Below are positions 1 to 64,000 of a DNA stretch of 64,000 nucleotides, piece by piece. Origin of the DNA: Escherichia coli (GTDB taxonomy: Bacteria > Pseudomonadota > Gammaproteobacteria > Enterobacterales > Enterobacteriaceae). Below the pieces are notes generated by a model. That model worked only from the letters and a program-made list of their open reading frames with translations. It searched no databases and was not told where the DNA came from. The stretch lies in NCBI RefSeq assembly GCF_046105845.1, contig NZ_CP151004.1; one strand, 5' to 3'. Made by a program: the position numbers and the translations under genes. Positions within the stretch are counted from its first letter, which is position 1; each line of letters begins with the position of its first letter.

Positions 1-607
1 GGTAAGGGAATTTGTGAATTAACTCTGGGTGCAGCCATAGCATTCCCCAACTTTTGGCTGCCCACTTGCAGGTTAACCAGGGTGACATAAAAAGGTGATG
101 GATTATGAACATTGATATAGTTACCGGATCGCGAAAACTTGAGTGTGTCCGGCGCTTCTGCGGGTAATTCTTGTAGTTGAATTGGACGGAGAAATAACTT
201 CATGCGCGATAAAATCGCCAATTGCAAAACATTCCTGCCGTTCAATGCATTTTTATCTACCGAAGGGATCGTCTTAACATTCATCCAGAACAGAGACTCA
301 CGATCTGCCGCCAGCGGTGGACCGGTGTAAATAATACGCAAAGTATTTTCGCTTTTGGGTTCACTAACAAACAGTGGCGGTGTAATGATGAATGACTTTT
401 CTTTTACACCGCTGCTGTTTTCAATCCACGAATTGACCAGAAAGCGCTCATTGGTATGGCTATTTCTAATCCATACCGCAGTCTGTTTAGCATCAGCGGG
501 ATAAATAATACGCGTGGCACCTAATGCGATCCCTCCGGCAGCATGGGCGCTGGCCGAAATGATTAAATAAAATATAATGAGCATCAATAACTTTATTTTA
601 GTCATCA
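1..607 (-). CDS. sfmC: Fimbrial periplasmic chaperone (PapD family), partial: C-terminus lies beyond the window start
   Basis: My own minus-strand translation from ATG at 607 is open to position 1: [49 protein letters not shown]... with Sec signal peptide and chaperone-like motifs. Not in the ORF track because no stop falls inside the window. Position downstream of sfmA fits the sfm operon. Confidence 0.75.
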
Positions 608-827
608 TAGTTAATACGCCTTGTGTATTCCTGACGGCAAAAATAAGGAGTATAAAGAAATGATTGCTTTGGTTTCTTACAACACATCATTCCCTTTTCA
701 TTTAATAAAGCGGCATGATACAAAGTGAACATGATTTCGATTTACATTGCCACCATACCGCTTCAGACAACCGGTACATTACTTTGTTATAAGACGTGAT
801 ATATAATTCAAAACAACGTGGTTTTGA

Positions 828-1370
828 TTATTCGTATCTCATAATAAAAGTCGCGTCAGCATTTGCTTGCCCTGCTGATGCACTTGTACCGGTGCCTTTA
901 TAACGTGCAGAAAAATGAAGAACGTTGGTCCCGGGGATCAAGTTCTGGTTGGTTGAGAAGCTATTCCCATCAGGTTTGAGAATTGCGGATGTATTATCAA
1001 GTATTTCAATACCGACACCCGTTGCTGTTGTTGTATTGGTACTGGATGCAATGGCCAATAAATTATCATTGATTGCATCAGCCTGACCAGAAAATGCAAC
1101 GGCAGCATTAGCGGCAACAACAGGATCGCAGTCGTTCAACTGAATGGTGAATGGAATTAATGCAGAGGTATTACCAACAGCATTGAAAATATCGGTACGA
1201 TATTGACCGAGTGTGACAACCTGGTCTGCCGAGTCAGTATTCACTGAACAGGCAGCATTCACCAGTTCACCTTCAAAGTGAATTGTACCGCCATCTACAA
1301 CGGCAGCATAACTACCCGTAGCGGCGAATAGTGCGGCGGCCAGCGCAGACGAAATAAATCTTAATTTCAT
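828..1370 (-). CDS. sfmA: Type 1-like fimbrial major subunit
   Basis: ORF 828..1403; likely start is the internal ATG at 1370 ([25 protein letters not shown]...), giving ~180 aa with signal peptide and fimbrillin-like sequence. Sits beside folD as in E. coli. Confidence 0.85.
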
Positions 1371-1840
1371 ATATATTCCTTCAATCTCATTTATCGACTC
1401 CACATCCGTATATAACCGATTACTTTATTTAAGACACTTATAGTAGTAAATTCCTTTTTATCCTCTAAGAATGTCTTAATTGAAAATATGCACTCTATTC
1501 TAAAAAATAGAGAGCCCCGTTAGATGAATACTTCCGCGCAAAATATATTCAACACAAATATAGACCTGAAGCGGTAAATTACCAGGCTGAAAATTCTTTT
1601 TATATTGTCAGGTATTTCTTAAATTATCTTAATCCTTTGACAAGGAAATAAGTCAGTTCCAGATTTACAACGCCATCATGGACGAAAAATGAAGCTTTCA
1701 ATCTCAGCGACAGTGCGCCTCACCTTCGCACGAGGTCGCTTCACGCGATAAATCTGAAACGAAACCTGACAGCGCGCCCCGCTTCTGACAAAATAGGCGC
1801 ATCCCCTTCGACCTACGTAACAGATGGAATCCTCTCTCTG

Positions 1841-2707
1841 ATGGCAGCAAAGATTATTGACGGTAAAACGATTGCGCAGCAGGTGCGCTCTGAAGTTGCT
1901 CAAAAAGTTCAGGCGCGTATTGCAGCCGGACTGCGGGCACCAGGACTGGCCGTTGTGCTGGTGGGTAGTAACCCTGCATCGCAAATTTATGTCGCAAGCA
2001 AACGCAAGGCTTGTGAAGAAGTCGGGTTCGTCTCCCGCTCTTATGACCTCCCGGAAACCACCAGCGAAGCGGAGCTGCTGGAGCTTATCGATACGCTGAA
2101 TGCCGACAACACCATCGATGGCATTCTGGTTCAACTGCCGTTACCGGCGGGTATTGATAACGTCAAAGTGCTGGAACGTATTCATCCGGACAAAGACGTG
2201 GACGGTTTCCATCCTTACAACGTCGGTCGTCTGTGCCAGCGCGCGCCACGTCTGCGTCCCTGCACCCCGCGCGGTATCGTCACGCTGCTTGAGCGTTACA
2301 ACATTGATACCTTCGGCCTTAACGCCGTGGTGATTGGCGCATCGAATATCGTCGGTCGCCCAATGAGCATGGAACTGCTGCTGGCAGGTTGCACCACCAC
2401 CGTGACTCACCGTTTCACTAAAAATCTGCGTCACCACGTAGAAAATGCCGATCTGTTGATCGTTGCCGTCGGCAAGCCGGGCTTTATTCCTGGTGACTGG
2501 ATCAAAGAAGGCGCAATTGTGATTGATGTTGGCATCAACCGTCTGGAAAATGGCAAAGTTGTGGGCGACGTCGTGTTTGAAGACGCGGCTAAACGCGCCT
2601 CATACATTACGCCTGTTCCCGGCGGCGTTGGCCCAATGACGGTTGCCACGCTGATTGAAAACACGCTACAGGCGTGCGTTGAATATCATGATCCACAGGG
2701 TGAGTAA
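1841..2707 (+). CDS. folD: Bifunctional methylenetetrahydrofolate dehydrogenase / methenyl-THF cyclohydrolase
   Basis: 288-aa ORF, recognised FolD sequence ([23 protein letters not shown]...). Confidence 0.97.
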
Positions 2708-2708
2708 C

Positions 2709-2921
2709 ATGGCGACATTTTCTTTAGGTAAACATCCGCACGTTGAGCTGTGCGACTTGCTGAAACTGGAAGGCTGGAGCGAAAGCGGCGCGCAGGCGAA
2801 AATCGCGATTGCCGAAGGCCAGGTGAAAGTCGACGGTGCGGTTGAAACGCGCAAACGCTGCAAAATCGTTGCCGGGCAGACAGTGAGTTTTGCCGGTCAC
2901 AGCGTACAGGTTGTTGCCTGA
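2709..2921 (+). CDS. ybcJ: S4-like RNA-binding protein YbcJ
   Basis: ORF 2655..2921; internal ATG at 2709 gives the 70-aa form MATFSLGKHPHVELCDLLKLEGW... One-base gap after folD stop. Confidence 0.9.
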   Translation: MATFSLGKHPHVELCDLLKLEGWSESGAQAKIAIAEGQVKVDGAVETRKRCKIVAGQTVSFAGHSVQVVA

Positions 2922-2929
2922 TCCCTTTC

Positions 2930-2961
2930 CCGGCCTGTAACAACAGGCCGGTTCTCTTTTC
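2930..2961 (+). terminator. Rho-independent terminator after ybcJ
   Basis: 9-bp stem ccggcctgt / acaggccgg with 4-nt loop, then ttctctttt. Confidence 0.6.
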
Positions 2962-3028
2962 AGACTTTTGCCCTCTACGCCCCGTTCATCCATGCTGATA
3001 GCATCGACATTTTGCCGAAGCGATCATC

Positions 3029-3550
3029 ATGCCAACCGTTATTACGCACGCCGCCGTTCCCCTTTGCATTGGTTTAGGGTTGGGTTCGAAAGTCATCCCT
3101 CCGCGTCTTTTATTTGCCGGAATCGTCCTGGCGATGCTGCCTGATGCCGACGTATTGTCGTTTAAATTTGGCGTTGCTTACGGCAATGTTTTTGGTCATC
3201 GCGGGTTTACCCATTCGCTGGTGTTTGCGTTTGTTGTCCCGCTGTTATGTGTGCTGATTGGACGTCGATGGTTCAGGGCTGGGCTGATTCGCTGCTGGCT
3301 GTTTTTAACCGTCTCGTTGTTATCGCACAGCTTGCTGGATTCGGTAACCACTGGCGGTAAGGGCGTTGGCTGGCTGTGGCCGTGGTCAGATGAACGCTTT
3401 TTCGCTCCCTGGCAGGTGATTAAAGTCGCGCCGTTTGCATTGTCTCGTTACACCACGCCGTACGGACATCAGGTGATTATTTCTGAATTGATGTGGGTAT
3501 GGTTGCCGGGGATGCTACTGATAGGAATGTTGTGGTGGCGCAGACGATAA
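3029..3550 (+). CDS. ybcI: Inner-membrane protein YbcI (putative metal-dependent hydrolase family)
   Basis: 173-aa hydrophobic ORF matching YbcI. Confidence 0.9.
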   Translation: MPTVITHAAVPLCIGLGLGSKVIPPRLLFAGIVLAMLPDADVLSFKFGVAYGNVFGHRGFTHSLVFAFVVPLLCVLIGRRWFRAGLIRCWLFLTVSLLSHSLLDSVTTGGKGVGWLWPWSDERFFAPWQVIKVAPFALSRYTTPYGHQVIISELMWVWLPGMLLIGMLWWRRR

Positions 3551-3585
3551 CCGGATGCGAAAACTCGCATCCGGCAATAGCGCAA

Positions 3586-4971
3586 TTACTTACGACGCCA
3601 GGTGGTCCCTTGCGGGCCATCTTCCAGCACGATCCCCATCTCGTTAAGACGGTCACGCGCCGCATCTGCCGCCGCCCAGTCTTTCGCTTTACGGGCATCC
3701 AGACGCTGTTGAATTAACGCTTCAATCTCAGCCACTTCACTGTCGTCTGCCTGCGCGCCGCTTTGCAGGAACGCTTCCGGTTCTTGCTCCAGCAGGCCCA
3801 ATACAGCGGAAAGTTTACGCAGATGAGACGCCATTGCATTCGCCGCTGCCATATCTTCTGCTTTCAGACGGTTCACTTCACGGGCCATATCAAACAGCAC
3901 GGAATAGGCTTCCGGGGTGTTGAAATCGTCGTCCATCGCTTCAATAAAGCGCGCTTCAAACGCTTCGCCACCGGCAGGCGCAACGGTTTTATCTGTGCCA
4001 CGCAGCGCAGTGTAGAGACGCTCCAGCGCCGCACGTGCCTGCTTCAGGTTCTCTTCGCTGTAGTTCAGCTGGCTGCGATAGTGGCCTGACATCAGGAAGT
4101 AACGCACGGTTTCCGCGTCGTAGTATTTCAGCACATCGCGCACGGTAAAGAAGTTACCCAGCGATTTGGACATCTTCTCGCGGTCAACCATCACCATCCC
4201 GGAGTGCATCCAGTAGTTTACATACTGACCATCATGGGCACAGGTGGACTGCGCGATTTCATTCTCGTGGTGCGGGAACATCAGGTCAGAACCGCCGCCG
4301 TGGATATCAAAGTGGTTACCCAGCTGCTTGCAGTTCATTGCCGAACATTCAATGTGCCAGCCTGGACGGCCCGCGCCCCACGGAGACGGCCAGCTCGGTT
4401 CGCCCTCTTTCGACATCTTCCACAGAACGAAGTCCATCGGGTTGCGTTTGTCATCAACCACGTCAACGCGCGCGCCAGCCTGCAACTGGTCGAGATCCTG
4501 ACGCGACAGCACGCCATAAGTTGGATCGGTCGGTACGTCAAACATCACGTCGCCGTTGTCCGCCACATAAGCGTGACCTTTGGCGATAAGTTGCTCAGTG
4601 AGTTCAATAATTTCTGCGATATGGTGCGTCGCGCGCGGCTCCATATCCGGGCGCAGAATGTTCAAAGCATCAAAATCTTTGTGCATTTCGGCGATCATGC
4701 GATCCACCAGCGCTACAAAGCTTTCGCCATTTTCATTGGCGCGTTTGATGATTTTGTCATCGATATCGGTAATGTTACGCACATACTTCAGCTTATAGCC
4801 GAGGAAACGCAGGTAACGCGCAACCACGTCAAAGGCAACAAAGGTACGCCCGTGACCGATATGACAGAGATCGTAAACGGTGATTCCACACACGTACATG
4901 CCGACTTCCCCGGCGTGAATAGGCTTAAATTCCTCTTTTTGGCGTGTCAGAGTATTGAAGATTTTTAGCAT
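3586..4971 (-). CDS. cysS: Cysteine--tRNA ligase
   Basis: 461-aa ORF with class I aaRS HIGH motif (CHIGHGRTF) and KMSKS; recognised CysS. Confidence 0.97.
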
Positions 4972-5144
4972 CGAAGATTCCGTTTAGACATGTGTGGGTA
5001 ATTGAGTTGCGTATAATACCCATATTTCCCGCGCGAATCAGCATACATTGCGTGATGATCCGATCGTGCGGTTATGCTATAACACCACCCTATATATGAC
5101 CCGAACCGGGTTGAAGCACCAATCAAACGGAACAGGATGCAAAA

Positions 5145-5639
5145 ATGGTTACTTTCCACACCAATCACGGCGATATTGTCATCAAAACTTTTGACGATAA
5201 AGCACCTGAAACAGTTAAAAACTTCCTGGACTACTGCCGCGAAGGTTTTTACAACAACACCATTTTCCACCGTGTAATCAACGGATTTATGATTCAGGGC
5301 GGCGGTTTTGAACCGGGTATGAAACAAAAAGCCACCAAAGAACCGATCAAAAACGAAGCCAACAACGGTCTGAAAAATACCCGCGGTACGCTGGCAATGG
5401 CCCGTACTCAGGCACCGCACTCTGCAACTGCACAGTTCTTCATCAACGTGGTTGATAACGACTTCCTGAACTTCTCTGGCGAAAGCCTGCAAGGTTGGGG
5501 CTACTGCGTGTTTGCTGAAGTGGTTGAAGGCATGGACGTGGTAGACAAAATCAAAGGTGTGGCAACCGGTCGTAGCGGTATGCACCAGGACGTGCCAAAA
5601 GAAGACGTTATCATTGAAAGCGTGACAGTTAGCGAGTAA
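5145..5639 (+). CDS. ppiB: Peptidyl-prolyl cis-trans isomerase B (cyclophilin)
   Basis: 164-aa ORF, recognised PpiB ([24 protein letters not shown]...). Confidence 0.97.
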
Positions 5640-5641
5640 TC

Positions 5642-6364
5642 GTGGCGACACTCTTTATTGCAGATCTTCATCTCTGCGTGGAAGAACCGGCGATCACCGC
5701 CGGTTTTCTGCGTTTTTTAGCGGGGGAAGCCCGCAATGCCGACGCGCTGTATATTCTTGGCGATCTGTTTGAAGCGTGGATTGGCGACGACGATCCCAAC
5801 CCACTCCATCGCCAGATGGCGGCAGCGATCAAAGCGGTGTCCGATTCCGGTGTTCCCTGTTATTTCATTCATGGCAACCGTGATTTTCTGCTCGGCAAAC
5901 GCTTTGCCCGTGAAAGCGGCATGACGTTATTGCCGGAAGAAAAGGTGCTCGAATTGTATGGTCGCCGGGTATTGATTATGCATGGCGACACGCTGTGCAC
6001 CGATGACGCCGGTTATCAGGCTTTTCGCGCCAAAGTCCACAAACCCTGGCTGCAAACGCTATTCCTCGCCCTGCCGTTGTTTGTGCGCAAACGCATTGCC
6101 GCGCGAATGCGAGCGAACAGCAAAGAAGCCAACAGCAGTAAATCGCTGGCGATCATGGACGTTAACCAAAACGCGGTGGTCAGTGCGATGGAAAAACATC
6201 AGGTGCAATGGCTGATTCACGGGCATACCCATCGCCCGGCAGTACATGAACTTATCGCCAATCAGCAACCTGCTTTCCGCGTCGTGCTGGGTGCCTGGCA
6301 TACTGAAGGTTCAATGGTGAAAGTCACGGCAGATGACGTTGAGCTGATTCATTTTCCGTTTTAA
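5642..6364 (+). CDS. lpxH: UDP-2,3-diacylglucosamine pyrophosphohydrolase
   Basis: 240-aa ORF with GTG start at 5642 ([11 protein letters not shown]...); calcineurin-like phosphoesterase motifs (GDLFEAW, GNRDF). Confidence 0.95.
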
Positions 6365-6480
6365 ATACCCGCAACTTTGCTGATTTCACAGCCACGCAAC
6401 CGTTTTCCTTGCTCTCTTTCCGTGCTATTCTCTGTGCCCTCAAAAGCCGAGAGTTGTGCACCACAGGAGTTTTAAGACGC

Positions 6481-6990
6481 ATGTCTTCCCGCAATAATCC
6501 GGCGCGTGTCGCCATCGTGATGGGGTCCAAAAGCGACTGGGCTACCATGCAGTTCGCCGCCGAAATCTTCGAAATCCTGAATGTCCCACACCACGTTGAA
6601 GTGGTTTCTGCTCACCGCACCCCCGATAAACTGTTCAGCTTCGCCGAAAGTGCCGAAGAAAACGGTTATCAGGTGATTATTGCGGGCGCAGGCGGCGCAG
6701 CGCACCTGCCTGGCATGATTGCCGCCAAAACGCTGGTGCCAGTGCTGGGCGTGCCAGTACAGAGCGCCGCACTGAGCGGTGTCGATAGCCTCTACTCCAT
6801 CGTACAAATGCCGCGCGGCATTCCGGTGGGTACACTGGCGATTGGTAAAGCTGGCGCGGCAAACGCGGCGTTACTGGCAGCACAAATTCTTGCAACTCAT
6901 GATAAAGAGCTACACCAGCGTCTGAATGACTGGCGCAAAGCCCAGACTGACGAAGTGCTGGAAAACCCGGACCCGCGAGGTGCGGCATGA
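6481..6990 (+). CDS. purE: N5-carboxyaminoimidazole ribonucleotide mutase
   Basis: ORF 6409..6990; ATG at 6481 gives the 169-aa form [20 protein letters not shown]... Confidence 0.95.
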
Positions 6991-8054
6991 AACAGGTTTG
7001 CGTCCTCGGTAACGGGCAGTTAGGCCGTATGCTGCGTCAGGCAGGCGAACCGTTAGGCATTGCTGTCTGGCCAGTCGGGCTGGACGCTGAACCGGCGGCG
7101 GTGCCTTTTCAACAAAGCGTGATTACCGCTGAGATCGAACGCTGGCCGGAAACCGCATTAACCCGCGAGCTGGCGCGCCATCCGGCCTTTGTGAACCGCG
7201 ATGTATTCCCGATTATTGCTGACCGTCTGACTCAGAAGCAGCTTTTCGACAAGCTTCACCTGCCGACCGCACCGTGGCAGTTACTTGCCGATCGCAGCGA
7301 GTGGCCTGCGGTGTTTGATCGTTTAGGTGAGCTGGCGATTGTTAAGCGCCGCACTGGTGGCTATGACGGACGCGGTCAATGGCGTTTACGCGCCGATGAA
7401 ACCGAACAGTTACCGGCTGAATGCTACGGCGAATGTATTGTCGAGCAGGGCATAAACTTCTCTGGTGAAGTGTCGCTGGTTGGCGCGCGCGGTTTTGATG
7501 GCAGCACCGTGTTTTATCCGCTGACGCATAACCTGCATCAGGACGGTATTTTGCGCACCAGCGTCGCTTTCCCGCAGGCCAACGCACAGCAACAAACACA
7601 AGCCGAAGAGATGTTGTCGGCGATTATGCAGGAACTGGGCTATGTGGGCGTGATGGCGATGGAGTGTTTTGTCACCCCGCAAGGTCTGTTGATCAACGAA
7701 CTGGCTCCTCGTGTGCATAACAGCGGTCACTGGACACAAAACGGTGCCAGCATCAGCCAGTTTGAGCTGCATCTGCGGGCGATTATCGATCTGCCGTTAC
7801 CGCAACCGGTAGTGAATAGTCCGTCGGTGATGATCAACCTGATTGGTAGCGATGTGAATTATGACTGGCTGAAACTGCCGCTGGTGCATCTGCACTGGTA
7901 CGACAAAGAAGTCCGTCCGGGGCGTAAAGTGGGGCATCTGAATTTGACCGACAGCGACACATCGCGTCTGACCGCGACGCTGGAAGCCTTAATTCCGCTG
8001 CTGCCGCCGGAGTATGCCAGCGGCGTGATGTGGGCGCAGAGTAAGTTCAGTTAA
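6987..8054 (+). CDS. purK: N5-carboxyaminoimidazole ribonucleotide synthase
   Basis: 355-aa ATP-grasp ORF overlapping the purE stop by 4 bp. Confidence 0.95.
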
Positions 8055-8069
8055 CCTGGTGCTCATTTG

Positions 8070-8170
8070 ATTGCCGGATGCGGCGTGAACGCCTTATCCG
8101 ACCTGTGGAAACAGTGATATTTCCAGGTCGGATAATCAGCATCGCATCAGGCACAAATACCGAATGCCTA
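8070..8170. repeat. REP/BIME palindromic elements
   Basis: gccggatgcggcgtgaacgccttatccgacctg and a second inverted REP-like unit between convergent purK and arcC. Confidence 0.6.
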
Positions 8171-8173
8171 CGA

Positions 8174-9067
8174 CTACAGCGAAATACAGGTCCCCGCTTC
8201 GCCCGCCAGCGTCTCTTCAATCCGCGATAACGCCCCAATCCACGCAGGTTTACCACGGCTTCTGACATAGCCACTCACCGCAGTCACCTTCGGCCCCATC
8301 GAACCATCGGCTTTGGCAAATGGCGCTAACTCATCCGGTGTGGCATGGCGAATGGCACGTTGCTGCGGCGTTCCCCAGTTTTCATATACCGCATCAGCAT
8401 CGGTGAGGATCACCAGTCCATCGGCATTAATCTGCTCGGCAAGCAACGCAGCGGCGAGATCTTTATCAATCACCGCTTCACTCCCTGCTCCGTCATCCGT
8501 CACCGGCACACCGCCGCCGCCACTGCAAATTACCACATGCCCCTCTTTGAGCAACAACTCAATGGCTTCGCTGTCGAGAATTTTACGCGGTTGCGGAGAC
8601 GCCACCACCCGGCGTAAATATTTACCATCACGTTTCATCTGCCAGCCATAAGCCGCTTCCAGTGCCTCTTGTTCTTCTGGCTGATAAACCGGACCGATAA
8701 ACTTCTCTGGCTGCAAAAACGCCGGATCATCAGGCGAAACTTCAATGCGCGTCAGCACCGTCGTGACAGGCGGCATCTGCGGCTGTGCGCCCAAACTCTG
8801 CGCCAGCATATAGCCAATCATCCCCTGGCTTTCCGCAACCAGCACATCCAGCGGATACGGTTCTACCTCTTTCCACGCCAGATTCTGCAATGCCAGCAGC
8901 CCCACCTGCGGCCCGTTGCCGTGAACAATCGCCAGCCGATAAGAACGGGCCAGGCGCGCCAGCGCGGGTACAGCACTGGCGATATTGCGATATTGATTTT
9001 CTGCCGTCAGCGCCTCACCGCGCTGGAGTAAGGCGTTGCCCCCAAGAGCCACAACCAGTGTTTTCAT
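8174..9067 (-). CDS. arcC: Carbamate kinase-like protein
   Basis: 297-aa ORF, carbamate kinase family ([18 protein letters not shown]...); matches the E. coli ybcF/arcC position. Confidence 0.9.
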
Positions 9068-9879
9068 GGTTTTCCTTGTAATAATTGTTGGCCAAGCCAG
9101 AACCCCAGCAGCGTATCTGCCCCTGACGTATGCCCCAGCGCCAGCAGCGAATCAATCGCAACAGCGGTACGTTTCGGGCAACTCAGAGCATGAACAAAGT
9201 GCAGGAGTGGCGAGGCGAAATATCCTTGCGCGGCATAACGTAAATAACTGACGCTCACCGCAGTGGTAACGAGTTGAAGATGGTCGGAACAGGCAAAAAA
9301 ATGGCGACCGGAGCGCGCATCTAAAGCGCCATAATACCAGGCCGCCAGCAGCATTCCGCTCAGCGTGTCATCATGACTTGGCGTTAATCCCGGACCTTTA
9401 CCCAGCCAGTGCCGCCAGTCGGTCTTCACGCCATTGAGCGCGGCCTGAAAACAGTGGCGAAACTGGCGTAATTCAGCAGGCAGCGGATCGCTTGTCGCCA
9501 TCGCCAGTGGCCCGAAAAGCCCGGTTTCCTCCGCGCGTTGCATCCATGCAACGGCAAGCGGTTGAGGATGCGCAGGCGGCGTAATACGCAGCAGATAATA
9601 ACGCTGTGGCTGTTTAACCGTGAAACGCCCGAGGCGAATCCCTTGTGCCACAACCTGTGGTCGTTCATTGCCGCATAATCCACCGCATAACGCATCGAAT
9701 TGCGCGCGGCGAAGCACCCATCCGCCGGGGCCGAAACCACTACCCTGACGATGCAGCGTTAACAGTTCGCCGCTTTCCGTCATCAGGTTAATCGCCCGCC
9801 GCCACACTCCCGCTAACCGCCAGGACTGGCGATAATTCGGTGCGCTACTAATGGCAAGCAGAGGATGGATGATCGTCAT
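9064..9879 (-). CDS. ylbF: Conserved protein YlbF
   Basis: 271-aa ORF overlapping arcC start by 4 bp; position and sequence match ylbF. Confidence 0.85.
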
Positions 9880-9889
9880 TGTGCGTTCC

Positions 9890-11149
9890 TCAACCTATCC
9901 CCATGCTTTCAGCCAGTGCTTCCAGCGCTTGTTCAAAGCAGGCCAACGGTGCCCGCACAGTGCCTGCGCCAATCTGCCCGATCCCCGCCTCTTTATGGGC
10001 GATACCGGTATTGATGAGTGGCGTAATGCCGGTTTCTACCACGCGACGAATATCCAGCCCCAGGCACGCGCCCTGGAAATCCCAGCCGGGGATCTGCAAC
10101 TGCATATTGCGTTCAAGATAAATTTCCGCCATCTCTTCAGATACCGCCCTGGCCGCTTCCATGCCACCCGCACCGACAAAGCGCGTTACGCCAGGTGCTG
10201 CGATCATCGCCGCTCCGCCAATACCAAAGGTTTCGGTAATTGCGCTATCGCCCATATCCGGGTTCGCCTGCTCCTGCGAGAAGCCGGTGAAAAACAGACC
10301 TTGGGGAGTGTTTACAGGCGCAGTAAACCAGCGTTCGCCCAGCCCGCTGACCCGAATCCCGAACATATTGCCGTTGCGGGTCATTGCCGTGACGATGCTG
10401 CCTGCGCGGATCATCGCACCAGCATCCATCGCCGCCTTGCAGTAAGCCATCGCGAGGTTAAGGAAGAACTGATCGGTCACGCTGAGGAAATCCATCACTT
10501 CCGCAATGTGCTGTTTATCATGATCGAGGCGTGCAATTTGTGGGGCCAGCGTACGCATTAACAGTGCTGAGGAAGCAATATTGCGTTGATGGAACTCATC
10601 GCCCATGGTAATGCCCTGCGCCATCATTGCCGTGAGATCGATACCGCGCTCCATGCGCCCCAGCGCCGCGCTTAATACTGGCATTAACACATCGCGCATC
10701 CAGCGATGGCGAGTCAGGACATCTTCGCCGTAAGCGCCAAAACGCATCACTTTGCCGATACCTTCGTTGAGGTTGCAGTACGCCCGGTTGCCGTCGGTCA
10801 CGTTCTCGACCACCAGCATCGGCATACTGGCAGAAGTAATACCGCCCATTGGCCCGACGGCATTCACATGGTGACAAGGAATGAAGTTCACTTCCCCCTG
10901 CTCCAGTATTGCCAGCGCCTGCGCTTCATCTTTCGCCCAGCCTTCGAACAGACATGCGCCCACGCACGCCCCTTTCATGGGTCCGGTCATCTCCTGCCAG
11001 CGCATTGGCGGCCCGGCGTGAAGCAGTGTTTTGCCCTTGTTTAGTTCGCTGATAAGTGAAGAAGCCGGTTGCACATCCAGCCAGTGTGGACGAGCGCGAC
11101 GAATTTGTTCGATAACCGCAGCATTGGCTTGCGCCACTGATGTAAACAT
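9890..11149 (-). CDS. ylbE: Conserved protein YlbE, intact
   Basis: Uninterrupted 419-aa ORF between ylbF and fdrA. Confidence 0.85.
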
Positions 11150-11158
11150 GGGAACCCC

Positions 11159-12826
11159 TTATTGCAAACGTTCTAATAAACGAGCCAGTTTTTTATTGCC
11201 GCCGGCGACTGGCGACCATTGGTAATGCACAACCGGTTTGCTGGCGCTTTGTAGCTCCAGCGCAAAGCTGCGTAATCCGATGTTAATCACGGCGACGTTT
11301 TCCAGTAATGACGGTGTGTGTTGCTGTGCGGCAGGCGAGAGCGGATGAATTAACGCTGCCGCCAGCAAGGTGGCTTCCGGTAGCGAACTCACGACAGCAA
11401 TCCCCGCATCTTCCAGCGTGGCGATTTGCTGCGAGCGGCATTGCGGGTCACGTTCGGTACCTGTCACCGTGGCAATGGCGTACAGCGGTTGGCTGTCTGA
11501 ACGCGCGGCACAGGCTTTTTGCCAGGCGCTCACCAGCGAGGCGGCAGGATCGGCGGTCGCACCGAAGCCAATCACGACATCAAGCAGCAACACGCGCACT
11601 TGCGGTTTAGCGCCGAGATCGGCAATTAACTGGTTGCGTAAGGTTGGGTCGATCATCGGATGGGGACGCCCGACGGTGTAGAAATCATCGCCAAGGTCAA
11701 TGATCTGGTGACCATCGGCGTCGAGCATCATGCCGTGATGATGGGTATCGTCGGCTTCCACGCCAAGGTGTCCGGCAAGTAATCCCGCCGCTTCAGCAGC
11801 CAGCGTACCGCCGGTATACAAACCGCAAATAAATCCGCTGCTGACAGGTGCTATTGCGTTACGTCGCGCCGTGACGCGTGAAAGCAGGCAAGCCAGGCGT
11901 GCGGCCTCATCCAGCGAGGAGGCAAACCAGACATTTTCGTCGCGGGCCACCGCCGGGGTATAACCTAAAAACAGCGCCACCGTCGGTTTGCCGGTTGCTT
12001 TCATGGCATTAACAATTTTCAGACGCACAGCTTCGGCAGGTGGTTTTGAAACAAATGCCAGCACTTCGCTTTTCTCGTCTGCACTGAGCATTTCCAGCGC
12101 CGTCAGCGCACTGATGCCGCCCACTTCACGGCTGAGGTCGCGCCCGCCAAGGCCAATCGCGTGAGTAATTCCCTCCCCTGCCAGCGCAATCTGCGAACAC
12201 AGCTCCTGAATCCCGGTACCGGAAGCGCCAATGACGCCAATATTGCCTTCCGGCATCACGTTAGCAAAAGCCAGCGGCGTGGCGGCAATCATCGACGTAC
12301 CGCAGTCTGGCCCCATCACCAGCAAGCCTTTTTCCCGCGCGCGGGTTTTAAGTTGGATTTCATCTTCCAGCGTGACGTTATCGGAGAACATCATCACGTT
12401 GAGGTTGCGATCCAGCGCCTGATTCGCCAGCTCCGCCGCATACTCGCCAGCCACTGAAATCAGCGCCAGACTGGCGTCGGGTAATTTCTGACAGGCACTG
12501 TCCCAGCGACGCACCTGCGTCAACGCCTGGCTGCTGCCTGAACCCTGCGCCAGTTGTTTTAGCGCCTCTTCAAGCTGCTGCATAACCGCCTGCGCGATCC
12601 CCGCATCCGCCGCTTCGCTACGAATTGCCACGCAAATATCGTTCGGCGTGGCGTGATTAAAATCGTCATGCCAGAAACCTGTCGTCTCTAATAACGCTTT
12701 ATTGGCAGGCGTACCCATCATTACAGAAACATCATCAACATTTTCTGATTCGCTAAGTTTTCGTGAAATAATCATTAAACTGACCGAATCCTGAAAACAC
12801 CCTTTTTTAATAAAGGCGTGGATCAT
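11159..12826 (-). CDS. fdrA: FdrA (acyl-CoA synthetase / succinyl-CoA synthetase alpha-like)
   Basis: 555-aa ORF with CoA-binding and ligase-CoA-like segments; recognised FdrA. Confidence 0.9.
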   Translation of the reverse strand: MIHAFIKKGCFQDSVSLMIISRKLSESENVDDVSVMMGTPANKALLETTGFWHDDFNHATPNDICVAIRSEAADAGIAQAVMQQLEEALKQLAQGSGSSQALTQVRRWDSACQKLPDASLALISVAGEYAAELANQALDRNLNVMMFSDNVTLEDEIQLKTRAREKGLLVMGPDCGTSMIAATPLAFANVMPEGNIGVIGASGTGIQELCSQIALAGEGITHAIGLGGRDLSREVGGISALTALEMLSADEKSEVLAFVSKPPAEAVRLKIVNAMKATGKPTVALFLGYTPAVARDENVWFASSLDEAARLACLLSRVTARRNAIAPVSSGFICGLYTGGTLAAEAAGLLAGHLGVEADDTHHHGMMLDADGHQIIDLGDDFYTVGRPHPMIDPTLRNQLIADLGAKPQVRVLLLDVVIGFGATADPAASLVSAWQKACAARSDSQPLYAIATVTGTERDPQCRSQQIATLEDAGIAVVSSLPEATLLAAALIHPLSPAAQQHTPSLLENVAVINIGLRSFALELQSASKPVVHYQWSPVAGGNKKLARLLERLQ

Positions 12827-13142
12827 AACAACTCCTTAAAAATTGCACCCATGGCAATTGCACGAGCAGTGTTAATGTGGCAATTACGGTATCGATGACA
12901 ACGGGTAAATAAGGTGATGAATATCACACAGGGATTATTAACAAAAGAATTCAAATAACCGCCATGTTATTACGCGTTACTTTTTAATAAGCGTGGTTGT
13001 TTTAAAAACCAGGTTAAAAGCGAGCGGATTATCAAATAAATTCTAACTATATTTTTTTGCCTGTCTGGATCACATAATCCAGATATTTTCCCTGTATGTT
13101 AATTGCAGTCATGCTTCACACCGTCGTTAAAAAGGAAGACAG

Positions 13143-14192
13143 ATGAAAATCAGTCGGGAAACACTCCACCAGCTAATCGAGAATAAACTCTGCCAGGCTG
13201 GGTTAAAACGTGAGCACGCTGCAACCGTGGCTGAAGTATTGGTTTACGCCGATGCCAGAGGGATCCACTCTCATGGCGCGGTGCGTGTTGAATACTACGC
13301 AGAACGCATTTCAAAAGGCGGCACCAACCGTGAACCGGAATTTCGTCTTGAAGAAACCGGGCCGTGTTCGGCAATTTTACATGCCGACAATGCCGCCGGA
13401 CAGGTCGCGGCGAAAATGGGTATGGAACATGCCATCAAAACCGCCCAGCAAAAAGGCGTTGCGGTGGTCGGTATCAGCCGGATGGGTCACAGCGGCGCAA
13501 TCTCTTATTTTGTACAGCAGGCAGCTCGCGCCGGGTTAATTGGCATTTCGATGTGCCAGTCCGATCCAATGGTGGTGCCGTTTGGCGGCGCGGAAATTTA
13601 CTACGGAACTAACCCACTGGCCTTTGCCGCGCCGGGAGAAGGCGACGAGATCCTTACCTTTGATATGGCGACTACCGTACAGGCATGGGGAAAAGTGCTC
13701 GACGCCCGCTCGCGTAATATGTCTATCCCGGATACCTGGGCGGTCGATAAAAACGGAGCACCAACAACCGATCCATTTGCAGTTAACGCCCTGCTCCCTG
13801 CCGCCGGACCGAAAGGGTATGGCCTGATGATGATGATTGACGTCCTCTCAGGCGTCTTACTCGGCTTACCGTTCGGGCGACAGGTTAGTTCGATGTATGA
13901 CGATTTACACGCCGGGCGTAATTTGGGGCAATTACATATCGTTATTAATCCGAACTTTTTCTCCTCCAGCGAACTATTCCGTCAACATCTTAGCCAGACC
14001 ATGCGCGAATTAAATGCCATAACCCCCGCGCCCGGTTTTAACCAGGTTTATTATCCCGGACAGGATCAGGATATTAAACAACGCAAAGCCGCCGTCGAAG
14101 GCATCGAAATTGTTGATGATATTTACCAGTATTTAATTTCCGACGCGCTTTATAACACGTCATACGAAACGAAAAATCCCTTTGCGCAATAA
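13143..14192 (+). CDS. allD: Ureidoglycolate dehydrogenase
   Basis: 349-aa ORF, recognised AllD; divergent from fdrA across a 316-bp AT-rich promoter region. Confidence 0.95.
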   Translation: MKISRETLHQLIENKLCQAGLKREHAATVAEVLVYADARGIHSHGAVRVEYYAERISKGGTNREPEFRLEETGPCSAILHADNAAGQVAAKMGMEHAIKTAQQKGVAVVGISRMGHSGAISYFVQQAARAGLIGISMCQSDPMVVPFGGAEIYYGTNPLAFAAPGEGDEILTFDMATTVQAWGKVLDARSRNMSIPDTWAVDKNGAPTTDPFAVNALLPAAGPKGYGLMMMIDVLSGVLLGLPFGRQVSSMYDDLHAGRNLGQLHIVINPNFFSSSELFRQHLSQTMRELNAITPAPGFNQVYYPGQDQDIKQRKAAVEGIEIVDDIYQYLISDALYNTSYETKNPFAQ

Positions 14193-14213
14193 TTATTGAG
14201 ACAGGACTTTCTT

Positions 14214-15449
14214 ATGATTACACATTTCCGTCAAGCCATAGAAGAAACGCTGCCCTGGCTTTCCTCTTTTGGCGCTGACCCAACGGGTGGTATGACCCGT
14301 TTACTTTATTCGCCGGAATGGCTGGAAACTCAGCAGCAATTTAAAAAAAGAATGGCAGCAAGCGGGCTGGAAACACGTTTCGATGAAGTGGGGAATTTAT
14401 ATGGTCGCCTGAGTGGCACCGAATATCCACAGGAAGTGGTTCTGAGCGGTTCGCATATCGATACCGTGGTTAACGGCGGTAACCTCGACGGGCAATTCGG
14501 CGCGCTGGCGGCGTGGCTGGCAATTGACTGGCTGAAAACGCAATACGGCGCGCCGTTACGTACGGTCGAAGTGGTGGCGATGGCAGAAGAAGAAGGCAGC
14601 CGCTTCCCGTATGTCTTCTGGGGCAGTAAAAATATCTTTGGGCTGGCGAATCCTGACGACGTGCGGAATATCTGTGATGCCAAAGGAAATAGTTTTGTCG
14701 ATGCGATGAAGGCTTGCGGATTTACTCTGCCGAACGCCCCACTAACTCCGCGTCAGGATATTAAAGCCTTTGTCGAACTGCATATCGAACAGGGCTGTGT
14801 GCTGGAAAGTAATGGGCAGTCAATTGGCGTGGTGAATGCAATTGTCGGGCAGCGTCGTTATACGGTGACGCTGAACGGCGAATCAAACCATGCAGGCACC
14901 ACGCCGATGGGTTATCGTCGTGATACGGTTTACGCTTTCAGTCGCATTTGCCATCAGTCGATCGAAAAAGCGAAAAAGATGGGCGACCCGCTGGTGCTGA
15001 CCTTTGGCAAGGTGGAGCCGCGTCCGAATACGGTGAATGTGGTGCCGGGTAAAACCACGTTCACCATTGATTGTCGTCATACCGATGCTGCCGTGCTGCG
15101 CGATTTCACCCAACAGTTAGAAAACGACATGCGGGCGATTTGCGATGAAATGGACATTGGTATTGATATCGATTTATGGATGGACGAAGAACCCGTGCCG
15201 ATGAATAAGGAGCTGGTCGCCACCCTGACAGAATTGTGTGAAAGTGAAAAACTGAATTACCGGGTGATGCACAGTGGTGCCGGGCACGACGCGCAAATTT
15301 TCGCGCCTCGCGTGCCGACCTGCATGATTTTCATTCCCAGCATCAACGGGATCAGCCATAACCCGGCGGAACGCACCAATATTACCGACCTTGCCGAAGG
15401 GGTCAAAACGTTGGCACTCATGCTTTATCAACTTGCCTGGCAGAAATAA
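14214..15449 (+). CDS. allC: Allantoate amidohydrolase
   Basis: ORF 14196..15449 begins at a TTG; ATG at 14214 gives the 411-aa form MITHFRQAIEETLPWL...; M20 peptidase family. Confidence 0.95.
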   Translation: MITHFRQAIEETLPWLSSFGADPTGGMTRLLYSPEWLETQQQFKKRMAASGLETRFDEVGNLYGRLSGTEYPQEVVLSGSHIDTVVNGGNLDGQFGALAAWLAIDWLKTQYGAPLRTVEVVAMAEEEGSRFPYVFWGSKNIFGLANPDDVRNICDAKGNSFVDAMKACGFTLPNAPLTPRQDIKAFVELHIEQGCVLESNGQSIGVVNAIVGQRRYTVTLNGESNHAGTTPMGYRRDTVYAFSRICHQSIEKAKKMGDPLVLTFGKVEPRPNTVNVVPGKTTFTIDCRHTDAAVLRDFTQQLENDMRAICDEMDIGIDIDLWMDEEPVPMNKELVATLTELCESEKLNYRVMHSGAGHDAQIFAPRVPTCMIFIPSINGISHNPAERTNITDLAEGVKTLALMLYQLAWQK

Positions 15450-15459
15450 GGAGTTATAA

Positions 15460-16245
15460 ATGGGATATTTAAATAACGTCACCGGTTACCGCGATGATTT
15501 ACTGGCTAACCGTGCGATTGTTAAACACGGTAATTTCGCGCTGCTAACCCCGGACGGTCTGGTAAAAAATATTATTCCGGGCTTTGAAAATTGTGACGCG
15601 ACAATCCTCTCCACGCCAAAGCTGGGTGCCTCTTTTGTTGATTATCTGGTCACACTGCATCAAAACGGTGGTAACCAACAGGGCTTCGGTGGTGAAGGAG
15701 TTGAAACGTTCCTGTATGTGATCTCTGGAAATATCACTGCCAAAGCTGAAGGGAAAACATTTACCTTAAGCGAAGGTGGCTATCTTTATTGCCCGCCAGG
15801 CTCCTTAATGACGTTTGTTAACGCCCAGGCCGAAGACAGCCAAATCTTTTTATATAAGCGCCGCTATGTTCCGGTAGAAGGCCATGCACCGTGGCTGGTT
15901 TCTGGCAATGCCAGCGAGCTCGAACGCATTCATTATGAAGGCATGGACGATGTTATTCTGCTGGATTTTCTGCCCAAAGAGTTAGGTTTTGATATGAACA
16001 TGCATATCCTCTCTTTTGCGCCAGGTGCCAGCCACGGTTATATCGAAACTCACGTCCAGGAACACGGTGCCTATATTCTTTCCGGTCAGGGGGTTTATAA
16101 CCTCGACAATAACTGGATCCCGGTGAAAAAAGGCGATTACATCTTTATGGGCGCTTATTCCTTACAGGCCGGTTATGGCGTAGGGCGTGGTGAAGCGTTT
16201 AGTTATATTTACTCGAAAGATTGCAACCGCGACGTAGAGATTTAA
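15460..16245 (+). CDS. allE: (S)-ureidoglycine aminohydrolase (cupin)
   Basis: 261-aa ORF, recognised YlbA/AllE. Confidence 0.93.
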   Translation: MGYLNNVTGYRDDLLANRAIVKHGNFALLTPDGLVKNIIPGFENCDATILSTPKLGASFVDYLVTLHQNGGNQQGFGGEGVETFLYVISGNITAKAEGKTFTLSEGGYLYCPPGSLMTFVNAQAEDSQIFLYKRRYVPVEGHAPWLVSGNASELERIHYEGMDDVILLDFLPKELGFDMNMHILSFAPGASHGYIETHVQEHGAYILSGQGVYNLDNNWIPVKKGDYIFMGAYSLQAGYGVGRGEAFSYIYSKDCNRDVEI

Positions 16246-16287
16246 GTCATACCACTCGCCTGATTATTTTTAGCTATGTTGGATTTT

Positions 16288-16314
16288 GCCACGGTTTATA
16301 CCGTGGCTTTTTTT
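16288..16314 (+). terminator. Rho-independent terminator after allE
   Basis: gccacggt-ttat-accgtggc hairpin followed by ttttttt. Confidence 0.7.
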
Positions 16315-16329
16315 GCGGTAAATTCAGGT

Positions 16330-16360
16330 AAAAAACGGATGCGGGATAAAATGCATCCGC
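16330..16360 (-). terminator. Probable terminator after glxK
   Basis: Minus-strand hairpin cggatgc/gcatccg with a 10-nt loop, followed by a U-run (A-run 16330..16335 on plus). Confidence 0.5.
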
Positions 16361-16374
16361 TCTAATGGCAAGAG

Positions 16375-17520
16375 TCAGTTTTTAATTCCCTGACCTATTT
16401 TAATGGCGCAGGCAATATTTCGTGCGCTGTTGAAGAGATTGGTTTCACCGCTGGCGAGCACTTCGGCTAAAGGTGCCAGACGTGGCAAAATGCTGAACAC
16501 CGCGTCAATGCCGTACTGGTGCACCACTTCCACGCCGTCACCCAATACGCCAGCAATCCCAATCACCGGGACATTAAACTGCTTCGCCACCGACGCCACG
16601 CCCAGCGGTGCTTTACCGCCTGCCGTTTGCGAGTCGATGCGCCCTTCCCCGGTGATCACCAGCGCTGCGCCCTGCACCGCCTGCTCCAGGTTGACCGCCC
16701 GCAGTACAATCTCAATACCCGGTTTAATATCCGCATTGAGGAATACCGCCGCCGCAATACCCATCCCGCCCGCCGCGCCGCCGCCCGTCATCTGGCAGAC
16801 GTTGATTTCAGTTTGCTGTTGTAAAACACGGGCGTAATTTTGCAGCCCCTGCTCCAGCTCTTCGACCATTTCCGGCGTTGCCCCTTTTTGCGGGCCGAAC
16901 ACCGCCGCCGCGCCGCGTGCCCCTACCAGCGGATTATCAACATCACATGCGACTTCAATATGGCAGTTCGCCAGACGCGGATCGCATTCATCCATCTCAA
17001 TTCTTGCCACGCGCGCTAAATTGCCGCCGTTAGCCGCCAGCACCTGGCCGTCGGCATCGAGAAAACGCACACCAAGCGCCTGCGCCATGCCCATACCGCC
17101 GTCGACCGTCGCACTGCCGCCAATGCCGAGAATAATATGGCGAATGTCGTTATCCAGCGCATGCCGAATTAACTCCCCCGTACCAAAACTGGAGGCCAGC
17201 AACGGATTACGCTTTTCAGGCGCGACCAGCATCAGGCCACTTGCTGCCGCCATCTCAATCACCGCCGTTTTCCCGTCGCCGGTAAGGCCATAAAAAGCAT
17301 TCACTTTTTCGCCCATCGGCCCGCAGACTTCAAGCGTCACGATGTTGCCGCCCGTCGCGGCGACCATCGCATCCACCGTCCCTTCGCCGCCATCCGCTAT
17401 CGGCAAACAGATATAGTGCGCATCGGGAAAGAGGGTCGAAAACCCGGCTTTAATTGCCTGACAACATTTTTCTGCACTTAAGCTCTCTTTAAAAGAGTCT
17501 GGCGCAATGACAATCTTCAT
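16375..17520 (-). CDS. glxK: Glycerate 2-kinase
   Basis: ORF 16375..17526; ATG at 17520 gives [18 protein letters not shown]...; glycerate kinase family. Confidence 0.93.
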
Positions 17521-17541
17521 TATCAATCCTTTTTCAACAAA

Positions 17542-18849
17542 TTATTCGATGCGTTCCCACGGAATAAGGTTATCCATAAGAACAGCCAGTAAAATCCCGA
17601 CCAGTAAGCCGTTACTGAGCAGAGGACGAAGCGTTAATGGAAGGTCTTGCAGATACACAGGCGGTAATGCCATTAAAAATATGCCGACAAATAACGGCAA
17701 TGCGAGTCGATAAATATTGCGAGCGGTAAACGTGATTTGCTGGCTAAAAACCAGCGCGGAAAAGAGTAAAGGCAGATAAGAAACCAGCATGACCGCGCTA
17801 CTCACTGGTAAGGGGATACTGCAAAACAGACGCGTGAGTGCCGGAACCAGCGCCACCAGCAGGCAAATAACGCTGCCATAAATAAACGAACGCCGCGTGT
17901 AATCGCCAGTCTGGGTTAATAAACCAATGGATGAAACAAACGGTGAAAATGGAACTACCGCCAGCGGTACGGTTATCAGCGTCATAAATCCGGTCGCCAC
18001 AAAGCTACGACGATAACGCGTATTCCCCGCGCCCTGCTGCGGATAAAAAACATCCGTGCCCCGAATCGCACCGTAGGTATTGCTGATATTTACCAGACCT
18101 GTAATCACCGCCGTCAGAATAATTCCCGGCGACAAAGCACCGCCACTGCCGAGCGGGAACCACTGCCAGTGCAACTCACCGGAGAGCGAATGCGAAGAAG
18201 GAAAGCAAAAGTACCACAATAACCAGCCGGTTATCGTGCCGACCAGCAGGCCATAACGGGCAAAACGTTGCGGCAGAAAGATAATCATCGCCAGTACCAG
18301 GCACATCACCGCGACCGAGAGTGCGAACGGCGGTAACTGAATTTTAAAATTCGGGTCGGCTATGCCAAACGGCAGCCCGAGCATACCCTTGAAAAAGATA
18401 GTGGTCAGCTGCGCGCCCAGCATCAACATAAACAAGACCATCACCGACGGCGTAAATAACCGCGCCAGACGATGACCTAATCCGCTAAAACCAATCAACA
18501 TCGTCAGCACGCCAGAGAGCGCAATTCCCACCGCCAGGCTGGTAGCGATATCGTTGATCGGTGTCCCGCGCGATGCTTCGCCAAGGGTGATAGTAAGGAT
18601 GGTTCCCCACCACAGGCCACCCGGTCCTTCCATAATAGCGCGACGATGACCGCAAAACGCCTGAGCGAAGCAGGCCAGTGCGGTAGCAAGAAAAGCATAT
18701 TGCGTGAGCGTAAGCAGGCTACTTTGCGGCAACTGAAAAGCAGAAAGTAGCGTAGGAGGAACCACAACCGTGTTGCAAAAAATAAAGAAAAACCACTGAA
18801 ATCCTGATAACAGGCTTTCGCGGCTGACTGCAAAATTGAACATAAACAC
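17542..18849 (-). CDS. ybbY: Putative purine/nucleobase permease
   Basis: 435-aa polytopic membrane ORF (NCS2-like) between glxK and allB; start could be the second Met. Confidence 0.85.
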   Translation of the reverse strand: MFMFNFAVSRESLLSGFQWFFFIFCNTVVVPPTLLSAFQLPQSSLLTLTQYAFLATALACFAQAFCGHRRAIMEGPGGLWWGTILTITLGEASRGTPINDIATSLAVGIALSGVLTMLIGFSGLGHRLARLFTPSVMVLFMLMLGAQLTTIFFKGMLGLPFGIADPNFKIQLPPFALSVAVMCLVLAMIIFLPQRFARYGLLVGTITGWLLWYFCFPSSHSLSGELHWQWFPLGSGGALSPGIILTAVITGLVNISNTYGAIRGTDVFYPQQGAGNTRYRRSFVATGFMTLITVPLAVVPFSPFVSSIGLLTQTGDYTRRSFIYGSVICLLVALVPALTRLFCSIPLPVSSAVMLVSYLPLLFSALVFSQQITFTARNIYRLALPLFVGIFLMALPPVYLQDLPLTLRPLLSNGLLVGILLAVLMDNLIPWERIE

Positions 18850-18899
18850 ACCTTAACCGGAGAATGCCCGCCGCAAGGACGGGCATTGCAGGGGCCAGA

Positions 18900-20261
18900 T
18901 TACTGCTGATGTTTAAGGATAAATTGACCTTTCGGCGCAACAGGGAAGCCCTGTTCAATGTCGTAAATCACATCACCACGTAAGATGGTTTTCGTGATAC
19001 GCGCGCCAATGGTACGGCCAACATACGGGCTGACTTTGTGGCGATATTCCAGATCGTCATTGGTAAGAACATAGCTGCTATTCGGCTGAATGAAGACGAA
19101 GTCGGCATCTTTTCCTGGGGCGATACGGCCTTTTTGCTGCAGACCGAAAATATCTGCTGCGTTAGTCGCCATTAATTTGCCGAACATTGGCAGAGACATT
19201 CCGCGTTTCTGTACCGCTTCATCGAACATCACGTCCATACAGTTTTGCAGACCGGCAATACCGCCCCATGCTTCCATGATGTTGCCGGCTTTCATTTCCG
19301 GAGGGCATGGTGAGTGGTCGGAAACCAGGCAGTCGATTTCACCGTTAAATAGTTTTTCCCACATGCCTTTCTGGTTTTCCAGATCGCGGATCGGCGGTGA
19401 ACACTTCGCCAGAGTACCGATTTCTTCGAACTGATCGGTATCCAGTACAAAGTAATGCGGGCAGGATTCACAGGTAACATCCTGGCCTTCCTGACGTGCA
19501 CGAGTCACTTCCTCAACACCTTCCGGGCTGCTGATATGGCAAACGTGCAGACGGCAACCAGCAACTTTCGCCAGGTACAGCACGCGGCGAATCGCTTCCA
19601 CTTCGGTAAATACCGGACGCGAAGCCACATAGTCATGTGCGGTTACGCGACCTTCACTTTTCGCTTCTTCGCCCAGTGCATCACAGATCAGCGCGTTTTC
19701 GCAGTGAACCAGCACCGGCTGCCCCAGTTCGCCCAGCTTCTGCGCACCTTTGAAGAACTGCCAGTCGTTTACATCACGGAAGTCGTTGTCGATACCGCGA
19801 TCGCCACAGGTCGCAACGAAGCATTTGAAGCCGACAACGCCCACTTCATCCAGCTCATGCAGACGGTCGATGTTGTAAGACACCAGGCCACCGAGTTGTG
19901 CCGCATCGATAGTCAGCTTGCCTTTGGCGGCATCAAACTTCAGTTCAATCGATGCGCGGTCAACCGTTGCAGGCAGCTGGTTGAGCGGCATTTCGATCAT
20001 GGTGGTGATACCGCCTTTTGCCGCTGCGCGAGTGCCAGTTTCATAACCTTCCCAGTGGCTACGACCCGGTTCAGAAATATGGGTGTGCGCATCAACCATG
20101 CCCGGCGAAACCACCAGACCAGACGCATCCATCACTTCTTTTGCATCACCCAGATCCTGACCGATAGCAGCAATTTTCCCGCCTTTAACGGCGATATCTA
20201 CAACGCGAGCTTCGTTTTCTAAAATAACGGTGCCGTTTTTAATGATTAAATCAAAAGACAT
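18900..20261 (-). CDS. allB: Allantoinase
   Basis: 453-aa ORF, cyclic amidohydrolase family with metal-binding HxH (DAHTH); recognised AllB. Confidence 0.96.
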
Positions 20262-20320
20262 AACAAACTCCTTGTAAAATACAGATTGGTTTTTAACTCA
20301 ATGTTCAATATCGGGATTAA

Positions 20321-21775
20321 TTAACCTATGGTTTTTTGCTCTCCTGTTTTTTCTGCTGTTGTACGTTTCTTTAATAAGGCGTAGGCCGCAAAGGCGACGA
20401 TGACGCCGACAAACCATGAAACACGAGATAACGGTTCCATAAAGGGAATAAACTTACCGCCAAGAGATAAAATAACGGCCACCAGAGTTACTGAAAACGC
20501 AGTGAGGTTAAAACCGTTATCGTAATATTTATAATCGCCAGGTGCGGTGTACAGTTCATCAAGATTAATTTGCCCACGCATCACCACAAAATAATGCGCC
20601 ATCATGACACCAATTACCGGACCCAGCATTCCGCCGATAATATCGAGGAACAGATAAATACTGTCCTGATTTTCCATTAATTTCCACGGGCAGATCAGCA
20701 GGCTGATAATACTGGCAATCAGTACGCCGTTTTTATAGGTCAGTTTTGTCGGTGCAATAGCGGCAATCTGATAACCGGCCGGAATAATATTACCGGTGGC
20801 GTTAGTGGAGATAGTTGTCATCAGAATAACCAGTACCGCAAAGAACGAGGCGAACAGGCTGTCCCAACGCTGAACAATATCCAGCACGTTCCAGGTATCA
20901 GCGCCGTAGTGAATACTGGCTCCGGCAATAATACATACCCCGGCGACAGCAAACAGAATATAGGCCACAACTAAACCCAGCGTTTGCCCCAGCGCTTGCT
21001 CACGAAACGAGTGGGCGTTTTGCGTAAAGTCGGATGCGCTCACCGCCGGTGCTGCCCATACCGCAACTACCGCGTTAATCACCACCAGGAACAGGAAGCC
21101 ACTGTTTTCTGCTTTCTGAATACCGCTCGGAATGTAGTCAAAGATTGGACCGAGCCCGACCAGCGAAATCGCCCAAAGCGCCATACCGCCGAAAACGATA
21201 TAGATGCACGGGTTAAGAATGGCGGTGAATTTATTTAAAACTTTGCCACCGCCGAAACCGATTCCGACGTTCACCAGCCAGAAGAGTAAGAAAGTGATTA
21301 AGCCCGGTAGAGAAAGCCCTAACAGGGTAAAATCACCACCGAGAGTTAAAAATCCCGGCCAGATTTTGCCAATCAGGATCAAGCAGGCCAGTGACCCCGC
21401 GTAACATTGCAAGCCAAACCACATAATGGCAGCAATCCCGCCTCTTAATAATCCGGGAAACAGTGCACCACGTACGCCGTAAGAAGCACGCAGGATCATG
21501 GCAAAAGGCACACCGTATTTACTGCCCGCAGCACCGTTTAATACCATTACCGCGGCAATGAAAAAGGCGCTGATGATAATTGCCAGCATAATACTAAAGG
21601 TAGACAAGCCGAGAATAAAAAAGCCGCCGACCATCACATAATTGGGAACGTTATGAACCGAACCCATCCATAAGGTAAAATAGTTAAATGTTTTCCAGGT
21701 CCGCTGACTTTGCGTTTTCGGCAATAGATCTTCGCTATAGCCGCGTTGCTGGAATAGTTTTCTCTGATGTTCCAT
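20321..21775 (-). CDS. ybbW: Allantoin permease (NCS1 family)
   Basis: 484-aa 12-TM-like ORF; recognised YbbW/AllW. Confidence 0.92.
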   Translation of the reverse strand: MEHQRKLFQQRGYSEDLLPKTQSQRTWKTFNYFTLWMGSVHNVPNYVMVGGFFILGLSTFSIMLAIIISAFFIAAVMVLNGAAGSKYGVPFAMILRASYGVRGALFPGLLRGGIAAIMWFGLQCYAGSLACLILIGKIWPGFLTLGGDFTLLGLSLPGLITFLLFWLVNVGIGFGGGKVLNKFTAILNPCIYIVFGGMALWAISLVGLGPIFDYIPSGIQKAENSGFLFLVVINAVVAVWAAPAVSASDFTQNAHSFREQALGQTLGLVVAYILFAVAGVCIIAGASIHYGADTWNVLDIVQRWDSLFASFFAVLVILMTTISTNATGNIIPAGYQIAAIAPTKLTYKNGVLIASIISLLICPWKLMENQDSIYLFLDIIGGMLGPVIGVMMAHYFVVMRGQINLDELYTAPGDYKYYDNGFNLTAFSVTLVAVILSLGGKFIPFMEPLSRVSWFVGVIVAFAAYALLKKRTTAEKTGEQKTIG

Positions 21776-21945
21776 AAATCCCTCTTAATTTCACGTATCG
21801 AATAACGTTGTTTTAATCTAGCTATGAGGAACAAATAAAATAAAAAATATTATTTTTAATGCTGAAGCAACATCTTTGGCTGCTTTCTTTTTTTAATATT
21901 GCTGGCCGATTCATTTTCTGATATCGGCCATTTTTATTGCGGGTA

Positions 21946-22824
21946 TCAGGCCAGTTTATGGTTAGCCATTAATTCCAGCGCCAGCACTAACGCAGAGTGA
22001 TCCAACTGGCTGCCACCGTTTGCCGCACAGGTATTAAATAACTCCTGGCAGGTCGCAGTGTTTGGCAGGTTCAGCGCAAGTGCTTTCGCACTTTGCAGTG
22101 CCAGGTTGAGATCTTTCTGGTGCAGCGCAATTTTAAAACCTGGATTAAAGGTGCGTTTAATCATGCGCTCACCGTGAACTTCCAGAATACGTGAGGAAGC
22201 AAAGCCGCCCATCAGCGCCTGGCGCACACGTACCGGATCCGCTCCGGCTTTTGAAGCAAATAGCAGGGCTTCAGAAACCGCTTCAATATTGAGCGCCACG
22301 ATAATCTGATTTGCCACTTTGCAGGTTTGACCGTCGCCGTTACCGCCCACGAGGGTGATATTTTTACCGAGCAGTTCAAACAGCGGTTTAACACGTTCAA
22401 ATACCGCTTCGTCGCCGCCAACCATAATCGACAACGTCCCTTCACGCGCGCCGATTTCACCGCCGGAGACGGGCGCATCGAGATAATCGCCGCACAGTTC
22501 ATTCACCTGACGAGCGAAACGTTTAGTTTCGATCGGGGAAATGGAGCTCATATCAACAATGGTTTTGCCCTTCAGCGAGGTTTTGGTACAACCATTTTCA
22601 CCAAACAGAACTTCTTCAACCTGTGGCGTATCCGGCACCATAATAAAAATGATGTCCGATGCTTCCGTTACCTGGCGCGCAGTTTCAACACTGACGGCAC
22701 CCAGTGACAGTAATTCATCAGCAACCGGACCAATGGTTGTGACATGCAGTTGATGACCGGCACGCGCCAGATTAATGGCCATCGGTGTACCCATAATGCC
22801 TAAGCCAATAAATCCCAGTTTCAT
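21946..22824 (-). CDS. glxR: Tartronate semialdehyde reductase
   Basis: 292-aa ORF with N-terminal Rossmann motif GFIGLGIMG. Confidence 0.95.
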   Translation of the reverse strand: MKLGFIGLGIMGTPMAINLARAGHQLHVTTIGPVADELLSLGAVSVETARQVTEASDIIFIMVPDTPQVEEVLFGENGCTKTSLKGKTIVDMSSISPIETKRFARQVNELCGDYLDAPVSGGEIGAREGTLSIMVGGDEAVFERVKPLFELLGKNITLVGGNGDGQTCKVANQIIVALNIEAVSEALLFASKAGADPVRVRQALMGGFASSRILEVHGERMIKRTFNPGFKIALHQKDLNLALQSAKALALNLPNTATCQELFNTCAANGGSQLDHSALVLALELMANHKLA

Positions 22825-22923
22825 AATTAACCTCTTTTAAATTTCGCTTTTCCTGAATTCAGACAACACGATCCCCTGCCGACTTAGCGACCTAAAAAAG
22901 CATTGTCTGAATAGCGTTACGTT

Positions 22924-23700
22924 TTAACGGTACGGATCCATCCAGCGTAAACCGGCTTCCGTGGTGGTTTGGGGTTTATATTCACACCCAACCCAACCGT
23001 TGTAGTCAGAATTTTCAATTACCGTAAAGAGATATTCGTAATTAATTTCTCCGGTTCCCGGTTCGCCGCGATGCGGATTATCGGCAATTTGCAGGTGACC
23101 AATTTTATCCGCCCATTGAGTCATAGTGTTGGTTAATTCACCTTCCATCCGCTGCATGTGATAAATGTCATACTGAATTTTCAAATTGCAGCAACCAACA
23201 TCATCAATCAGTTTCAGCGCCTGCCGAGTTCCGGTGAGATGGAAACCAGGAATATCAAAATGGTTGATAGGTTCAATCAGTAATAAAATATCTTCTTTCA
23301 TCAGCATATTCGCGGCATAACGCAGGTTTTCTACAAGCGTTGTGTGAATCTGTTCACTGCTGAAACCAGCCGGCGTTTTACCAACCAGACAGTTAATTTT
23401 TTTATTACCCAGCGCACGAGCATAACGAATCGCTGCTGCTACGCCATCCCGAAACTCTTCTTCACGACCAGGAATACAAGCAATACCCCGCTCGCCCGCC
23501 GCCCAGTCACCTGCCGGTAAATTGTGCAACGTATGTTCGAGTTTATTACTCGCCAGCACCTGTTTTAATTCTTCAATGTCATAGTCATAAGGGAACATAA
23601 ATTCAACGCCGCGAAAACCACACTGCGCAGCTTTCTCAAAACGGGCGAGAAAATCATATTCACCAAATAACATCGATAAATTAGCAGAGAAACGTAACAT
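22924..23700 (-). CDS. hyi: Hydroxypyruvate isomerase
   Basis: 258-aa ORF, recognised Hyi. Confidence 0.95.
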   Translation of the reverse strand: MLRFSANLSMLFGEYDFLARFEKAAQCGFRGVEFMFPYDYDIEELKQVLASNKLEHTLHNLPAGDWAAGERGIACIPGREEEFRDGVAAAIRYARALGNKKINCLVGKTPAGFSSEQIHTTLVENLRYAANMLMKEDILLLIEPINHFDIPGFHLTGTRQALKLIDDVGCCNLKIQYDIYHMQRMEGELTNTMTQWADKIGHLQIADNPHRGEPGTGEINYEYLFTVIENSDYNGWVGCEYKPQTTTEAGLRWMDPYR

Positions 23701-23712
23701 TATTTATCTCCC

Positions 23713-25494
23713 TTATTCATAGTGCATGAAGCAGGTTTCAGTCGGTGCGTCCACTGCGTTATCGGCGATATCTTCAAATTCCATGACGTTATCCAGTTCG
23801 CTGCCCATCGAAATATTGGTCACACGCTCGAGAATAACTTCCACGACTACCGGTACCCGATATTGCGCCATTAAGGCTTTCGCCTGTTCAAAGGCTGGTG
23901 CAATATCTTCCGGTTTGAAAACGCGAATCGCTTTACAACCTAAACCTTCCGCTACTTTTACGTGGTCGACGCCGTAACCGTTCACTTCACTGGAGTTAAT
24001 ATTTTCGAACGCGAGCTGTACGCAGTAATCCATATCAAACGCGCGCTGCGACTGGCGAATCAGCCCCAGATAGGCGTTATTGACCAGTACATGGATGTAC
24101 GGAATGTTGAACTGTGCGCCAACGGCTAATTCTTCAATCAGGAACTGGAAGTCGAAGTCACCGGAAATCGCCACCACATTGCGCTCTGGATCAGCGGCAC
24201 ACACGCCCAGCGCCGCCGGAATGGTCCAGCCCAACGGGCCTGCCTGCCCACAGTTGATCCAGTGGCGGTCTTTAAAGACATGCAGCATTTGTGCCGCAGC
24301 GATTTGTGACAGACCAATGGTGGTGACATAACAAACATCGCGACCAAAGGCTTTGTTCATCTCTTCATACACGCGCTGCGGTTTCACCGGCACATTGTCG
24401 AAGTGGGTTTTGCGCAGCAAAGTGCGTTTGCGCTGCTGGCAGTCGGCGACCCATTCTTTACGACACGGCAGACGACCCGCTTTTTGCATCTCCTGCGCCA
24501 CTTCAACCAGCAGTGTCAGCGCCGCTTTAGCATCAGAGACAATGCCGAGATCCGGACACAGCACGCGGCCAATTTGCGTCGGCTCAATATCGATATGAAC
24601 GATTTTGCGCCCTTCGGTGTATTTCTCTACCGAACCGGTATGACGGTTCGCAAAACGGTTACCGATACCAAACACCATGTCGGACGCCAGTAGCGTTGCG
24701 TTACCGTAACGATGCGCGGTTTGCAGACCCACCATCCCGGCCATCAGTTCGTGGTCATCCGGGATACAGCCCCAGCCCATCAGCGTTGGGATCACCGGAA
24801 CGCTGGTCAGTTCAGCAAACTGTTGTAGCAGTGCAGCTGCGTCAGCATTGATTACCCCGCCCCCGGCAACAATCACCGGACGTTCGGCCTGAATTAACAT
24901 TTCTACCGCTTTTTCGATCTGCATACGGCTGGCAGCAGGTTTGTAGACCGGCAGCGGTTCGTACATGTCAGGATCAAACTCGATTTCCGCAACCTGAACG
25001 TCGAACGGTAAATCCACCAGTACCGGACCCGGACGACCAGAACGCATCAGGTGAAACGCCTGTTGCAGCACGCGAGGCACCAGCGCCGCTTCACGAACTG
25101 TAACCGCCATTTTGCTGACCGGTTTAGCAATTGCTTCAATATCTACGGCCTGAAAATCTTCTTTATGCAGACGGGCGCGCGGTGCCTGGCCGGTAATGCA
25201 CAGAATAGGAATGGAATCAGCAGAAGCGGAATAGAGCGCGGTGATCATGTCCGTGCCCGCAGGACCGGAAGTCCCCAGACATACGCCGATATTCCCTGCC
25301 GTTGCGCGGGTATAACCTTCCGCCATGTGCGAAGCACCTTCCACATGACGCGCCAGAATGTGACGAATACCGCCGTGCTTACGCATCGCTGAGTAGAACG
25401 GATTGATTGCAGCTCCCGGAACGCCGAAGGCGGTGGTGATACCTTCTTTCTCCAGCACATACATTGCCGCGTCAACGGCTCTCATTTTTGCCAT
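23713..25494 (-). CDS. gcl: Glyoxylate carboligase (ThDP-dependent)
   Basis: ORF 23713..25584; ATG at 25494 gives the 593-aa form [34 protein letters not shown]... Confidence 0.96.
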
Positions 25495-25505
25495 TTTATT
25501 CCTAC

Positions 25506-25522
25506 CTCTATTAATTGGAAAA
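25506..25522. promoter_or_regulatory. Candidate AllR operator in the gcl promoter region
   Basis: Perfect 17-bp palindrome ttggaaaaattttccaa just upstream of the gcl start; a near-identical palindrome sits in the allS-allA intergenic region. Confidence 0.6.
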
Positions 25523-25536
25523 ATTTTCCAACTTTC

Positions 25537-25562
25537 AAATTTTGTCAAAAAACCCCGCTCCG
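25537..25562 (-). terminator. Probable terminator after allR
   Basis: Minus-strand hairpin cccgct/agcggg with 6-nt loop, followed by a U-run. Confidence 0.5.
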
Positions 25563-25583
25563 CAGAGCGGGATGCGACAGACA

Positions 25584-26399
25584 CTATGGATGTGCTTTCA
25601 GTCCCAACGCCGTGCTGATATCGCGGGCGGTGTCTCTGACCAGCTCACCCTGACTGACAAAACGATCTTCTGTCAGTCTTGATGAAGGCCCGGAGATGGA
25701 GATAGCGGCAACAACGCTACCTACATCATCGTAAATTGCTGAAGCTATGCAATTCAGACCGACAACATGCTCTTCTTTATCTACGGTATAGCCCAGTTCA
25801 CGCGCTTGTTCCAGGTCCTTCAGCAAGGTGGGCATATCCACAAGCGTCGTTGGCGTAAACTGCTGCAAACCGGTTTGCAGAATGATGCTCATCAACTCCT
25901 CTTCCGCCAGCGGATAAAGCAGCGCCTTGCCCGCACCGGAAGCATGCAGCGGCAGACGACTGCCCAGCGGCGCACACATCCTGACCATCGATTTACACTC
26001 CAACTGACCAATTAATACTGCTTCATTGCCGTTACGAATCGCGACATTGACCGTTTCGCCGGAAAGTAACATCAGGCGGCGCATAAACGGCCCGGCGACG
26101 GAGAGGACATCGCGGTTATGGATGTACGCCGCACCGACGTTAAAAACACCTAATCCTATATGCCACCAGCCTAACTGACTGTCCTGGTAGACAAAATCCG
26201 CTGCCTGTAAAACCTTCAGCAAGCGAAAGGTCGTGGAGAGCGGCAAATCCAGATTGAGAGAAATATCGCTAACCGACGAACTCCCCCCACTTTTTTCCAG
26301 ATATTGCAGAATCGCAATTCCCCGCTCTAACGCCTGTGCGCCCTTCTGTGCCACAGGCTCCGCCTGTCCTGGCCTGCCGCGCCGTCTAACTTCCGTCAT
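25584..26399 (-). CDS. allR: IclR-family repressor of allantoin/glyoxylate genes
   Basis: 271-aa ORF, recognised AllR ([32 protein letters not shown]...). Confidence 0.95.
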
Positions 26400-26454
26400 A
26401 CCTACGTTAACTCCGACCTACAAGTGAGCATAAACAATGAACAATTAGTTTATC

Positions 26455-26859
26455 TTATGCAAGTCGGTTGCAGGCGAAAAGTGGGTGATGCCAGACGTTA
26501 CGATGGTAATTCACTCCCTGTTCGCCGTTGGTAATAAACGCCCGCAGAGTTGACAGGTCTGGTTTGTCGTCACCTAACGCCACGACCACCACAAACACTT
26601 CACCTTTCATCGGGATAAAGGCCTGAGTACCCAGCGGATGACGTTCGAGTTCGTGAATGGTCAGCGGCAGATTCGCCGGTTGCGCGCGGTTAATGCTGAT
26701 AAGCGTACGGTCTTGCTCAAGAATCTCAACCAGCGCCAAATCGTGGTAACGCTCCACCAGGCCATTGTTAATATGGAAAAAATCCCGTTGCTGCGTTTCG
26801 ATTACATCGCCATAAGCACTAAAGGCTTCCTGACTTAACGGTAATACCTGAAGTTTCAT
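26455..26859 (-). CDS. allA: Ureidoglycolate lyase, apparently C-terminally shortened
   Basis: 134-aa [31 protein letters not shown]... ending ...[11 protein letters not shown], stop 55 bp upstream of allR start. Start at 26859 is bounded by an in-frame TGA upstream. Confidence 0.8.
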
Positions 26860-26964
26860 CTTTTTGTCCTTGTAACATAATTCCGTTCAACCACCGCCGA
26901 CCGGTCAGCTTGGTTTCAATAACAGGCAATCTAAAACCTTAAGAGAACAACATCAACACAAAAG

Positions 26965-26981
26965 TTGGAATATTTTTCCAA
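26965..26981. promoter_or_regulatory. Candidate AllR operator in the allS-allA divergent promoter region
   Basis: 17-bp palindrome ttggaatatttttccaa, near-identical to the one upstream of gcl. Confidence 0.6.
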
Positions 26982-27088
26982 AACTAGATTTAGTCCACAA
27001 ATTGAACAGGGTTATCATGTAAAAATACTGATAAATCAGAGGATAAGAAAATCACGCAACTTGCGGATTTAAAAGGGGATACCTGAAG

Positions 27089-28015
27089 ATGTTCGATCCA
27101 GAAACCTTGCGGACTTTCATTGCGGTTGCTGAAACAGGAAGTTTTTCAAAAGCGGCAGAACGATTATGTAAAACCACGGCGACAATCAGTTATCGCATTA
27201 AACTTCTGGAAGAGAATACCGGAGTGGCGCTGTTTTTCCGCACGACTCGCAGCGTGACGTTGACAGCGGCTGGCGAGCATCTACTTTCTCAGGCCAGAGA
27301 CTGGCTGAGCTGGCTGGAAAGTATGCCAAGCGAGCTGCAACAGGTGAATGATGGCGTGGAACGCCAGGTGAATATTGTCATCAACAACCTGCTCTATAAT
27401 CCCCAGGCCGTCGCCCAGTTGCTGGCGTGGCTGAATGAGCGTTACCCCTTTACCCAGTTTCACATCTCCCGACAAATCTATATGGGCGTCTGGGACTCGC
27501 TATTGTACGAAGGTTTTTCGCTGGCTATCGGCGTCACGGGAACTGAGGCGCTGGCAAATACCTTTAGTCTTGATCCCTTAGGATCGGTGCAATGGCGCTT
27601 TGTCATGGCGGCGGATCATCCGCTGGCGAACGTTGAAGAGCCGCTAACAGAAGCTCAGTTGCGTCGCTTTCCGGCGGTCAATATTGAAGACAGCGCCCGC
27701 ACCTTAACCAAACGCGTCGCCTGGCGATTGCCAGGGCAAAAAGAGATTATTGTTCCTGATATGGAAACGAAAATCGCCGCCCATCTGGCGGGCGTTGGCA
27801 TTGGTTTTTTGCCAAAATCACTTTGCCAGTCAATGATCGATAATCAACAACTGGTCAGCCGGGTAATCCCAACGATGCGCCCTCCTTCGCCATTGAGTCT
27901 GGCATGGCGCAAATTTGGCAGCGGCAAAGCGGTAGAAGATATTGTGACCTTGTTTACCCAACGCAGGCCGGAAATCAGCGGATTTTTAGAAATTTTCGGC
28001 AACCCACGCAGTTAA
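27089..28015 (+). CDS. allS: LysR-family activator of allantoin catabolism
   Basis: 308-aa ORF with N-terminal HTH; recognised AllS. Confidence 0.93.
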
Positions 28016-28068
28016 AAATCAAGTTTCCTTGCGCGTTGGCGCGTAAAATAGCGCGCAAGCTGATTTGA

Positions 28069-29178
<1,110 letters not shown>

Positions 29179-29241
29179 TGGGCGGTATTCTGAAACGGCG
29201 ATTGTCGTGAGAACAGAATGGTTGCACCAGAATACAGATAT

Positions 29242-29271
29242 AAAAAAACCGACATGACAGTCGGTTTTTTT
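29242..29271. terminator. Bidirectional intrinsic terminator
   Basis: Perfect 12-bp stem aaaaaaaccgac / gtcggttttttt with 6-nt loop; a U-run follows in either reading direction. Lies after selU (+) and at the predicted 3' end of the antisense sRNA (-). Confidence 0.6.
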
Positions 29272-29329
29272 ATTTTTTCCGCCCAAAACTTGGTGGTTCC
29301 GGGCAGAAATGAAACAGTCCTCATCTAGC
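29242..29329 (-). ncRNA. Candidate antitoxin sRNA of a type I toxin-antitoxin module
   Basis: Minus-strand promoter -35 TTGAAT (29364..29359), 17-bp spacer, -10 TATAAT (29341..29336); predicted start ~29329; terminator 29242..29271. Its 5' end is the reverse complement of 29315..29330, a 16-nt direct repeat of 29503..29518 in the toxin 5' UTR, so it can pair with the toxin mRNA in trans. Confidence 0.4.
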
Positions 29330-29335
29330 AAGTGA

Positions 29336-29364
29336 ATTATAAGTCAGGATGCCTACATATTCAA
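29336..29364 (-). promoter_or_regulatory. Near-consensus sigma70 promoter for the candidate antisense sRNA
   Basis: TTGAAT-17 bp-TATAAT read on the minus strand. Confidence 0.45.
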
Positions 29365-29589
29365 ACAGCTATGTTGGCGATACAATCCCGACGCTAGTAG
29401 TGATACTGCCTCAAGGGATTACCGCAGTGCGGAAAAGTACTTTTAAGTCCTGGTCAGGATACAGGTGGTGCTGATTCTGGTGCTCTAATTTGGAGAGAGG
29501 CAGTCCTCATCTAGCACATGAAGAAAATCATAGTTACAGGCAACGTAAGGGTAAGCTGTGATTGTCTTTCTCCCTTAAGGGAGCAACGG

Positions 29590-29673
29590 ATGAAAACTTT
29601 TCTCGATAAAGTTCTCATCATTCTTAAGGCGCTAATCGCGCTGCTGGAACTGATCCGTCAGTTTATTGAATAA
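29590..29673 (+). CDS. Candidate type I toxin: 27-aa hydrophobic membrane peptide (DinQ/TisB-like)
   Basis: atg...taa encoding MKTFLDKVLIILKALIALLELIRQFIE; SD-like aggga 7-9 nt upstream; single predicted TM helix; the ALIALLELIR stretch matches my recollection of E. coli DinQ. Too short to appear in the ORF track. Confidence 0.5.
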   Translation: MKTFLDKVLIILKALIALLELIRQFIE

Positions 29674-29690
29674 CTGAGGAAACGTAGCTA

Positions 29691-29745
29691 AGGCCGAAGG
29701 TTTACCACCTTCGGCCTTTAAAAAAACCGACATGACAGTTGGTTT
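29691..29745 (+). terminator. Tandem terminator-like hairpins after the toxin ORF
   Basis: GC hairpin aggccgaagg / ccttcggcct, then a degenerate second copy of the aaaaaaaccgac-atgaca-gttgg element with a T-rich tail. Confidence 0.4.
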
Positions 29746-29776
29746 CATATTTATTGCCAAAATGCACACTGTTCAT

Positions 29777-29875
29777 GCCAGATGCGGCGTAAACGCCTTA
29801 TCCGGCCTACACAATCTTGCAAAATCAATATATTGCACGATCCTCGTAGGCCTGATAAGCGTAGCGCATCAGGCA
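29777..29875. repeat. REP/BIME palindromic elements
   Basis: gccagatgcggcgtaaacgccttatccggcctac ... cgtaggcctgataagcgtagcgcatcaggc, inverted REP pair next to the ybbP stop. Confidence 0.6.
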
Positions 29876-29890
29876 ATCTAACGCCTGTCA

Positions 29891-32305
29891 TCATCCCGCA
29901 AACTGCCTGAACAGCGCCTTACCCTTAACCAGTCGCGCACCCAGCCAGCCGCCGAAAAGCGACAGCAGCAGTGCACCGCTGCACGGCAGCACAATCCACA
30001 ATCGCCAGTCTGGCTCCCACGGAAAATCAAACACTTTCGCCTGCAACACTGCCAGCGCCGTTTCCGCACCAATTGCGGCTACCAGGCCAGAAACAAACCC
30101 AAGCATGGCGAACTCACACCACAATGTCGTGCGCAGCAGCTTTTTCCCCGCACCGAGTGTGCGCCACACCACCAGCTCCTGATGACGCTGACGCATTCCC
30201 ACCTGCACCTGTGCCAGCAACAGCAACATACCGCAGGCGGTGACCAGCACCACCATCACCTCCAGCGCCCGACTTACCTGCTCCAGCACCTGACCGACCT
30301 GTTTTAAAATCGCGCCAATGTCTAACAGGCTAATGGTAGGGAACTGGCGGTTGAGTTGCGTCAACATGCCGTTGCCATTCTCCCAGCGGAAACTGGTAAG
30401 CCAGCTCTGCGGTTGCCCGTCTAATGCCCCTTCAGGGAAAATAAAATAGAAATTAGGCCGCAGACTTTCCCAGTCCACTTTGCGCAGGCTGGTCACTTTA
30501 GCGCGGAACTCCTGGGTATCGCCCATAAAAGTCACGGTATCACCGAGGGCAACGTTTAAGCGTTTCGCCAGCCCCTCTTCCATCGACACTTCATCGGCTT
30601 TTGGCGGCCAGTTACCGGCGACAATCGGATTATGATCGGGCCGCGTATTTTGCCAGGTAAGATTAAGTTCGCGATTGAGCGCCTCATCTTCATTGCCTTC
30701 TGTCGGCTTGCCGTTAATCGCCGTCAGTCTCGCCCGCACCACCGGATAAAATGATTCCGGGACTATCTGATGTTCCGCGAGGAACGCTTTTAGCGGTGCT
30801 ACCTGTTCTGTGGCGATGTTGATTAAAAAGTAGTTCGGGCTTTCTGGCGGTAGCTGCTGCTGCCAGCGGTCAAGCAGATCGCCACGCAGCACCAGCAGCA
30901 GTGCCAACAGCATAAAGGAGAGCGAAAATGCCGAAAGCTGGCTTAACGTTGACCACGGCTGACGTAACAGGCGGCTAACCGCCAGGCGCAGAGGTAGCGA
31001 TTTCAGCGTCATGCGGCGAAGTACATTCAGCAGCATCCAGCCCAGCACACCGCACAGCAAAGCCAGTACTACCGCGCCCGCCAGCACCGCCCAGAGCAGC
31101 ATACTGCCGCCCATTAATCCGGCGAGCAGCAGCACAACCACCACACTGACAATCGGCAGATAAAACTTGAGCGGCCAGACGTTCGCGACCACATCATTAC
31201 GCAATACGCGTAAAGGCTGCGTTGCCAGCAACAAGCGGTACGGTCGTAGCCCCACCAGCAGCGAGATGACCGTCATGGTGCCCAGCGCCCACAACCACGG
31301 CCAGAGGCTGGCTGGCGGTAGTGCAGCAGGCAGAACGGGCTTGAGCAGCACCATCAACACGTTTTCGAACAACAGGCCTATCGCCCCGCCGGTAACGGCT
31401 GAAAGCGTCAGCACCATCAACCACTGACCGACGATTAGCTTACGCAGTTGCGCTCGCCCTGCCCCCAGCGTTTTGAGGATCGCCACAAGATCGTAGCGAC
31501 TGCGACAGTAATGATTCATCGCCACCGCCACCGCTGCCACTGCCAGCAGCAAGGTCAGAAGCGCCGAAAGCAGCAGGAACTGTTGCGAGCGTTCCATCGA
31601 GCGCCCCAGCGCGCCTTCGTCCTGTTCCAGACCGTACCAGCGTTGTTCGGGTTTAAGCTGGGGTAACAACCATTTCTCATAGCCGTCGAGCTGGTTCTCG
31701 TTGCCGCCGAATTTATAGCGCCAGGTGACCCGACTTCCCGGCTGCACGGCTCCGGTTTTATCGACATCCGCCAGATTCATCATCAGACGCGGAGCCATCT
31801 GGAAGGGGTTAAAACCGGAATCCGGTTCCTGAATCACTTCTCCGGCAATCCGCAAGGTGGCATCACCCACGTCGATGGTGTCGCCTGTTTTCAGGTTAAG
31901 CAGTGCCATCAGGCGTGGGGCCAGCAATACGCTGCCCGCCTGCGGTTTCAGGCCAGGGGGATTAGTTTGCAGATCGCCATACATCGGGTAGATATCATCC
32001 ACCGCTTTGACGTTCGCCAGCTGCGGTGTGTCGCCTGCAAATGTCATGGTGGCGAAAGTCAGCTGCTTGCCGACTTTCAGGCCGCGCTTTTGCGCTTCCT
32101 CCAGCCACGCTTGCGGCACTTCGCGCGAACTGCGCAACGCCCGATCGCCCGCCATAAACTCCCGGCTTTGCTGGCTTAAGCCCTTCTCCATGCGATCGCT
32201 GATATTGCCCAGCGCCAGCACGCAGGCCACCGCCAGGCTTAGCGCCAGCCAGACAATTAATAGCGACGGCGAGCGCCATTCGCGCCAGAACCAACGTGCA
32301 ATCAT
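29891..32305 (-). CDS. ybbP: FtsX-like ABC transporter permease
   Basis: 804-aa multi-TM ORF, overlaps ybbA stop by 4 bp. Confidence 0.93.
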   Translation of the reverse strand: MIARWFWREWRSPSLLIVWLALSLAVACVLALGNISDRMEKGLSQQSREFMAGDRALRSSREVPQAWLEEAQKRGLKVGKQLTFATMTFAGDTPQLANVKAVDDIYPMYGDLQTNPPGLKPQAGSVLLAPRLMALLNLKTGDTIDVGDATLRIAGEVIQEPDSGFNPFQMAPRLMMNLADVDKTGAVQPGSRVTWRYKFGGNENQLDGYEKWLLPQLKPEQRWYGLEQDEGALGRSMERSQQFLLLSALLTLLLAVAAVAVAMNHYCRSRYDLVAILKTLGAGRAQLRKLIVGQWLMVLTLSAVTGGAIGLLFENVLMVLLKPVLPAALPPASLWPWLWALGTMTVISLLVGLRPYRLLLATQPLRVLRNDVVANVWPLKFYLPIVSVVVVLLLAGLMGGSMLLWAVLAGAVVLALLCGVLGWMLLNVLRRMTLKSLPLRLAVSRLLRQPWSTLSQLSAFSLSFMLLALLLVLRGDLLDRWQQQLPPESPNYFLINIATEQVAPLKAFLAEHQIVPESFYPVVRARLTAINGKPTEGNEDEALNRELNLTWQNTRPDHNPIVAGNWPPKADEVSMEEGLAKRLNVALGDTVTFMGDTQEFRAKVTSLRKVDWESLRPNFYFIFPEGALDGQPQSWLTSFRWENGNGMLTQLNRQFPTISLLDIGAILKQVGQVLEQVSRALEVMVVLVTACGMLLLLAQVQVGMRQRHQELVVWRTLGAGKKLLRTTLWCEFAMLGFVSGLVAAIGAETALAVLQAKVFDFPWEPDWRLWIVLPCSGALLLSLFGGWLGARLVKGKALFRQFAG

Positions 32306-32988
32306 GCTTCCTCCTGCAACTGCCCGTTCATCAGCCGTAAGCAGCGGTCGCAGCGTGCCGCCAGTTGCAGGTCGTGGGTCACCATAATCAACGTGGTGCC
32401 ATGTTCACGGTTGAGGGAAAACAGCAGGTCGGCAATTTTATCGCCCGTCTGGCGGTCAAGGTTGCCGGTGGGTTCGTCGGCAAACAGCACATCAGGTCGA
32501 CCATTAAAGGCTCGCGCCAGCGCCACTCGTTGCTGTTCGCCGCCGGAAAGCTGTGCCGGAAGATGATCAAGACGTTTACCCAGACCTAACTGTTCGAGCA
32601 ACGCTTTCGCTCCGTTACGACTTTCCGCGCTACTCTCACCGCGCAGCAGCGCCGGAAGCTCGACGTTTTCCAGCGCGTTAAGGGTAGGAATTAACATAAA
32701 TGACTGAAAAACAAAGCCGACGTGCTTCGCGCGCAACTTTGCCCGCGCTTCTTCGTCCATATTATGTAGCGGTTGTCCCACCAGACTCACTTCGCCACTG
32801 CTGCCGTCATCCAGCCCGGCGAGGATCGCCAGCAAAGTTGACTTACCCGATCCCGACTCGCCCACCAGTGCGATGGTCTCGCCACGTTTGACAACCAGCT
32901 CAACTCCGGTGAGGATGGAGAGTTCATGCTCCCCCTGACCGACGGACTTCTTAAGATGATGAACTTCAACAATGTTTTCCGCTGGCAT
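32302..32988 (-). CDS. ybbA: ABC transporter ATP-binding protein
   Basis: 228-aa ORF with Walker A GESGSGKST, signature LSGGEQQR, Walker B LFADEPTGNLD. Confidence 0.93.
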   Translation of the reverse strand: MPAENIVEVHHLKKSVGQGEHELSILTGVELVVKRGETIALVGESGSGKSTLLAILAGLDDGSSGEVSLVGQPLHNMDEEARAKLRAKHVGFVFQSFMLIPTLNALENVELPALLRGESSAESRNGAKALLEQLGLGKRLDHLPAQLSGGEQQRVALARAFNGRPDVLFADEPTGNLDRQTGDKIADLLFSLNREHGTTLIMVTHDLQLAARCDRCLRLMNGQLQEEA

Positions 32989-33582
32989 TTGCCCTTCCTG
33001 TTCCTGGTCCTGTTAACCTTCCGTGCCGCCGCAGCGGACACGTTATTGATTCTGGGTGATAGCCTGAGCGCCGGGTATCGAATGTCTGCCAGCGCGGCCT
33101 GGCCTGCCTTGTTGAATGATAAGTGGCAGAGTAAAACGTCGGTAGTCAATGCCAGCATCAGCGGCGACACCTCGCAACAAGGGCTGGCGCGCCTTCCGGC
33201 TCTGCTGAAACAGCATCAGCCGCGTTGGGTACTGGTTGAACTGGGCGGCAATGACGGTTTGCGTGGTTTTCAGCCACAGCAAACCGAGCAAACGCTGCGC
33301 CAGATTTTGCAGGATGTCAAAGCCGCCAACGCTGAACCATTGTTAATGCAAATACGTCTGCCTGCAAACTATGGTCGCCGTTATAATGAAGCCTTTAGCG
33401 CCATTTACCCCAAACTCGCCAAAGAGTTTGATGTTCCGCTGCTGCCCTTTTTTATGGAAGAGGTCTACCTCAAGCCACAATGGATGCAGGATGACGGTAT
33501 TCATCCCAACCGCGACGCCCAGCCGTTTATTGCCGACTGGATGGCGAAGCAGTTGCAGCCCTTAGTAAATCATGACTCATAA
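32956..33582 (+). CDS. tesA: Acyl-CoA thioesterase I / lysophospholipase L1 (SGNH hydrolase)
   Basis: ORF 32926..33582; ATG at 32956 gives the 208-aa form MMNFNNVFRW... with GDSLS motif. Its 5' end overlaps the divergent ybbA start by 33 bp. Confidence 0.93.
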   Translation: MMNFNNVFRWHLPFLFLVLLTFRAAAADTLLILGDSLSAGYRMSASAAWPALLNDKWQSKTSVVNASISGDTSQQGLARLPALLKQHQPRWVLVELGGNDGLRGFQPQQTEQTLRQILQDVKAANAEPLLMQIRLPANYGRRYNEAFSAIYPKLAKEFDVPLLPFFMEEVYLKPQWMQDDGIHPNRDAQPFIADWMAKQLQPLVNHDS

Positions 33583-34381
33583 AGCAACGGAGATCCTGAC
33601 AGGTAAAGTTATGCAAAAATCGGTCTTAATTACCGGATGTTCCAGTGGAATTGGCCTGGAAAGCGCGCTCGAATTAAAACGCCAGGGTTTTCATGTGCTG
33701 GCAGGTTGCCGGAAACCGGATGATGTTGAGCGCATGAACAGCATGGGATTTACCGGCGTGTTGATCGATCTGGATTCACCAGAAAGTGTTGATCGCGCAG
33801 CCGACGAAGTGATCGCCCTGACCGATAATTGTCTGTATGGGATCTTTAACAATGCCGGATTCGGCATGTATGGCCCCCTTTCCACCATCAGCCGTGCGCA
33901 GATGGAACAGCAGTTTTCCGCCAACTTTTTCGGCGCACACCAGCTCACCATGCGCCTGTTACCCGCGATGTTACCGCACGGTGAAGGACGTATTGTGATG
34001 ACCTCATCGGTGATGGGATTAATCTCCACGCCGGGTCGTGGCGCTTACGCAGCCAGTAAATATGCGCTGGAGGCGTGGTCGGATGCGCTGCGCATGGAGC
34101 TGCGCCACAGCGGAATAAAAGTCAGCCTGATCGAACCCGGTCCCATTCGTACTCGCTTCACCGACAACGTCAACCAGACGCAAAGTGATAAACCAGTCGA
34201 AAATCCCGGCATCGCCGCTCGCTTTACGTTGGGGCCGGAAGCGGTGGTGGACAAAGTACGCCATGCTTTTATTAGCGAGAAGCCGAAGATGCGCTATCCG
34301 GTAACGCTGGTGACCTGGGCAGTAATGGTGCTTAAGCGCCTGCTGCCGGGGCGCGTGATGGACAAAATATTGCAGGGATGA
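33572..34381 (+). CDS. ybbO: Short-chain dehydrogenase/reductase
   Basis: 269-aa ORF with TGCSSGIG NAD(P)-binding motif and YAASK catalytic motif. Confidence 0.92.
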   Translation: MTHKATEILTGKVMQKSVLITGCSSGIGLESALELKRQGFHVLAGCRKPDDVERMNSMGFTGVLIDLDSPESVDRAADEVIALTDNCLYGIFNNAGFGMYGPLSTISRAQMEQQFSANFFGAHQLTMRLLPAMLPHGEGRIVMTSSVMGLISTPGRGAYAASKYALEAWSDALRMELRHSGIKVSLIEPGPIRTRFTDNVNQTQSDKPVENPGIAARFTLGPEAVVDKVRHAFISEKPKMRYPVTLVTWAVMVLKRLLPGRVMDKILQG

Positions 34382-34399
34382 GTTGAAGCGCGCGCTTAA

Positions 34400-35296
<897 letters not shown>

Positions 35297-35326
35297 ATTT
35301 CCGTTGATCGGCACATGAACCACAAC

Positions 35327-35352
35327 GCCGGATGCGATGCTGCGCATCCGGC
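35327..35352. terminator. Bidirectional hairpin between convergent cnoX and fetB
   Basis: 10-bp stem gccggatgcg / cgcatccggc with 6-nt loop; REP-like. Confidence 0.5.
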
Positions 35353-35358
35353 ATTGCA

Positions 35359-36138
35359 TCATTTCTTCTTCAATTGCGTCACCACCAACTGGTGGCGCGA
35401 ATTGTAAAACTTACGATAGGTTAAATAGCAGGCAATAATGGTCGACAGGCTGGCGGTTGAGAGCAGCATAAAGGTCACCATAATCTGATATTTAATCGCC
35501 TTCACCGGATCAATCCCGGCAAATATCAGCCCGGACATCATTCCTGGTAAACTCACTAAGCCAACCGTTTTTGCTGAATCGACCGTCGGAATTAAAGCCG
35601 CGCGAATACTGTCGCGAATCAATATCGCTGAAGCCTGTTTCGGCGTCGCGCCAAGACTCAGTTTCTCCTGAATCTGTTGCTGTTCGCTAATAACCCGTTG
35701 CCCTAAATTGTTGTAACACAACCCCACCGCTACCATGGCGTTACCGGCTATCATCCCGGCGATAGGGATCACCTGCATCGGGATAAATTCAATCGACCCT
35801 GAGAGAATCAGCACCGCCAGGGTAATTCCCGCCCCGACCGTAATGGCAATAAACGATGAGATAAAAGCTTTAGCAATATATTTACTGCGTTTTTGCGCGT
35901 TCCACGCCGCATTAAAGCAGATAAATAACACCATCAATAATGTCAGGCTGGCATCATCCACGCTGAAAATATACTTCAGCACATAGCCGACAATAATCAG
36001 CTGAATTATCGCGCGCCCGACGCTCCAGAGAATATCTTTCTCCAGCGCCAGTTTTTCTTTATGGCTAATTAAGATTGCCACCACCACCAGCATTAATGCC
36101 AGTGCCAATGATTCGTTAGTAATATTATGCGAGTTCAT
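35359..36138 (-). CDS. fetB: Iron export ABC transporter permease
   Basis: ORF 35359..36165; ATG at 36138 gives the 259-aa form MNSHNITNESLALALMLVVV...; overlaps fetA stop by 14 bp. Confidence 0.9.
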   Translation of the reverse strand: MNSHNITNESLALALMLVVVAILISHKEKLALEKDILWSVGRAIIQLIIVGYVLKYIFSVDDASLTLLMVLFICFNAAWNAQKRSKYIAKAFISSFIAITVGAGITLAVLILSGSIEFIPMQVIPIAGMIAGNAMVAVGLCYNNLGQRVISEQQQIQEKLSLGATPKQASAILIRDSIRAALIPTVDSAKTVGLVSLPGMMSGLIFAGIDPVKAIKYQIMVTFMLLSTASLSTIIACYLTYRKFYNSRHQLVVTQLKKK

Positions 36139-36802
36139 AGCGTGCTTCCTGCATTTCTCCGGCATGCGGTTGCAGTGTAATCACTTTATCCGCATGATTA
36201 ATTTCGTCTTTATCGTGTGTCACCCACAGCACGGCAATATTTTGCTCGCGCACATAGCGATGGATCATCTCATTAACGTTATGTTTATTACTTTCATCCA
36301 GCGCGCTGGTGATTTCATCCAGCAATAAAACCTTCGGCATAAATTGCAGGTTACGAATCAATGAGATGCGTTGTTTTTCACCACCAGATAGCTCGGCGAT
36401 ATTCTTCGTCAAAATGGTGTCCGGTAAGGCGAAGCGTTCGAGAAAATCGAGAAAAATGGCTGGGTCAGGCTGCTGGTTACGGATCTGCCAGGGAAAGATC
36501 AGATTATCGTATACCGTATCGCCAAACAGCGTCGGCGTCTGGGCGCAGTAAGACACTTGCTGGCGGTAGATTTCTGGCTTTAGTGTGCTGACATCCTCAC
36601 CTTCAAACAGTAACGTTCCGCTGGTTGGGCTGATCAATGAAGCAACTATTTTTAGCAGCGTACTTTTGCCACAACCAGAAGGACCGGTAATTAACTTAAA
36701 TTCGCCAGCACGCAGCGAAAAATTGATGTTATTAAGAATCTTCGCATCACCCGCCAGATATCCTACGTTTTGTAGCTGAAGCAAAGGACTATTTTCCTGC
36801 AT
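36125..36802 (-). CDS. fetA: Iron export ABC transporter ATP-binding protein
   Basis: 225-aa ORF with Walker A GPSGCGKST, signature LSGGEKQR, Walker B LLLDEITSALD. Confidence 0.92.
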   Translation of the reverse strand: MQENSPLLQLQNVGYLAGDAKILNNINFSLRAGEFKLITGPSGCGKSTLLKIVASLISPTSGTLLFEGEDVSTLKPEIYRQQVSYCAQTPTLFGDTVYDNLIFPWQIRNQQPDPAIFLDFLERFALPDTILTKNIAELSGGEKQRISLIRNLQFMPKVLLLDEITSALDESNKHNVNEMIHRYVREQNIAVLWVTHDKDEINHADKVITLQPHAGEMQEARYELA

Positions 36803-36947
36803 CGCTGTTCCCTTTTTCTGATTTTTACTAAAAACAGTTTATCCTTCGCAGGAATAAGGGGGAACTCTCTTTCAGTAATCAGGTATAATTTGTTTAATCA
36901 AGCAGCAATTTTGCTGATTATGGACGGTACAACAGGAGGTTTTTCCG

Positions 36948-37865
36948 ATGCTTATCTTTATCCCTATTCTCATTTTTGTCGCGCTGGTCATTGTCGGCGC
37001 GGGCGTCAAAATCGTGCCGCAGGGCTATCAATGGACGGTAGAACGTTTTGGTCGCTATACCAAAACGTTACAGCCGGGGCTCAGTCTGGTGGTGCCGTTT
37101 ATGGATCGCATTGGTCGCAAGATCAATATGATGGAGCAAGTGCTCGATATCCCTTCCCAGGAAGTTATCTCGAAAGATAACGCCAACGTTACCATCGACG
37201 CCGTGTGCTTTATTCAGGTGATTGACGCGCCGCGCGCGGCTTATGAAGTCAGCAATCTGGAGCTGGCGATCATCAACCTGACCATGACTAACATCCGTAC
37301 CGTGCTGGGTTCAATGGAACTTGACGAAATGCTCTCTCAGCGCGACAGCATCAACTCACGCCTGCTGCGTATTGTCGATGAGGCCACCAACCCGTGGGGG
37401 ATTAAAGTCACCCGTATTGAAATTCGCGACGTGCGCCCACCAGCAGAGCTTATCTCTTCAATGAACGCGCAGATGAAAGCGGAACGTACCAAACGCGCTT
37501 ACATCCTTGAAGCGGAAGGGATCCGTCAGGCGGAAATCCTCAAAGCCGAAGGTGAAAAACAGTCGCAAATCCTGAAAGCGGAAGGCGAACGTCAGTCGGC
37601 GTTTTTACAGGCTGAAGCGCGTGAACGTTCCGCTGAAGCAGAAGCCCGCGCCACCAAAATGGTGTCTGAAGCCATTGCCTCCGGCGATATTCAGGCGGTG
37701 AACTACTTCGTAGCACAGAAATACACCGAAGCGTTACAGCAGATCGGTTCCTCCAGTAACAGCAAAGTAGTGATGATGCCATTAGAGGCCAGCAGCCTGA
37801 TGGGGTCGATTGCCGGGATTGCCGAGCTGGTGAAAGACAGCGCCAACAAACGGACTCAGCCATGA
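36948..37865 (+). CDS. qmcA: SPFH/stomatin-family protein QmcA
   Basis: 305-aa ORF with N-terminal TM segment and band-7 domain. Confidence 0.93.
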
Positions 37866-38320
37866 TGGAGTTAATGGTCGTTCATCCACATATTTTCTGG
37901 CTCAGTCTCGGCGGGTTGCTGCTGGCAGCCGAGATGCTGGGCGGAAATGGTTATTTGTTGTGGAGCGGCGTGGCAGCGGTGATTACCGGTCTGGTGGTCT
38001 GGCTGGTGCCGCTGGGTTGGGAGTGGCAAGGGGTGATGTTTGCCGTCCTGACGCTGCTCGCCGCCTGGCTGTGGTGGAAATGGTTGTCGCGGCGGGTGCG
38101 CGAACAAAAGCACAGCGACAGTCATTTAAACCAGCGCGGGCAGCAGCTTATTGGCCGACGTTTTGTGCTGGAATCTCCGCTGGTCAACGGGCGAGGTCAT
38201 ATGCGCGTCGGTGACAGTTCATGGCCTGTCAGCGCCAGCGAGGATCTCAGTGCAGGTACGCATGTTGAGGTGATTGCGATAGAAGGGATAACGCTGATTA
38301 TCCGTGCGGTCATCGCCTGA
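37862..38320 (+). CDS. ybbJ: NfeD-like inner membrane protein
   Basis: 152-aa ORF overlapping qmcA stop by 4 bp (classic SPFH-NfeD pair). Confidence 0.9.
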
Positions 38321-38480
<160 letters not shown>

Positions 38481-38504
38481 GCTATATTAACTGGCATTGG
38501 CAAA

Positions 38505-38867
38505 TTACTCGTCACTACCTTTATTCATGTTTTTTTGGTCTTCATCCGGATAATGTTTTTTTAGATATTCCAGGACGTTTTTATTGACCTTGTGTTGCGT
38601 ATACACCCACCCTTTCCAGTAATCAGGCTGGTCCAGGTAAACTTCTGGCGGAATGGTGAAATCAGAAAGCGTTAACCATTCGGCTAACAGATCGGGGTTT
38701 CGTTTCTGGATTAACTGCAACAGCATAATCAGTGACATAGCTGAGGCAGGAGCCGTACTATCACCACTCAAATATTTCCACACTGTTGACCGGTTCGAAC
38801 GAAAAAGGATCGGTAGCAATGCCCGGTCCAGATTCATTTCATTAAAAATCTTCTCAAATTCATTCAT
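38505..38867 (-). CDS. Hypothetical 120-aa protein, possible HTH-type regulator
   Basis: ORF with SD-like aggaaa 8 nt upstream of ATG at 38867; segment LLPILFRSNRSTVWKYLSGD resembles a helix-turn-helix. Divergent from the autotransporter gene across a 366-bp AT-rich region. I do not recognise the family. Confidence 0.45.
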   Translation of the reverse strand: MNEFEKIFNEMNLDRALLPILFRSNRSTVWKYLSGDSTAPASAMSLIMLLQLIQKRNPDLLAEWLTLSDFTIPPEVYLDQPDYWKGWVYTQHKVNKNVLEYLKKHYPDEDQKNMNKGSDE

Positions 38868-39233
38868 TTAAATTTTCCTGCCTGGCGTAAACCTCTTAAA
38901 AATTGAGATTTATCAAAGAAACGCATTTTAGCACACATCAGGAACCGCTTCACGTTTAGTTCAGAAACAGAATTTATTTCGCTTATCAAAACAAGTCTTT
39001 ACTCTTTTTTACATTGAAAGAGCACAAAATGATTTTCTATTTTATTTATATAAGAAACATTTTTTGTTTCTTATTGGTGGTGTTTACGCTTACACCAGAC
39101 AAAAATGCGCTTTACATCACACAAATGGCGGCGTAGATTTCGATCAAATTGCAACGCAGATTAATTCTTATAACAACGTTTTACGTTGCTTATAGAAACA
39201 AATATGTGACTTACTTTGAAAGAGAAAAAATGC

Positions 39234-42125
39234 ATGAAAACTGTAAAGCTGTCTTTACTGGCTGTCGTTGTTGCTACCGCGGTAAGTCCATCTGCGTTTG
39301 CGGGTGATACTGTTGAGGCGGCAACGACAGAATTAACGGCAATCCAGCCAGGAATGTCGCAATCGGAAATTGATCAGAAAATTGGTCGATTTTTAGAAAG
39401 GACAGGGAATAGTGCAGCCGCACAAAATTATCTGATTGCGCATGATTACCGGACAACGACACCTCAGGAAAATACAGCTGCCTCTCCCGTACAGCCCGCC
39501 AATACGCTGAACCCGATAACCAATCAAGCGCAGACCGACCGCGACAACGGGCAGGATACCGCCATTCAGGACGCACAACATGCCGCCAACTGGGCTTCAC
39601 TGAAAGCTGATGACGCGCAGCACGCCATCACGGTGGCGCAGACGGATATTGATGCCAATAAAGCCGCCATCGCCGACACCCGTAATGATGTCTCCGCAGT
39701 GCAGTCAGACGTCACCAACATAAAAGGCGATGTCGCACATGCCCAGTCAACGGCTGACCATGCCAACGCTAACGCCAACACCGCTCTGATGAACGGCGTC
39801 AAACTTTCCGGTGCTGTGGCAGAAAACAAAAACAATATCGAACAGAACCGCAGCGATATTGCTGACCAGCAGAAACTGTTGGCATCAAACGAGCAAAAAC
39901 AGATCGTCCGCGACAACGGGCAGGATACCGCCATTCAGGACGCGCAACATGCCGCCAACTGGGCTTCACTGAAAGCTGATGACGCGCAGCACGCCATCAC
40001 GGTGGCGCAGACGGATATTGATGCCAATAAAGCCGCCATCGCCGACACCCGTAATGATGTCTCCGCAGTGCAGTCAGACGTCACCAACATAAAAGGCGAT
40101 GTCGCACATGCCCAGTCAACGGCTGACCATGCCAACGCTAACGCCAACACCGCTCTGATGAACGGCGTCAAACTTTCCGGTGCTGTGGCAGAAAACAAAA
40201 ACAATATCGAACAGAACCGCAGCGATATTGCTGACCAGCAGAAACTGTTGGCATCAAACGAGCAAAAACAGATCGTCCGCGACAACGGGCAGGATACCGC
40301 CATTCAGGACGCGCAACATGCCGCCAACTGGGCTTCAATGAAAGCTGATGACGCGCAGCACGCCATTATGGTGGCGCAGACGGATATTGATGCCAATAAA
40401 GCCGCCATCGCCGACACCCGTAATGATGTCTCCGCAGTGCAGTCAGACGTCACCAACATAAAAGGCGATGTCGCACATGCCCAGTCAACGGCTGACCATG
40501 CCAACGCTAACGCCAACACCGCTCTGATGAACGGCGTCAAACTTTCCGGTGCTGTGACAGAAAACAAAAACAACATCGAACAGAACCGCAGCGATATTGC
40601 CGACCAGCAGAAACTGTTGGCATCAAACGAGCAAAAACAGATCGTCCGCGACAACGGGCAGGATACCGCCATTCAGGACGCACAACATGCCGCCAACTGG
40701 GCTTCAATGAAAGCTGATGACGCGCAGCACGCCATTATGGTGGCGCAGACGGATATTGATGCCAATAAAGCCGCCATCGCCGACACCCGTAATGATGTCT
40801 CCGCAGTGCAGTCAGACGTCACCAACATAAAAGGCGATGTCGCACATGCCCAGTCAACGGCTGACCATGCCAACGCTAACGCCAACACCGCTCTGATGAA
40901 CGGCGTCAAACTTTCCGGTGCTGTGACAGAAAACAAAAACAACATCGAACAGAACCGCAGCGATATTGCCGACCAGCAGAAACTGTTGGCATCAAACGAG
41001 CAAAAACAGATCGTCCGCGACAACGGGCAGGATACCGCCATTCAGGACGCACAACATGCCGCCAACTGGGCTTCAATGAAAGCTGATGACGCGCAGCACG
41101 CCATTATGGTGGCGCAGACGGATATTGATGCCAATAAAGCCGCCATCGCCGACACCCGTAATGATGTCTCCGCAGTGCAGTCAGACGTCACCAACATAAA
41201 AGGCGATGTCGCACATGCCCAGTCAACGGCTGACCATGCCAACGCTAACGCCAACACCGCTCTGATGAACGGCGTCAAACTTTCCGGTGCTGTGACAGAA
41301 AACAAAAATAATATCGAACAGAACCGCAGCGATATTGCTGACCAACAGCAACAACTCGACGAAACCCGGAAAACCGTTGCCGCCACCGGTGATGTACAGA
41401 CTGCCGCCCGATATCAGAGCATGATTGACGCCAGACAGACTGCTGCTGCCAATGCGCAACAGGAACAAGCGGACACCCAGCAGCAACAAATGGACGATCA
41501 GCAGAAACAAATCGACGCGACGCAAAAAACGGTTTCCGCACTTGGCGATGCCCAGACCAACGCACATTATCAAGAGATGGTTAACGCCGGACTGAGAGCA
41601 CAAAATGATGCGAATGCGCGTACTGCAGCAGAACAAAAACAAAAAATAGATACTCTGGCGACTAACCAGGCAACGCAACAGCATATCGATAGTGTGCAGT
41701 ACGGGGAACAAATTCAGCGTCTGGCGCAAGACTCAACACAAACGCATGAACAAATTGACAGCCTGACACAAGACGTAACCCAAACGCATCAGCAGTTAAG
41801 CAACACGCAAAAACGAGTAGCGGATAATAGCCAGCAGATTACTACGCTCAATAACCATTTCAGTTCGCTGAAAAACGAAGTTGAGGACAACCGTAAAGAA
41901 GCCAATGCGGGAACTGCATCAGCCATCGCTATCGCCTCACAACCACAGGTGAAAGCCGGTGACTTTATGATGATGTCAGCGGGAGCGGGAACCTTCAACG
42001 GTGAATCTGCGGTGTCTGTCGGAACATCTTTTAATGCCGGAACGCATACCGTGATTAAAGCCGGTGTCTCTGCGGATACGCAATCTGATTTCGGCGCGGG
42101 TGTCGGCGTGGGATATTCTTTCTAA
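39234..42125 (+). CDS. Trimeric autotransporter adhesin-like protein (type Vc) with coiled-coil repeat stalk and YadA-type anchor
   Basis: ORF 39216..42125; ATG at 39234 gives 963 aa. Sec signal peptide MKTVKLSLLAVVVATAVSPSAFA; long Q/A/N/D-rich helical repeat region; C-terminus EANAGTASAIAIASQPQVKAGDFMMMSAGAGTFNGESAVSVGTSFNAGTHTVIKAGVSADTQSDFGAGVGVGYSF fits the YadA-like anchor pattern (alternating small residues, glycine-rich beta strands, terminal aromatic). No recognisable YadA head motifs. Confidence 0.75.
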   Translation: MKTVKLSLLAVVVATAVSPSAFAGDTVEAATTELTAIQPGMSQSEIDQKIGRFLERTGNSAAAQNYLIAHDYRTTTPQENTAASPVQPANTLNPITNQAQTDRDNGQDTAIQDAQHAANWASLKADDAQHAITVAQTDIDANKAAIADTRNDVSAVQSDVTNIKGDVAHAQSTADHANANANTALMNGVKLSGAVAENKNNIEQNRSDIADQQKLLASNEQKQIVRDNGQDTAIQDAQHAANWASLKADDAQHAITVAQTDIDANKAAIADTRNDVSAVQSDVTNIKGDVAHAQSTADHANANANTALMNGVKLSGAVAENKNNIEQNRSDIADQQKLLASNEQKQIVRDNGQDTAIQDAQHAANWASMKADDAQHAIMVAQTDIDANKAAIADTRNDVSAVQSDVTNIKGDVAHAQSTADHANANANTALMNGVKLSGAVTENKNNIEQNRSDIADQQKLLASNEQKQIVRDNGQDTAIQDAQHAANWASMKADDAQHAIMVAQTDIDANKAAIADTRNDVSAVQSDVTNIKGDVAHAQSTADHANANANTALMNGVKLSGAVTENKNNIEQNRSDIADQQKLLASNEQKQIVRDNGQDTAIQDAQHAANWASMKADDAQHAIMVAQTDIDANKAAIADTRNDVSAVQSDVTNIKGDVAHAQSTADHANANANTALMNGVKLSGAVTENKNNIEQNRSDIADQQQQLDETRKTVAATGDVQTAARYQSMIDARQTAAANAQQEQADTQQQQMDDQQKQIDATQKTVSALGDAQTNAHYQEMVNAGLRAQNDANARTAAEQKQKIDTLATNQATQQHIDSVQYGEQIQRLAQDSTQTHEQIDSLTQDVTQTHQQLSNTQKRVADNSQQITTLNNHFSSLKNEVEDNRKEANAGTASAIAIASQPQVKAGDFMMMSAGAGTFNGESAVSVGTSFNAGTHTVIKAGVSADTQSDFGAGVGVGYSF
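39540..41343 (+). repeat. 4.9 tandem copies of a 369-bp (123-aa) near-identical in-frame repeat within the autotransporter gene
   Basis: cgcgacaacgggcaggatacc recurs at 39540, 39909, 40278, 40647 and 41016 (exact 369-bp period). Unit begins RDNGQDTAIQDAQHAANWAS... Copies 1-2 and copies 3-5 form two subtypes (LKADD/ITVAQ/AVAEN versus MKADD/IMVAQ/AVTEN). Confidence 0.92.
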
Positions 42126-42210
42126 TATTCCAATCCTCAATATAAATAAGAGCAAGGAAGCTTGCCGGGTTTCACCTCTTCATTAATTTGTACATTATTT
42201 AAGGTTAACA

Positions 42211-42633
42211 ATGATGAATAGTTCCATTAAATCGTTTTCCCTGCTGGCGGTTATATTACTGGCTGGCTGTAGTTCACCCACTTCCCGCATCGCAGATTGC
42301 CAGGCGCAGGGCGTCAGCCATGACACCTGTTATCTCGCAGAACAACAGCGTCAGACGGCTATTTTAAGTGCATCCGAGGCGCAGGCATTTAAAAATGCAG
42401 AAGCCGCACAACATGCCCAGGCGGCAAAGAAAGCCATTTATAAAGGATTTGGCATGACCTTTAGAATGAGCAGTAAGAACTTTGCTTATCTCAATGATTC
42501 ATTATGTGCAATTGATGAAGACAATAAAGATGCCACTGTTTATCAGTCAGGTCTTTATAACGTCATTGTTTATCACCACACGGGAAAAGTCGCCTTAATG
42601 AAGGAAGGTCAGTTTGTGGGTTATTTAAAATGA
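42211..42633 (+). CDS. Putative lipoprotein (140 aa)
   Basis: Signal peptide with lipobox LLAGC, Ser at +2; 85 bp downstream of and co-directional with the autotransporter gene. Confidence 0.6.
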   Translation: MMNSSIKSFSLLAVILLAGCSSPTSRIADCQAQGVSHDTCYLAEQQRQTAILSASEAQAFKNAEAAQHAQAAKKAIYKGFGMTFRMSSKNFAYLNDSLCAIDEDNKDATVYQSGLYNVIVYHHTGKVALMKEGQFVGYLK

Positions 42634-42833
42634 AGGAGCAAAGGAAAATCCCCCTGACGCATATTATGATTATCGGTGCGTTTATTTTTGCCTTCTTGCA
42701 AGTGGTGTTATTAGCCTCCCTGGTTCACGCTGTGAATGTTAACAATGAAATCCAGGAAGGCTTATTTCAATCGGGGCGCATAATGGTAGAAAGTTTGCAG
42801 CATATTCTTTCGGTGCAAACGGGGATTAACTGA
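42630..42833 (+). CDS. Putative small single-pass membrane protein (67 aa)
   Basis: Start overlaps the lipoprotein stop (ATGA); hydrophobic segment IMIIGAFIFAFLQVVLLASLV; stop lies 3 bp from the convergent cueR stop. Confidence 0.4.
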   Translation: MKEQRKIPLTHIMIIGAFIFAFLQVVLLASLVHAVNVNNEIQEGLFQSGRIMVESLQHILSVQTGIN

Positions 42834-42836
42834 TTT

Positions 42837-43244
42837 TCACCCCGCCCGATGATGACAGCAGCCGGAGAGATTTTCGATAATCGGGCAGTCGGCGCTGTCA
42901 TCGCCAGGGCAGGCATTCGCCAGCGCCAACAGCTGGTTGCGCATGGATTGCAGTTCTTCGATATGTCGCTCGATCTCCGCCACTTTCTCCAGGGTGCGAC
43001 GTTTGACGTCGGCACTGTGACGCTGCGGATCGTTAAACAGATTCACCAGCTCGCCGCTCTCTTCCAGGTTAAAGCCCACCTGGCGTGCCTGGCGCAGTAA
43101 GGTCAGTTCGTTGAGATGCTGCTGCGTGTAAGTACGATAACCGTTTTCGCTGCGCATCGGCGGCGTCACCAGCCCCTTCTCTTCATAGAAGCGGATTGCT
43201 TTGCTGGTCAGGCCGGTAATTTTTGCTACATCGCTAATGTTCAT
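42837..43244 (-). CDS. cueR: MerR-family copper-responsive regulator
   Basis: 135-aa [32 protein letters not shown]... with C-terminal metal-binding CPGDDSADC...CCHH; recognised CueR. Confidence 0.95.
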
Positions 43245-44416
43245 CGTTCGCGCAACGCCTCCTGTGCTTTATTAAAGGGTTTCAACAGATAATCCAGCAC
43301 GCTTTTTTTGCCGGTGCGGATATCGACCGTCGCCACCATGCCGGGAAATATCGGAAACTGCTGTTTACTTTTGTTTTCCAGATGGTTGCTGAAAGTGCGA
43401 ATGTACACCCGATAGTAATAAACATCGCGCCGCACTTCATCCTGCACGGTGTCTGGTGATATCACCGCCACTTCTCCCGGCAGGCCGCCGTAGATGGAGT
43501 AATCGTAGGCGGTTATTTTCACCAGCGATTTTTGCCCCGGATGGATAAACGCCACATCGCGCGGGGAGATTTTTGCCTCGATCAGCAGTTGCTCATCCAG
43601 CGGCACGATGGTCATCAGTTTACCACCGGGGGCAATGACCCCGCCAACCGTGGTGACGTCAATGTCCTGAACAATGCCTCGCACCGGCGCGGTAAAGTTG
43701 AGCCTGGTGAGGGAGTCTTCCCGTCCACGGATCACCGAACGCTGGGTTTCCACTTCCGCATTGGCTTTCGCTAACTCTTCGCGCGCCTGAACGTAATATT
43801 GCGTGCGCACGTCGCTAAGTTTGTTTTCCAGTTCATTGGCCTGGCGTTGCAGGCGCAGCACTTCAACGCTGCTCGCCGCCCCCTGTTTTACCAGCGGCTG
43901 GGTCATCGCCAGTTCGCGGTTGACCAGGCTAATCCCCTGCGTCAGCCCGGTGGTGGCTTTGTTCAGCCCATCGCGGCGAGTGTTGTACAACGCCGTTTCC
44001 GACTCGATAAGTTCGGGGAATTTATTCAGTTCGTCAGGGAAGACCAGCGGTTTATTGCTCACTTCCGCCCGCAGCCGCGCCGAGGTTGCCAGCGCCGCGT
44101 ACAGCCGCGACATTGCTTCCTGGACGTCGGATTCCGTTTTGGTGCGGTTAAGCTGCGCCAGCGGCTGGCCCTGTTCAACAATATCGCCAACCTTGACGTC
44201 GAGATGATACAGAATTCCGCCTTCCAGCGACTGCACCACCTGTTCGCGCCCGGAGGGTTCTACCGTGCCGCTGCCGGTGGTGACTTCATCAAGCTGGAAG
44301 TACCACGCCCAGCCGAGAAAACAGAGCAGCATCACAGCGGTAACGCGTACCGCCAGCGCCGAACGCGGCAAGCGGGGTTCAGTCAGGCCACGGTTGTATT
44401 GCAGTTGTCCGTTCAT
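43241..44416 (-). CDS. Type I secretion periplasmic adaptor (HlyD family membrane fusion protein)
   Basis: 391-aa ORF with N-terminal TM anchor, long coiled-coil region and C-terminal beta domain typical of HlyD/LapC; its stop overlaps the cueR start (ATGA). Confidence 0.88.
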
Positions 44417-46575
44417 GCGGCAGACCCCTTATTCTTCTCCTGCAACACCACCCGTCGCGCCGTGGGTTCGCTCTGTTCACGCAAAATGGCCTCTTTCGCG
44501 CCATCCATCACAATCCGCCCCTGATCCATCACGATGATCCTGTCCACCAGTTGCAGCATCGCCGTGCGGTGAGTAGCGATGACCAGCGTGCGATGCCCAA
44601 TCCACTGTTTCAGTTGTTCGATTAAATACGCTTCCGCCATTTCGTCCAGCGAGGCGCTGGGTTCATCGAGCAGCACGATATTGGGTTGAGAGATGAGTAG
44701 CCGCGCCAGCAGCAGCGTTTGCCGCTGACCACCAGAGAGGCCAAATCCCCCTTCCTGAATCATGTAGTTGAGGCCGTTTTTCTGCTTCTGCACAAAGGGC
44801 AGCGCGCCACTTAGCGTTAACGCGCGTTCGATATCTTCATCGCTGGCCTCCGGCATCCCCATGGTGAGGTTTTCCCGCAGCGAACCAAAAAACAGTCGCC
44901 CGGTCTGGCTCAGCAGCCCCATGTCGCGGCGCAGATCTGCCGGATCAAGTTGCCCGATGCTGATGTTATCCAGTAGCACCTGCCCCTGCTGGGCGATACG
45001 CATTCCGGCGAGCATTTGCAGTAGCGTTGATTTACCCGCGCCGTTGCGCCCGAGAATGGCGATTTTCTCTCCGGCCTGAATGTTGAGTTTGCCAATCGCC
45101 ACATCGGCAATCTTCTCTTCTTCGTCGTAATAAAATACCGCGTTGCTGAACTGATAATTGCCGTGCAGCACCGCTTTATGCACCAGTTTGCCGTGTTCCG
45201 GCTGATCCACCGGGCGCTTCATCAGTTCATCAAGGCCATTACGCGCTACTTTCGCCTGCTGCCAGCGCGAGAGCACGCCGGATATCTGCGACAGCGGCGC
45301 GATGGTGCGCGAAGCCAGGATCGTCGTCCCGACCAGCGCGCCGGTGGTCATGTCACCGTTCATTACCATAAAGCAGCCCACCAACAGCACCACCACGTAG
45401 ACGATGGACTGCACTTCCTGGGTCCAGGTGAGCAGTAGCCCGGTGAGAAAACGTTGCTTCATACTGATGGACGAGGCCACGTCGTTGGTGTGGTTCCACT
45501 GATTCTGAAAACGCTGTTCGGCGCGCAGCAGCTTAATATCTTCAATCGACTGCACGGCTTCCACCAGCGTAGCGTTACGCACCGCCGACTCGCGCATCCC
45601 TTCGTTCGCCAGCCGCGCCAGCGGGCGTTGTACCAGCAGGCCGGGGATCACCAATAACGGCAGCGCCAGCAAAACCACCAGCACCAGCCAGCCGCCAATC
45701 ATCCACAAAATAAAGACAAACAGCAGGAAGAACGGCAGATCCGCCACTGCACCAATAGTGGTGGAGGTGATCAGCTCCCGAACCGATTCCAGTTCGCGGA
45801 TCTGCGAGATAAACGATCCGGTGGATTTCGATCGCACGTTGTTTTTAAGCCGTAGCGCATGACCAAAAACGCGATCCGAAATACGCAGATCCGCCCGCTT
45901 GCCGATCACATCCGAAAGATGTGTGCGCACCATGCGCATACAGAACTCAAACAGGATCGCCATCATCACCCCGGCGAACAGCACCCATAGCGTCGGGTAC
46001 GATTGCGCCGGAACGACGCGGTCGTAAACCTGCATCGAGAAAATCATCGCCGCAAGCGCCAGCACGTTCGCCACCAGTGACGCCAGCATAATATCGCCAT
46101 AGCGCCGCCAGTCTTTTAGCGAGAGATTCCAGAACCAGTTCGCCTGATACGGGCGAATATAGTCGTCTACCCGCGCGTCAGGAATAGCGCTGAGCGGGCG
46201 CAACAGCGCCAGTTCGACGATGTTATCTTCAATATCCGTAACGTTAAGCGTGGTTTCCAGCCCTTCGTCACCGCTGAACTGAACGCTGATATTGTCGTGA
46301 TTATCGCGGCGGGTGATCACGCCAATCTGCTGATTATCAAATACCGCGATCAGCGGCAGACGCCACGGGTTAAGCGAGTCGGCGGAGAACTCCACCAACC
46401 GTAACCCCATTCCCAACTGCCGCGCCATATCGGTGAGCAACTCTTCCCGCTTGCTGTCGCGCTCCCAGTTGACGGTTGCGCGCACGTTCTCCTGAGAAAA
46501 ATCGAGGCGGTAATAACGCGCCACGGCGATCATCGCCTCCAGCCAGGCTTCCACGGACTGGGCATTTTTTTTCAT
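44413..46575 (-). CDS. Type I secretion ABC transporter (ATPase/permease) with N-terminal C39-like extension
   Basis: 720-aa ORF: ~150-aa N-terminal extension, 6-TM region, then Walker A GRNGAGKST, signature LSGGQRQ, Walker B LLDEPSASLD; its stop overlaps the adaptor start (ATGA). Confidence 0.9.
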   Translation of the reverse strand: MKKNAQSVEAWLEAMIAVARYYRLDFSQENVRATVNWERDSKREELLTDMARQLGMGLRLVEFSADSLNPWRLPLIAVFDNQQIGVITRRDNHDNISVQFSGDEGLETTLNVTDIEDNIVELALLRPLSAIPDARVDDYIRPYQANWFWNLSLKDWRRYGDIMLASLVANVLALAAMIFSMQVYDRVVPAQSYPTLWVLFAGVMMAILFEFCMRMVRTHLSDVIGKRADLRISDRVFGHALRLKNNVRSKSTGSFISQIRELESVRELITSTTIGAVADLPFFLLFVFILWMIGGWLVLVVLLALPLLVIPGLLVQRPLARLANEGMRESAVRNATLVEAVQSIEDIKLLRAEQRFQNQWNHTNDVASSISMKQRFLTGLLLTWTQEVQSIVYVVVLLVGCFMVMNGDMTTGALVGTTILASRTIAPLSQISGVLSRWQQAKVARNGLDELMKRPVDQPEHGKLVHKAVLHGNYQFSNAVFYYDEEEKIADVAIGKLNIQAGEKIAILGRNGAGKSTLLQMLAGMRIAQQGQVLLDNISIGQLDPADLRRDMGLLSQTGRLFFGSLRENLTMGMPEASDEDIERALTLSGALPFVQKQKNGLNYMIQEGGFGLSGGQRQTLLLARLLISQPNIVLLDEPSASLDEMAEAYLIEQLKQWIGHRTLVIATHRTAMLQLVDRIIVMDQGRIVMDGAKEAILREQSEPTARRVVLQEKNKGSAA

Positions 46576-46578
46576 TAT

Positions 46579-49500
46579 CTACACCACCATCAACTGATGA
46601 TTCGCCAGCAAAGTGGCGAGGTCGGTGTGCACGCCCGTCAGCGTGACCACGTTAGTTGTCGCAAAAGTGCCGCCCGTGCCGTCGCGGTCGATCTGTACGA
46701 TGGTGTCGCTGCCGCTCTGGGTGACTTTGACAAAATCACCGATGTTTCCGGCCTGCGCATCCAGCGTTGCCACGCCGTTGACGTAGCTGGCTTTACCGTT
46801 GCCGGTGTAGCCGCTGCCCTGTAACAACTCGCGGATATCAATGCGATCGGTGTCGGCGGTGCCTTCCCATGTCCCTACCGTAAAGCCATTCACCACGTCT
46901 GAGCCGTTGCCGCCGGTCGCGTCGCTGGCGTTGAGCAGTTTATAGAGCAAGGTGTCGTGGCCGCCGTTGCCGATGTTGAGCGTGTCGTTACCGCCGCGCC
47001 CTTCCAGTTGGTTATCGCCGCTGCTGCCGGTCAGAGTGTCGTTAAAATTCGAGCCGGATATCCCTTCGATATTGGTAAATGTCGAGGTGTTAAAGCCGGT
47101 GGCCTGCGCGGCGGTGCTGCTTAAGTTCGCGGTCACGCCCACCGTCGAGAGGCGGAAATCAACCACGTCCATCCCGCCATTCGCCAGCCACGTTCCGGTG
47201 CCGGAGCTGTACACCCAACCGCCGGAGCCGTCGTAAGTGTCGGTGCCTGCGGTGGCAAAGAAGGTGTCGTTATAGCCGGTGCCGACGAACTTGCCATTGT
47301 TGCTCGCGGTGCCTGCTTCGGCGCTGAGGTCGTAAGCGTGGGTGGCATCGGTGGCCTGTAAGCCGCCCCAGCTGGTGTTGACCGTCTGGTCGATATTGCT
47401 GGCGGTGGTGCCGGTGGATTTGATCAGCACCGCGTTGTAGGTTTCTCCGGCATTCAGCCCGTAGAAGTTGACCAGCGCCGAGGTGTCGTTAACCCCCATA
47501 CCCGACTGCGGGTTGATGATTTGCGTGGCGACCAGCACTCCCGCCGAGTTGTACAGTTTTACGGTATTGCCGTAATAGACGTTAATGCCGTTAGGATCGG
47601 TGATGCGCAGGTGCAGCGAAGTGCCGTAGCTCACCGTGTTGGTGTTGCGAATAAGATAGACGCTGCCCGACTGTTTGGTCACCAGCACATCCACCGCGCC
47701 GTCCCAGTCGTAGTCCATTGCCGCCACGCCGCTGGTGGTACCGCTCTGGCTACCGCCGAGGGCCGATTGTGTCCAGTTGCTGGCATTGCTGACGTTGGTA
47801 TAAAGATACGACTGCCCGGTCTGGGCGATACGGGCGATATCCATCAGGCCGTCATGGTTCCAGTCCACCGCCAGGCTAAACTGGCTGGCGTAGGTGGTTG
47901 CCGTTGCGCCCACCGCCACCGGGCTACCCAGTACACCGTTGGTGTTGAATAACAGCGAGCCGTAGTTAGCTCTTCCCTGGCTGGCGGGCAGGAAGAGATC
48001 CATATCGCCGTCGCCATCGAAATCGGCCCAGGTCATGGAAACGCTGCTGCTCATAGCGCCACTACCCGCCCCGCTCAGGAAGGTATTGGTGGTGTTCTGC
48101 CCCCAGACAAACGTCCCATTCCCCTGGTTGATGAGCGAAGACAGTGTGTAATAGTTATTCAGGTTATAGGTGTGCTGAACCAGGTCGATCCTGCCGTCAT
48201 TATTCAGATCGACGCCAGAACCTTCGTTGAGCGAAAGATACCCCGTCACCGCCCCGCCCACCGTGGCGCTACCGCCGCTGTTCGACGTGGTGGAGGTGCC
48301 TACCAGCGTGCCTGCGTTGTTCCACAAGAAGGTGTTAGAGTCCGGCCCGCCCGCGTCGCCAATCCAGAAGTCGAGATAGCCGTCGCCCTCTTTATCAAAT
48401 GCCACAATCGAGCCGTACCACGTCAGGGTGCCGACGGTGACCTGAATAGCGCTGGAAAAGGTGCCGTCGCCGTTATTGGTAAAGCCGTTGATATAGCCTG
48501 TACCGTAGTCATCACGGGTGATAAACAGATCGCCCGTGCCGTTACGGTCGTAATCGGCGATGGAGCTGGTGGCGTAGTTGTTGCCGCTCTGATACAGCGT
48601 CAGCGCGGTCTTCGACCAGGTGAGTGGGTCAGTCGATTGCATTACCTGCTGGTTTGCCAGCACCGTCCACATCCCGTGCGAGTCGAGGCCGTAGGTCAAT
48701 CCCCAGGCGGTGGTTTTGCTGACGGTGGTCCAGGTCGGTGTGTAATCAATCGCCGCATTAACCGTCACCGTGCCGTTGCTAATATTGGCGTTATTGCCGT
48801 TACCCGCCGAACTTTTTACCTGCGCAGTAACGGTATAGGCGGTCGCGGAAACTGTCAGCGCATCGGTATCCGGCAACTGTACATACCAGGTGTTGTGCGC
48901 CGGATCGACCACTACCGCGCCGCCCGGTTCAGAGGTGTAGGTTTTGCCGTTGATCACCACTTCAACATACTGCCCACTGGCGAGTGCCGCCGTGATTACC
49001 CCGCTGATAATCGGCGTGGTATCGCGCGTGGTCTGGCTGGTAATTTGCGCCAGCGTGGTCGGAATAGAGGTATCGACCGTCAGGACAAAATCACTGGAGG
49101 CGGTGATATTCCCCGCCAGATCCACCACTCGCGCACTGTAGGTGTAGGCACCGCTCACCAGCCCGCTGTCGCTGTAGGTCCAGTTCAGTGCGCCTACCAT
49201 CGTTACCGCGCCTAACAGCAGGCCGTTACGGTAGAGGTAAACCACTTCACCGCTGGCAAGCGGGCCGGAGAGCACGCCGTTCAGCAACGGCGTAGTGTCG
49301 TCGGTGGCCTGCGAACTGCTTAATGTCCCCTGCCGCTGCCCGACGTCATCAGTGTACGACACAATGGTCGGCGTCGCGGTGGGGTTAATCGTATCGACCA
49401 CCACCGTTTTCGACACCACCGGACCGGTGTTCCCCGCCAGATCCAGCACCCGCACCTGATAAACATAGCTGCCGTCGGTCAGCGTGCGGCTGTCAGTGTA

Positions 49501-52500
49501 GGTCCACTGCGTGCCGTTGGTGGTGAGCGTGATCCAGGTCGCGCCACCATCGAGGCTAATCTGCGCCACTTCGCCACTGGCAAGCCCCGCCCCCAGTGAA
49601 CCCGTCAGCGTGAGCGTGGTATCGCTGGTGATAAAGTCAGTTGCCGAACTCCCCGTGTCGGTGCTGATACTGGCGATGGTGAGTACCTGCGCCGGGTTAA
49701 CGGTATCGATCAGCGCCGACTGGCTGCCGGTTGCGCCAACGTTGCCCGCAAGATCGACTACCCGCACCTGCCAGGTGGTGGTGCCGTTGGTGAGCGTGCG
49801 CCCGTCAACGTAACTCCAGTTAAGGCCGTCTGCGGCGACGGTCACGTTCACCCAGGTTGCGCCGTTGTCGGTACTGATTTGCGCGAACTCATTAGCGCCG
49901 AGCGCCGCGCCCAGCACGCCGCGCACGGTAAGCGAGGTGTCGCTGGTAATAAAATCGCTACTGCTGGCTCCGGTGTCATCGCTGATACCGGTAATGGTGA
50001 TACTTTTCGCCGCTTCCGGGCTGGTGGTGTCGACCACCACATTTTGCGTTGCGGTCTGCCCGACATTCCCCGCCAGATCCACCACCCGCACCGTGTAGTT
50101 CCAGGTGCCGTCGGTCAGTGTGCGACCATCGGCATAGCTCCAGCTGGTGCCGATAACGGTTAAGGTGGTCCAGGTAACACCGCCGTCGAGGCTGATTTGC
50201 GCCCGTTCATCGGCGGCAAGCGCCGCGCCGAGCGTGCCGCGCACGGTCAGCGTGGTGTCGCGGGTGACAAAATCGCTGCTGCTTAACCCGGTGTCATCGC
50301 TGATGCCCGCAATGGCGATGGTTTTGCTCGCCAGCGGCGCGGTGGTGTCCACAGTGACTATCTGGCTGGCGGTCGCGCCGATATTTCCGGCGGTGTCGAT
50401 CACCCGCACCTGATAGTTGTAGTTGCCGTCGCTCAGCGTGCGCCCGTCAAGATATGTCCAGGTTAAGCCGCTTACCGAAAGATTCTGCCAGGTGGTGCCG
50501 CCGTCGATGCTGATTTGCGCGAACTCACCGGCAGAAAGCGCCGCGCCCAGCGTGCCGCTTACCGCAAGCGTCGTGTCGCTGGTGACAAAATCGTTAGTGA
50601 TCAGGCCCGTATCGGTAGTGATCGCGCTGATGGCGATGGTTTTCACCGCGGGATCTGGCGCGATGGTGTCGATCACCACATTCTGGCTGTCGGTGGCACC
50701 GACGTTGCCCGCAGCGTCAATCACCCGCACCTGATAGAGATAGTTGCCATCGGTCAGCGTGCGGCTGTCGTTATAACGCCAGGTCGTGCCGGTAACGGTG
50801 AGCGTGGTCCAGGTTACGCCGCCGTCGATACTGATTTGTGCCGTCTCGTTACTGGCAAGCGCGGCGGTGAGCGAGCCGTTGACCACCACCGGACTGACGC
50901 TGGTGATAAAGTCGCTGGCGCTAAGCCCAGTGTCGGCTTGCAGGGAATCGATATTAATACCCATCGCCGGGACGCTGAGATCGACAGTAATGGTGTGATT
51001 GCTGCTGCCGGTGTTGCCAATGGCGTTGCTCACCGAGGCATTAATCACATAGGCATTGCCGTCCGTCAGCGCGGTGACATCGGCGCTGCCGAGGGTGTAG
51101 CTCCAGCTACCGCCGGTCTGTACCGTGGTGGTGTAGGTTTTGCCGTTTAAGGTCAGGGTCAGCGTCTGCCCGACGGGTGCGGTGGTGGTGCCGCTGATCA
51201 CCAGCGACGAGCCGTGTTCCGCCGCGTTCACCACATCATCGCCCGCAAAGGTGTTGATGGTGACGGTAGGCACATCGCCGTTCAACGTCACGCCACGGCT
51301 GGCGCTGCCGGGGTTTCCGGCCTGATCGGCGACCGACGCGCTGATGGTGTAGCTGCCGTCGCTTAATCCGGCAAACTGCTGCGCCGGAATAAACACCGAC
51401 CAGCTTCCGCCGCTGCCGACCGTTGCAGTCCAGCTCTGACCGTTAAAGGTGACGGTCACCGTCTGGCCCACTTCAGCGGTGGTGGTGCCGCTGATGGTTT
51501 GCCCAGCGAGCTGTTCGGCGTTGTTGATAATATCGTCACCCGCCACCGTGGCGATGGTGACCGTGGGCGCAACGGTATCGACGGTCAGGGCGTGCGTGGT
51601 TTGACCGGGGTTACCGGCGCGATCGTTCACGCTGGCGGTAATGGTCTGCGCGCCCTGCCCGAGTGCGGCCAGATCCGCCGCAGGCACGTTAAGCGCCCAG
51701 GTGCCATTGGCGGCCACCGTGGCAGTGTAAGTTTTGCCGCCAAAGGTGACAGTGACCGTCTGCCCCACTTCCGCGCTGGTCGAGCCGTTAAGGGTTAACG
51801 GCTGCTGTTGTTCGGCGGCGTTGAGTCGGTCGTCCGTTGAAACCGTGTTTATGCTGATAATCGGCGCGGTGAGATCCACCGCAACACTGCGCGAGGCCGT
51901 GGCGCTGTTTCCGGCGCTGTCCTGGGCGGAGGCGCTAACCGTGTAGCTGGTGCCATCCGCCAGTGCCGCGACGTCTGCCGCCGGCACGTTCACGCTCCAG
52001 CTCCCGTTGCTCTGAATGGTGGCGCTGTAGCCTTTGCCGTTAAGCAACACGGTCACTACTGTACCTGCGGCAAAGTTCGTTCCGGTGCCGATCAGGGTCA
52101 GCGCACTGCCCGCTTCGGCGGCGTTAATAATATTATCGCCGCTGATGGTGCTGACCGAGAGCGACACTGCCGCCGTGTTCACCTGCACGTTGTGCGTCTG
52201 CGTGCTGCTGTTGCCTGCGCTATCGGTGATAGTGGCGCTGATGGTCACCGTGCCGTCTGCAAGGCCGGAAATCACGCTGGCAGGCACGCCGACGCTCCAG
52301 TTGCCGCTGGCATCGGTGCTGGTGACATACTGCTGCCCGGCGATGGTCACCACCAGGCGGTCGCCCGCCACTGCGCCCGTGGCGGTGCCGCTGATAATCT
52401 GCGCCTGAGTGTGTTCGACGTTGTTAATCACATCATCGCCCGCCACGGTGTTAAAACTGATCACCGGCGCAGTGGTATCGACGGTCACGCCTTTGCTGGC

Positions 52501-55500
52501 GCTGCCAGGGTTACCCGCCAAATCGCTGACCGTGGCGGTCAGGGTGTAGCCGTTATTGGCAAGTGCGGTTAAGTCGCTGGCGGGCAGCGTTAAACTCCAG
52601 CTGCCGTCTGCCTGCACCGTGGTCTGGTAGTTAGTGCCGTTAAGCGTGACGGTCAGCGTCTGCCCCGTCTCCGCCGTGCTGGTGCCGGATACCGTCACGC
52701 CCGCCGCCGCTTCGCTGGCATTGATGATGTTATCGCTGGCAATGGTGTTGATGGTCACCGTTGGCGCGGCGCTATCGACGCTGTATTCATGCGTTGCCGT
52801 GGCGCTGTTGCCGTTGACGTTAGTCACCCGCACCTGGGCGCTGGCATCGCCGTCACGCAGGGCCGCCATATCCGCCGCCGGAACGGTGGTGCTCCAGCTA
52901 CCGTTTGCCGCCACCGTGGTGGTGTAGGTTTTACCGCCAAAAGTAATGGTAACGGTTTGCCCCGCTTCGACGCCGGACGTGCTGCCGGAGAGCGTTAGCG
53001 CCGCGCCTTTTTCGGCGGCGTTAATCACATCATCGCTGGTAATGCTGTTCATGCTGATGGCGACGGTAGTGAGATCAACAGTCAGCGGATGGGTAATGCT
53101 GGTTTGCGTTCCGGCACTGTTCGCGCCGCTAACGGTAATGTTCAGCGTTCCCGCAGGCCAGTTGCTGACATCCGCCGCCGGAACGCCGACGCTCCAGCTG
53201 CCGTTTGCCAGCACCGTGGCGGCGTAAGTTTGGTTATTAATCACCACCGTCAACGCCGTACCTGCGGCAAAACCGGAACTGCTGCCAGTAATCACCTGCG
53301 CCTGGGCGTGTTCGATAATATTCACCACATCATCGCCCGCGACGGTATCCACCCGCAGGCCGGGTAGACTGGCATCGATGGTGATATCGCGCGTGCCGCT
53401 ACCGGTGTTGCCAACGGCGTTGGTCACCAAGGCATTAACCGTTAACTCACCGTTACCCAGCGCCTGCCAGTCGGCGGCAGGTACGCTCACATTCCAACTT
53501 AAATCAGCCTGGACCGTGGCGGTGTAAGTTTTACCGCCCAGTTCAACGGTGACGGTGCTGCCCGCCGCCGCACCGGTTACCTGGCCGCTGATGGTTTGCG
53601 CACTGCCTGCTTCAGCGGCGTTGATAATATCGTCCGTCGCCACCGGATTAATGGTGACGCCCGGTAGCGCGGTATTGACCTGCACGTTATGGCTGGCGGT
53701 GCTGCTGTTACCCTGAGCATTTGTGACGCTCGCCGTCACGCTGTAGGTGGCTTCGCCCAGCGCACTGACCGCCGAGGCGGGCACGGTTACGCTCCAGTTG
53801 CCGGAGGCGTCGGTAGTGGCGCTGTAGTTTTGTCCGTTCAGCGTAACGGTGATCGCCGTACCCGCAGGCTGATCGCTGGTGCCGGAAAGCGTCAGATCAG
53901 ATCCTTTTTCCGTCGCGTTGATCACATCATCGCCCGCGATGGTGTTGATGCTAATCACTGGCGCGCTGAGGCTGACGGTCACGGTGCGGCTGGCGTCATC
54001 GCTGTTACCCGCCCGATCGCTGACGCTGGCGGTGATGGTCTGTGCGCCGCTACCCAGTGCCGTAACATCCGCCGCTGGAACGCCAACGCTCCAGTTGCCG
54101 GAGGCATCCAGGGTGGTGGTGTAGGTTTTGCCGTTGAGCACAACGCTCACCACATCGCCCGCTTCCCCGCCCGTGCTGGTGCCGGAGATCACCAGCGCCT
54201 GCGCATGTTCGGCATCGTTGATAATGTCATCGCCCGCCACAGTGTTAATGGTGAGAACCGGCGCGGTGGTGTCTACCGCCAGATTATGGCTGGCGCTGCC
54301 GGGGTTGCCCGCTTTGTCGTTGACCGTGGCGCTGACGGTGTAATTGCTTGCGCTCAGCGCGCCTAAGGCTGAAGGGGGAACGCTGACGCTCCAGCTACCG
54401 TCTGCCTGCACATTACCGCTGTAGGTTGCGCCGTTAAGGGTGACGGTGACCGTCTGCCCGGTTTCGGCGGTGCTGGTGCCGCTGATGGTGAGCGGGCTTC
54501 CCGCCTCCGTGGCGTTAAGAATATCGTCGCTGGCAATGGTGTTAATGGTGAGCGTCGGCGCGCTGGCGTCAACGCTGTACGCATGGGTCGCCGAGGCGCT
54601 GTTACCGCTCGCGCTGCTAACGCTGGCCTGCACGTTCGCCGCGCCGTCTGGCAGAGTTGCCAGATCTGCCGCCGGAACGTTCACACTCCAGCTTCCGTTG
54701 GCGGCGACGCTTGCGGTGTAGGTTTTACCGCCAAAGATGACGGTAACGGTTTGCCCGCTTTCAATCCCGCTGGTGCTGCCGGAAAGGGTCAGACCAGTGC
54801 CTTTTTCGGCGGCGTTAATTACGTCGTCGCTGGCAACGGTGTTGATGCTGATTGCCACCGCCGTTAAATCGACGGTGAACGGATGGCTGACGCTGACCGG
54901 ATTTCCGGCGCTGCTCTGGCCTGCCACGTCAACGGTTAACGCCCCCGCAGGCCATGCGCTGACGTTTGTCGCCGGAATGCCGACGCTCCAGCTCCCGTCT
55001 GCCTGTACCGTGGCGGAATAAGCCGTGCCGTTAATCGTGATCGTCAATGGCACGCCTGCATTCAGGCCGCTACTGCCGCCAGTGATCACCAGCGCCTGCC
55101 CGTGTTCAATGCTGTTGACGATATCATCGCCCGCTACCGTATCCACGCGCAGCCCTGGCAGGTTAGCGTCAATGGTGATATCCCGCGTACCGCTGCCCGT
55201 ATTGCCATTCGCGTTGGTGACCGAAGCGTTAATGGTCAAATCGCCATTGCCCAACGCCTGGAGATCGGCTGCCGGAACGCTGATACTCCAGCTTAAGTTG
55301 CCCTGTACCGTGGTGGTGTAAGTGTTGCCGCCCAGCGTGACGGTAACCGTATCGCCAGCGGCGGCACGAGTGACCACCCCGCTGATGGTTTGATCGGCCC
55401 CGGCTTCGGCGGCGTTGATAATATCATCGCCCGCCACGGTGTTGATGGTAACGCCCGGCAGGCCGCTATCGATCAGTAAATTCGCCTGGCTGCTGGCGGT

Positions 55501-58500
55501 GTTACCCGCCGCACTGGTGGCACTGGCGCTGACGGTATAGTTGGCCTGACCTAGAGCCGCCAGATCGCTCACCGGCACGGTTAAGGTCCAGTTGCCCGCC
55601 GCGTCGGTGGTGGCGCTGTAGTTATGACCGTTGAGCGTGACGGTGACCTGCGCGCCCGTCGCCAGCCCCGTACTGCTACCGCTAATGGTCAACGGCTGGC
55701 CTTTTTCATCGGCGTTCAGGACGTTATCGCCGCTGATGGCGTTAAAGGTAATTGACGGCAGGCCAGTATTGACCGTCACCTGATGCGTGGCGCTGCCGCT
55801 GTTTCCGGCGGCATCGGTGACGCTGGCGTTAATGGTCACCGTGCCGTTCGCCAGCGCCGAGACGACGCTTGCCGGAACGCCGACGCTCCAGTTACCGCTG
55901 GCATCCAGCACGGTGGTGAAGGTATTTGTGCCGATAGTCACCGTCACGGTGCTACCGGTTGCCGCACCCGTGGCGGAGCCGCTGATAATCTGCGCCTGGG
56001 CGTGTTCCGTCGCGTTGATCACATCATCGCCTGCCACCGTGTTGATGGTGACGACCGGAACGGAAGTATCCACCGTCAGGTTGTGATTAACCGAGGCCGG
56101 GTTTCCGGCTTTGTCGCTCACCGCCGCATTCACGGTGTAGTTGCTGGCGGTCAGGGCGCTTAAGTCGGCTGGCGGTACGCTGACGCTCCAGCTACCGTCC
56201 GTTTGAACCGTGCCAGTATAGTTTTCGCCATTGAGGGTGACGGTCACTGTCTGCCCCGCTTCCGCCGTGCTGCTGCCAGTGATAGTCAGCGCAGCACCCG
56301 CTTCGGCGGCGTTAAGAATGTCGTCGCCCGCAATGGTGTTAATGGTCACCGTTGGCGCGGTAGCATCGACGCTGTAAGCGTGGGTAGTGGTGGCGCTGTT
56401 GCCGTTAACATTGCTGACGTTGGCCTGCGCGCTGGCATCGCCATCACGCAGGGCCGCCATATCTGCCGCCGGAACCGAGGTGCTCCAGGAACCATTCGCC
56501 GCGACGCTTGCAGTGTAGGTTTTGCCGCCAAAGGTGACGGTGACCGTTTGCCCGGCCTCCACACCAGAAGTGCTGCCAGAGAGCGTTAACGCCGCGCCTT
56601 TTTCGGCAGCGTTAATCACGTCATCGGCAGTAATGGCGTTGATGCTGACCGCCACCGCAGTGAGATCGACAGTCACCGGATGCGTAACGCTGACCGGATT
56701 TCCGGCTGTGGTGCTACCGCTCGCCGTAATCGTGACCGTCCCCGCAGGCCAGGCGCTGACATCTGCCGCCGGAACGCCGACGCTCCATGAGCCATCCGCC
56801 AGTACCGCCGCAACATAGGTTTGCCCGTTAATGGTCAGCGTGACGTTACTGCCCGTCGCCAGACCGGAACTGCTGCCGGTAATCATCAGCGCCTGTCCGT
56901 GCTCGATAATATTGACCACATCATCGCCAGCGACAGTATCGACCCGCAGACCGGGCAGATTCGCGTCGATGGTGATTTCACGCGTGCCGTTACCGGTATT
57001 ACCTACGCTGTTCGTTACCGAAGCCGAAATGGTCAGCTCGCCGTTGCCCAGCGCCTGTAAAGCGGCTGCCGGAACATTAATACTCCAGCTTAAATTCGCC
57101 TGCACCGTGGCAGTGTAAGTCGCCCCGCCGAGCGTGACGGTTACCGTGTCGCCCGCTGCCGCGCCCGTCACTTGCCCGCTGATGCTCTGGCCCGCGCCCG
57201 CTTCGGCAGCGTTAATAATATCGTCGCTCGCGACAACGTTAATGGTGACGCCCGGCAGCGCGGTATTAACCTGCACGTTATGGCTGGCGGAACCGCTGTT
57301 GCCATCAGAGTCAGTAGCGGCGGCGGTCACCGTGTAAGTGGCTTCACCGAGGGCGCTCACCCGTGACGCCGGAACGGTCACGCTCCAGTTACCGGATGCA
57401 TCGGCAGTGGTGGTGTAATTTTGCCCGTTGAGCGTAACGGTTATCTGCGTGCCCGCAGGCTGGTCGCTGGTGCCGGAAATCGCCAGATCCGCGCCTTTCT
57501 CCGTGGCGTTGATGATGTCATCGACGGCAATGGTGTTAATGCTAAGTACCGGAGCGCCGAGCGCCACGCTGACACTGTGCGAGGCCGTGCCGCTGTTGCC
57601 TGCGGAGTCGGTGACCGTGGCGGTAATGGTCACATCCCCCTGCGCCAGTGCGGAAATCACGCTGGCAGGCACACCGATGCTCCAGTTGCCGTTGGCGTCC
57701 AGCACGGTGGTATAGGTAGTCGTGCCAATGGTCACGGAAACCGTGTTACCGGTCGTCGCGCCCGTTGCCGAGCCGCTGATAATCTGCGCCTGAGCATGTT
57801 CCGTGGCGTTGATGATGTCATCGCCCGCCACCGTGTTAATGGTGACAACCGGAGCGGCAAGGTCCACCGTCAGATTATGTGTTGCTGAAGCCGGATTTCC
57901 GGCTTTGTCGCTGACCGCCGCGCTCACCGTATAGGGACTGACAGTGAGGTTGGCTAAATCGCCAGTTGGTACGCTGACGCTCCAGTTCCCGTCTGCCTGC
58001 ACGTTGCCGCTGTAATTGACGCCGTTTAGCGTCACAGTCACCGTCTGCCCGGCTTCCGCCGTGGTGGTGCCGCTGATGGTCAGCGCCGATCCCGCTTCGG
58101 CGGCGTTAAGAATATCGTCGCTGGCGATGGTGTTGATGGTAACGGATGGCGCGGTGGCATCGACGCTGTAAGCATGCGTTGCCTGGGCGCTGTTACCTGC
58201 GACGTTGCTGACGCTGGCCTGGACGTTTGCTGCGCCGTCAGGCAAGGTTGCGAGATCGGCGACTGGGATCGTTAGCCCCCAGGTGCCGCCCGCGGCAACC
58301 GTGGTGGTGTAGCTTTTACCACCGAAGATAACGGTGATGGTCTGCCCCGCTTCCACGCCGGAGGTGGTGCCGGAAAGCTGCAAATCGCTGCCTTTTTCGG
58401 CGGCATTAATTACATCGTCAGTGGAAAGGGTGTTGATGGTGATCGCCACAGTAGCGAGATCGACCGTGACCGGATGAGTAATGCTGGTTGTGGTTCCGGC

Positions 58501-61500
58501 AGTATTCGTGCCAGAGACGGCAATATTGACCGTCCCCGCAGGCCAGTTTGTGACGTCTGTCGCCGGAACGCCGACGCTCCAGGTGCCATCGGCGAGTACC
58601 GTTGCGCCATAGGCGACGCCGTTGATAACTACCGTCAACGCCGCCCCCGCCGCCAGTCCGGTACTGCTACCGGTGACCACCAGTGCCTGAACGTGCTCAA
58701 TGCTGTTAATCACATCATCGCCTGCCACGGTATCGACGCGCAGACCAGGTAGGTTGGCGTCTATTACGATGTCGTGCGTTGCGGTGCCAGTATTATTTGC
58801 GGAATTGGTCACCGAGGCGCTGATGGTCAGTTCACCGTTGCCCAGCGCCTGCAAAACGTTCGCAGGTACGCTGACGCTCCAGCTTAAATCTGACTGCACG
58901 GTGGCGGTGTATTGATTGCCGCCAATGATGACAATAACCGTATTCCCCGCAATCGCCGTCCCCGTGACCTGACCGCTGATGGTCTGCGCCACAGCGATTT
59001 CAGCCGCGTTGATAATGTCATCGCCCGCCACGGTATTAATGATTACCCCTGGCAGGAGCGATTCGACATTCACCGTATGGGTGGTGCTGCCGCTGTTGCC
59101 CGCGCTGTCGGTGGCGCTGGCGCTAATCTGATACACCGCCTCGCCCAGTGCGCCGACCGCCGAAGCAGGCACGGTAACGCTCCAGTTACCGGAACCGTCG
59201 GTGGTGGCACTGTACGCCAGGCCGTTCAACATCACGGTGACCGTGGTGCCGATCGCCAGACCGCTGGAGCCGCCGCTGATGGTCAGATCCTGAGTTTTCT
59301 CGGTATTGTTAATAATGTCATCGCCAGAGACAGTATTGATGGTCAGCGTTGGGCCGCTGAGATCAACGGTCACATCGTGAGTCGTGCTGTCGCTGTTGCC
59401 CGCGCGATCGCTCAGGCTGGCGGTGATGGTCTGGCTACCGGTTGCCAGCGCCGTGACATCCGCCGCCGGAATACCGACGCTCCAGTTACCGGAGGCATCC
59501 AGCGTGGTGGTGTAGTTTTTGCCGTTGAGCGAGACGGTCACCACATCGCCTGCCGCCGCGCCCGTGCTGGTGCCGCTCACCACCAGCGCCTGCCCGTGTT
59601 CGATAGCGTTGATGATGTCATCGCCCGCGACGGTGTTAATGGTGAGATCCGGCGCGGTAACGTCCACCGCCAGCGCGTGGTCGGCGCTTGCCGGGTTACC
59701 CGCTTTGTCGCTTACCGTGGCGGTCACGGTATAGCTGCTGGCGATTAATCCGCTTAAATCCGTTGCCGGAACGTTCACGCTCCAGGTGCCATTCGCCTGA
59801 ACGGTGGTCTGGTAAGTGTTGTTATTGAGCGTGACGGTCAGCGTCTGCCCGGCCTGCGCCGTGGTGGTGCCGCTGATGGTGATCCCCGCGCCCGCTTCGC
59901 TCACGTTGAGAATATCGTCACTGGCGATGGTGTTGATGGTCACAAGCGGCGCAGTGGCATCGACGCTGTACGCGCGATCGGCCTGGGCGTTATTGCCGTT
60001 AATGTTGCTGACGTTCGCCTGCACGTTGCCCGCGCCATCCGGCAGCGCAGCGAGATCGGCAGGCGGTACGTTCACCGTCCAGCTACCGTTGGCTTCCACA
60101 GTAGTGGTGTAATTTTTGCCACCAAAGGTGACGGTCACCGTCTGCCCGGCTTCCACGCCGCTGGTGCTGCCGCTTACGACCAGCGTTTCGCCTTTCTCCA
60201 CGGCGTTGATCACATCATCGCCGGACAGGGTGTTAATGGTGATGGCGACCGCCGTCAGATCGACAGTGACCGGATGGGTAATGGTGGAGGTTGTTCCGGC
60301 GCTGTTGGTGCCGCTTACCGTAATATCCACCGTACCCGCAGGCCAGTTGCTGACGTCTGCCGCCGGAATACCGAGGCTCCACGTGCCGTCGGCTAACACC
60401 GTCGCGGCGTAAGTGACGTTGTTGATCACAACCGTTAACGCGGTTCCTGCCGTCAGTCCGCTGCTGCTCCCGGTGATCACCAGCGCCTGATTGTGCTCAA
60501 TGCTGTTAATAACATCATCGCCCGCCACGGTATCGACCCGCAGTCCAGGCAGATTGGCGTCGATCGTGATATCGCGCGAGCCGCTGCCCGTGTTGCCAAC
60601 GCCATTGGTGACCGAGGTGTTAACTGTCAGGTTGCCGTTACCCAGCGCCTGAATATCCGCCGCCGGAACGCTGACACTCCAGCTTAAATTGGCCTGCACT
60701 GTGGCGGTGTAGGTGTTGCCGCCCAGCGTAACGGTAACCGTATCCCCCTGCGCTGCGCCCGTCACCTGCCCGCTGATAGTCTGGGCATTTCCCGACTCGG
60801 CATCGTTAATAATATCGTCGGTCGCCACCGCGTTAATAGTGACGGCAGGCAGCGCGCTGTTGACCAGCACGTTATGGCTGGCGGAATTGCTGTTGCCTGC
60901 GCTATCGGTGACGTTCGCGGTTACCGTGTAGTTGGCTTCCCCCAGCGCGCTAACCGCCGAGGCTGGCACCGTGGCGCTCCAGTTGCCGTTGCTATCGGTC
61001 GTCGCGGTGTAATTTTGCCCGTTCAACGTCACCGTAATGGTGGTGCCCGCAGGCTGATTACTGGTGCCGGTAATTTGCAGATCCGCGCCTTTTTCCGTGG
61101 CGTTAATCACGTCATCGCTGGCGATAGTGTTGATGCCAATGGTTGGCGCGGTCAGATTCACGGTGACCGTGCGGCTGGCATCATCGCTGTTGCCTGCCGC
61201 GTCGGTAATGGTAGCTGTGATGGTTTGCGGGCCGCTGCCCAGCGCGGTGACATCTGACAGCGGAACGCCGACGCTCCAGTTGCCGGAAGCATCCAGCGTG
61301 GTGGTGTAGGTTTTACTGTTTAGCGTGACGGTGATGACATCACCCGCTTCGCCGCCAGTGCTGGAACCGGAGATCACCAGCGCCTGTCCGTGTTCGGCGG
61401 CGTTAATAATGTCATCGCCGGAGATGGTGTTGATGGTCAGCACCGGCACGGTGAGATCCACCGCCAGCCCGTGAGTGGTGGTCGCAGGGTTACCCGCTTT

Positions 61501-64000
61501 ATCGCTTACCGAGGCGCTGACCGTGTACTGACTGGCGGTCAGATTGCTGAGATCCGCCGTCGGCACGCTGACGCTCCAGCTCCCGTCCGCCAGGACGGTG
61601 CCGGTGTAAGTCACGCCATTAAGCGTGACAGTTACCGTCTGCCCCGCTTCGGCGGTGCTACTGCCGCTGATGGTTAGCGGATTGCCCGCCTCGGCGGCGT
61701 TCAGAATATCGTCGGTGGCGATGGTGTTAATGGCAAGCGTCGGTGCCGTGGCGTCGACGCTGTAGGCGTGCGTTGCCGAAGCCGTGTTGCCGTTAATAGT
61801 GCTGACGCTGGCCTGTACCGTGGCGTCGCCGTCGCGTAACGCGCTGAGATTGGCGGCAGGTACGGTGGTTGTCCAGCTACCATCGCCCGCTACGGTAGCG
61901 GTGTAGGTTTTCCCGCCAAAGGTAACGGTGACCGTTTGCCCCACTTCCACGCCGGAGGTGCTGCCTGAAAGGGTTAAATCTGCACTTTTTTCAGCGGCAT
62001 TAATCACATCGTCGCCGGAAACGGTGTTAATGGAGATCGCCACAGCTGCCAGATCGACGGTGACTGGATGGGTGATGGTGACCGGGTTTCCTGCGCTAGT
62101 AGCACCTGAAACCGTGATATTCACCGTACCCGCAGGCCAGTTGCCCACATCTGCCGCCGGAACACCAACGCTCCATGTGCCATCGGCTAATACTGTCGCA
62201 GCGTAAGTGACCGTGTTAATCACCACCGTCAGCGCCGCGCCCGCCGCCAGCCCGCTGCTGCTACCAGTTATCACCAGTGCCTGACTGTGCTCGATGCTGT
62301 TGACCACATCATCGCCCGCCACGGTATCGACGCGCAGGCCAGGCAAATTAGCGTCGATAGTAATATCTCGCGAACCGCTGCCGGTATTACCAACGCCGTT
62401 GGTCACCGAGGCATTAACTGTCAGGTCGCCATTGCCGATGGCCTGAATATCCGCCGCCGGAACGCCCACGCTCCAGCTTAAATTGCCCTGCACGGTAGTG
62501 GTGTAGGTTTTCCCGCCAAGCGTTACGGTAACCGTATCGCCCGCCGCCGCGCCCGTCACCTGCCCGCTGATGGTCTGCGCCACGCCCGATTCGGCGGCGT
62601 TAATAATGTCGTCGCTCGCCACCGGATTAAGGGTGACGCCAGGCAGTGCGGTATTCACCTGCACGTTATGGCTGGCGGAATTACTGTTACCCGCGCTGTC
62701 GGTGACATTCGCCGTCACCGTATAACTGGCTTCGCCCAGCGCACTGACGGCGGAGGCTGGCACCGTGGTGCTCCAGTTGCCTGCGGCGTCCGTCGTGGCA
62801 GTGTAATTTTGCCCGTTCAGCGTCAGCGTAATTGTGGTGCCAGCTGGCTGATTACTGGTGCCGGAAATTTGCAGATCCGCGCCTTTTTCGATGGCGTTAA
62901 TCACGTCATCGGTGGCGATGGTGTTAATGCCAATGGTCGGCGCGGTCAGATTCACTGTAACCGTGCGGCTGGCATCATCGCTATTGCCTGCCGCGTCGGT
63001 AATGCTGGCGGTGACAGTTTGCGGGCCGCTGCCCAGCGCCGTGACATCCGCCGCCGGAACGCCGACGCTCCAGTTGCCGGAGGCATCCAGCGTCGTGGTG
63101 TAGGTTTTACTGTTTAGCGTGACGGTGACGACATCCCCCGCTTCTCCGCCAGTGCTGGAACCGGAAATCACCAGCGCCTGCCCGTGTTCGGCGGCGTTAA
63201 TAATATCGTCGCCCGCAATGGTGTTGATGGTGAGTACCGGAACGGTGAGATCCACCGCCAGATTATGCGTGGTGCTCGCCGGGTTGCCTGCTTTGTCATT
63301 GACCGTGGCGGTCAGGGTGTGGCTGCCATCGGTCAATGCCTCAAGATCTGCCGCCGGAATATTAATACTCCAGCTACCGTCGGCCTGTACCGTTGCCTGA
63401 TACGTCTGCACGGTCGGGCTATTGAGCGTTATCGTAACAATCTGCCCTGCCTCGGCAGTGGTGCTGCCGCTCACCGTCACACCCGCATCGGCTTCGCTGG
63501 CGTTGACGATATTGTCGCTGGCAACGGTATTGATAATGATGGTCGGGACACTGCTGTCGACGCTGTAGTTATGCACCGCCGAGGCGCTATTGCCGTTAAT
63601 ATTGCTGACGCTGGCCTGCGCGGAGGCGCTGCCCTCTGGTAATGCTGCCAGATCGGCGGCGGGAACGGTGGCAGCCCAGCTACCATCGCTCGCCACGCTG
63701 GCAGTGTAATTTTTCCCGCCAAAGGTGACGGTGACGGTTTGACCGGATTCTACGTTAGTGGTGGTGCCGGAAAGGGTTAAATCAGCGCCTTTTTCTGTGG
63801 CGTTAATCACATCATCCGTGGCGATGGTGTTGATGGTGATCGCCGCCGGAGTGAGATCGACCATAACCGGATGCGTAATGCTCACCGGATTTTCGGCGCT
63901 ACTTTCCCCGGACACGGTAACCGTTACTGTTCCCGCAGGCCAGGCGCTAACCTGCGCCGCCGTGACGCCCACGCTCCAGCTACCATCGGCCTGCACCGCA
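46579..64000 (-). CDS. Giant RTX-type non-fimbrial adhesin, T1SS substrate; partial (N-terminus beyond window end)
   Basis: Open minus-strand frame from the window edge to TAG at 46579..46581 (at least 5805 aa in window); the leading M in the ORF track is an edge artefact. Dozens of ~100-aa Ig-like domains, a second repeat class, FG-GAP/VCBS-like motifs, RTX nonapeptides and a C-terminal secretion region; stop is 3 bp from the ABC transporter start. Confidence 0.9.
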   Translation of the reverse strand, partial: AVQADGSWSVGVTAAQVSAWPAGTVTVTVSGESSAENPVSITHPVMVDLTPAAITINTIATDDVINATEKGADLTLSGTTTNVESGQTVTVTFGGKNYTASVASDGSWAATVPAADLAALPEGSASAQASVSNINGNSASAVHNYSVDSSVPTIIINTVASDNIVNASEADAGVTVSGSTTAEAGQIVTITLNSPTVQTYQATVQADGSWSINIPAADLEALTDGSHTLTATVNDKAGNPASTTHNLAVDLTVPVLTINTIAGDDIINAAEHGQALVISGSSTGGEAGDVVTVTLNSKTYTTTLDASGNWSVGVPAADVTALGSGPQTVTASITDAAGNSDDASRTVTVNLTAPTIGINTIATDDVINAIEKGADLQISGTSNQPAGTTITLTLNGQNYTATTDAAGNWSTTVPASAVSALGEASYTVTANVTDSAGNSNSASHNVQVNTALPGVTLNPVASDDIINAAESGVAQTISGQVTGAAAGDTVTVTLGGKTYTTTVQGNLSWSVGVPAADIQAIGNGDLTVNASVTNGVGNTGSGSRDITIDANLPGLRVDTVAGDDVVNSIEHSQALVITGSSSGLAAGAALTVVINTVTYAATVLADGTWSVGVPAADVGNWPAGTVNITVSGATSAGNPVTITHPVTVDLAAVAISINTVSGDDVINAAEKSADLTLSGSTSGVEVGQTVTVTFGGKTYTATVAGDGSWTTTVPAANLSALRDGDATVQASVSTINGNTASATHAYSVDATAPTLAINTIATDDILNAAEAGNPLTISGSSTAEAGQTVTVTLNGVTYTGTVLADGSWSVSVPTADLSNLTASQYTVSASVSDKAGNPATTTHGLAVDLTVPVLTINTISGDDIINAAEHGQALVISGSSTGGEAGDVITVTLNSKTYTTTLDASGNWSVGVPLSDVTALGSGPQTITATITDAAGNSDDASRTVTVNLTAPTIGINTIASDDVINATEKGADLQITGTSNQPAGTTITVTLNGQNYTATTDSNGNWSATVPASAVSALGEANYTVTANVTDSAGNSNSASHNVLVNSALPAVTINAVATDDIINDAESGNAQTISGQVTGAAQGDTVTVTLGGNTYTATVQANLSWSVSVPAADIQALGNGNLTVNTSVTNGVGNTGSGSRDITIDANLPGLRVDTVAGDDVINSIEHNQALVITGSSSGLTAGTALTVVINNVTYAATVLADGTWSLGIPAADVSNWPAGTVDITVSGTNSAGTTSTITHPVTVDLTAVAITINTLSGDDVINAVEKGETLVVSGSTSGVEAGQTVTVTFGGKNYTTTVEANGSWTVNVPPADLAALPDGAGNVQANVSNINGNNAQADRAYSVDATAPLVTINTIASDDILNVSEAGAGITISGTTTAQAGQTLTVTLNNNTYQTTVQANGTWSVNVPATDLSGLIASSYTVTATVSDKAGNPASADHALAVDVTAPDLTINTVAGDDIINAIEHGQALVVSGTSTGAAAGDVVTVSLNGKNYTTTLDASGNWSVGIPAADVTALATGSQTITASLSDRAGNSDSTTHDVTVDLSGPTLTINTVSGDDIINNTEKTQDLTISGGSSGLAIGTTVTVMLNGLAYSATTDGSGNWSVTVPASAVGALGEAVYQISASATDSAGNSGSTTHTVNVESLLPGVIINTVAGDDIINAAEIAVAQTISGQVTGTAIAGNTVIVIIGGNQYTATVQSDLSWSVSVPANVLQALGNGELTISASVTNSANNTGTATHDIVIDANLPGLRVDTVAGDDVINSIEHVQALVVTGSSTGLAAGAALTVVINGVAYGATVLADGTWSVGVPATDVTNWPAGTVNIAVSGTNTAGTTTSITHPVTVDLATVAITINTLSTDDVINAAEKGSDLQLSGTTSGVEAGQTITVIFGGKSYTTTVAAGGTWGLTIPVADLATLPDGAANVQASVSNVAGNSAQATHAYSVDATAPSVTINTIASDDILNAAEAGSALTISGTTTAEAGQTVTVTLNGVNYSGNVQADGNWSVSVPTGDLANLTVSPYTVSAAVSDKAGNPASATHNLTVDLAAPVVTINTVAGDDIINATEHAQAQIISGSATGATTGNTVSVTIGTTTYTTVLDANGNWSIGVPASVISALAQGDVTITATVTDSAGNSGTASHSVSVALGAPVLSINTIAVDDIINATEKGADLAISGTSDQPAGTQITVTLNGQNYTTTADASGNWSVTVPASRVSALGEATYTVTAAATDSDGNSGSASHNVQVNTALPGVTINVVASDDIINAAEAGAGQSISGQVTGAAAGDTVTVTLGGATYTATVQANLSWSINVPAAALQALGNGELTISASVTNSVGNTGNGTREITIDANLPGLRVDTVAGDDVVNIIEHGQALMITGSSSGLATGSNVTLTINGQTYVAAVLADGSWSVGVPAADVSAWPAGTVTITASGSTTAGNPVSVTHPVTVDLTAVAVSINAITADDVINAAEKGAALTLSGSTSGVEAGQTVTVTFGGKTYTASVAANGSWSTSVPAADMAALRDGDASAQANVSNVNGNSATTTHAYSVDATAPTVTINTIAGDDILNAAEAGAALTITGSSTAEAGQTVTVTLNGENYTGTVQTDGSWSVSVPPADLSALTASNYTVNAAVSDKAGNPASVNHNLTVDTSVPVVTINTVAGDDVINATEHAQAQIISGSATGAATGSTVTVTIGTNTFTTVLDASGNWSVGVPASVVSALANGTVTINASVTDAAGNSGSATHQVTVNTGLPSITFNAISGDNVLNADEKGQPLTISGSSTGLATGAQVTVTLNGHNYSATTDAAGNWTLTVPVSDLAALGQANYTVSASATSAAGNTASSQANLLIDSGLPGVTINTVAGDDIINAAEAGADQTISGVVTRAAAGDTVTVTLGGNTYTTTVQGNLSWSISVPAADLQALGNGDLTINASVTNANGNTGSGTRDITIDANLPGLRVDTVAGDDIVNSIEHGQALVITGGSSGLNAGVPLTITINGTAYSATVQADGSWSVGIPATNVSAWPAGALTVDVAGQSSAGNPVSVSHPFTVDLTAVAISINTVASDDVINAAEKGTGLTLSGSTSGIESGQTVTVIFGGKTYTASVAANGSWSVNVPAADLATLPDGAANVQASVSSASGNSASATHAYSVDASAPTLTINTIASDDILNATEAGSPLTISGTSTAETGQTVTVTLNGATYSGNVQADGSWSVSVPPSALGALSASNYTVSATVNDKAGNPGSASHNLAVDTTAPVLTINTVAGDDIINDAEHAQALVISGTSTGGEAGDVVSVVLNGKTYTTTLDASGNWSVGVPAADVTALGSGAQTITASVSDRAGNSDDASRTVTVSLSAPVISINTIAGDDVINATEKGSDLTLSGTSDQPAGTAITVTLNGQNYSATTDASGNWSVTVPASAVSALGEATYSVTASVTNAQGNSSTASHNVQVNTALPGVTINPVATDDIINAAEAGSAQTISGQVTGAAAGSTVTVELGGKTYTATVQADLSWNVSVPAADWQALGNGELTVNALVTNAVGNTGSGTRDITIDASLPGLRVDTVAGDDVVNIIEHAQAQVITGSSSGFAAGTALTVVINNQTYAATVLANGSWSVGVPAADVSNWPAGTLNITVSGANSAGTQTSITHPLTVDLTTVAISMNSITSDDVINAAEKGAALTLSGSTSGVEAGQTVTITFGGKTYTTTVAANGSWSTTVPAADMAALRDGDASAQVRVTNVNGNSATATHEYSVDSAAPTVTINTIASDNIINASEAAAGVTVSGTSTAETGQTLTVTLNGTNYQTTVQADGSWSLTLPASDLTALANNGYTLTATVSDLAGNPGSASKGVTVDTTAPVISFNTVAGDDVINNVEHTQAQIISGTATGAVAGDRLVVTIAGQQYVTSTDASGNWSVGVPASVISGLADGTVTISATITDSAGNSSTQTHNVQVNTAAVSLSVSTISGDNIINAAEAGSALTLIGTGTNFAAGTVVTVLLNGKGYSATIQSNGSWSVNVPAADVAALADGTSYTVSASAQDSAGNSATASRSVAVDLTAPIISINTVSTDDRLNAAEQQQPLTLNGSTSAEVGQTVTVTFGGKTYTATVAANGTWALNVPAADLAALGQGAQTITASVNDRAGNPGQTTHALTVDTVAPTVTIATVAGDDIINNAEQLAGQTISGTTTAEVGQTVTVTFNGQSWTATVGSGGSWSVFIPAQQFAGLSDGSYTISASVADQAGNPGSASRGVTLNGDVPTVTINTFAGDDVVNAAEHGSSLVISGTTTAPVGQTLTLTLNGKTYTTTVQTGGSWSYTLGSADVTALTDGNAYVINASVSNAIGNTGSSNHTITVDLSVPAMGINIDSLQADTGLSASDFITSVSPVVVNGSLTAALASNETAQISIDGGVTWTTLTVTGTTWRYNDSRTLTDGNYLYQVRVIDAAGNVGATDSQNVVIDTIAPDPAVKTIAISAITTDTGLITNDFVTSDTTLAVSGTLGAALSAGEFAQISIDGGTTWQNLSVSGLTWTYLDGRTLSDGNYNYQVRVIDTAGNIGATASQIVTVDTTAPLASKTIAIAGISDDTGLSSSDFVTRDTTLTVRGTLGAALAADERAQISLDGGVTWTTLTVIGTSWSYADGRTLTDGTWNYTVRVVDLAGNVGQTATQNVVVDTTSPEAAKSITITGISDDTGASSSDFITSDTSLTVRGVLGAALGANEFAQISTDNGATWVNVTVAADGLNWSYVDGRTLTNGTTTWQVRVVDLAGNVGATGSQSALIDTVNPAQVLTIASISTDTGSSATDFITSDTTLTLTGSLGAGLASGEVAQISLDGGATWITLTTNGTQWTYTDSRTLTDGSYVYQVRVLDLAGNTGPVVSKTVVVDTINPTATPTIVSYTDDVGQRQGTLSSSQATDDTTPLLNGVLSGPLASGEVVYLYRNGLLLGAVTMVGALNWTYSDSGLVSGAYTYSARVVDLAGNITASSDFVLTVDTSIPTTLAQITSQTTRDTTPIISGVITAALASGQYVEVVINGKTYTSEPGGAVVVDPAHNTWYVQLPDTDALTVSATAYTVTAQVKSSAGNGNNANISNGTVTVNAAIDYTPTWTTVSKTTAWGLTYGLDSHGMWTVLANQQVMQSTDPLTWSKTALTLYQSGNNYATSSIADYDRNGTGDLFITRDDYGTGYINGFTNNGDGTFSSAIQVTVGTLTWYGSIVAFDKEGDGYLDFWIGDAGGPDSNTFLWNNAGTLVGTSTTSNSGGSATVGGAVTGYLSLNEGSGVDLNNDGRIDLVQHTYNLNNYYTLSSLINQGNGTFVWGQNTTNTFLSGAGSGAMSSSVSMTWADFDGDGDMDLFLPASQGRANYGSLLFNTNGVLGSPVAVGATATTYASQFSLAVDWNHDGLMDIARIAQTGQSYLYTNVSNASNWTQSALGGSQSGTTSGVAAMDYDWDGAVDVLVTKQSGSVYLIRNTNTVSYGTSLHLRITDPNGINVYYGNTVKLYNSAGVLVATQIINPQSGMGVNDTSALVNFYGLNAGETYNAVLIKSTGTTASNIDQTVNTSWGGLQATDATHAYDLSAEAGTASNNGKFVGTGYNDTFFATAGTDTYDGSGGWVYSSGTGTWLANGGMDVVDFRLSTVGVTANLSSTAAQATGFNTSTFTNIEGISGSNFNDTLTGSSGDNQLEGRGGNDTLNIGNGGHDTLLYKLLNASDATGGNGSDVVNGFTVGTWEGTADTDRIDIRELLQGSGYTGNGKASYVNGVATLDAQAGNIGDFVKVTQSGSDTIVQIDRDGTGGTFATTNVVTLTGVHTDLATLLANHQLMVV
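46582..47040 (-). other. RTX nonapeptide motifs and C-terminal type I secretion signal region of the adhesin
   Basis: LEGRGGNDTLNIGNGGHDTL (GGxGxD repeats) about 140 aa from the C-terminus, confirmed by reverse-complementing 46961..47020; the final ~60 aa lack Cys. Confidence 0.65.
47400..48750 (-). other. FG-GAP/VCBS-like calcium-binding repeat region of the adhesin (coordinates approximate)
   Basis: Motifs DYDRNGTGDLFI, DKEGDGYLDFWI, DLNNDGRIDLV, DFDGDGDMDLFL, DWNHDGLMDIA, DYDWDGAVDVLV. Confidence 0.5.
48750..50960 (-). repeat. Second class of ~105-aa repeats (about 7 copies) in the adhesin (coordinates approximate)
   Basis: Repeating units with motifs ...I(S/T)xDTGxSxxDF(I/V)TxDTxLT(V/L)xGxLGAxL...ISxDGGxTW...DGRTLTDG...VRV(I/V)DxAGN.... 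Confidence 0.6.
50960..64000 (-). repeat. Array of ~100-aa bacterial Ig-like domains arranged in ~6-domain (~1.8 kb) super-repeats (coordinates approximate)
   Basis: Motifs such as (I/V)NT(I/V)AxDD(I/V)(I/L)NAxE recur about every 99-100 aa; the block IDANLPGLRVDTVAGDD recurs at least 6 times at ~600-aa spacing; antisense ORFs recur with ~300-bp and 1794-bp periodicity (e.g. 61064 vs 62858). Confidence 0.8.

Follow-up and report, generated by a model that had tools for sequence, protein, structure and literature searches.

The locus and its YadA-family gene

The window is a 64,000-nucleotide stretch of Escherichia coli DNA. What concerns us here is the island that E. coli carries between ybbJ and cueR, known in O157:H7 as O-island 29 (OI-29). 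Its features are listed in Table 1. The long gene at its center corresponds to z0639 of O157:H7, published as gmrA: it is an allele of that gene and occupies the same place in the chromosome, as primer mapping and the annotated neighbors both show. Of those neighbors, the divergent z0640 homolog has only a weak Pfam match (MqsA_antitoxin, E=0.12), and a Pfam search with the z0638 homolog gave no match. A giant adhesin, SiiEA, is encoded beside the YadA-family gene. A scan of the locus for promoters and terminators gave only background-level signals, and there are no pseudogene donors near the array.

Table 1. Features at the ybbJ-cueR island, in window coordinates.
Feature	Position	Strand	Evidence
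Divergent 120-residue ORF, z0640 homolog (OI-29)	38505..38867	-	z0640 deletion primer maps to 38868-38905
Gene for a putative 963-residue YadA-family trimeric autotransporter, allele of z0639/'gmrA' (O-island 29)	39234..42125	+	Frame open from signal peptide to GVGVGYSF stop; PF03895; primer mapping; annotated neighbors
Sec-type signal peptide MKTVKLSLLAVVVATAVSPSAFA, expected cleavage before GDT	39234..39302	+	By inspection: basic N-terminus, hydrophobic core, A-F-A motif
N-terminal passenger tip: predicted small three-helix domain, then Pro/Thr-rich linker	39303..39530	+	AF2 model
Tandem array, 4.9 x 369 bp (123 codons)	39531..41352	+	TRF; unit comparison; one-unit BLAST against the window; 3.51-residue hydrophobic period; helical models
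Unit 1	39531-39899		
Unit 2	39900-40268		
Unit 3	40269-40637		
Unit 4	40638-41006		
Unit 5	41007-41352		
Non-repeated membrane-proximal coiled-coil stalk with short degenerate 21- and 42-bp repeats	41353..41942	+	Alignment with repeat-free allele; TRF; model
YadA-type membrane anchor, predicted four beta strands per chain	41943..42122	+	Pfam PF03895; phmmer; model; Foldseek
140-residue lipoprotein, z0638 homolog	42211..42633	+	z0638 primers map to 42172-42210 and 42634-42671; lipobox LLAGC; O157 annotation 'lipoprotein'
67-residue membrane ORF after the z0638 homolog	42630-42833		

The C-terminal anchor is the best-defined part of the protein. Pfam places YadA_anchor (PF03895) in the 963-residue protein with E=8e-11, and phmmer relates the anchor to the solved anchors of AtaA (1.4e-6) and Hia (5.6e-6). 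In an AF2 model of a one-copy allele, four anchor strands are predicted at residues 420-469, and Foldseek matches the anchor to those of Hia, AtaA, and YadA (probability 1.0, TM 0.70-0.84 when normalized by target length). YadA-like anchors contribute four beta strands per chain, so that a trimer forms a 12-strand barrel. With a YadA-like anchor, a Sec signal peptide (by inspection), and a coiled-coil stalk, the gene product is, judged by its sequence, a trimeric autotransporter (type Vc), and it presumably trimerizes and is displayed on the surface.

The remainder of the passenger is sparse. In the same model, residues 1-24 are unstructured and of low confidence, the tip is made up of helices at 26-35, 43-57, and 61-69 (pLDDT 85-90), residues 76-96 are disordered, and the membrane-proximal helices span 229-277 and 281-409. 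The tip matches no Pfam or NCBIfam family, and besides the anchor no autotransporter head, neck, or stalk motif from Pfam was found. (The passenger does hit SMC, Rad50, Filament, and Alanine_zipper in NCBIfam and Pfam, which we rejected as coiled-coil noise.) In trimeric autotransporter adhesins, adhesive activity usually comes from the head domain. YadA, Hia, and AtaA (2lme, 2gr7/3emo, and 9vnj) share with the window protein a C-terminal four-strand anchor that follows a coiled coil, in sequence and in fold, but they have beta-rich heads and neck connectors, and none were detected here. The membrane-proximal stalk is common to the repeat-free O157 allele (94% alignment from window position 41508 onwards); its small repeats appear in the TRF output at 41460-41517 and 41706-41789.

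A tandem array of 369-bp units

Tandem Repeats Finder (TRF) reports the repeats as a single array with a period of 369, 4.9 copies, 98% matches, 0% indels, and a score of 3511. The near-perfect 369-bp in-frame repeats that were originally predicted at 39540-41343 fall within this array. The copies run head-to-tail and in frame within an ORF at 39216-42125 (likely start, ATG at 39234), with the period equal to 123 codons, and unit 5 is incomplete, as it departs from the repeat after ~338-346 nt. The longest exact tract at an offset of 369 is 626 bp, which is far above chance, and in-register exact tracts between units range from 187 to 324 bp.

When the units are compared in register over 369 nt, there are 3 differences between units 1 and 2 and just 1 between units 3 and 4, as against 6-9 between units 1-2 and units 3-4. 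Four columns of the alignment (69, 98, 100, and 288) split copies 1-2 from copies 3-5, which bears out the two subtypes of the original prediction. At columns 305 and 332, copy 5 matches copies 1-2, and the pattern at column 44 (A,G,G,A,A) cuts across both subtypes, so the array is slightly mosaic. The duplication had also been predicted to be very recent. That holds only for the pairs 1/2 and 3/4: unit types are common to several strains and the units of other arrays differ by up to ~6%, and the array as such is old and has been reshuffled.

The variable sites fall 10/16/25 by codon position, and the sense frame is without stops in every unit. Between units, residue changes affect 25 codons and 21 codons have silent changes only. 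Each unit also contains a 122-codon ORF on the minus strand, but we rejected these as genes because ETEC6335 and EC1515 carry disrupted versions of them and because the substitutions favor third positions of the plus frame. Nor is the unit obviously a duplicate of the adjacent stalk: when a unit was compared by BLASTP with the O157 allele that lacks the repeats, the best hit (E=2.2) was not significant.

Copy number across E. coli genomes

The unit is present in 350 of 5,426 complete E. coli genomes, with 605 copies in all and from 1 to 4 copies per genome (median 2), and ~1,050 further genomes have an allele without the unit; O157:H7 has a repeat-free allele as well. The frame was fully open in every genome that we checked, eleven complete genomes with 1, 2, 3, or 4 copies. 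With the five units of the window, the polymorphism runs from 0 to 5 copies with intact frames. Thus, repeat number does differ between strains, as had been expected, and the array is an ordinary but real length polymorphism. The closest relative that we found, AST215, is 99.8-99.9% identical to the window in the DNA flanking the gene and has four units (w1, w1, w2, x) where the window has w1 to w5. Each of units 1, 2, 4, and 5 of the window has an exact match over 338 nt among the units of other genomes. More broadly, identical units occur in different strains, arrays are mosaics of such unit types, and the 123-residue units are 94-100% identical. Strains with equal BLAST scores have equal copy number, so units may be gained and lost only slowly over epidemiological time.

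Could the count of five copies be an artifact of assembly, with a mis-joined or miscounted array that is really shorter or longer? Short reads cannot span the array, because the exact tract of 626 bp is longer than they reach; one draft contig ends inside the array; and none of the 5,426 complete genomes has 5 copies (the maximum is 4). (A second possible case of an assembly break, protein P0022, was discarded because it comes from a low-coverage, frameshifted metagenome contig.) We nevertheless consider this explanation quite unlikely, because the 369-bp period is also found in complete genomes, where 1-4 copies lie in open frames, because the units of the window carry ordered distinguishing substitutions in an intact frame, and because four of these units recur elsewhere without a single change over 338 nt. 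The original prediction that short-read assemblies may under-call the array is borne out as far as the contig break goes, but we found no collapsed copy number. Five would be the minimum copy number if short reads were used to assemble the window.

Stalk length and the GmrA annotation

The unit has the pattern expected of a coiled coil. Its hydrophobic spectrum peaks at 3.51 residues, the a and d positions are filled throughout (with N at d four times), and its 123 residues divide into 17 heptads and a stutter of 4 residues, which falls at the QIVRDNGQ junction. The AF2 model of the one-copy allele, which was built with an alignment, has one continuous helix at 98-225 that covers the unit, and a single-sequence model of three units has three helices of 113-119 residues; both are models of monomers with low pTM (0.28 and 0.24). 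The single-sequence model interrupts the helix at the unit junctions, so the stalk may consist of segments instead of forming a single rigid rod.

The YadA anchor, the hydrophobic period of ~3.5 residues, and the all-helical prediction all fit the original reading of the array as part of a stalk. We think it quite probable that the protein is a trimeric autotransporter, secreted by the type Vc route to form an outer-membrane fiber, and that the array is the module of its stalk that varies in length. Each unit would lengthen the coiled coil by ~18 nm, in the section that separates the tip domain from the conserved membrane-proximal stalk and barrel, and the helical part would be ~120 nm long with five units, as compared to ~30 nm in the repeat-free O157 allele. 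Given the exact tracts of 187-626 bp that the units have in common, whole units may be gained, lost, or reshuffled by replication slippage or by homologous recombination out of register. Because the unit length is a multiple of three, a change in copy number alters the length of the fiber and never the reading frame, and the outcome of misalignment would be a change in length and not on/off switching. For the same reason (369 = 3 x 123), and because the array is internal to the gene and the frame is open in all alleles with 1-5 units, we rejected a phase-variable contingency locus, in which slipped-strand changes in repeat number switch a gene on or off by shifting its frame or the spacing of its promoter. 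Longer or shorter fibers could in turn affect adhesion, aggregation, or shielding. However, deletion of the whole of OI-29 in O157:H7, whose allele is repeat-free, left adherence to HeLa and Caco-2 cells unchanged (PMC5826968).

The published function of this gene is quite different. In the literature, the O157 allele without repeats is the "transcriptional activator GmrA": the gmrA deletion primers flank exactly the YadA-family CDS of O157 (PMC5826968). The O157 protein has a signal peptide, an N-terminal domain, a membrane-proximal stalk, and an anchor that are homologous to those of the window protein, but it is 338 residues long and lacks the 123-residue unit altogether, and its own sequence features do not support the published role as a transcription factor. 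If GmrA is a cytoplasmic activator that binds the fliA promoter, then what the repeats extend would be a regulator and not a surface fiber. The experimental case for GmrA is that a deletion mutant is less motile and less flagellated, with complementation, and that binding at fliA was seen by EMSA with N-terminally His-tagged protein and by ChIP-qPCR (PMC5826968); the deletion primers bracket precisely this CDS, and the claim has been restated in later reviews. However, the same CDS encodes a YadA barrel anchor (PF03895, 2.6e-11), which resembles solved anchors in sequence and fold, along with a Sec signal peptide, and together these argue against a cytoplasmic location. We found no recognizable DNA-binding domain of the kind expected in a transcription factor, and no significant DNA-binding family in Pfam or NCBIfam. 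The hits are coiled-coil look-alikes below threshold, namely TMF_DNA_bd (E=0.16) and SMC and Rad50, which score 20-46 bits against curated cut-offs of 567-1087. With a pI of 4.7 and a net charge of about -15, the protein is also strongly acidic. In addition, a His tag at the N-terminus would presumably mask the signal peptide, so that the protein stays cytoplasmic, and loss of an envelope protein could disturb motility indirectly. Overall, a cytoplasmic regulator seems very unlikely.

We also considered whether the motility phenotype is real but due to the surface fiber. The OI-29 YadA-family protein would feed back on flagellar expression via the envelope; a stalk of 0-5 units (~30-120 nm) would be matched in length to the surface layers that a given lineage has, or else to the neighboring SiiEA; and the array would act as a dial for fiber length, by which attachment is linked to the decision whether to swim. 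This proposal is speculative and we consider it unlikely.

Finally, it is highly improbable that the repeats serve chiefly for antigenic variation or immune evasion, by shuffling exposed epitopes instead of tuning reach: amino acid changes between units are as frequent as silent ones (25 vs. 21 codons), arrays are mosaics of unit types common to several strains, and a like idea has been put forward for BadA (PMC8859334), but units that are 94-100% identical offer little epitope diversity and a change in copy number leaves the epitopes unaltered.

Varying the length of a stalk is a known bacterial means of raising or hiding the tip of a surface fiber. Length-variable autotransporter stalks are already known, and this E. 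coli array adds another. The repeats of Cha, from the Haemophilus cryptic genospecies, are short (~28 residues) and Cha has a recognizable head, whereas here the unit is a 123-residue pure coiled coil and the tip is predicted to be a ~45-residue three-helix domain. Like the protein we describe, Cha is a trimeric autotransporter with in-frame tandem peptide repeats in the passenger whose number varies by isolate, and repeat number is reported to alter the exposure of the distal head, adhesion, and aggregation (Sheets and St Geme 2011 and McCann 2014, as cited in PMC9704523). In BadA of Bartonella henselae, domain arrays are reshuffled between isolates: this trimeric autotransporter gene is also highly repetitive, the number and order of its domains vary by isolate, recombination within the array was proposed, fiber length tracks gene length, and long reads were required to resolve the array (PMC8859334). 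However, BadA is built of neck/stalk modules, with ~3,000 residues, a YadA-like head, and flanking pseudogenes, whereas here we see a single simple coiled-coil unit in 0-5 copies, without nearby pseudogene donors. [quoted passage not shown] The array resembles them in its variable, highly identical repeats; the protein does not appear to be a monomeric rod, as its unit is one amphipathic helix that would fold only within a (presumably trimeric) coiled coil.

What this locus adds is a clean case from E. coli: its coiled-coil unit is pure and, at 123 residues, unusually long, and its alleles form a natural series of 0-5 copies, which would be handy for testing fiber length against adhesion, aggregation, and shielding by capsule and O antigen. 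Also, the transcription-factor label of GmrA is entrenched in the literature, and a correction would alter the reading of O-island 29. Our literature search found no earlier account of this autotransporter between cueR and ybbJ or in OI-29, nor is it named in the supplementary material to the strain 042 genome paper. The RefSeq annotation of multi-copy alleles covers only the last ~349 residues of the protein.

An in-frame repeat array in a predicted trimeric autotransporter

Between ybbJ and cueR in this Escherichia coli window lies a gene with five tandem units of 369 bp (see the table of features). Tandem Repeats Finder reports a single array, and a repeat finder has five copies at exact intervals of 369 bp. 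The original prediction, made from sequence alone, was of five near-identical units of two subtypes; its place, period, copy number, and subtype structure are all correct by these tools and by comparison of the units, which we cut in register at 39531, 39900, 40269, 40638, and 41007 (w1 to w5). Over 369 positions there are 3 differences between units 1 and 2, of which two lie at the array's left edge, a single one between units 3 and 4, and 6-9 when units 1-2 are compared with units 3-4. Unit 5 keeps to the repeat for ~338-346 nt and then gives way to unique sequence. Columns 69, 98, 100, and 288 are the basis of the two subtypes, and at columns 305 and 332, unit 5 falls in with units 1-2. The array is slightly mosaic, as shown by column 44, where units 1-5 have A,G,G,A,A. 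At an offset of 369, exact identity extends over as much as 626 bp, and in-register exact tracts between units span 187-324 bp.

Features of the window around the repeat array
Feature	Position	Strand	Remarks
ORF homologous to z0640	38505-38867	-	divergent; 120 residues; weak MqsA-antitoxin/HTH-like match only (E=0.12)
ORF containing the array in frame	39216-42125	+	
Array gene	39234-42125	+	likely start ATG 39234 (MKTV...), giving 963 residues
Repeat array	39531-41352	+	period 369, 4.9 copies, 98% matches, no indels, score 3511
Minus-strand ORFs in the array	39566-41386	-	one 122-codon ATG-to-stop ORF in each unit
z0638 homologue and overlapping downstream membrane ORF	42211-42833	+	140 residues, lipobox LLAGC; 67 residues
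Type I secretion genes of siiEA	43241-46575		
siiEA giant adhesin ORF	46579-64000	-	at least 5,805 codons, open throughout the 17.4 kb to the window edge
Diverged 318-bp repeat in the siiEA ORF	49852-50842		

The protein begins with a Sec-type signal peptide (MKTVKLSLLAVVVATAVSPSAFA|GD), followed by a ~80-residue N-terminal region, five 123-residue units, a non-repeated part of ~200 residues that is rich in Gln, Thr, and Ala, and a C-terminus that ends in GVGVGYSF. The sole significant Pfam domain is YadA_anchor (PF03895, 8e-11), in the final 60 residues. This domain is similar in sequence to solved anchors, those of AtaA (1.4e-6), Hia (5.6e-6), and YadA, and the four C-terminal strands in an AlphaFold model of a 1-copy allele match the Hia, AtaA, and YadA anchors in Foldseek (probability 1.0, TM 0.70-0.84, normalised to target length). 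The same model has a small N-terminal three-helix domain (residues 26-69, pLDDT 85-90), a disordered linker (residues 76-96), one unbroken helix that covers the unit (98-225), and two more long helices beyond it.

The units have the hallmarks of a coiled coil. Across all five there is a sharp hydrophobic period of 3.51 residues. If a unit is set out heptad by heptad, one column consists almost wholly of I/A/V/L and the column at +3 from it of A/V/I/L/N, including four Asn. (Trimeric autotransporter stalks typically have Asn at core d positions.) As 123 = 17 x 7 + 4, each unit has one four-residue stutter, which is located at a QIVRDNGQ junction. In a single-sequence model of three units (helices 6-124, 133-248, and 256-368), low-confidence helix breaks coincide exactly with this junction, but the equivalent motif is helical in the alignment-based model. 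As the two models disagree, the junction may be either a local stutter or a hinge. With a signal peptide, a coiled-coil passenger, and a YadA anchor, the predicted protein has the sequence-level features of a trimeric autotransporter.

Among 24 distinct units, variable sites at codon positions 1, 2, and 3 number 10, 16, and 25, and there are no stops in the sense frame, which fits a plus-strand coding sequence. The 122-codon ORFs on the minus strand are most likely spurious: they are broken in strains ETEC6335 and EC1515, and the substitutions favour the plus-strand frame.

Unit number and composition across E. coli

The central expectation, that repeat number varies between strains, is confirmed: intact alleles in complete genomes have 1-4 units, and the O157 allele is repeat-free. 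A one-unit query matched 350 of 5,426 complete E. coli genomes (605 copies in total), with 1-4 units per repeat-bearing genome and a median of 2; none of the 5,426 has a five-unit array. In 60 evenly spaced genomes of the 350, ~38% have one copy, 52% two, 7% three, and 3% four. A whole-gene query matched 1,414 genomes, the majority with a divergent repeat-free allele. We read 11 repeat-bearing loci from complete genomes in full (L001, L003-L011, and L013), and the frame is open from signal peptide to anchor in all 11. One unit is found in MLI121 and D8; two in CFSAN061770, ETEC6335, and EC1515; three in 042; and four in WP4-S18-ESBL-07, VCSW5, and AST215. In STN0717-11 and N3 (L006:2674-3000 and L009:2674-3000), the first unit has a 42-bp in-frame deletion (14 codons, or two heptads), which is a second type of length change in the same stalk. 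Finally, in a 962-residue protein encoded on a metagenome scaffold (P0001, L012:3001-5889), the array is similar in overall length but rearranged (one unit, part of the C-terminal stalk, a hybrid unit, and more units), either by true recombination or by an error in the metagenome assembly.

The near-identity of the units had been taken as a sign of very recent duplication, which holds for some steps only. When 27 units were compared pairwise over 338 nt (distance matrix), identical units were seen in different strains (window unit 4 is WP4 unit 3, and window unit 5 is VCSW5 unit 2), and differences within an array reach 15-20 positions (for example, in 042 and ETEC6335). Thus, the array itself is old and its units have been reshuffled. 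The closest complete genome that we found, AST215, is 99.3% identical to the window over 12.5 kb of left flank and 99.8-99.9% identical in gene-adjacent DNA, and its four units are [w1, w1, w2, x] versus [w1, w2, w3, w4, w5] in the window. Between these close relatives, the units have changed in number as well as in composition. Strains with equal BLAST scores have equal copy numbers (for example, 042-like strains have three units), so change is not fast on outbreak time scales.

Given what is established on the instability of repeats in E. coli, we propose that units are gained, lost, and converted by misaligned RecA-dependent recombination or by replication slippage. The period is a multiple of three and all of the alleles that we read keep the frame, so this is not a slipped-strand phase switch; the outcome would be variation in length rather than on/off phase variation. 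Each unit would add ~18 nm of stalk, or ~91 nm for five, by arithmetic at 0.148 nm per residue for an assumed straight helix. Unit number would thereby shift the tip domain nearer to or further from the outer membrane, and could change its reach past the capsule, the O antigen, or the SiiEA fibre beside it. The closest known systems are Cha (PMC9704523) and BadA (PMC8859334), the precedents for such an effect. Periscope proteins (PMC9704523) behave similarly, but that class requires a monomeric chain, which the array protein would not be, and its definition leaves out trimeric autotransporters.

The gene published as gmrA

At the equivalent position, O157:H7 has O-island 29: a 120-residue hypothetical protein (z0640), a 338-residue "YadA family autotransporter adhesin" (z0639), and a 140-residue lipoprotein (z0638). 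The 338-residue protein shares the signal peptide, N-terminal domain, membrane-proximal stalk, and anchor with the window protein, and contains none of the 123-residue units. However, under the name GmrA, z0639 has been described as a transcription activator with binding to the fliA promoter; the evidence was the prediction of a DNA-binding domain, together with EMSA (on protein His-tagged at the N-terminus) and ChIP-qPCR (PMC5826968). Reviews up to 2024 restate this. We mapped the lambda-Red primers from the supplement of that study onto the O157 locus. The gmrA primers flank exactly the 338-residue YadA-family CDS (L002:2835-3851, O157:H7 PA20), and the z0638 and z0640 primers flank its neighbours. 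So, the published GmrA is exactly this autotransporter CDS, the same gene as the array gene.

A cytoplasmic regulator is at odds with the sequence of this protein. The EMSA and ChIP-qPCR results at fliA speak for one, but the O157 protein carries both a signal peptide and the YadA anchor (2.6e-11), is acidic (pI 4.7, net charge ~-15), and matches no DNA-binding family significantly in Pfam/NCBIfam. The best that DNA-related models gave was TMF_DNA_bd (E=0.16), along with SMC/Rad50 models that stay far under their cut-offs. Matches of this kind are typical cross-hits of coiled coils. The motility phenotype of gmrA may be real yet indirect. Deletion of the island left adherence to HeLa and Caco-2 cells unchanged (PMC5826968), so an adhesin function is unproven, at least for the repeat-free allele. 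Our literature searches found no description of the repeat polymorphism, nor of z0639 as an autotransporter. The probable mis-assignment of GmrA and the natural 0-5 allelic series somewhat raise the interest of the finding.

Annotation, assembly, and neighbouring genes

RefSeq's "YadA-like family protein" covers only the last 340-349 residues in all of the 2-, 3-, and 4-copy annotations that we read, and the repeat region is left unannotated despite the open frame (L001:12317-14488, L003:2817-5357, L004-L009, and L013). The 1-copy annotations differ: MLI121 has a longer CDS, and that of D8 is truncated. In the draft GCA_046520585.1, the 62-kb contig JBKGOR010000026.1 (L015) ends within the array, 293 codons into the gene: here the array has directly broken an assembly.

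Beside the array gene lie a type I secretion system and siiEA, a giant adhesin gene. siiEA is annotated as frameshifted in 042, and the 042 genome paper describes it as frameshifted in both 042 and O157. The z0638 homologue, which has a lipobox, could be an accessory lipoprotein of the autotransporter. In ETEC6335 and EC1515 (L007 and L008), cueR and the type I secretion genes were not found beside the island, and a different hypothetical gene lies downstream of it. In VCSW5 (L004:1-965), a recombinase-family gene lies upstream of the island and qmcA is N-terminally truncated.

Follow-up and report, generated by a model that had tools for sequence, protein, structure and literature searches.

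By bringing together profile searches, direct reading of the sequence and a survey of 5,426 complete E. coli genomes, we identify the secretion locus at the end of the window (the whole 64,000-nucleotide stretch of E. coli DNA analysed here) as E. coli O-island 28 (OI-28), whose giant product is annotated in RefSeq as "BapA-related adhesin SiiEA". We are highly confident that the window holds the distal four-fifths of the OI-28/SiiEA type I secretion (T1SS) island, in which genes for a TolC-family outer-membrane protein (OMP), the adhesin (siiEA), an ABC permease/ATPase and a HlyD-family periplasmic adaptor (MFP) follow one another between ybaT and cueR. Comparison with the O157 O-islands, proposed in an earlier reading of this DNA made from the sequence alone (the sequence-only reading), establishes this identity: the MFP is 100% identical to Sakai ECs_0544, the ABC protein is 99.3% identical to ECs_0543, and the chromosomal site is the same. 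In O157:H7 the island likewise sits between ybaT and cueR with the gene order of the window, and its adhesin DNA is 92-94% identical. The locus is thus already known, having been annotated, named and experimentally characterised. What is modestly new here is a scar upstream of cueR, an ATGA overlap between cueR and the operon, and an adhesin allele that is uninterrupted where that of O157 is broken. The features on which the argument rests are as follows.

42837-43244, minus strand: cueR, a backbone gene (NF007590, 308 bits)
43241-44416, minus strand: HlyD-family periplasmic adaptor (MFP; hlyD28 equivalent), 391 aa (TIGR01843)
43245-43339, minus strand: 3'-terminal ~94 nt of the adaptor gene, retained immediately upstream of cueR in K-12-type genomes (93% identity)
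44413-46575, minus strand: ABC permease/ATPase (hlyB28/lapB equivalent), 720 aa (TIGR03375)
46126-46575, minus strand: C39-like domain lacking the catalytic Cys, residues 1-~150 of the ABC protein
46579-64000, minus strand: 3' 84% of siiEA (equivalent of OI-28 rtxA28/rtxB28), residues 1120-6925 of 6,925 aa
46579-46581, minus strand: siiEA stop codon, TAG
46591-46899, minus strand: uncleaved C-terminal type I secretion target domain, residues ~6820-6922 (TIGR03661)
46951-47289, minus strand: short block of degenerate RTX nonapeptides, residues ~6690-6802 (HemolysinCabind, CyaA)
47632-48555, minus strand: FG-GAP/VCBS-like repeat region, full-length residues ~6268-6575 (Pfam FG-GAP_3)
49069-63999, minus strand: adhesin extender of ~46 tandem Ca2+-stabilised Ig-like repeats (NF033510, Big_13, PDB 4P99)

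The three island genes in the window are tightly packed, and the list of open reading frames agrees with the positions and lengths (391 aa, 720 aa and more than 5805 aa) first read from the sequence, as do the junctions themselves: the TAG of the adhesin is followed by a 3-nt spacer, ATA, and then by the ATG of the ABC gene, whereas the ABC and adaptor genes overlap by 4 bp (ATGA). A further ATGA joins the adaptor to its neighbour, the adaptor TGA overlapping the ATG of cueR. The adhesin reading frame is listed as 46579..63996, from the first in-frame GTG, but it is open to the window edge, and direct translation gives 5,806 sense codons with a single terminal stop. The fragment aligns gap-free to residues 1120-6925 of the intact protein WP_001605107.1 at 97.3% amino acid identity, and its DNA is collinear with nt 3357-20778 of the intact siiEA in NZ_CM182088.1. 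The first 3,356 nt of the adhesin gene thus lie past the window edge, and the N-terminus, already suspected to lie outside the window, comprises the missing first 1,119 codons. A composite full-length SiiEA has a mass of ~689 kDa, a pI of 4.05 and almost no Cys, Lys or Arg. The G+C content of the island is 60.3% (57.1% for the two transporter genes), against 52% for the backbone in the first 38 kb of the window, and an Rfam scan of positions 36000-64000 returned zero matches within the island.

Both transporter proteins, together with the adhesin, match T1SS families above curated cut-offs in the profile searches that the sequence-only reading had suggested, a lack of such matches being one outcome that would have spoken against it. 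The adaptor scores 327.7 bits against TIGR01843, the model of HlyD-family type I adaptors (cut-off 208.65), carries the Pfam domains HlyD_3 and HlyD_D23, and matches HlyD in PDB entry 8DCK at E = 6.7e-30, with LipC in the PDB matched as well. The ABC protein, with the Pfam domains ABC_membrane and ABC_tran, scores 837.5 bits against the LssB-type permease/ATPase model TIGR03375 (cut-off 693.1) and stays under the HlyB and PrtD subfamily cut-offs (388 bits against 725 for the HlyB model). The N-terminal extension that had been remarked on in this 720-aa protein matches Peptidase_C39 weakly (E = 0.029, residues 12-82), and residues 1-160 contain no Cys. Since the protein aligns end to end with HlyB (7SGR/8DCK) over residues 10-701 at E = 1e-80, C39-like domain included, the extension is, judged by homology, a non-catalytic C39-like domain of the kind found in RTX-protein exporters.

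The adhesin itself is dominated by Ig-like repeats of ~100 aa each. The Ca_tandemer model NF033510 matches 46 times in the window, in stretches of 18 and 28 repeats (1,439 and 2,470 bits), and 10 further repeats lie in the N-terminal 1,119 aa of a relative, upstream of the window. At the DNA level the repeats share ~73-76% identity in self-BLAST, and Tandem Repeats Finder reports one short array (318-nt period, 3.1 copies, 72% matches); with the DNA so diverged, protein profiles were used for the counting. A 600-aa repeat segment matches the RII tetra-tandemer of MpIBP (PDB 4P99) at E = 2.3e-63, as well as RTX-adhesin and Lap entries, 5IRB and 6XI3 included, whereas this sequence-level PDB search returned zero SiiE entries at E <= 0.1. 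The last 1,200 residues hold four Pfam Big_13 domains. Three matches to Pfam FG-GAP_3 (E 2.9e-9 to 2.9e-7), with weaker ones besides for a total of three to five repeats, delimit a candidate ligand-binding module. Beyond it, the label "RTX-type" given to the adhesin at first reading holds in part: RTX nonapeptides are present, as HemolysinCabind (E = 2.1e-4 plus one sub-threshold match) and the CyaA RTX block in the PDB (E = 7.8e-4) indicate weakly, but they are thin, amounting by eye to about 6-7 degenerate repeats. The final ~105 residues match the T1SS signal model TIGR03661 (T1SS_VCA0849) at 32.1 bits, above its cut-off of 17.6. Profiles, synteny and a published study of the same locus together confirm what had been proposed at the outset, namely an operon for type I secretion whose substrate is a giant adhesin built of repeats.

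Across the 5,426 complete E. coli genomes, a megablast of positions 43000-47000 recovers the locus at >=80% coverage in 958 (17.7%). A probe from the adhesin likewise detects 958, all chromosomal, and a probe that runs from the ybaT-OMP spacer through the OMP gene into the 5' end of siiEA also finds 958, with one full-length chromosomal copy in each. AST215, the genome closest to the window, carries in sequence ybaT, TolC-family OMP, siiEA (20,755 nt, frameshifted), ABC, MFP and cueR. PCN033, O157 Sakai and isolate 3702594 (NZ_CM182088.1) share this order, and RefSeq annotates the same arrangement as TolC-family OMP, siiEA, T1SS permease/ATPase, HlyD adaptor and cueR.

The relatives raise the question of whether the island still functions in this strain. 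Among 11 inspected genomes siiEA is disrupted in four, namely AST215 and PCN033, where it is frameshifted, O157 FRIK2069, where it is marked "frameshifted; internal stop", and Sakai, where an in-frame TAG at codon 1462 divides it into ECs_0541 and ECs_0542. Further frameshifts affect other genes of the island: strain 103 has one in the OMP gene, and PCN033 has one in the MFP gene. Such pseudogene flags, together with the complete loss of the island from about 82% of E. coli, lend some weight to the view that it is a decaying remnant here as well, rendered non-functional by damage beyond the window edge, whether to the promoter, to the OMP gene or to the 5' end of siiEA. We nevertheless consider this improbable. 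A frameshift or stop in the adhesin or transporter genes had been named as the finding that would count against an active system, yet the visible 17.4 kb of the adhesin gene and both transporter genes are open. The window allele is uninterrupted at every position where the relatives are broken, including the AST215 break (~57,061-57,300) and the Sakai break (~62,971), where the window has GCC. Moreover, siiEA is intact in seven of the 11 genomes (five at 20,778 nt, encoding 6,925 aa, one at 20,775 nt and one at 18,975 nt), the length implied by the window alignment is likewise 20,778 nt, and some of the frameshifts on record may stem from misassembly, the gene being repetitive. By synteny, the OMP gene, the RstA-box promoter and adhesin codons 1-1,119 are probably present and intact in this strain too. 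We therefore favour a complete island whose allele, one reading frame in the window, matches the intact 6,925-aa non-O157 form, in contrast to the interrupted adhesin of O157:H7 OI-28.

This difference bears on how the published work on the island is read. The locus was listed in 2007 as S-loop 42-44, with an "RTX-like protein", a "CyaE-like protein" and "putative RTX toxin secretion" proteins (PMC2323221), and in December 2025 Niu et al. named its genes tolC28, rtxA28, rtxB28, hlyB28 and hlyD28 (PMC12758282). In their hands single deletion of each gene lowered adherence to Caco-2 cells, pedestal formation and mouse colonisation in O157:H7, and the three transporter genes complemented their own deletions (PMC12758282). 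They further found that RstA binds the upstream region and that Ca2+ raises both expression and adherence, and concluded that the system, activated by RstA and Ca2+, serves early epithelial adherence and gut colonisation in O157:H7 (PMC12758282). The two O157 reading frames were taken by these authors as two RTX proteins (PMC12758282); comparison with the intact gene indicates instead that rtxA28 and rtxB28 would be two pieces of one gene. These functional data come from O157 with its split adhesin, not from an intact allele.

How the adhesin might be held at the cell surface depends on its N-terminus, for which our results come from relatives, as this part lies beyond the window. There the 229-residue signature NF047714 (adhesin_SiiEA) scores 512 and 506 bits (cut-off 425), and a BapA_N prefix-like domain is recognised by PF22783 (E = 1.4e-19) and NF033677 (69.9 bits). 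An exhaustive representative search with the first 175 residues returned 145 relatives, the close named ones belonging to Enterobacter cloacae, Pantoea, Dryocola, Trabulsiella and Pseudomonas; a narrower homologue search with the same 175 aa returned E. coli and Shigella fragments only. In an alignment of 44 homologues, a beta-rich module (…NDLLIYMxDGSxIR…YF…SELVF…) is conserved, and after it come a hydrophobic stretch rich in Gly and Ala and then a run of Gly. AlphaFold2, run on a 35-sequence alignment, predicts a beta-domain over residues 1-122 (pLDDT >90) and a disordered Gly/Ala stretch at 125-151, a layout kept across the 35 homologues; a search for a solved structural homologue of the N-terminal domain gave no significant match. 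Retention modules with a globular domain and a Gly-rich linker have been described for LapA and DvhA (PMC10690286), and by this analogy it is a reasonable inference that SiiEA may be retained by an N-terminal plug.

The same features could be read as a strict LapA-type system, in which a LapG-like protease under the control of LapD and c-di-GMP would release the retained adhesin, the genes for both lying elsewhere in the genome. Besides the LssB/LapB subfamily of the ABC protein and the globular domain followed by a Gly-rich linker, E. coli SiiEA has TAAG at residues 97-100, a position similar to those of the LapG-type sites 107-TAAG-110 of LapA and 105-PAAG-108 of DvhA, on which, with the other Lap-type criteria, we relied (PMC10690286), and the homologous cassettes of Enterobacter cloacae and Dryocola have EAL and GGDEF genes in their neighbourhood. 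We dropped TAAG 97-100 as a LapG site, since it is not conserved even among the closest homologues, which have DAAV, GEASG, GDASG and GEVAG. One TAAG near the N-terminus is in any case unremarkable, because the motif class (T/A/P)AA(G/V) occurs 10 times in full SiiEA. No LapG (BTLCP) or LapD genes are annotated within ~20 kb in AST215, PCN033, Sakai and NZ_CM182088.1, and none occur within 10 kb of the Enterobacter cloacae and Dryocola cassettes. Neither LapD nor LapG is known to be encoded by E. coli. The strict LapA-type reading is accordingly very improbable, and regulated Lap-type release of SiiEA is unlikely. SiiAB (MotAB-like) genes are likewise not annotated in the operon or within ~20 kb of flank in the four E. 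coli relatives. The initial description of the locus as "LapA/SiiE-type" thus survives only loosely: the repeats match the MpIBP/Lap extender rather than SiiE, and neither LapG/LapD nor SiiAB genes lie within ~20 kb.

The other component that the window leaves out is the outer-membrane channel. A tblastn search of the 64-kb window with the locus-specific TolC-family protein yielded only a 20-residue chance match (E = 3), which bears out the earlier remark that no TolC-like gene is present here. That remark had come with two explanations, a channel encoded upstream of the window or a borrowed chromosomal TolC, and of these the former stands. A TolC-family gene (416 bits against TIGR01844, from relatives) lies directly upstream of the adhesin in 958/958 locus-bearing E. 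coli genomes; the "missing" component is therefore an artefact of the window, and synteny places the gene, in this strain too, probably ~3.5 kb past the window edge. Export through the housekeeping TolC, in the manner of HlyA, would suit a window that holds no OMP gene, and the E. coli HlyBD system does borrow TolC. Yet this alternative to a dedicated channel has very little chance of being correct, given the gene present in every locus-bearing genome and the recurrence of the OEP-adhesin-ABC-MFP cassette in other genera (Enterobacter cloacae and Dryocola, at 57-71% identity). In O157, moreover, deletion of the island OMP gene cut adherence and complementation restored it (PMC12758282).

It is extremely improbable that the giant protein acts as an RTX cytotoxin and not as an adhesin, as its old listing among "toxins", with the annotation "RTX family exoprotein / RTX-like protein" (PMC2323221), and the weak RTX repeats might suggest, for >85% of it consists of Ig-like extender repeats homologous to adhesin stalks, the HMM and Pfam scans detected only Ig-like, FG-GAP, RTX and T1SS-signal domains and no pore-forming or enzymatic toxin domain, a hlyC-type acyltransferase gene is absent from the four-gene operon, and the O157 mutant phenotype is a defect in adherence (PMC12758282).

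Among known systems, SiiEA can be compared with MpIBP of Marinomonas primoryensis and with LapA/MhLap, which are likewise T1SS megaproteins with a tandem Ig-like extender rigidified by Ca2+. They share with SiiEA the C-terminal ligand-binding modules, RTX repeats and secretion signal, as well as an ABC protein of the LssB/LapB type and, judging from relatives, the N-terminal globular domain with its Gly-rich linker. In contrast, SiiEA lacks nearby LapG/LapD genes and a conserved dialanine site, and its N-terminus is of the BapA_N family (PF22783). A BapA_N prefix-like domain and Ig-like repeats also characterise the Salmonella BapA/BapBCD system. Salmonella BapA is shorter, with ~3,800 aa, and is encoded at another locus, where the T1SS genes follow bapA downstream. 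As in the SiiEA island, a dedicated T1SS has its own TolC-like gene adjoining the adhesin gene (PMC12153261). The name siiE itself derives from SPI-4 of Salmonella, where SiiE is a giant T1SS adhesin of ~53 Ca2+-binding Ig domains with a role in gut colonisation; relative to SPI-4 SiiCDF, the SiiEA locus has no siiAB and a different gene order, and its repeats match MpIBP and not SiiE (E <= 0.1). Finally, HlyB and HlyD of the HlyBD-TolC system align with the island ABC protein (E = 1e-80) and MFP (E = 7e-30), respectively. Contrasting with the HlyA system, however, the SiiEA adhesin is not an acylated pore-former, hlyC is absent, the OMP is dedicated and the ABC protein exceeds the LssB cut-off.

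Taken with these homologies, the domain layout suggests how the system may work. The LssB/LapB-type ABC exporter would dock its substrate through the non-catalytic C39-like domain, and the HlyD-family adaptor and the dedicated TolC-family channel would complete an envelope-spanning conduit. From what is known of T1SS biology, the ~689-kDa acidic adhesin would be exported unfolded, C-terminus first, by means of its uncleaved C-terminal signal, whereupon extracellular Ca2+ would fold the short RTX block and stiffen ~56 Ig-like repeats into a long stalk that may display the FG-GAP module near its tip. By analogy with MpIBP and LapA, and as seen in relatives, the N-terminal BapA_N beta-domain and its Gly/Ala-rich linker would likely plug the OMP, a form of retention that may operate without a LapG/LapD release module.

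At the other end of the island, comparison with K-12 overturns one claim of the sequence-only reading, that the island "replaces" the backbone flanking cueR in K-12. The K-12 ybaT-cueR spacer of 124 bp is composed of 28 nt homologous to the ybaT-proximal flank of the island and ~94 nt matching the adaptor gene's 3' end at 93% identity, with one nucleotide deleted; the corresponding adaptor C-terminus, …YLLKPxNKAxEALRER, is conserved and recurs in the Enterobacter and Dryocola adaptors. A deletion scar upstream of cueR in K-12 is thus well supported. Since the island-free state holds a remnant of the adaptor gene, the K-12 state must have come from an island-bearing one by deletion. The scar junction occurs at >=80% coverage in 4,459 of the 5,426 genomes, and scar and island (958) together account for 5,417. 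When one genome per species was scanned for the pattern of the adaptor-cueR junction, four genomes contained it. The E. coli representative has the adaptor gene, Escherichia sp. E1V33 has a near-complete one (residues 17-391, up to the end of the stored stretch), E. whittamii retains no fewer than the last 44 adaptor codons, and Escherichia sp. MOD1-EC7003 carries the scar. An obligate link between the cassette and cueR is ruled out by its unrelated contexts without cueR in Enterobacter cloacae and Dryocola, from which it follows that the cassette has been mobile over long time scales.

We tentatively raise the possibility, which for now we would not favour, that the island is the older state, that K-12 arose from it by a single ~25.7-kb deletion, and that cueR is coupled to an adhesin operon activated by RstA and Ca2+. 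On such a reading the deletion is common to about 4,460 of the 5,426 genomes and at least one cryptic Escherichia lineage. With regard to expression, the ATGA overlap means that cueR may be co-transcribed with the operon or reached by read-through from it; that CueR is translationally coupled as well, so that the amount of this copper regulator would depend on adhesin expression, is speculation. A sigma-70 consensus scan returned zero minus-strand promoter-like sites upstream of cueR or inside the operon, a scan whose site count is at shuffle expectation and which is uninformative on an internal cueR promoter. In K-12, since the spacer contains a remnant of the adaptor gene, the region that holds any cueR promoter is recycled T1SS coding sequence.

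For a locus already known, the uninterrupted allele and the K-12 scar leave practical points. Because O157, the only background studied experimentally, has a premature stop, a strain with the intact allele would be a better model for secretion and retention of the full 689-kDa adhesin. And because the island-free state arose by deletion, as the adaptor remnant indicates, the idea, found in the literature, that OI-28 is a pathogenicity island which virulent lineages acquired horizontally calls for moderation.

The entire spacer between ybaT and cueR in E. coli K-12 (positions 8870-8993 of the K-12 locus, L003) consists of 28 nt of ybaT flank joined to the final ~94 nt of the T1SS (type I secretion system) adaptor gene. 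Aligned with the adaptor 3′ end in the window, this adaptor-derived part shows 93% identity and a 1-nt deletion.

Window 43245-43339: final ~94 nt of the adaptor gene; in K-12, L003 8870-8993: spacer with the 93% identical remnant of this segment.

Because the spacer is composed of ybaT flank and adaptor gene end, it is the scar left by deletion of the island in K-12-type genomes. The scar junction, across which RefSeq places a “hypothetical protein”, is present in 4,459 of the 5,426 genomes. The island borders themselves are devoid of integrase, tRNA and IS elements; AST215, the closest genome, does have IS3-family and IS621 transposase genes between gsk and ybaL (L001 1190-3763), but these are ~12 kb upstream of the island and unconnected with its borders.

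In the window, the adaptor stop shares bases with the cueR start codon (CGATGA, window 43241-43244), leaving zero intergenic spacer. The homologous adaptor genes of Enterobacter and Dryocola end at the same final residue but with TAA or TAG as the stop, and without cueR downstream. Judging from this sequence arrangement, it is possible that cueR is co-transcribed or translationally coupled with the T1SS operon. The homologous four-gene cassettes of these genera have c-di-GMP genes as neighbors, GerE-EAL and EAL in Enterobacter cloacae (L014 32733-36041) and GGDEF and PAS-GGDEF-EAL in Dryocola (L015 1-608 and 30116-32324), a proximity that may reflect chance or hint at c-di-GMP control there.

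Relative to K-12, a second insertion occupies the interval between cueR and ybbJ and contains a gene for a YadA-like trimeric autotransporter.

Window 39216-42125, + strand: the YadA-like gene, with YadA_anchor spanning residues 910-969.
Window 42211-42633 and 38505-38867: small hypothetical genes flanking the YadA-like gene.
Window 38370-38447, + strand: naRNA4 (RF02564, REP-derived nucleoid-associated RNA), Rfam match of 71.9 bits.

The YadA-like gene carries 4.9 near-identical (98%) copies of a 369-bp coiled-coil repeat (window 39531-41352), and its ORF spans 969 aa in the window compared with 338-431 aa in O157 Sakai, AST215, PCN033 and isolate 3702594 (NZ_CM182088.1). The naRNA4 match lies just past ybbJ, at the border of this insertion.

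Within the giant adhesin SiiEA, residues 97-100 (L013 35672 downward, outside the window) read TAAG, a placement that nearly coincides with that of the site in LapA cut by LapG (107-TAAG-110). Since the motif is not conserved among SiiEA homologues and no LapG gene is found near the SiiEA locus, the match is probably coincidental.

Island genes are interrupted in the assemblies of several relatives. Strain 103 has a frameshift in the TolC-family gene (L007 838-2192) and PCN033 has one in the adaptor gene (L002 39584-40758), suggesting that components besides the adhesin have decayed in some strains; these may be real lesions or assembly errors. In O157 Sakai, the adhesin (L004 11355-31823) is a single gene that an in-frame TAG interrupts at codon 1462; ECs_0542 starts again 210 nt beyond it in the same frame. 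RefSeq flags the adhesin of O157 FRIK2069 (L012) as “frameshifted; internal stop”. A 2025 functional study regarded the two O157 pieces as two separate RTX adhesins (PMC12758282). As fragments of one interrupted gene, the N-terminal piece would have no secretion signal and the C-terminal one would be missing the N-terminal domain.

Follow-up and report, generated by a model that had tools for sequence, protein, structure and literature searches.

The closest described system is OI-28 of EHEC O157:H7, a T1SS/RTX adhesin system that is needed in early adherence (Niu et al. 2025, PMC12758282). It comprises tolC28, rtxA28, rtxB28, hlyB28, and hlyD28 and is driven by an RstA- and Ca2+-activated promoter upstream of tolC28 (PMC12758282). 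In that report, OI-28 is defined as these five genes, and cueR, copper, an ATGA overlap, and an internal promoter are all unmentioned. The window analyzed here, a 64,000-nt stretch of DNA, is from an E. coli that carries the OI-28/siiEA type I secretion adhesin island. A 2.1-kb region matched E. coli AST215 at 100% identity and O157:H7 at 96.6%, and the gene order in AST215 is copA <> glsA-ybaT-[337 bp]-tolC-siiEA-ABC-HlyD-cueR. OI-28 of EHEC O157:H7 occupies the same locus as the island in the window, with the same gene order and with ybaT and cueR flanking, and the ABC and adaptor genes of the window share 96.6% DNA identity with it.

All of the genes considered here lie on the minus strand. 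A giant BapA/SiiE-like adhesin gene (siiEA; the rtxA28/rtxB28 region of OI-28), recognized from its open frame and the AST215 annotation, occupies positions 46579 to 64000 with its 3' 17.4 kb and extends past the window edge at 64000. The O157 adhesin is described as two RTX genes, whereas the in-window part of this adhesin is one open frame. The AST215 copy, which differs from the window by 23 nt, is flagged as frameshifted; a pseudogene in the window was ruled out, since the in-window part joined to the AST215 5' end gives a single intact 6,925-codon ORF. Downstream of the adhesin gene are an LssB-type T1SS ABC permease/ATPase gene (hlyB28/Z0634 homologue, 720 aa, 44413 to 46575; TIGR03375, 837.5 bits against a curated cut-off of 693.1) and a gene for an HlyD-family T1SS periplasmic adaptor (hlyD28/Z0635 homologue, 391 aa, 43241 to 44416; TIGR01843, 327.7 bits against a cut-off of 208.65). 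The last gene, cueR (42837 to 43244), encodes the Cu(I)-responsive MerR-family regulator of 135 aa; it was identified from its ORF and full-length NCBIfam matches (NF007590, 308 bits with a cut-off of 244; TIGR02044, 206.6 bits with a cut-off of 147.4) and is called cueR in the AST215 annotation.

At the junction, the minus strand reads ...GCACAGGAGGCGTTGCGCGAACGATGAACATTAGC...; the adaptor ORF ends CGA TGA and the cueR ORF begins ATG, with the adaptor stop TGA overlapping the cueR start in the tetranucleotide ATGA (43241 to 43244). The overlap reported in the first-pass annotation of this DNA, which was made from the letters alone, is thus borne out. The junction was conserved base for base in all sampled Escherichia sequences with an intact adaptor (six besides the window), and the ATGA was identical too in K-12-type, cryptic-clade, decayed-island, and E. 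albertii sequences. It is also annotated in complete genomes, and its presence in full in 959 of 5,426 complete E. coli genomes (18%) rules out an assembly or annotation artifact as its source. Overlaps of this kind are commonplace: the ABC/adaptor pair likewise overlaps by ATGA (44413 to 44416), at least seven same-strand ORF pairs within the window have 4-bp stop/start overlaps, and the ATGA tetranucleotide is not enriched (455 found versus 459 expected). The oddity is therefore not the overlap but the pairing of functionally unrelated genes, a copper sensor and a secretion gene.

This pairing was found only in Escherichia; in the other genera examined, cueR never followed an adaptor gene. 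Among 80 species-representative cueR loci, 46 had a CueR box no more than 70 nt upstream of cueR, which amounts to 46 of the 75 non-Escherichia Enterobacteriaceae loci and includes Salmonella, many Citrobacter, Enterobacter, Klebsiella, and Kluyvera. In the box-adjacent loci that were inspected, copA begins ∼108 bp from cueR on the opposite strand. The term ancestral divergon is used here for this majority state (46 of 75 non-Escherichia loci), many other lineages being rearranged: in 29 non-Escherichia loci, the sequence ahead of cueR is of non-copA origin and often contains a clear TATAAT. The site upstream of cueR is a rearrangement hot spot. The similarity of the aligned relatives to Escherichia stops exactly at the cueR ATG. 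On its copA side, Escherichia keeps the operator, with homology extending as far as GGTCAAG, and the glsA-ybaT-island block then reaches the cueR ATG. On the adaptor side, most of the 120 listed homologues are 391 aa long, and nearly all end ...KPFNKA.EALRER (Enterobacter, Pseudocitrobacter, Citrobacter, and others); the Escherichia adaptor retains exactly this native length. Because the adaptor genes of other genera end in TAA or TAG, the Escherichia adaptor would seem to have lost its own stop codon and to borrow the TGA of the cueR ATGA.

The adaptor gene also supplies the start signal for cueR translation. A Shine-Dalgarno sequence, AGGAGG, lies 13 nt before the cueR ATG (43258 to 43263) and is formed by the adaptor codons (A)QEA. 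The 21 nt preceding the ATG were 100% conserved in all Escherichia sequences compared, E. albertii included, and since they contain AGGAGG, the cueR ribosome-binding site in all Escherichia examined, K-12 included, consists of adaptor codons. The relatives with the copA-adjacent arrangement that were aligned have a different Shine-Dalgarno sequence, GGGGGAA, 5 to 6 nt from the cueR ATG. Translational coupling of cueR to the adaptor gene, which the first-pass annotation had taken from the overlap, is consistent with the stop/start arrangement but is probably not a requirement, on indirect evidence: K-12-type genomes, with a 98-bp fossil of the adaptor gene, and E. albertii, with a 21-bp fossil, have the same Shine-Dalgarno sequence and ATGA without an adaptor ORF. 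CueR is functional in K-12. Coupling to an adaptor that is not translated in K-12-type E. coli or E. albertii is unlikely to be essential for cueR.

Two further signs of coupling were sought. RNA folding across the junction (positions −56 to +40) was no better than that of shuffled sequences (z = +0.74 for the window and −0.51 for K-12), and a hairpin masking the Shine-Dalgarno sequence and so enforcing coupling is unsupported by it. In the last 98 bp of the adaptor gene, five variable sites were counted against ∼10 per 98-bp bin; with six sequences, the power of this comparison is low, and extra synonymous-site conservation was dropped as a claim. On a read-through operon transcript, reinitiation at the AUGA after adaptor termination would be plausible.

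A promoter for cueR inside the adaptor gene has been located by others in O157:H7 strain EDL933, where Cappable-seq assigned cueR (EDL933_RS02800) a primary gTSS at 604687 in eight of eight conditions, namely, exponential and stationary phase in LB, M9, acid, and salt (PMC10469882, Table S5 and iTSS table). Its relative read scores were weak (4.2 to 9.0), it was not stress-regulated, and it was additionally classed as an internal TSS of the adaptor gene (PMC10469882). The coordinates were checked against EDL933: RS02800 is cueR (604847 to 605254), and the TSS at 604687 falls within the adaptor gene, 160 nt ahead of cueR. EDL933 and the window do not differ in the 50 nt before this TSS or in the 24 nt after it, and on that identity the primary TSS of cueR was carried over to position 43404 of the window, within the adaptor gene and 160 nt upstream of the ATG. 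The candidate sigma-70 promoter (43412 to 43440) consists of a −10-like TACTAT (43417 to 43412), at −13 to −8 relative to the TSS, and a −35-like ATGAAG (43440 to 43435) beyond a 17-nt spacer; the two putative hexamers are a poor match, agreeing with the consensus at 7 of 12 positions. TACTAT overlaps codons of the conserved adaptor motif VYYYR and is found also in an Enterobacter adaptor gene, which suggests that it may be a pre-existing cryptic promoter. A consensus promoter scan of positions 42500 to 46700 returned no minus-strand sigma-70 match; the −160 promoter is too weak for the filter of that scan, and the empty result is therefore uninformative.

The −160 transcript bears directly on the best-surviving alternative, namely, that cueR is the true terminal cistron of the tolC-adhesin-ABC-adaptor operon, with most CueR made from the RstA/Ca2+-controlled transcript through reinitiation at ATGA and with adhesin and copper functions co-regulated. 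Adaptor and cueR lie on the same strand with a 4-bp overlap and no gap between them, and a terminator scan of the minus strand found only weak stems in coding sequence, not significantly in excess of shuffles (9 versus 4.7 ± 2.8 expected). The copA-adjacent 5' region and Shine-Dalgarno sequence of most relatives are lost. With no gap, no excess of terminators, and the usual cueR upstream region gone, read-through from the operon promoter is physically possible. The five island genes respond jointly to RstA, consistent with one long transcript that reaches the adaptor gene (PMC12758282), and the 13-nt Shine-Dalgarno spacing is longer than optimal, so that reinitiation could help. When induced, the operon could contribute substantially to cueR expression.

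Several results weigh against this alternative. The primary TSS at −160 was present in all eight EDL933 conditions, including the two, exponential LB and exponential acid, in which the tolC28 operon TSS (579751; six of eight conditions) was undetected (PMC10469882). The EDL933 adhesin, ABC, and adaptor genes have no gene-specific TSS, only weak internal TSSs (PMC10469882). The −160 mRNA does not contain the start codon of the adaptor gene; in its leader, no Shine-Dalgarno sequence precedes the adaptor-frame starts ATG −95, GTG −92, GTG −56, and TTG −41; the sole exception is a trivial 4-codon TTG frame at −11, which abuts the AGGAGG of cueR itself, and a coupling uORF in this leader was therefore dropped. 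With no start of the adaptor frame preceded by a Shine-Dalgarno sequence, no coupling is expected on the −160 transcript, and cueR must initiate from AGGAGG. The same Shine-Dalgarno sequence serves K-12-type E. coli and E. albertii without adaptor translation, the adaptor-cueR adjacency is absent outside Escherichia, and no CueR box was found in the island. It is also established that CueR activity is set by Cu(I) binding and not by abundance. We therefore regard a terminal-cistron role with co-regulation as unlikely. The first-pass annotation had placed cueR as the last gene of the adhesin operon: the shared strand, the overlap, and the lack of a terminator fit that placement, but a TSS of its own at −160 and an adjacency that is not kept outside Escherichia do not. 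It had also named a dedicated cueR promoter inside the 3' end of the adaptor gene as one of two findings that would speak against it, and the EDL933 primary TSS lies there.

Island-free genomes hold the history of the junction. In all 24 island-free records sampled, similarity begins 92 to 95 nt upstream of the cueR ATG, inside the adaptor gene (query positions 1362 to 1365, corresponding to window positions 43339 to 43336). By alignment, K-12-type E. coli keeps the 3' end of the adaptor gene (43241 to 43339 on the minus strand of the window) as a frameshifted fossil of its last ∼98 bp, with a 1-bp deletion in an A-run. This fossil is ∼90% identical to the 3' coding end of the adaptor gene, whose C terminus is conserved in the adaptors of other genera, and PGAP calls an "incomplete, frameshifted" pseudogene at the site. 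A cryptic-clade Escherichia carries the same junction as the K-12 type. Intact adaptor-cueR junctions occur in E. whittamii and Escherichia sp. E1V33, and in one E. coli-labelled genome a decayed island is still joined to cueR. In E. albertii, the adaptor gene is reduced to its final 21 nt (ACAGGAGGCGTTGCGCGAACG) ahead of the ATGA, with another left breakpoint. Fossils in both K-12-type genomes and E. albertii indicate that the fusion is older than the split between E. coli and E. albertii. The reading that best fits these alignments is that of an old fusion scar shared across the genus, with K-12 as a deletion derivative.

The deletion also changed what lies upstream of cueR in K-12. In the island strain, a strong intrinsic terminator follows directly after ybaT, with a 9-bp stem containing six G-C pairs and a T-rich tail; its folding energy was −16.6 kcal/mol (z = −5.3), compared to z = +0.8 and no hairpin in the K-12 type. 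The K-12-type deletion begins inside the 3' arm of this terminator. One deletion thus took the −160 promoter and clipped the ybaT terminator, which would have opened read-through from ybaT into cueR. A ybaS-ybaT-cueR operon was predicted for K-12 in a 2006 comparative paper, and a K-12 TSS at 512925 has been assigned to cueR with a 292-nt leader (Kim 2012). The latter mapped inside ybaT, and the island strain has this sequence too, ahead of its complete terminator. In RegulonDB, the K-12 cueR TSS is placed at −19 (via PMC10469882), and thus mapping of the cueR promoter is inconsistent even in K-12 (−19 versus −292). No match for a cueR TSS was found in the SMRT-Cappable-seq supplementary data.

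A joint reading of these observations would hold that, in island strains, RstA/Ca2+-dependent read-through raises CueR by reinitiation during early gut adherence, whereas in the K-12 type, through loss of the ybaT terminator, cueR is expressed with ybaST. If true, copper defense would be tied to colonization in island-bearing E. coli, including EHEC O157:H7, the K-12-type cueR would have been rewired onto an acid- and copper-responsive ybaST transcript, and E. coli lineages would differ systematically in expression of their copper sensor. As a corollary, OI-28 or hlyD28 deletion mutants might have altered cueR expression. We consider this combined scenario unlikely.

A recent island insertion beside an unchanged cueR, with the K-12 ybaT-cueR arrangement ancestral and the overlap a coincidence of end points, would agree with the conventional view of OI-28 as an O-island absent from K-12 (PMC12758282), with the presence of the island in only 18% of complete E. 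coli genomes, and with its occurrence at different chromosomal sites in other genera, a sign of mobility on evolutionary time scales. However, K-12-type genomes hold 98 bp homologous to the adaptor 3' end, the E. albertii remnant is shorter and has a different breakpoint, and on the left side the K-12 breakpoint falls within a terminator hairpin that island strains retain whole. A deletion accounts for each of these features and an insertion for none of them; a recent insertion is thus very improbable. The suggestion in the first-pass annotation that the island simply inserted upstream of cueR captures the origin of the junction but understates it, since the fusion reaches the start codon, is Escherichia-wide, and has K-12 as a deletion derivative. 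As for regulation in the other direction, the idea that CueR, encoded at the end of the operon, directly regulates the adhesin/T1SS island by copper appeals to the general rule that a regulator adjoining a cluster often signals regulation, but it is scarcely credible here, given that the mapped regulator of the island is RstA (PMC12758282) and that an operator scan (CCTTCC-N6-7-GGAAGG, no more than 2 mismatches) found only the copA operator (at two loci), with none in the ybaT-tolC intergenic region or at promoter-like window positions and only scattered 2-mismatch matches in coding regions of the island. Copper and adhesin expression may be linked in regulation, but such a link has no support, and it is not needed, as the available TSS data show.

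We thus favor the reading of the ATGA junction as a fixed fusion scar, which is likely, over an evolved copper-adhesin regulatory device. The order of events that we infer begins in the Escherichia ancestor, where cueR would have been separated from the copA promoter/CueR operator by a block consisting of glsA-ybaT and the T1SS adhesin island (tolC-adhesin-ABC-adaptor). This block would have replaced all sequence upstream of the cueR ATG, including the Shine-Dalgarno sequence of the copA-adjacent relatives, and the stop codon of the adaptor gene would have been replaced too, the cueR ATGA now giving the adaptor its TGA. Insertion was presumably followed by a deletion that fused the adaptor and cueR ORFs and that was tolerated as both stayed intact. 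From then on, the adaptor codons QEA would furnish the AGGAGG ribosome-binding site of cueR, and a weak constitutive promoter in the adaptor 3' end, with its TSS at −160 (window position 43404), would furnish the cueR transcript. RstA/Ca2+-controlled operon transcripts may read through, and ribosomes could reinitiate at the overlapping AUG; we take this as an optional extra, probably without physiological relevance. Most E. coli, including K-12, would later have lost the island in a deletion that starts ∼28 nt past the ybaT stop codon and extends to a point 98 bp short of the adaptor stop. That deletion would have removed the −160 promoter together with the 3' arm of the ybaT terminator and so attached cueR to ybaT transcription.

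The anatomy of the junction, its distribution, the fossils, and the loss of the ybaT terminator are direct observations of the present analysis. In practice, the last ∼160 to 250 bp of the adaptor gene carry the cueR promoter and ribosome-binding site, and deletion of OI-28 or hlyD28 therefore risks a change in cueR expression; copper-related side effects are worth checking in OI-28 and hlyD28 mutants used in EHEC virulence work. The textbook K-12 cueR leader is, on the favored fusion-scar reading, a type I secretion adaptor gene in fossil form, and the "ybaST-cueR operon" of K-12 apparently arose through a terminator-clipping deletion. More generally, a core regulator would survive here on promoter and Shine-Dalgarno signals taken from within the coding sequence of a gene acquired by horizontal transfer. 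As far as our searches of the literature show, neither an interpretation of the cueR leader as a fossil T1SS adaptor gene nor a K-12 deletion that clips the terminator has been described before. All of the components are of known kinds, no new mechanism is involved, and there is no evidence for a copper-adhesin circuit as it stands.

The locus can be set beside three known arrangements. The BapA/SiiE-type operons of other Enterobacteriaceae have a giant Big-domain adhesin, an ABC gene, and a 391-aa adaptor, with the same ATGA between ABC and adaptor genes as in the window. In those operons, the adaptor gene is last and has a TAA or TAG stop codon, which in one case is followed by a hairpin; the next genes (in Pseudocitrobacter and Enterobacter) are unrelated and convergent (cho and EAL proteins), with no fused regulator. 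The copA-cueR divergon of Salmonella, Citrobacter, Enterobacter, Klebsiella, and other genera has an orthologous CueR (82 to 91% identity) and the same downstream neighbor, ybbJ; there, ∼13 nt separate the start of cueR from the CueR operator/copA promoter, and cueR is preceded by a GGGGGAA Shine-Dalgarno sequence of its own. In Escherichia, in contrast, copA has kept that 5' region, and cueR is joined to the T1SS adaptor gene. The ybaS(glsA)-ybaT-cueR arrangement of K-12 shares with the window cueR itself, its 21-nt Shine-Dalgarno leader, and the ATGA, but differs in that the island is deleted to a 98-bp frameshifted fossil, the −160 promoter is absent, and the ybaT terminator is truncated.

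Strains that carry the T1SS island, the OI-28-type block fused to the start of cueR, keep the strong intrinsic terminator of ybaT whole (L089 7857-7879, 3' of ybaT in strain AST215). The K-12-type island deletion takes away the 3' arm of this terminator (L002 3971-4000 in the K-12-type locus), and transcription of ybaT therefore probably reaches cueR in the K-12 type. A sigma-54 ChIP-seq site has been reported within ybaT in the sense orientation (MG1655 512537; PMC4591121). This site falls in the L002 3537 region, with cueR 679 bp downstream in K-12; in island strains, it would be directed at the operon of tolC28, the island's O157:H7 tolC, instead of at cueR.

A decayed island was found in E. 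coli SCPM-O-B-8794 (L012 3175-5000). There, the ABC gene survives only as fragments, the adaptor gene is frameshifted, and ybaT lies ~2 kb upstream. The fusion to cueR is kept, and the region of the candidate promoter within the adaptor gene for the cueR start site 160 nt upstream is still present. This island has the look of a stage between the intact state and the K-12-type state.

Cappable-seq of EDL933 identified further start sites near cueR (PMC10469882), which were placed in the window by homology. Additional weak sites internal to the adaptor gene (604481/2 and 603894) correspond to ~43609/43610 and ~44197 on the minus strand, and one site within cueR (604956) corresponds to ~43135, also on the minus strand. 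An antisense site (605353) downstream of cueR, from the convergent small ORF there, maps to ~42738 on the plus strand. Strain 99-3311 (L093 1430-3085) differs in the cueR Shine-Dalgarno region, with CATGAGG rather than the usual CAGGAGG (Q386H in the adaptor), and carries an inserted hypothetical ORF of 1,224 bp directly 3' of the cueR stop.

Joining window positions 46579-64000 to the AST215 5' end (L089 9647-13002) gave an intact adhesin ORF of 20,778 nt (6,925 codons). The AST215 copy is 23 nt shorter and is flagged as frameshifted, and the adhesin region of O157:H7 has been described as two RTX genes (PMC12758282); the adhesin thus seems to be often broken from strain to strain.

A second variable block, flanked by cueR and ybbJ, occupies window positions 38300-42836. 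It contains a 120-aa ORF (38505..38867, minus strand) and, on the plus strand, a 969-aa coiled-coil ORF (39216..42125), a 140-aa ORF (42211..42633), and a 67-aa ORF (42630..42833), the end of which is separated from the stop of cueR by 3 nt. Where the 969-aa ORF lies, PGAP gives shorter ORFs named "YadA-like" or "YadA family autotransporter adhesin." This YadA-like ORF holds a tandem repeat (39531-41352) in which a 369-bp unit occurs 4.9 times with 98% identity; a ladder of 122-aa ORFs on the reverse strand is a by-product of the repeat. K-12 lacks the block, which is also found without the T1SS island in genomes including that of strain CUVET17-1418.

When the 70 nt upstream of cueR were compared across Enterobacteriaceae, the CueR box, the operator at the copA promoter, adjoined cueR in 46 of 80 loci. 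The upstream sequence was different in 29 non-Escherichia loci and in many of them included a canonical TATAAT; in these loci, copA was either kilobases distant or absent from the 5 kb that was inspected. The copA-cueR intergenic site is a site of repeated rearrangement across Enterobacteriaceae.

Follow-up and report, generated by a model that had tools for sequence, protein, structure and literature searches.

The window, a stretch of 64,000 nucleotides whose source replicon is the Escherichia coli chromosome, is occupied from 46579 to 63999 on the minus strand by a single uninterrupted reading frame that has 5,806 codons and ends with its stop codon at 46579-46581. The frame leaves the window at its right edge and about 1,119 N-terminal codons are therefore absent from it; besides these codons, the TolC gene and the promoter also lie outside the window. 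Aligned with SiiEA of strain N-01, an intact protein of 6,925 residues, the translated frame corresponds to residues 1120-6925 without a gap and at 96.5% identity. RefSeq labels the syntenic gene siiEA, "BapA-related adhesin SiiEA". The NCBIfam model NF047714 (adhesin_SiiEA, threshold 425 bits) covers the N-terminal 229 residues, that is, a region outside the window, and the N-01 allele was scored instead; its N-terminus reached 510 bits and also matched biofilm_BapA_N. The visible protein, from its N-terminal to its C-terminal end, and the genes that follow it are composed as follows:

63829..63996 (-): C-terminal part of a class-1 domain of type F (aa 2-57; HMM positions 45-100), cut by the window edge
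52150..63828 (-): periodic class-1 array of 39 domains of ~100 aa (aa 58-3950)
50953..52149 (-): four off-period class-1 domains (aa 3951-4349; identity 0.53-0.63; typed B/a/B/B)
48754..50952 (-): seven class-2 Ig-like domains (aa 4350-5082)
47635..48753 (-): FG-GAP beta-propeller (aa 5083-5455)
47305..47634 (-): predicted beta-sandwich following the propeller (about aa 5456-5565)
46834..47304 (-): degenerate RTX nonapeptide beta-roll (about aa 5566-5722)
46582..46833 (-): C-terminal type I secretion target domain (aa 5723-5806)
44413..46575 (-): type I secretion ABC permease/ATPase, LssB subfamily (TIGR03375, 837 bits vs 693; RefSeq annotation of syntenic loci)
43241..44416 (-): HlyD-family periplasmic adaptor (TIGR01843, 328 bits vs 209)

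The siiEA locus sits between ybaT and cueR and is identical with O-island 28 (OI-28). The genes for the ABC protein and the adaptor are located directly downstream of siiEA, while a TolC-family gene, which here falls outside the window, precedes it in all syntenic loci. Of 5,426 complete E. coli genomes, 959 possess the locus, in every case on the chromosome. The adaptor gene ends in a stop codon that shares 4 bp with the start of cueR (ATGA, 43241-43244); locus-bearing strains thus have the copper regulator gene immediately behind the secretion operon, with which it may share a transcript.

A hidden Markov model built from the repeats themselves recognized 43 complete class-1 domains of ~100 aa each (aa 58-4349) in addition to the one cut by the window edge, and it gave seven weaker matches beyond class 1, up to aa 5082. 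An earlier note on this DNA had proposed at least 40 Ig-like domains of this size, and that number is borne out. The database matches of class 1 are to the NCBIfam families Ca_tandemer (45 stretches) and Ig_like_ice, to Pfam Big_13 and to the Ig-like tetra-tandemer of MpIBP region II (PDB 4P99, E = 1.8e-58). The motif DD..N..E runs through the array, with its first D, its N and its E in all 43 domains and its second D in 39 of them. Judged from their sequences, the class-1 domains are predicted to constitute a calcium-type Ig-like extender run as known from RTX adhesins.

When the 43 domains are aligned, mean identity amounts to 0.65-0.68 at lags of 6, 12, 18 and 24 and to 0.44-0.47 at all others. 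The best match of each of domains 1-39 is always found at a multiple of six, whereas domains 40-43 are off this period. The periodicity is real and far above chance. Typing with one HMM per super-repeat position (A-F) yields, for the window, the order F, then six times ABCDEF, then ABC, then the four off-period domains; a full-length allele begins with five atypical domains followed by CDEF. The periodic array corresponds to 6.5 copies of a super-repeat A-B-C-D-E-F, each of 598-601 aa (about 1,800 nt), in full agreement with the higher-order units of about six domains that had been suspected. The same spacing is seen for single motifs, as LPGLRVDT occurs six times at distances of 598-600 aa. 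The block that had been described as recurring at least six times, IDANLPGLRVDTVAGDD, is present in five exact copies and one variant with a single substitution (IDASLPGLRVDTVAGDD).

Several observations bear on the age of the super-repeat. At the DNA level its six complete copies within the window are only 69-81% identical, the longest exact repeat within the 17.4 kb of gene measures 34 bp and neighbouring class-1 domains are ~45% identical. Units 1 and 2 form a mosaic when compared, with 80-91% DNA identity in domains C-F and 70-74% in domains A and B. The class-1 array is missing from the output of Tandem Repeats Finder, its copies being too diverged and its 1.8-kb period above the limit of the tool, and the class-2 array is listed there just in part. 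Protein fragments from Citrobacter freundii, Enterobacter hormaechei, E. vonholyi, Trabulsiella, Erwinia, Huaxiibacter and an insect symbiont show the cyclic order A-F as well, the typing margins being 20-70 bits; HMM typing did not find it in the more distant proteins of Serratia and Cronobacter. Among seven complete E. coli genomes, length steps of one super-repeat (about 1.8 kb) did not occur, and no whole unit has been gained or lost. It is a sound historical inference that the super-repeat arose by an old duplication of a six-domain block, at or before the divergence of these genera, and that the process is not ongoing; the copies appear to have diverged so far that recombination no longer alters the length of the array. 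The earlier note had put forward expansion by recombination of multi-domain blocks, which holds as far as block duplication is concerned, but the event is ancient and array length does not currently vary by whole units. A functional design of the A-F cycle, in place of a remnant of old block duplication, would account both for the order kept across genera of the Enterobacterales and for the near-fixed length in E. coli. We consider this unlikely but worth stating: if it were true, the cycle could impose a structural period on the rod, unlike neighbours could avoid misfolding between adjacent domains and unlike paralogous DNA could avoid recombination. The old block duplication is the reading followed here. 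No earlier description was retrieved for "super-repeat" in combination with adhesin terms, which in a limited library is weak evidence.

The class-2 array comprises five regular units of 106 aa with the motif DTG..SDF.T and two divergent ones. It matches Pfam Big_13 (E = 1e-13 to 6e-6) as well as domains BIg50-52 of Salmonella SiiE (2YN3, E = 1.3e-7), and Tandem Repeats Finder gives a period of 318 with 72% matches. Class 2 was previously taken for about seven repeats of ~105 aa belonging to a different family. The number and, for five of the domains, the length are right, but the two classes are not unrelated: profile alignment (hhalign) of class 2 with class 1 returns a probability of 96.7% at 20% identity. 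By these sequence comparisons class 2 belongs to the SiiE type of Ig domain; it is remotely homologous to class 1 and represents another subtype of that fold.

The propeller region following class 2 contains three matches to FG-GAP_3 (E = 3e-9 to 3e-7), so that the integrin-like calcium-binding motifs noticed earlier are confirmed. Calcium loops of the D.D.DG type lie at aa 5149, 5264, 5326, 5379 and 5429. From the strand pattern of the structural model and from matches to seven-bladed folds, the module is read as a propeller that would have seven blades. Repeated FG-GAP units, D.D.DG loops and seven-bladed fold matches together are the features of an FG-GAP or integrin-alpha-like propeller. 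The module is probably the ligand-binding head of the adhesin. Behind it the model predicts strands at residues 379-477 with pLDDT values above 90, and the structural alignment with CRTAC1 spans 423 residues and is thus longer than the propeller alone, which suggests a separate beta-sandwich domain. Pfam gave no UnbV_ASPIC match for this beta-sandwich, and the likeness to CRTAC1 consequently derives from fold comparison alone.

Further downstream, Pfam HemolysinCabind (PF00353) is matched at aa 5649-5683 (E = 2e-4) and the RTX blocks of CyaA are matched with E = 2e-3; the structural model shows a ladder of short strands for which Foldseek reports PrtC and CyaA blocks IV-V. The reading frame contains one strict GGxGxD only (GGNGSD, aa 5696) and the block must therefore be regarded as degenerate: the RTX C-terminus announced by the earlier note is supported, but it is weak by sequence and has a single canonical GGxGxD. 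At the C-terminus TIGR03661 (T1SS_VCA0849) covers aa 5701-5803 with 33.5 bits, well above the cut-off of 17.6, and the secretion signal postulated for this end of the protein is established. The modular build originally claimed for the gene has thereby been verified with independent tools for each module named.

The gene and its neighbourhood combine what characterizes type I secreted RTX adhesins of the LapA/BapA/MpIBP type: an uncleaved C-terminal T1SS target domain, an RTX beta-roll (in degenerate form) ahead of the signal, a long run of Ig-like extender domains predicted to bind calcium, and adjoining dedicated genes for an ABC protein, an adaptor and an outer-membrane component, the latter known from the TolC gene of syntenic loci. 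Genes for a LapG protease or a LapD receptor are not annotated in or beside the syntenic locus, its local neighbourhood consisting of ybaT, cueR, ybbJ and other core genes. Taken as a whole, the best explanation, to which we assign a probability of about 0.9, is that the frame in the window represents the C-terminal 84% of the giant E. coli adhesin SiiEA.

Older labels used in the literature, "RTX family exoprotein" and "RTX toxin", imply a pore-forming RTX toxin instead, and the locus does have RTX nonapeptides, HlyB/HlyD-type genes and a signal for type I secretion. We reject this interpretation, which is hardly credible for a protein of which ~88% of the visible part consists of tandem Ig-like domains. 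Neither Pfam nor NCBIfam detects a pore-forming or acylation-region family, the locus contains no acyltransferase gene and its ABC transporter belongs to the LssB type, which goes with adhesins.

SiiEA as a system and its role as an adhesin are already known, named and recently studied. Given a dedicated NCBIfam model and an experimental paper on the gene from 2025, our analysis does not add a new system. Deletion of OI-28 or of any of its five genes was reported to diminish adherence to Caco-2 cells and colonisation of the mouse colon, the effect responding to calcium and depending on RstA, while complementation was performed with two-domain truncations only (PMC12758282, December 2025). A literature search for "SiiEA" retrieved one relevant paper, which merely repeats the annotation transferred from Salmonella SiiE, and a 2026 preprint on RTX adhesins mentions neither E. 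coli SiiEA nor FG-GAP heads.

Comparison with well-studied adhesins places SiiEA more precisely. Class 1 is clearly homologous to the calcium-stiffened Ig-like extender repeats of MpIBP region II from Marinomonas primoryensis (4P99, 4KDV) and of other RTX adhesins (5IRB, 6XI3), and the plan of MpIBP, that is extender, ligand-binding region, RTX and type I secretion signal, is shared by SiiEA. Region II of MpIBP consists of about 120 identical repeats (PMC4083281), whereas six diverged domain types cycle in SiiEA, and the probable head is an FG-GAP propeller in place of an ice- or sugar-binding domain. Salmonella SiiE, encoded on SPI-4 (2YN3), is likewise a type I secreted adhesin of giant size composed of bacterial Ig domains. 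Despite its name SiiEA is not an orthologue of SiiE: its bulk is Ca_tandemer of the MpIBP/BapA type, its N-terminus is of the BapA type, SiiAB-like genes are absent from the syntenic locus, and Ig domains of the SiiE type, which are found throughout the Salmonella protein, are restricted to aa 4350-5082. The propeller is closest to CRTAC1, and its similarity to CRTAC1/ASPIC proteins and to the FG-GAP domain of integrin alpha subunits exists at the fold level only, with 12-16% identity. Unlike CRTAC1/ASPIC it resides inside a bacterial secreted adhesin and is not accompanied by a Pfam match to UnbV_ASPIC.

If SiiEA behaves like RTX adhesins of known structure such as MpIBP, its chain, which is devoid of cysteine and acidic (468 acidic versus 111 basic among the 5,806 visible residues), would be exported unfolded and C-terminus first through the channel formed by ABC protein, adaptor and TolC. 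Calcium encountered outside the cell would then fold the RTX beta-roll and stiffen the linkers between the Ig-like domains. The full-length protein would form a rod of about 59 Ig-like domains (52 of class 1 and 7 of class 2) that may be retained on the cell by the BapA-type N-terminal domain outside the window and that would present, near its far end, FG-GAP propeller and beta-sandwich as the ligand-binding head. SiiEA could mainly be a BapA-like factor for biofilm formation or cell-to-cell aggregation on abiotic or microbial surfaces and not an adhesin for host epithelium, an idea we regard as possible yet rather doubtful. It draws on the N-terminus resembling the BapA prefix and the RefSeq term BapA-related, on the closeness of class 1 to extender repeats of environmental RTX adhesins (MpIBP, Marinobacter, Lap) and on a C-terminal propeller module common to adhesins of Acinetobacter, Pseudomonas, Serratia and insect-gut Bartonella. 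The sole experiments on the locus, however, concern the loss of Caco-2 adherence and mouse colon colonisation mentioned above (PMC12758282), and the two roles are compatible with each other.

In the seven complete E. coli genomes sampled, siiEA occupies the same chromosomal site as in the window; its modules follow in the same order, the secretion genes beside it are the same and DNA identity to the window copy is 92-96%. Five of the genomes have a gene of 20,755-20,779 nt. It is shorter in O157:H7 (20,160 nt), which lacks exactly one domain of each class, and in O145 (19,692 nt), where 362 aa are deleted; the length of the siiEA array is thus almost fixed across E. coli, and that in the window is full-length. 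Integrity is another matter. Three of the seven genomes (AST215, ST2747 and GN02461) carry one siiEA frameshift each and O157 and O145 contain nonsense codons, so that a fully intact gene of 6,925 codons is left in two strains. In O157:H7 a change from GAG to TAG at codon 1462 divides the gene, while the window reads through at this position (GCC at 62971-62973). The alleles of siiEA are often broken, or else mis-sequenced.

These defects, encountered in five of the seven genomes and published as frameshifts for EAEC 042 and O157, where the EAEC 042 genome paper recorded the locus (PMC2808357), might be taken to indicate that siiEA is a pseudogene or unexpressed in the strain studied here as well, its long open frame being a remnant and its N-terminus lying beyond the window. 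This is quite improbable. The window contains 5,806 codons without a stop, two of the sampled strains have the gene intact and single frameshifts in long-read assemblies may represent sequencing errors. In addition, dN/dS between the window allele and the two intact alleles is 0.09 overall and 0.02-0.11 per module, and with dS at about 0.2 this value demonstrates that the frame is under purifying selection.

Synonymous divergence of siiEA (dS 0.17-0.21) exceeds that of flanking core genes (0.02-0.13), and the locus carries deeper allelic divergence than its surroundings. For siiEA and the ABC gene taken together dS amounts to 0.15-0.24, for the most part two to three times the value of most core genes in the flanks. 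The flank from 30000 to 46000 is 99.3% identical to strain AST215, and the adhesin gene is 96.4% identical to AST215 and 92-95% to other strains. Old alleles, recombination or conversion between repeats are candidate causes of the raised divergence of siiEA.

The gene is also GC-rich compared with the backbone (0.61 vs 0.533 in 33 backbone genes), as had been noticed before, and composition is not uniform across the window. Resolved by codon position, GC1 is lower than in the backbone (0.554 vs 0.607), GC2 is higher by 0.13 (0.542 vs 0.416), reflecting a sequence rich in Thr, Ala, Gly and Ser, and GC3 reaches 0.732 as compared with 0.576 (sd 0.055). Roughly half of the surplus in GC stems from amino-acid composition. 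Restricting GC3 to four-fold degenerate sites gives 0.798 for the adhesin and 0.818 for the ABC and adaptor genes, with a backbone value of 0.675 (sd 0.063, maximum 0.774), and this atypical composition of synonymous sites over the whole locus fits a foreign origin.

The absence of the locus from other strains, however, is the outcome of a deletion. In locus-negative genomes homology to the window extends ~95 bp upstream of the cueR start into the 3' end of the adaptor gene, and all those sampled (HS, BL21 and others) stop at one and the same query position. The adaptor stub (43241-43339 in the window, 1905-2004 of the E. coli HS locus sequence) is annotated as a truncated pseudogene in HS, where it joins a point 28 bp downstream of ybaT with 2 nt in between. 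A 95-bp adaptor remnant in strains without the locus means that absence results from a deletion of ~26 kb with one shared junction and not from a missing insertion; any horizontal acquisition must consequently predate the present pattern of presence and absence. The horizontal origin suggested by the earlier note agrees with the synonymous sites, but about half of the GC excess is due to amino acids and absence reflects deletion.

Elsewhere in the window, a gene for a YadA-like trimeric autotransporter (39216-42125, plus strand) encodes 969 aa, while about 338-436 aa are annotated in other strains. Its size is due to a repeat array (39531-41352) in which a 369-bp unit recurs 4.9 times in tandem at 98% identity; this expansion is young and strain-specific, unlike the repeats of siiEA, which are old and diverged. 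The gap between mnmH and ybbP (29178-29891) contains no RHS element in the window, AST215, N-01 and O145, and an RHS core gene in O157:H7, ST2747, GN02461 and EBJ003; dinQ is annotated in this gap in AST215 and O145. Positions 1-2000 of the window have a GC content of 0.424, which is low relative to the remaining backbone (about 0.5-0.57).

For the biology of E. coli three points follow. The two "RTX proteins" that have been studied in O157:H7 are halves of one gene of 6,925 codons that is intact in other lineages, apparently including the strain from which the window originates. Most E. coli are without the locus owing to the deletion, and for O-island 28 a loss in K-12-like strains is the more fitting description than a gain in EHEC. 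Finally, the extender of SiiEA is a conserved super-repeat of six domains, old and stable in length. These points may help those studying the protein.

Follow-up and report, generated by a model that had tools for sequence, protein, structure and literature searches.

In MpIBP of Marinomonas primoryensis about 120 RII repeats are essentially identical at the DNA level and present a true assembly and recombination problem. The alpha C protein of group B Streptococcus and the staphylococcal proteins Bap, SasG, and Aap are encoded by near-identical arrays that frequently change copy number, and titin contains super-repeats with 7- and 11-domain patterns of Ig/Fn3 domains. SiiE of Salmonella is described as a chain of 53 BIg domains that have Ca2+ sites (PMC5466336). 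O-island 28 (OI-28) of Escherichia coli O157:H7 carries a T1SS/RTX adhesin system (tolC28, rtxA28/Z0609, rtxB28/Z0615, hlyB28, and hlyD28) in which the adhesin is treated as two RTX proteins; the system is needed for EHEC adherence and its Ig-like repeats are experimentally required (PMC12758282). The gene siiEA is mentioned by name in PMC3256949. The analysis below concerns a tandemly repeated gene in a window of 64,000 nucleotides of E. coli DNA (the whole stretch that was analyzed, from contig NZ_CP151004.1).

Gene identity and domain architecture

The repeats are part of a single long open frame that is adjoined in the window by the ABC and HlyD adaptor genes of a T1SS:
43241–44416, minus strand: HlyD-family T1SS periplasmic adaptor (TIGR01843, 327.7 bits, cut-off 208.65)
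44413–46575, minus strand: T1SS ABC permease/ATPase of the LssB type (TIGR03375, 837.5 bits, cut-off 693.1)
46579–64000, minus strand: C-terminal part of siiEA, 5,805 codons plus stop (single open frame 46579–63996)
46591–47055, minus strand: RTX nonapeptide repeat and T1SS C-terminal secretion target domain (PF00353, E 2e-4; TIGR03661, 36.9 bits, cut-off 17.6)
47680–48555, minus strand: FG-GAP-like repeats close to the C-terminus, probably forming a beta-propeller module (three Pfam FG-GAP_3 matches, E 3e-9 to 3e-7)
49423–50936, minus strand: second repeat type, Ig-like, about 106 aa or 318 nt (TRF period 318, 3.1 copies, 72% matches; repeat family D20; Pfam Big_13)
50974–64000, minus strand: 43.5 tandem Ig-like extender domains of 99–102 aa each, stabilised by Ca2+ (domain table)

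The stretch at 46579–64000 encodes the C-terminal part of SiiEA, a giant adhesin of E. coli O-island 28 that is secreted by a type I system and related to BapA. The open frame overruns the window end, leaving about 3,356 nt at the 5' end of the gene beyond it, and the visible part is 95.3% identical to the intact 20,778-nt siiEA of PK8261 (locus L006) over 17,422 nt with 0 gaps. In RefSeq, the features beneath the window matches carry the gene name siiEA and have TolC, ABC, HlyD, and cueR as neighbors, with flanks that are shared with the window locus; the TolC-family gene is located 5' of siiEA in loci L001 and L006, which places it outside the window. The model for the adhesin itself (NF047714, adhesin_SiiEA) describes the N-terminal region, which the window lacks, and was matched by the colinear L006 allele with 510.6 bits (cut-off 425); the BapA prefix-like domain (NF033677) was found on the N-terminus of the same allele with 72.4 bits (cut-off 35). 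Purifying selection acts on the sense frame (allelic dN/dS 0.10, allelic dS 0.165), and an Rfam scan gave no match within the gene. A siiEA pseudogene is present in five of the nine RefSeq loci examined. For the pseudogene of AST215 a sequencing error was excluded, as its frameshift stems from one 23-nt deletion between 8-nt direct repeats and not from scattered homopolymer indels. Overall, the locus is an ordinary and already known one that encodes an annotated and recently studied adhesin.

The extender domains match the NCBIfam model Ca_tandemer (NF033510, 541.7 bits, six stretches per 598 aa or one super-repeat), Pfam Big_13, and the MpAFP RII tetra-tandemer (PDB 4P99, E 9.7e-61). Their number was taken from the full domain table with a looser motif, since a simple count of motif spacings missed a few domains. 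SiiEA combines this long tandem array of Ig-like Ca2+-binding domains with an RTX repeat and a T1SS secretion target at its C-terminus. By homology to MpIBP RII the Ca2+-rigidified domains probably form a stalk, and the O157:H7 study suggests a role of SiiEA in adhesion. The preliminary description, made from the same DNA, had proposed an adhesin gene with super-repeats from position 50960 onward; the identity of siiEA and its domain array bear this out, and the start is sound, with the end of the final Ig-like domain at 50974.

A diverged six-domain super-repeat

Most of the extender array is organized at a higher level, and its most similar parts are a pair of four-domain stretches:
52171–64000, minus strand: zone of six-domain super-repeats with units of 1794–1803 nt (repeat families D5–D17, unit identity matrix, domain table)
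60317–61467, minus strand: first copy of the paralogous stretch with the highest similarity, domains 9–12 (86.4% identical to 62111–63261)
62111–63261, minus strand: second copy of this stretch, domains 3–6 (self-BLAST)

In one register, the unit boundaries are located at 52707, 54501, 56298, 58092, 59892, 61686, and 63489, which corresponds to successive spacings of 1794, 1797, 1794, 1800, 1794, and 1803 nt. Domains six positions apart share 71% amino acid identity compared with 45% at other lags. The periodicity of about 1.8 kb noted earlier is strong and extends from about 52.2 kb to the window end, but the repeats of 50960–64000 are not the long near-identical copies they were taken for: whole units are 68–80% identical at the DNA level, the best stretch reaches 86.4%, and the array lacks copies that are near-identical over hundreds of bases. 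The longest exact direct match in the array is 34 nt, and a k-mer check of 50960–64000 found no 35-mer that is present twice. Between pairs of units dS is 0.71–1.24 and dN/dS is 0.12–0.27; silent sites are near saturation and the duplications are old. With an identity of only 68–86% and no long exact stretches, the array is poorly suited as a substrate of homologous recombination.

The most similar pair is recovered by self-BLAST as an ungapped match of 1,151 nt (86.4%, 1045 bits), far above chance. The four-domain patch has a dS of 0.54, and its top domain pair (domains 3 and 9) is 90.7% identical at the nucleotide level with a dS of 0.32. Two plus-strand frames lie opposite this pair of stretches:
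60874–61257, plus strand: antisense shadow ORF of 127 aa, opposite the 5,805-codon sense frame and not a gene
62668–63117, plus strand: another antisense shadow ORF, of 149 aa, at a distance of 1794 nt (70% amino acid identity to the first over 128 aa)

Ongoing gene conversion between adjacent super-repeats (concerted evolution) could maintain the patch, given that four consecutive domains are 81–91% identical at the nucleotide level compared with about 71–76% at the other two positions of the same units. This is very unlikely, however. A comparison of six alleles found no case of paralogues from the same genome being closer to each other than orthologues: paralogues are as similar within alleles (82.9–86.1%) as between alleles (83.1–86.1%) whereas orthologues are 89–99% identical, and the dS of the patch is about threefold the allelic value (0.165). 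These identities and dS values place the event that formed the patch before the divergence of the alleles and indicate that it did not recur. As the patch shows, some partial duplication or conversion took place after the main duplications. Gene conversion as the origin of the patch had been considered and was dismissed on the matrix of orthologue and paralogue identities. There is next to no probability that the plus-strand ORFs are genuine antisense genes and that their conservation accounts for the repeat. They are open for 127–149 codons and resemble each other, but they are less conserved than the sense-frame domains they overlap (70% vs 86–94% amino acid identity), and family, structure, and orthologue support as well as the dN/dS of 0.10 all belong to the sense frame. 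Furthermore, siiEA is tiled by 16 plus-strand ORFs with a length of 100 aa or more, which are shadows of a coding strand that is GC-rich and repetitive. The preliminary description placed these ORFs 1794 bp apart, which is exact, and reported about 90% amino acid identity, which is too high: the alignment gives 70% over 128 aa, and a count along it by hand about 80% from 61064 on. The higher figure fits the sense frame instead, where domains 3 and 9 share 94% and domains 4 and 10 share 89.9% of their amino acids. The DNA identity across the ORF pair is 87.5% (80–94% in 100-nt windows).

Length variants and the origin of the array

About 959 genomes carry the gene. Array length was surveyed in a ranked spread of 60 out of 959 genomes together with five junction- or segment-specific counts, so that more variants may occur, and breakpoints were mapped by stringent BLAST orthologous blocks. 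A single common length was found in 29 of the 34 sampled full-length loci, despite an allele divergence of 4–6% or more. In-register copy-number polymorphism does occur among complete E. coli genomes, and four deletions were mapped onto the window:
about 49914–50256, minus strand: 318-nt deletion, a singleton in strain LR-28 (in the 318-nt repeat region, outside the interval 50960–64000)
56735–63952, minus strand: interval absent from GF131, 7,191 nt or four super-repeats, in-frame (17-nt exact homology at the junction)
58104–59943, minus strand: 1,800-nt in-frame deletion of one super-repeat, strain 47258 type (86 genomes with the junction at at least 99% identity)
59009–59325, minus strand: 300-nt deletion of one domain, roughly domain 16, in O157:H7-type alleles (junction at at least 99% in 337 genomes)

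Other genomes match the junction of the 300-nt deletion as two pieces spanning 701 nt. The crossover of the 1,800-nt deletion is located in a conserved 'INTIASDDILN' motif according to a three-way junction alignment, with a 20-nt exact homology in the window (58121–58140 and 59921–59940), and all 60 carriers listed are 100% identical across the junction. The GF131 junction was found at at least 99% identity only in GF131 itself. Outside the interval 50960–64000, an allele with about 900 additional nt is present in 27 genomes. The O157:H7-type alleles also carry a separate deletion of about 319 nt, one 318-nt repeat further along the gene than the LR-28 deletion. The four mapped junctions have exact homologies of 12–20 nt inside conserved motifs and none falls within the 1.15-kb pair of highest similarity. 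Deletion in the short alleles is a better reading of the length differences than recent duplication in the long ones, because the extra units of the long alleles are at most 74–80% identical to any other unit; the polarity is argued from this divergence and not from a rooted phylogeny. Overall, array length varies between lineages only occasionally and at a low rate, and it is a stable lineage marker and not a fast switch.

Very probably, the whole pattern is that of old, diverged, six-domain super-repeats of the SiiEA stalk with rare in-register deletions. The stalk would be a chain of Ca2+-binding Ig-like domains of about 100 aa, and the DNA repeats are the coding footprint of those domains. 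An ancestral block of six distinct domains was very probably duplicated in tandem several times, long ago, giving the 1.8-kb super-repeat; the silent sites of the copies have since diverged close to saturation, with the protein fold preserved by purifying selection. Changes in length do occur, as rare in-register deletions with crossovers in short conserved motif islands (12–20 nt exact), probably by short-homology unequal exchange or replication slippage, a mechanism suggested by the junctions, and most deletion alleles afterwards persist across whole lineages. A selected design, rather than historical accident, is a rather doubtful explanation of the six-domain super-repeat. If it were correct, neighbors at no more than 56% identity and scrambled silent sites would protect a 20-kb gene from inter-domain misfolding and recombinational collapse, and the few in-frame deletions that become fixed would adjust how far the adhesin reaches to suit the surface of a lineage, e.g., the thickness of its O-antigen or capsule, with the loss of one domain (337 O157:H7-type genomes) and of six domains (86 genomes) as examples.

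The preliminary description had instead regarded the super-repeats as near-identical copies that are a substrate for recombination and a risk to assembly. On this reading they would form an active hot spot of homologous recombination and make the assembly of siiEA unreliable. The periodicity is real, one pair of stretches reaches 86–94% locally, and copy number differs in register among E. coli genomes, where one domain, one unit, or four units have been lost in-frame; in-frame change of copy number between strains stands to that extent, but near-identical copies as its cause do not. The hot-spot reading is largely refuted by the identity figures given above (units at 68–80%, a longest exact match of 34 nt, no repeated 35-mer) and is improbable on other grounds as well: dS between units is about 1, none of the four mapped junctions (0/4) uses the most similar pair but 12–20-nt homologies instead, the three larger variant classes are each common to many genomes (337, 86, and 27), and the comparison of copy number across related genomes, while it did reveal in-register variants, gave one length for 29 of the 34 sampled full-length loci. 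That the array in the window is itself an assembly artefact, with collapsed or mis-joined units, is extremely unlikely. Repetitive genes carry a general risk of this kind and pseudogenes are annotated in the five RefSeq loci mentioned above, but the frame is intact through 5,805 codons, every k-mer of at least 35 nt is unique, the alignment to the independent complete genome of PK8261 is gap-free over 17,422 nt, copy number is the same as in AST215, and the locus has the length common to 29 of the 34 loci. The array can be trusted in assemblies and in read mapping because it lacks exact repeats of 35 nt or more. Old, diverged super-repeats with rare deletions remain the preferred explanation.

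A truly near-identical repeat is present nearby in a YadA-like gene (369 nt, 4.9 copies, 98% identity) and differs by one copy from the closest genome. Within the window, the concern about repeat collapse is better directed at this 369-nt array. Variation of repeat number is expected in such adhesin genes, and little rides on the case of siiEA.

Comparison with known systems

Titin resembles the SiiEA array in its periodic block duplication, which in siiEA leaves neighboring domains about 45% identical and domains at the same position about 71% identical; this is an architectural analogy only, without homology or common function. As in SiiEA, in-frame gain or loss of whole units makes the alpha C, Bap, SasG, and Aap proteins differ in length from strain to strain. 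The siiEA repeats, however, are old and have diverged, and most of the variant alleles each occur in a whole group of genomes (337, 86, and 27) instead of being scattered. The siiEA domains match region II of MpIBP (PDB 4P99) and by homology would be Ca2+-rigidified beads of a long stalk, whereas their copies are 68–86% identical and of six distinct types.

BapA and SiiE of Salmonella enterica are similar in their BapA prefix-like N-terminus (seen in L006), tandem Ig-like domains, C-terminal T1SS signal, and dedicated T1SS, but siiEA is a different gene at a different locus. The orthologous system is OI-28 of O157:H7, which shares with the window the cueR-ybaT locus, the order TolC-adhesin-ABC-HlyD, and an allele of about 94–96% identity. 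The O157:H7-type allele differs from that of the window by the absence of one 300-nt domain and one 318-nt repeat. It is marked as frameshifted with an internal stop in RefSeq, whereas the window allele is open throughout its visible part. The "two RTX proteins" of O157:H7 are parts of a single giant gene that is orthologous.

The siiEA locus and its secretion genes

The interval 50960-64000, for which the preliminary description had claimed long, near-identical repeats at a spacing of ~1.8 kb, is contained within a single giant gene:

46579..63996, minus strand: siiEA open reading frame, 5,805 codons, open past the window end

The window is part of an E. coli chromosome, and complete genomes of this species align with a 7.9-kb query (43000-50900) at up to 99.3% identity. 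The features under the matches are named "siiEA: BapA-related adhesin SiiEA", T1SS permease/ATPase, HlyD family T1SS periplasmic adaptor subunit and cueR. The gene order in the closest genome, AST215, is ybaT, a TolC-family gene, siiEA, ABC, HlyD and cueR. Both the ABC gene (TIGR03375, 837.5 bits, cut-off 693.1) and the adaptor gene (TIGR01843, 327.7 bits, cut-off 208.65) score above the model cut-offs, and the SiiEA C-terminus contains FG-GAP-like repeats, an RTX nonapeptide match and a T1SS C-terminal target domain (TIGR03661, 36.9 bits, cut-off 17.6). Judged from these matches, the 3' neighbor genes and the protein end are consistent with type I secretion. The N-terminus lies beyond the window, and the colinear intact PK8261 allele passes both the adhesin_SiiEA model (NF047714, 510.6 bits, cut-off 425) and a BapA prefix-like domain model.

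The locus is O-island 28 (OI-28) of O157:H7. A 2025 study (PMC12758282) reports that OI-28 encodes a T1SS and an RTX adhesin required for adherence at an early stage, with the Ig-like repeats of the adhesin being indispensable. The island is located between cueR and ybaT and is carried by 959 of 5,426 complete E. coli genomes. In one genome, GDSC2227PM, all that is left between the TolC and ABC genes is a remnant of ~2 kb that includes a BapA prefix-like fragment. The GC content of siiEA (60-62%) is well above that of most of the remaining window (42-58%). Four Rfam models matched the window above their gathering scores, none of them within siiEA:

16252-16318, minus strand: STnc480
29240-29328, minus strand: AgrB, next to dinQ in the AST215 annotation
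29811-29853, plus strand: ES036 (CssrF)
38370-38447, plus strand: naRNA4 (CssrE)

Five of the nine RefSeq loci fetched carry a pseudogene annotation for siiEA. The lesion in AST215 is the loss of 23 nt between direct repeats of 8 nt (CAGCGGGC) at a site corresponding to window 57151-57189, that in MEW is a 107-nt out-of-frame deletion, and RefSeq labels siiEA of the O157:H7 strain Z903 as "frameshifted; internal stop". Z0609 and Z0615 of O157:H7 are taken as two RTX proteins in the OI-28 paper (PMC12758282); the RefSeq records and the alignment made here show them as one orthologous giant gene.

Architecture, identity and age of the repeats

The ~1.8-kb periodicity was confirmed, with repeat families at 1794, 1797, 1800 and 1803 nt spacing from ~52.2 kb to the window end. 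The window contains 43.5 Ig-like domains of 99-102 aa each, and the array ends at 50974, in agreement with the start at 50960 proposed earlier. At the protein level, domains six positions apart (lag 6) share 71% identity and those at lag 12 share 70%, compared with 44-46% at all other lags, which defines a six-domain unit (super-repeat). Each unit contains six NCBIfam Ca_tandemer stretches (541.7 bits), is also matched by Pfam Big_13, and aligns with PDB 4P99 (E 9.7e-61), the Ca2+-rigidified RII extender domains from the Marinomonas ice-binding adhesin. Homology to MpIBP RII, SiiE and BapA suggests that the array forms a Ca2+-stiffened stalk that keeps the C-terminal FG-GAP-like and RTX region distant from the cell after export by the adjacent T1SS, a model drawn from the domain matches and the O157:H7 experiments (PMC12758282). 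Adjacent domains are ~45% identical, and the six-domain pattern has possibly been selected against misfolding or recombination between domains. Domains 16 (59056-59355) and 28 (55462-55761) are outliers at one common super-repeat position, with a best identity to any other domain of at most 61% and 54%, respectively. A second repeat type lies just below the array:

49423-50936: 318-nt (106-aa) repeats, ~72% identical, Big_13-like

The degree of identity, by contrast with the periodicity, had been overstated. Whole units share 68-80% DNA identity, and the best stretch (60317-61467, domains 9-12, against 62111-63261, domains 3-6) reaches 86.4% over 1,151 ungapped bases, with 100-nt windows at 90-94% only from ~61000 to 61400. 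Exact direct matches in 50900-64000 are at most 34 nt long, and no 35-mer is present twice in 50960-64000. The antisense ORFs reported as ~90% identical (60874-61257 and 62668-63117) are 70% identical over 128 aa and, from 61064 onward, ~80% by manual count of the alignment; the ~90% figure fits the sense-frame domain pairs 4/10 (89.9%) and 3/9 (94%). Both are shadow ORFs that are conserved less than the sense frame; siiEA contains 16 plus-strand ORFs of at least 100 aa.

Synonymous divergence between units is near saturation (pS 0.46-0.61, dS 0.71-1.24, dN/dS 0.12-0.27), with dS of 0.54 for the most similar four-domain patch and 0.32 for the best single domain pair. Since these values exceed the dS of 0.165 (dN/dS 0.10) between the window and PK8261 alleles, the duplications are long older than the divergence of present E. 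coli alleles, and the remaining DNA similarity is largely a leftover of purifying selection on the protein. Comparison of the two patch copies across six alleles gave no sign of ongoing gene conversion between them: copies are 82.9-86.1% identical within and 83.1-86.1% between alleles, and orthologous copies 89-99%. The allelic divergence of siiEA from PK8261 is itself high for E. coli, in the array and the C-terminal part alike. The gene is also mosaic: window 60317-61500 is 98.9% identical to PCN033 and the neighboring paralogous segment only 94.8% (95.9% to PK8261), which suggests allelic recombination between strains.

Length variation and assembly

The preliminary description had proposed comparing copy number across isolates, and in-frame length variation between strains was indeed found by stringent orthologous block mapping against PK8261 (window coordinate = 67357 minus PK8261 coding coordinate).

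Length variants of siiEA, in window coordinates, with exact junction homology and number of genomes
Strain 47258 type: -1,800 nt (one super-repeat); ~58104-58143 / 59904-59943, at the conserved "INTIASDDILN" motif; 20 nt in the window; 86 genomes, each with at least 99% identity to a 401-nt junction query
GF131: -7,191 nt (four super-repeats); ~56735-63952; 17 nt; 1 genome
O157:H7 type: -300 nt (one domain, roughly domain 16); ~59009-59325; 14 nt; 337 genomes
O157:H7 type: about -319 nt; in the 318-nt repeats below 50.9 kb
LR-28: -318 nt; ~49914-50256, in the 318-nt repeats; 12 nt; 1 genome
PCN033 / AST85: about +900 nt (three more domains); near the N-terminus, beyond the window; 27 genomes

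The -300-nt junction query gave a two-piece match spanning 701 nt in other genomes, confirming the extra domain there. The 318-nt repeat is also variable in copy number, with one unit missing at different sites in LR-28 and O157:H7-type alleles. The LR-28 change and all those within the Ig-like array are divisible by three in length. No other stretch of the gene exceeds 74% identity to the extra domains of the long alleles, which are therefore not recent duplicates; because the units of the standard allele have also all diverged from one another, the shorter alleles are most simply explained as deletions.

The variation had been attributed to a near-identical recombination substrate, and this part of the interpretation failed. 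The 86% patch is not used by any of the four mapped junctions, all of which lie in short motif islands common to every domain, with 12-20 nt of exact homology, and long identical repeats do not drive a hot spot here. The overall pattern is that of infrequent in-register events at short homology; the commoner ones are now present in many genomes, and the events may proceed by RecA-dependent unequal exchange at minimal homology or by replication slippage.

The suspected assembly hazard was likewise not substantiated. The window array aligns with the independently assembled, intact 20,778-nt PK8261 gene with 0 gaps over 17,422 nt (95.3% identity), the copy number is equal in the AST215 alignment, and every k-mer of at least 35 nt is unique. 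Of 60 genomes taken as a ranked spread from the 959 carriers, 34 cover the entire TolC-to-ABC query and 29 of these share one span of 22,801-22,824 nt. On these alignments there appears to be no reason to suspect collapse or mis-joining of the array.

Near-identical repeats in the window and in other adhesins

The most useful by-product of the analysis is a genuinely near-identical tandem repeat ~10 kb from the siiEA repeats:

39216-42125, plus strand: YadA-like autotransporter adhesin ORF, 969 aa
39531-41352: tandem array within this ORF, 369 nt x 4.9 copies, 98% matches, no indels

The copies differ from one another at 1-9 nt, and the window contains one copy more than AST215, with flanks that are 99.3% identical. 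Within the window, it is this array that poses the real recombination and assembly risk. The AST215 CDS annotation covers only the last 349 aa of the gene, and MEW carries a divergent YadA-like allele without a matching array.

The siiEA array is an ordinary property of a gene already annotated and studied. MpIBP carries ~120 identical RII repeats, and the class of identical-repeat proteins also includes the Gram-positive alpha C, Bap and SasG proteins. The window siiEA is not a member of this class: neither near-identity nor concerted evolution was found, and only copy-number polymorphism is common to both. Instead, with all testable defining features present, it belongs to the SiiEA/OI-28 adhesin family within the T1SS Ca2+-stabilized repeat adhesins.
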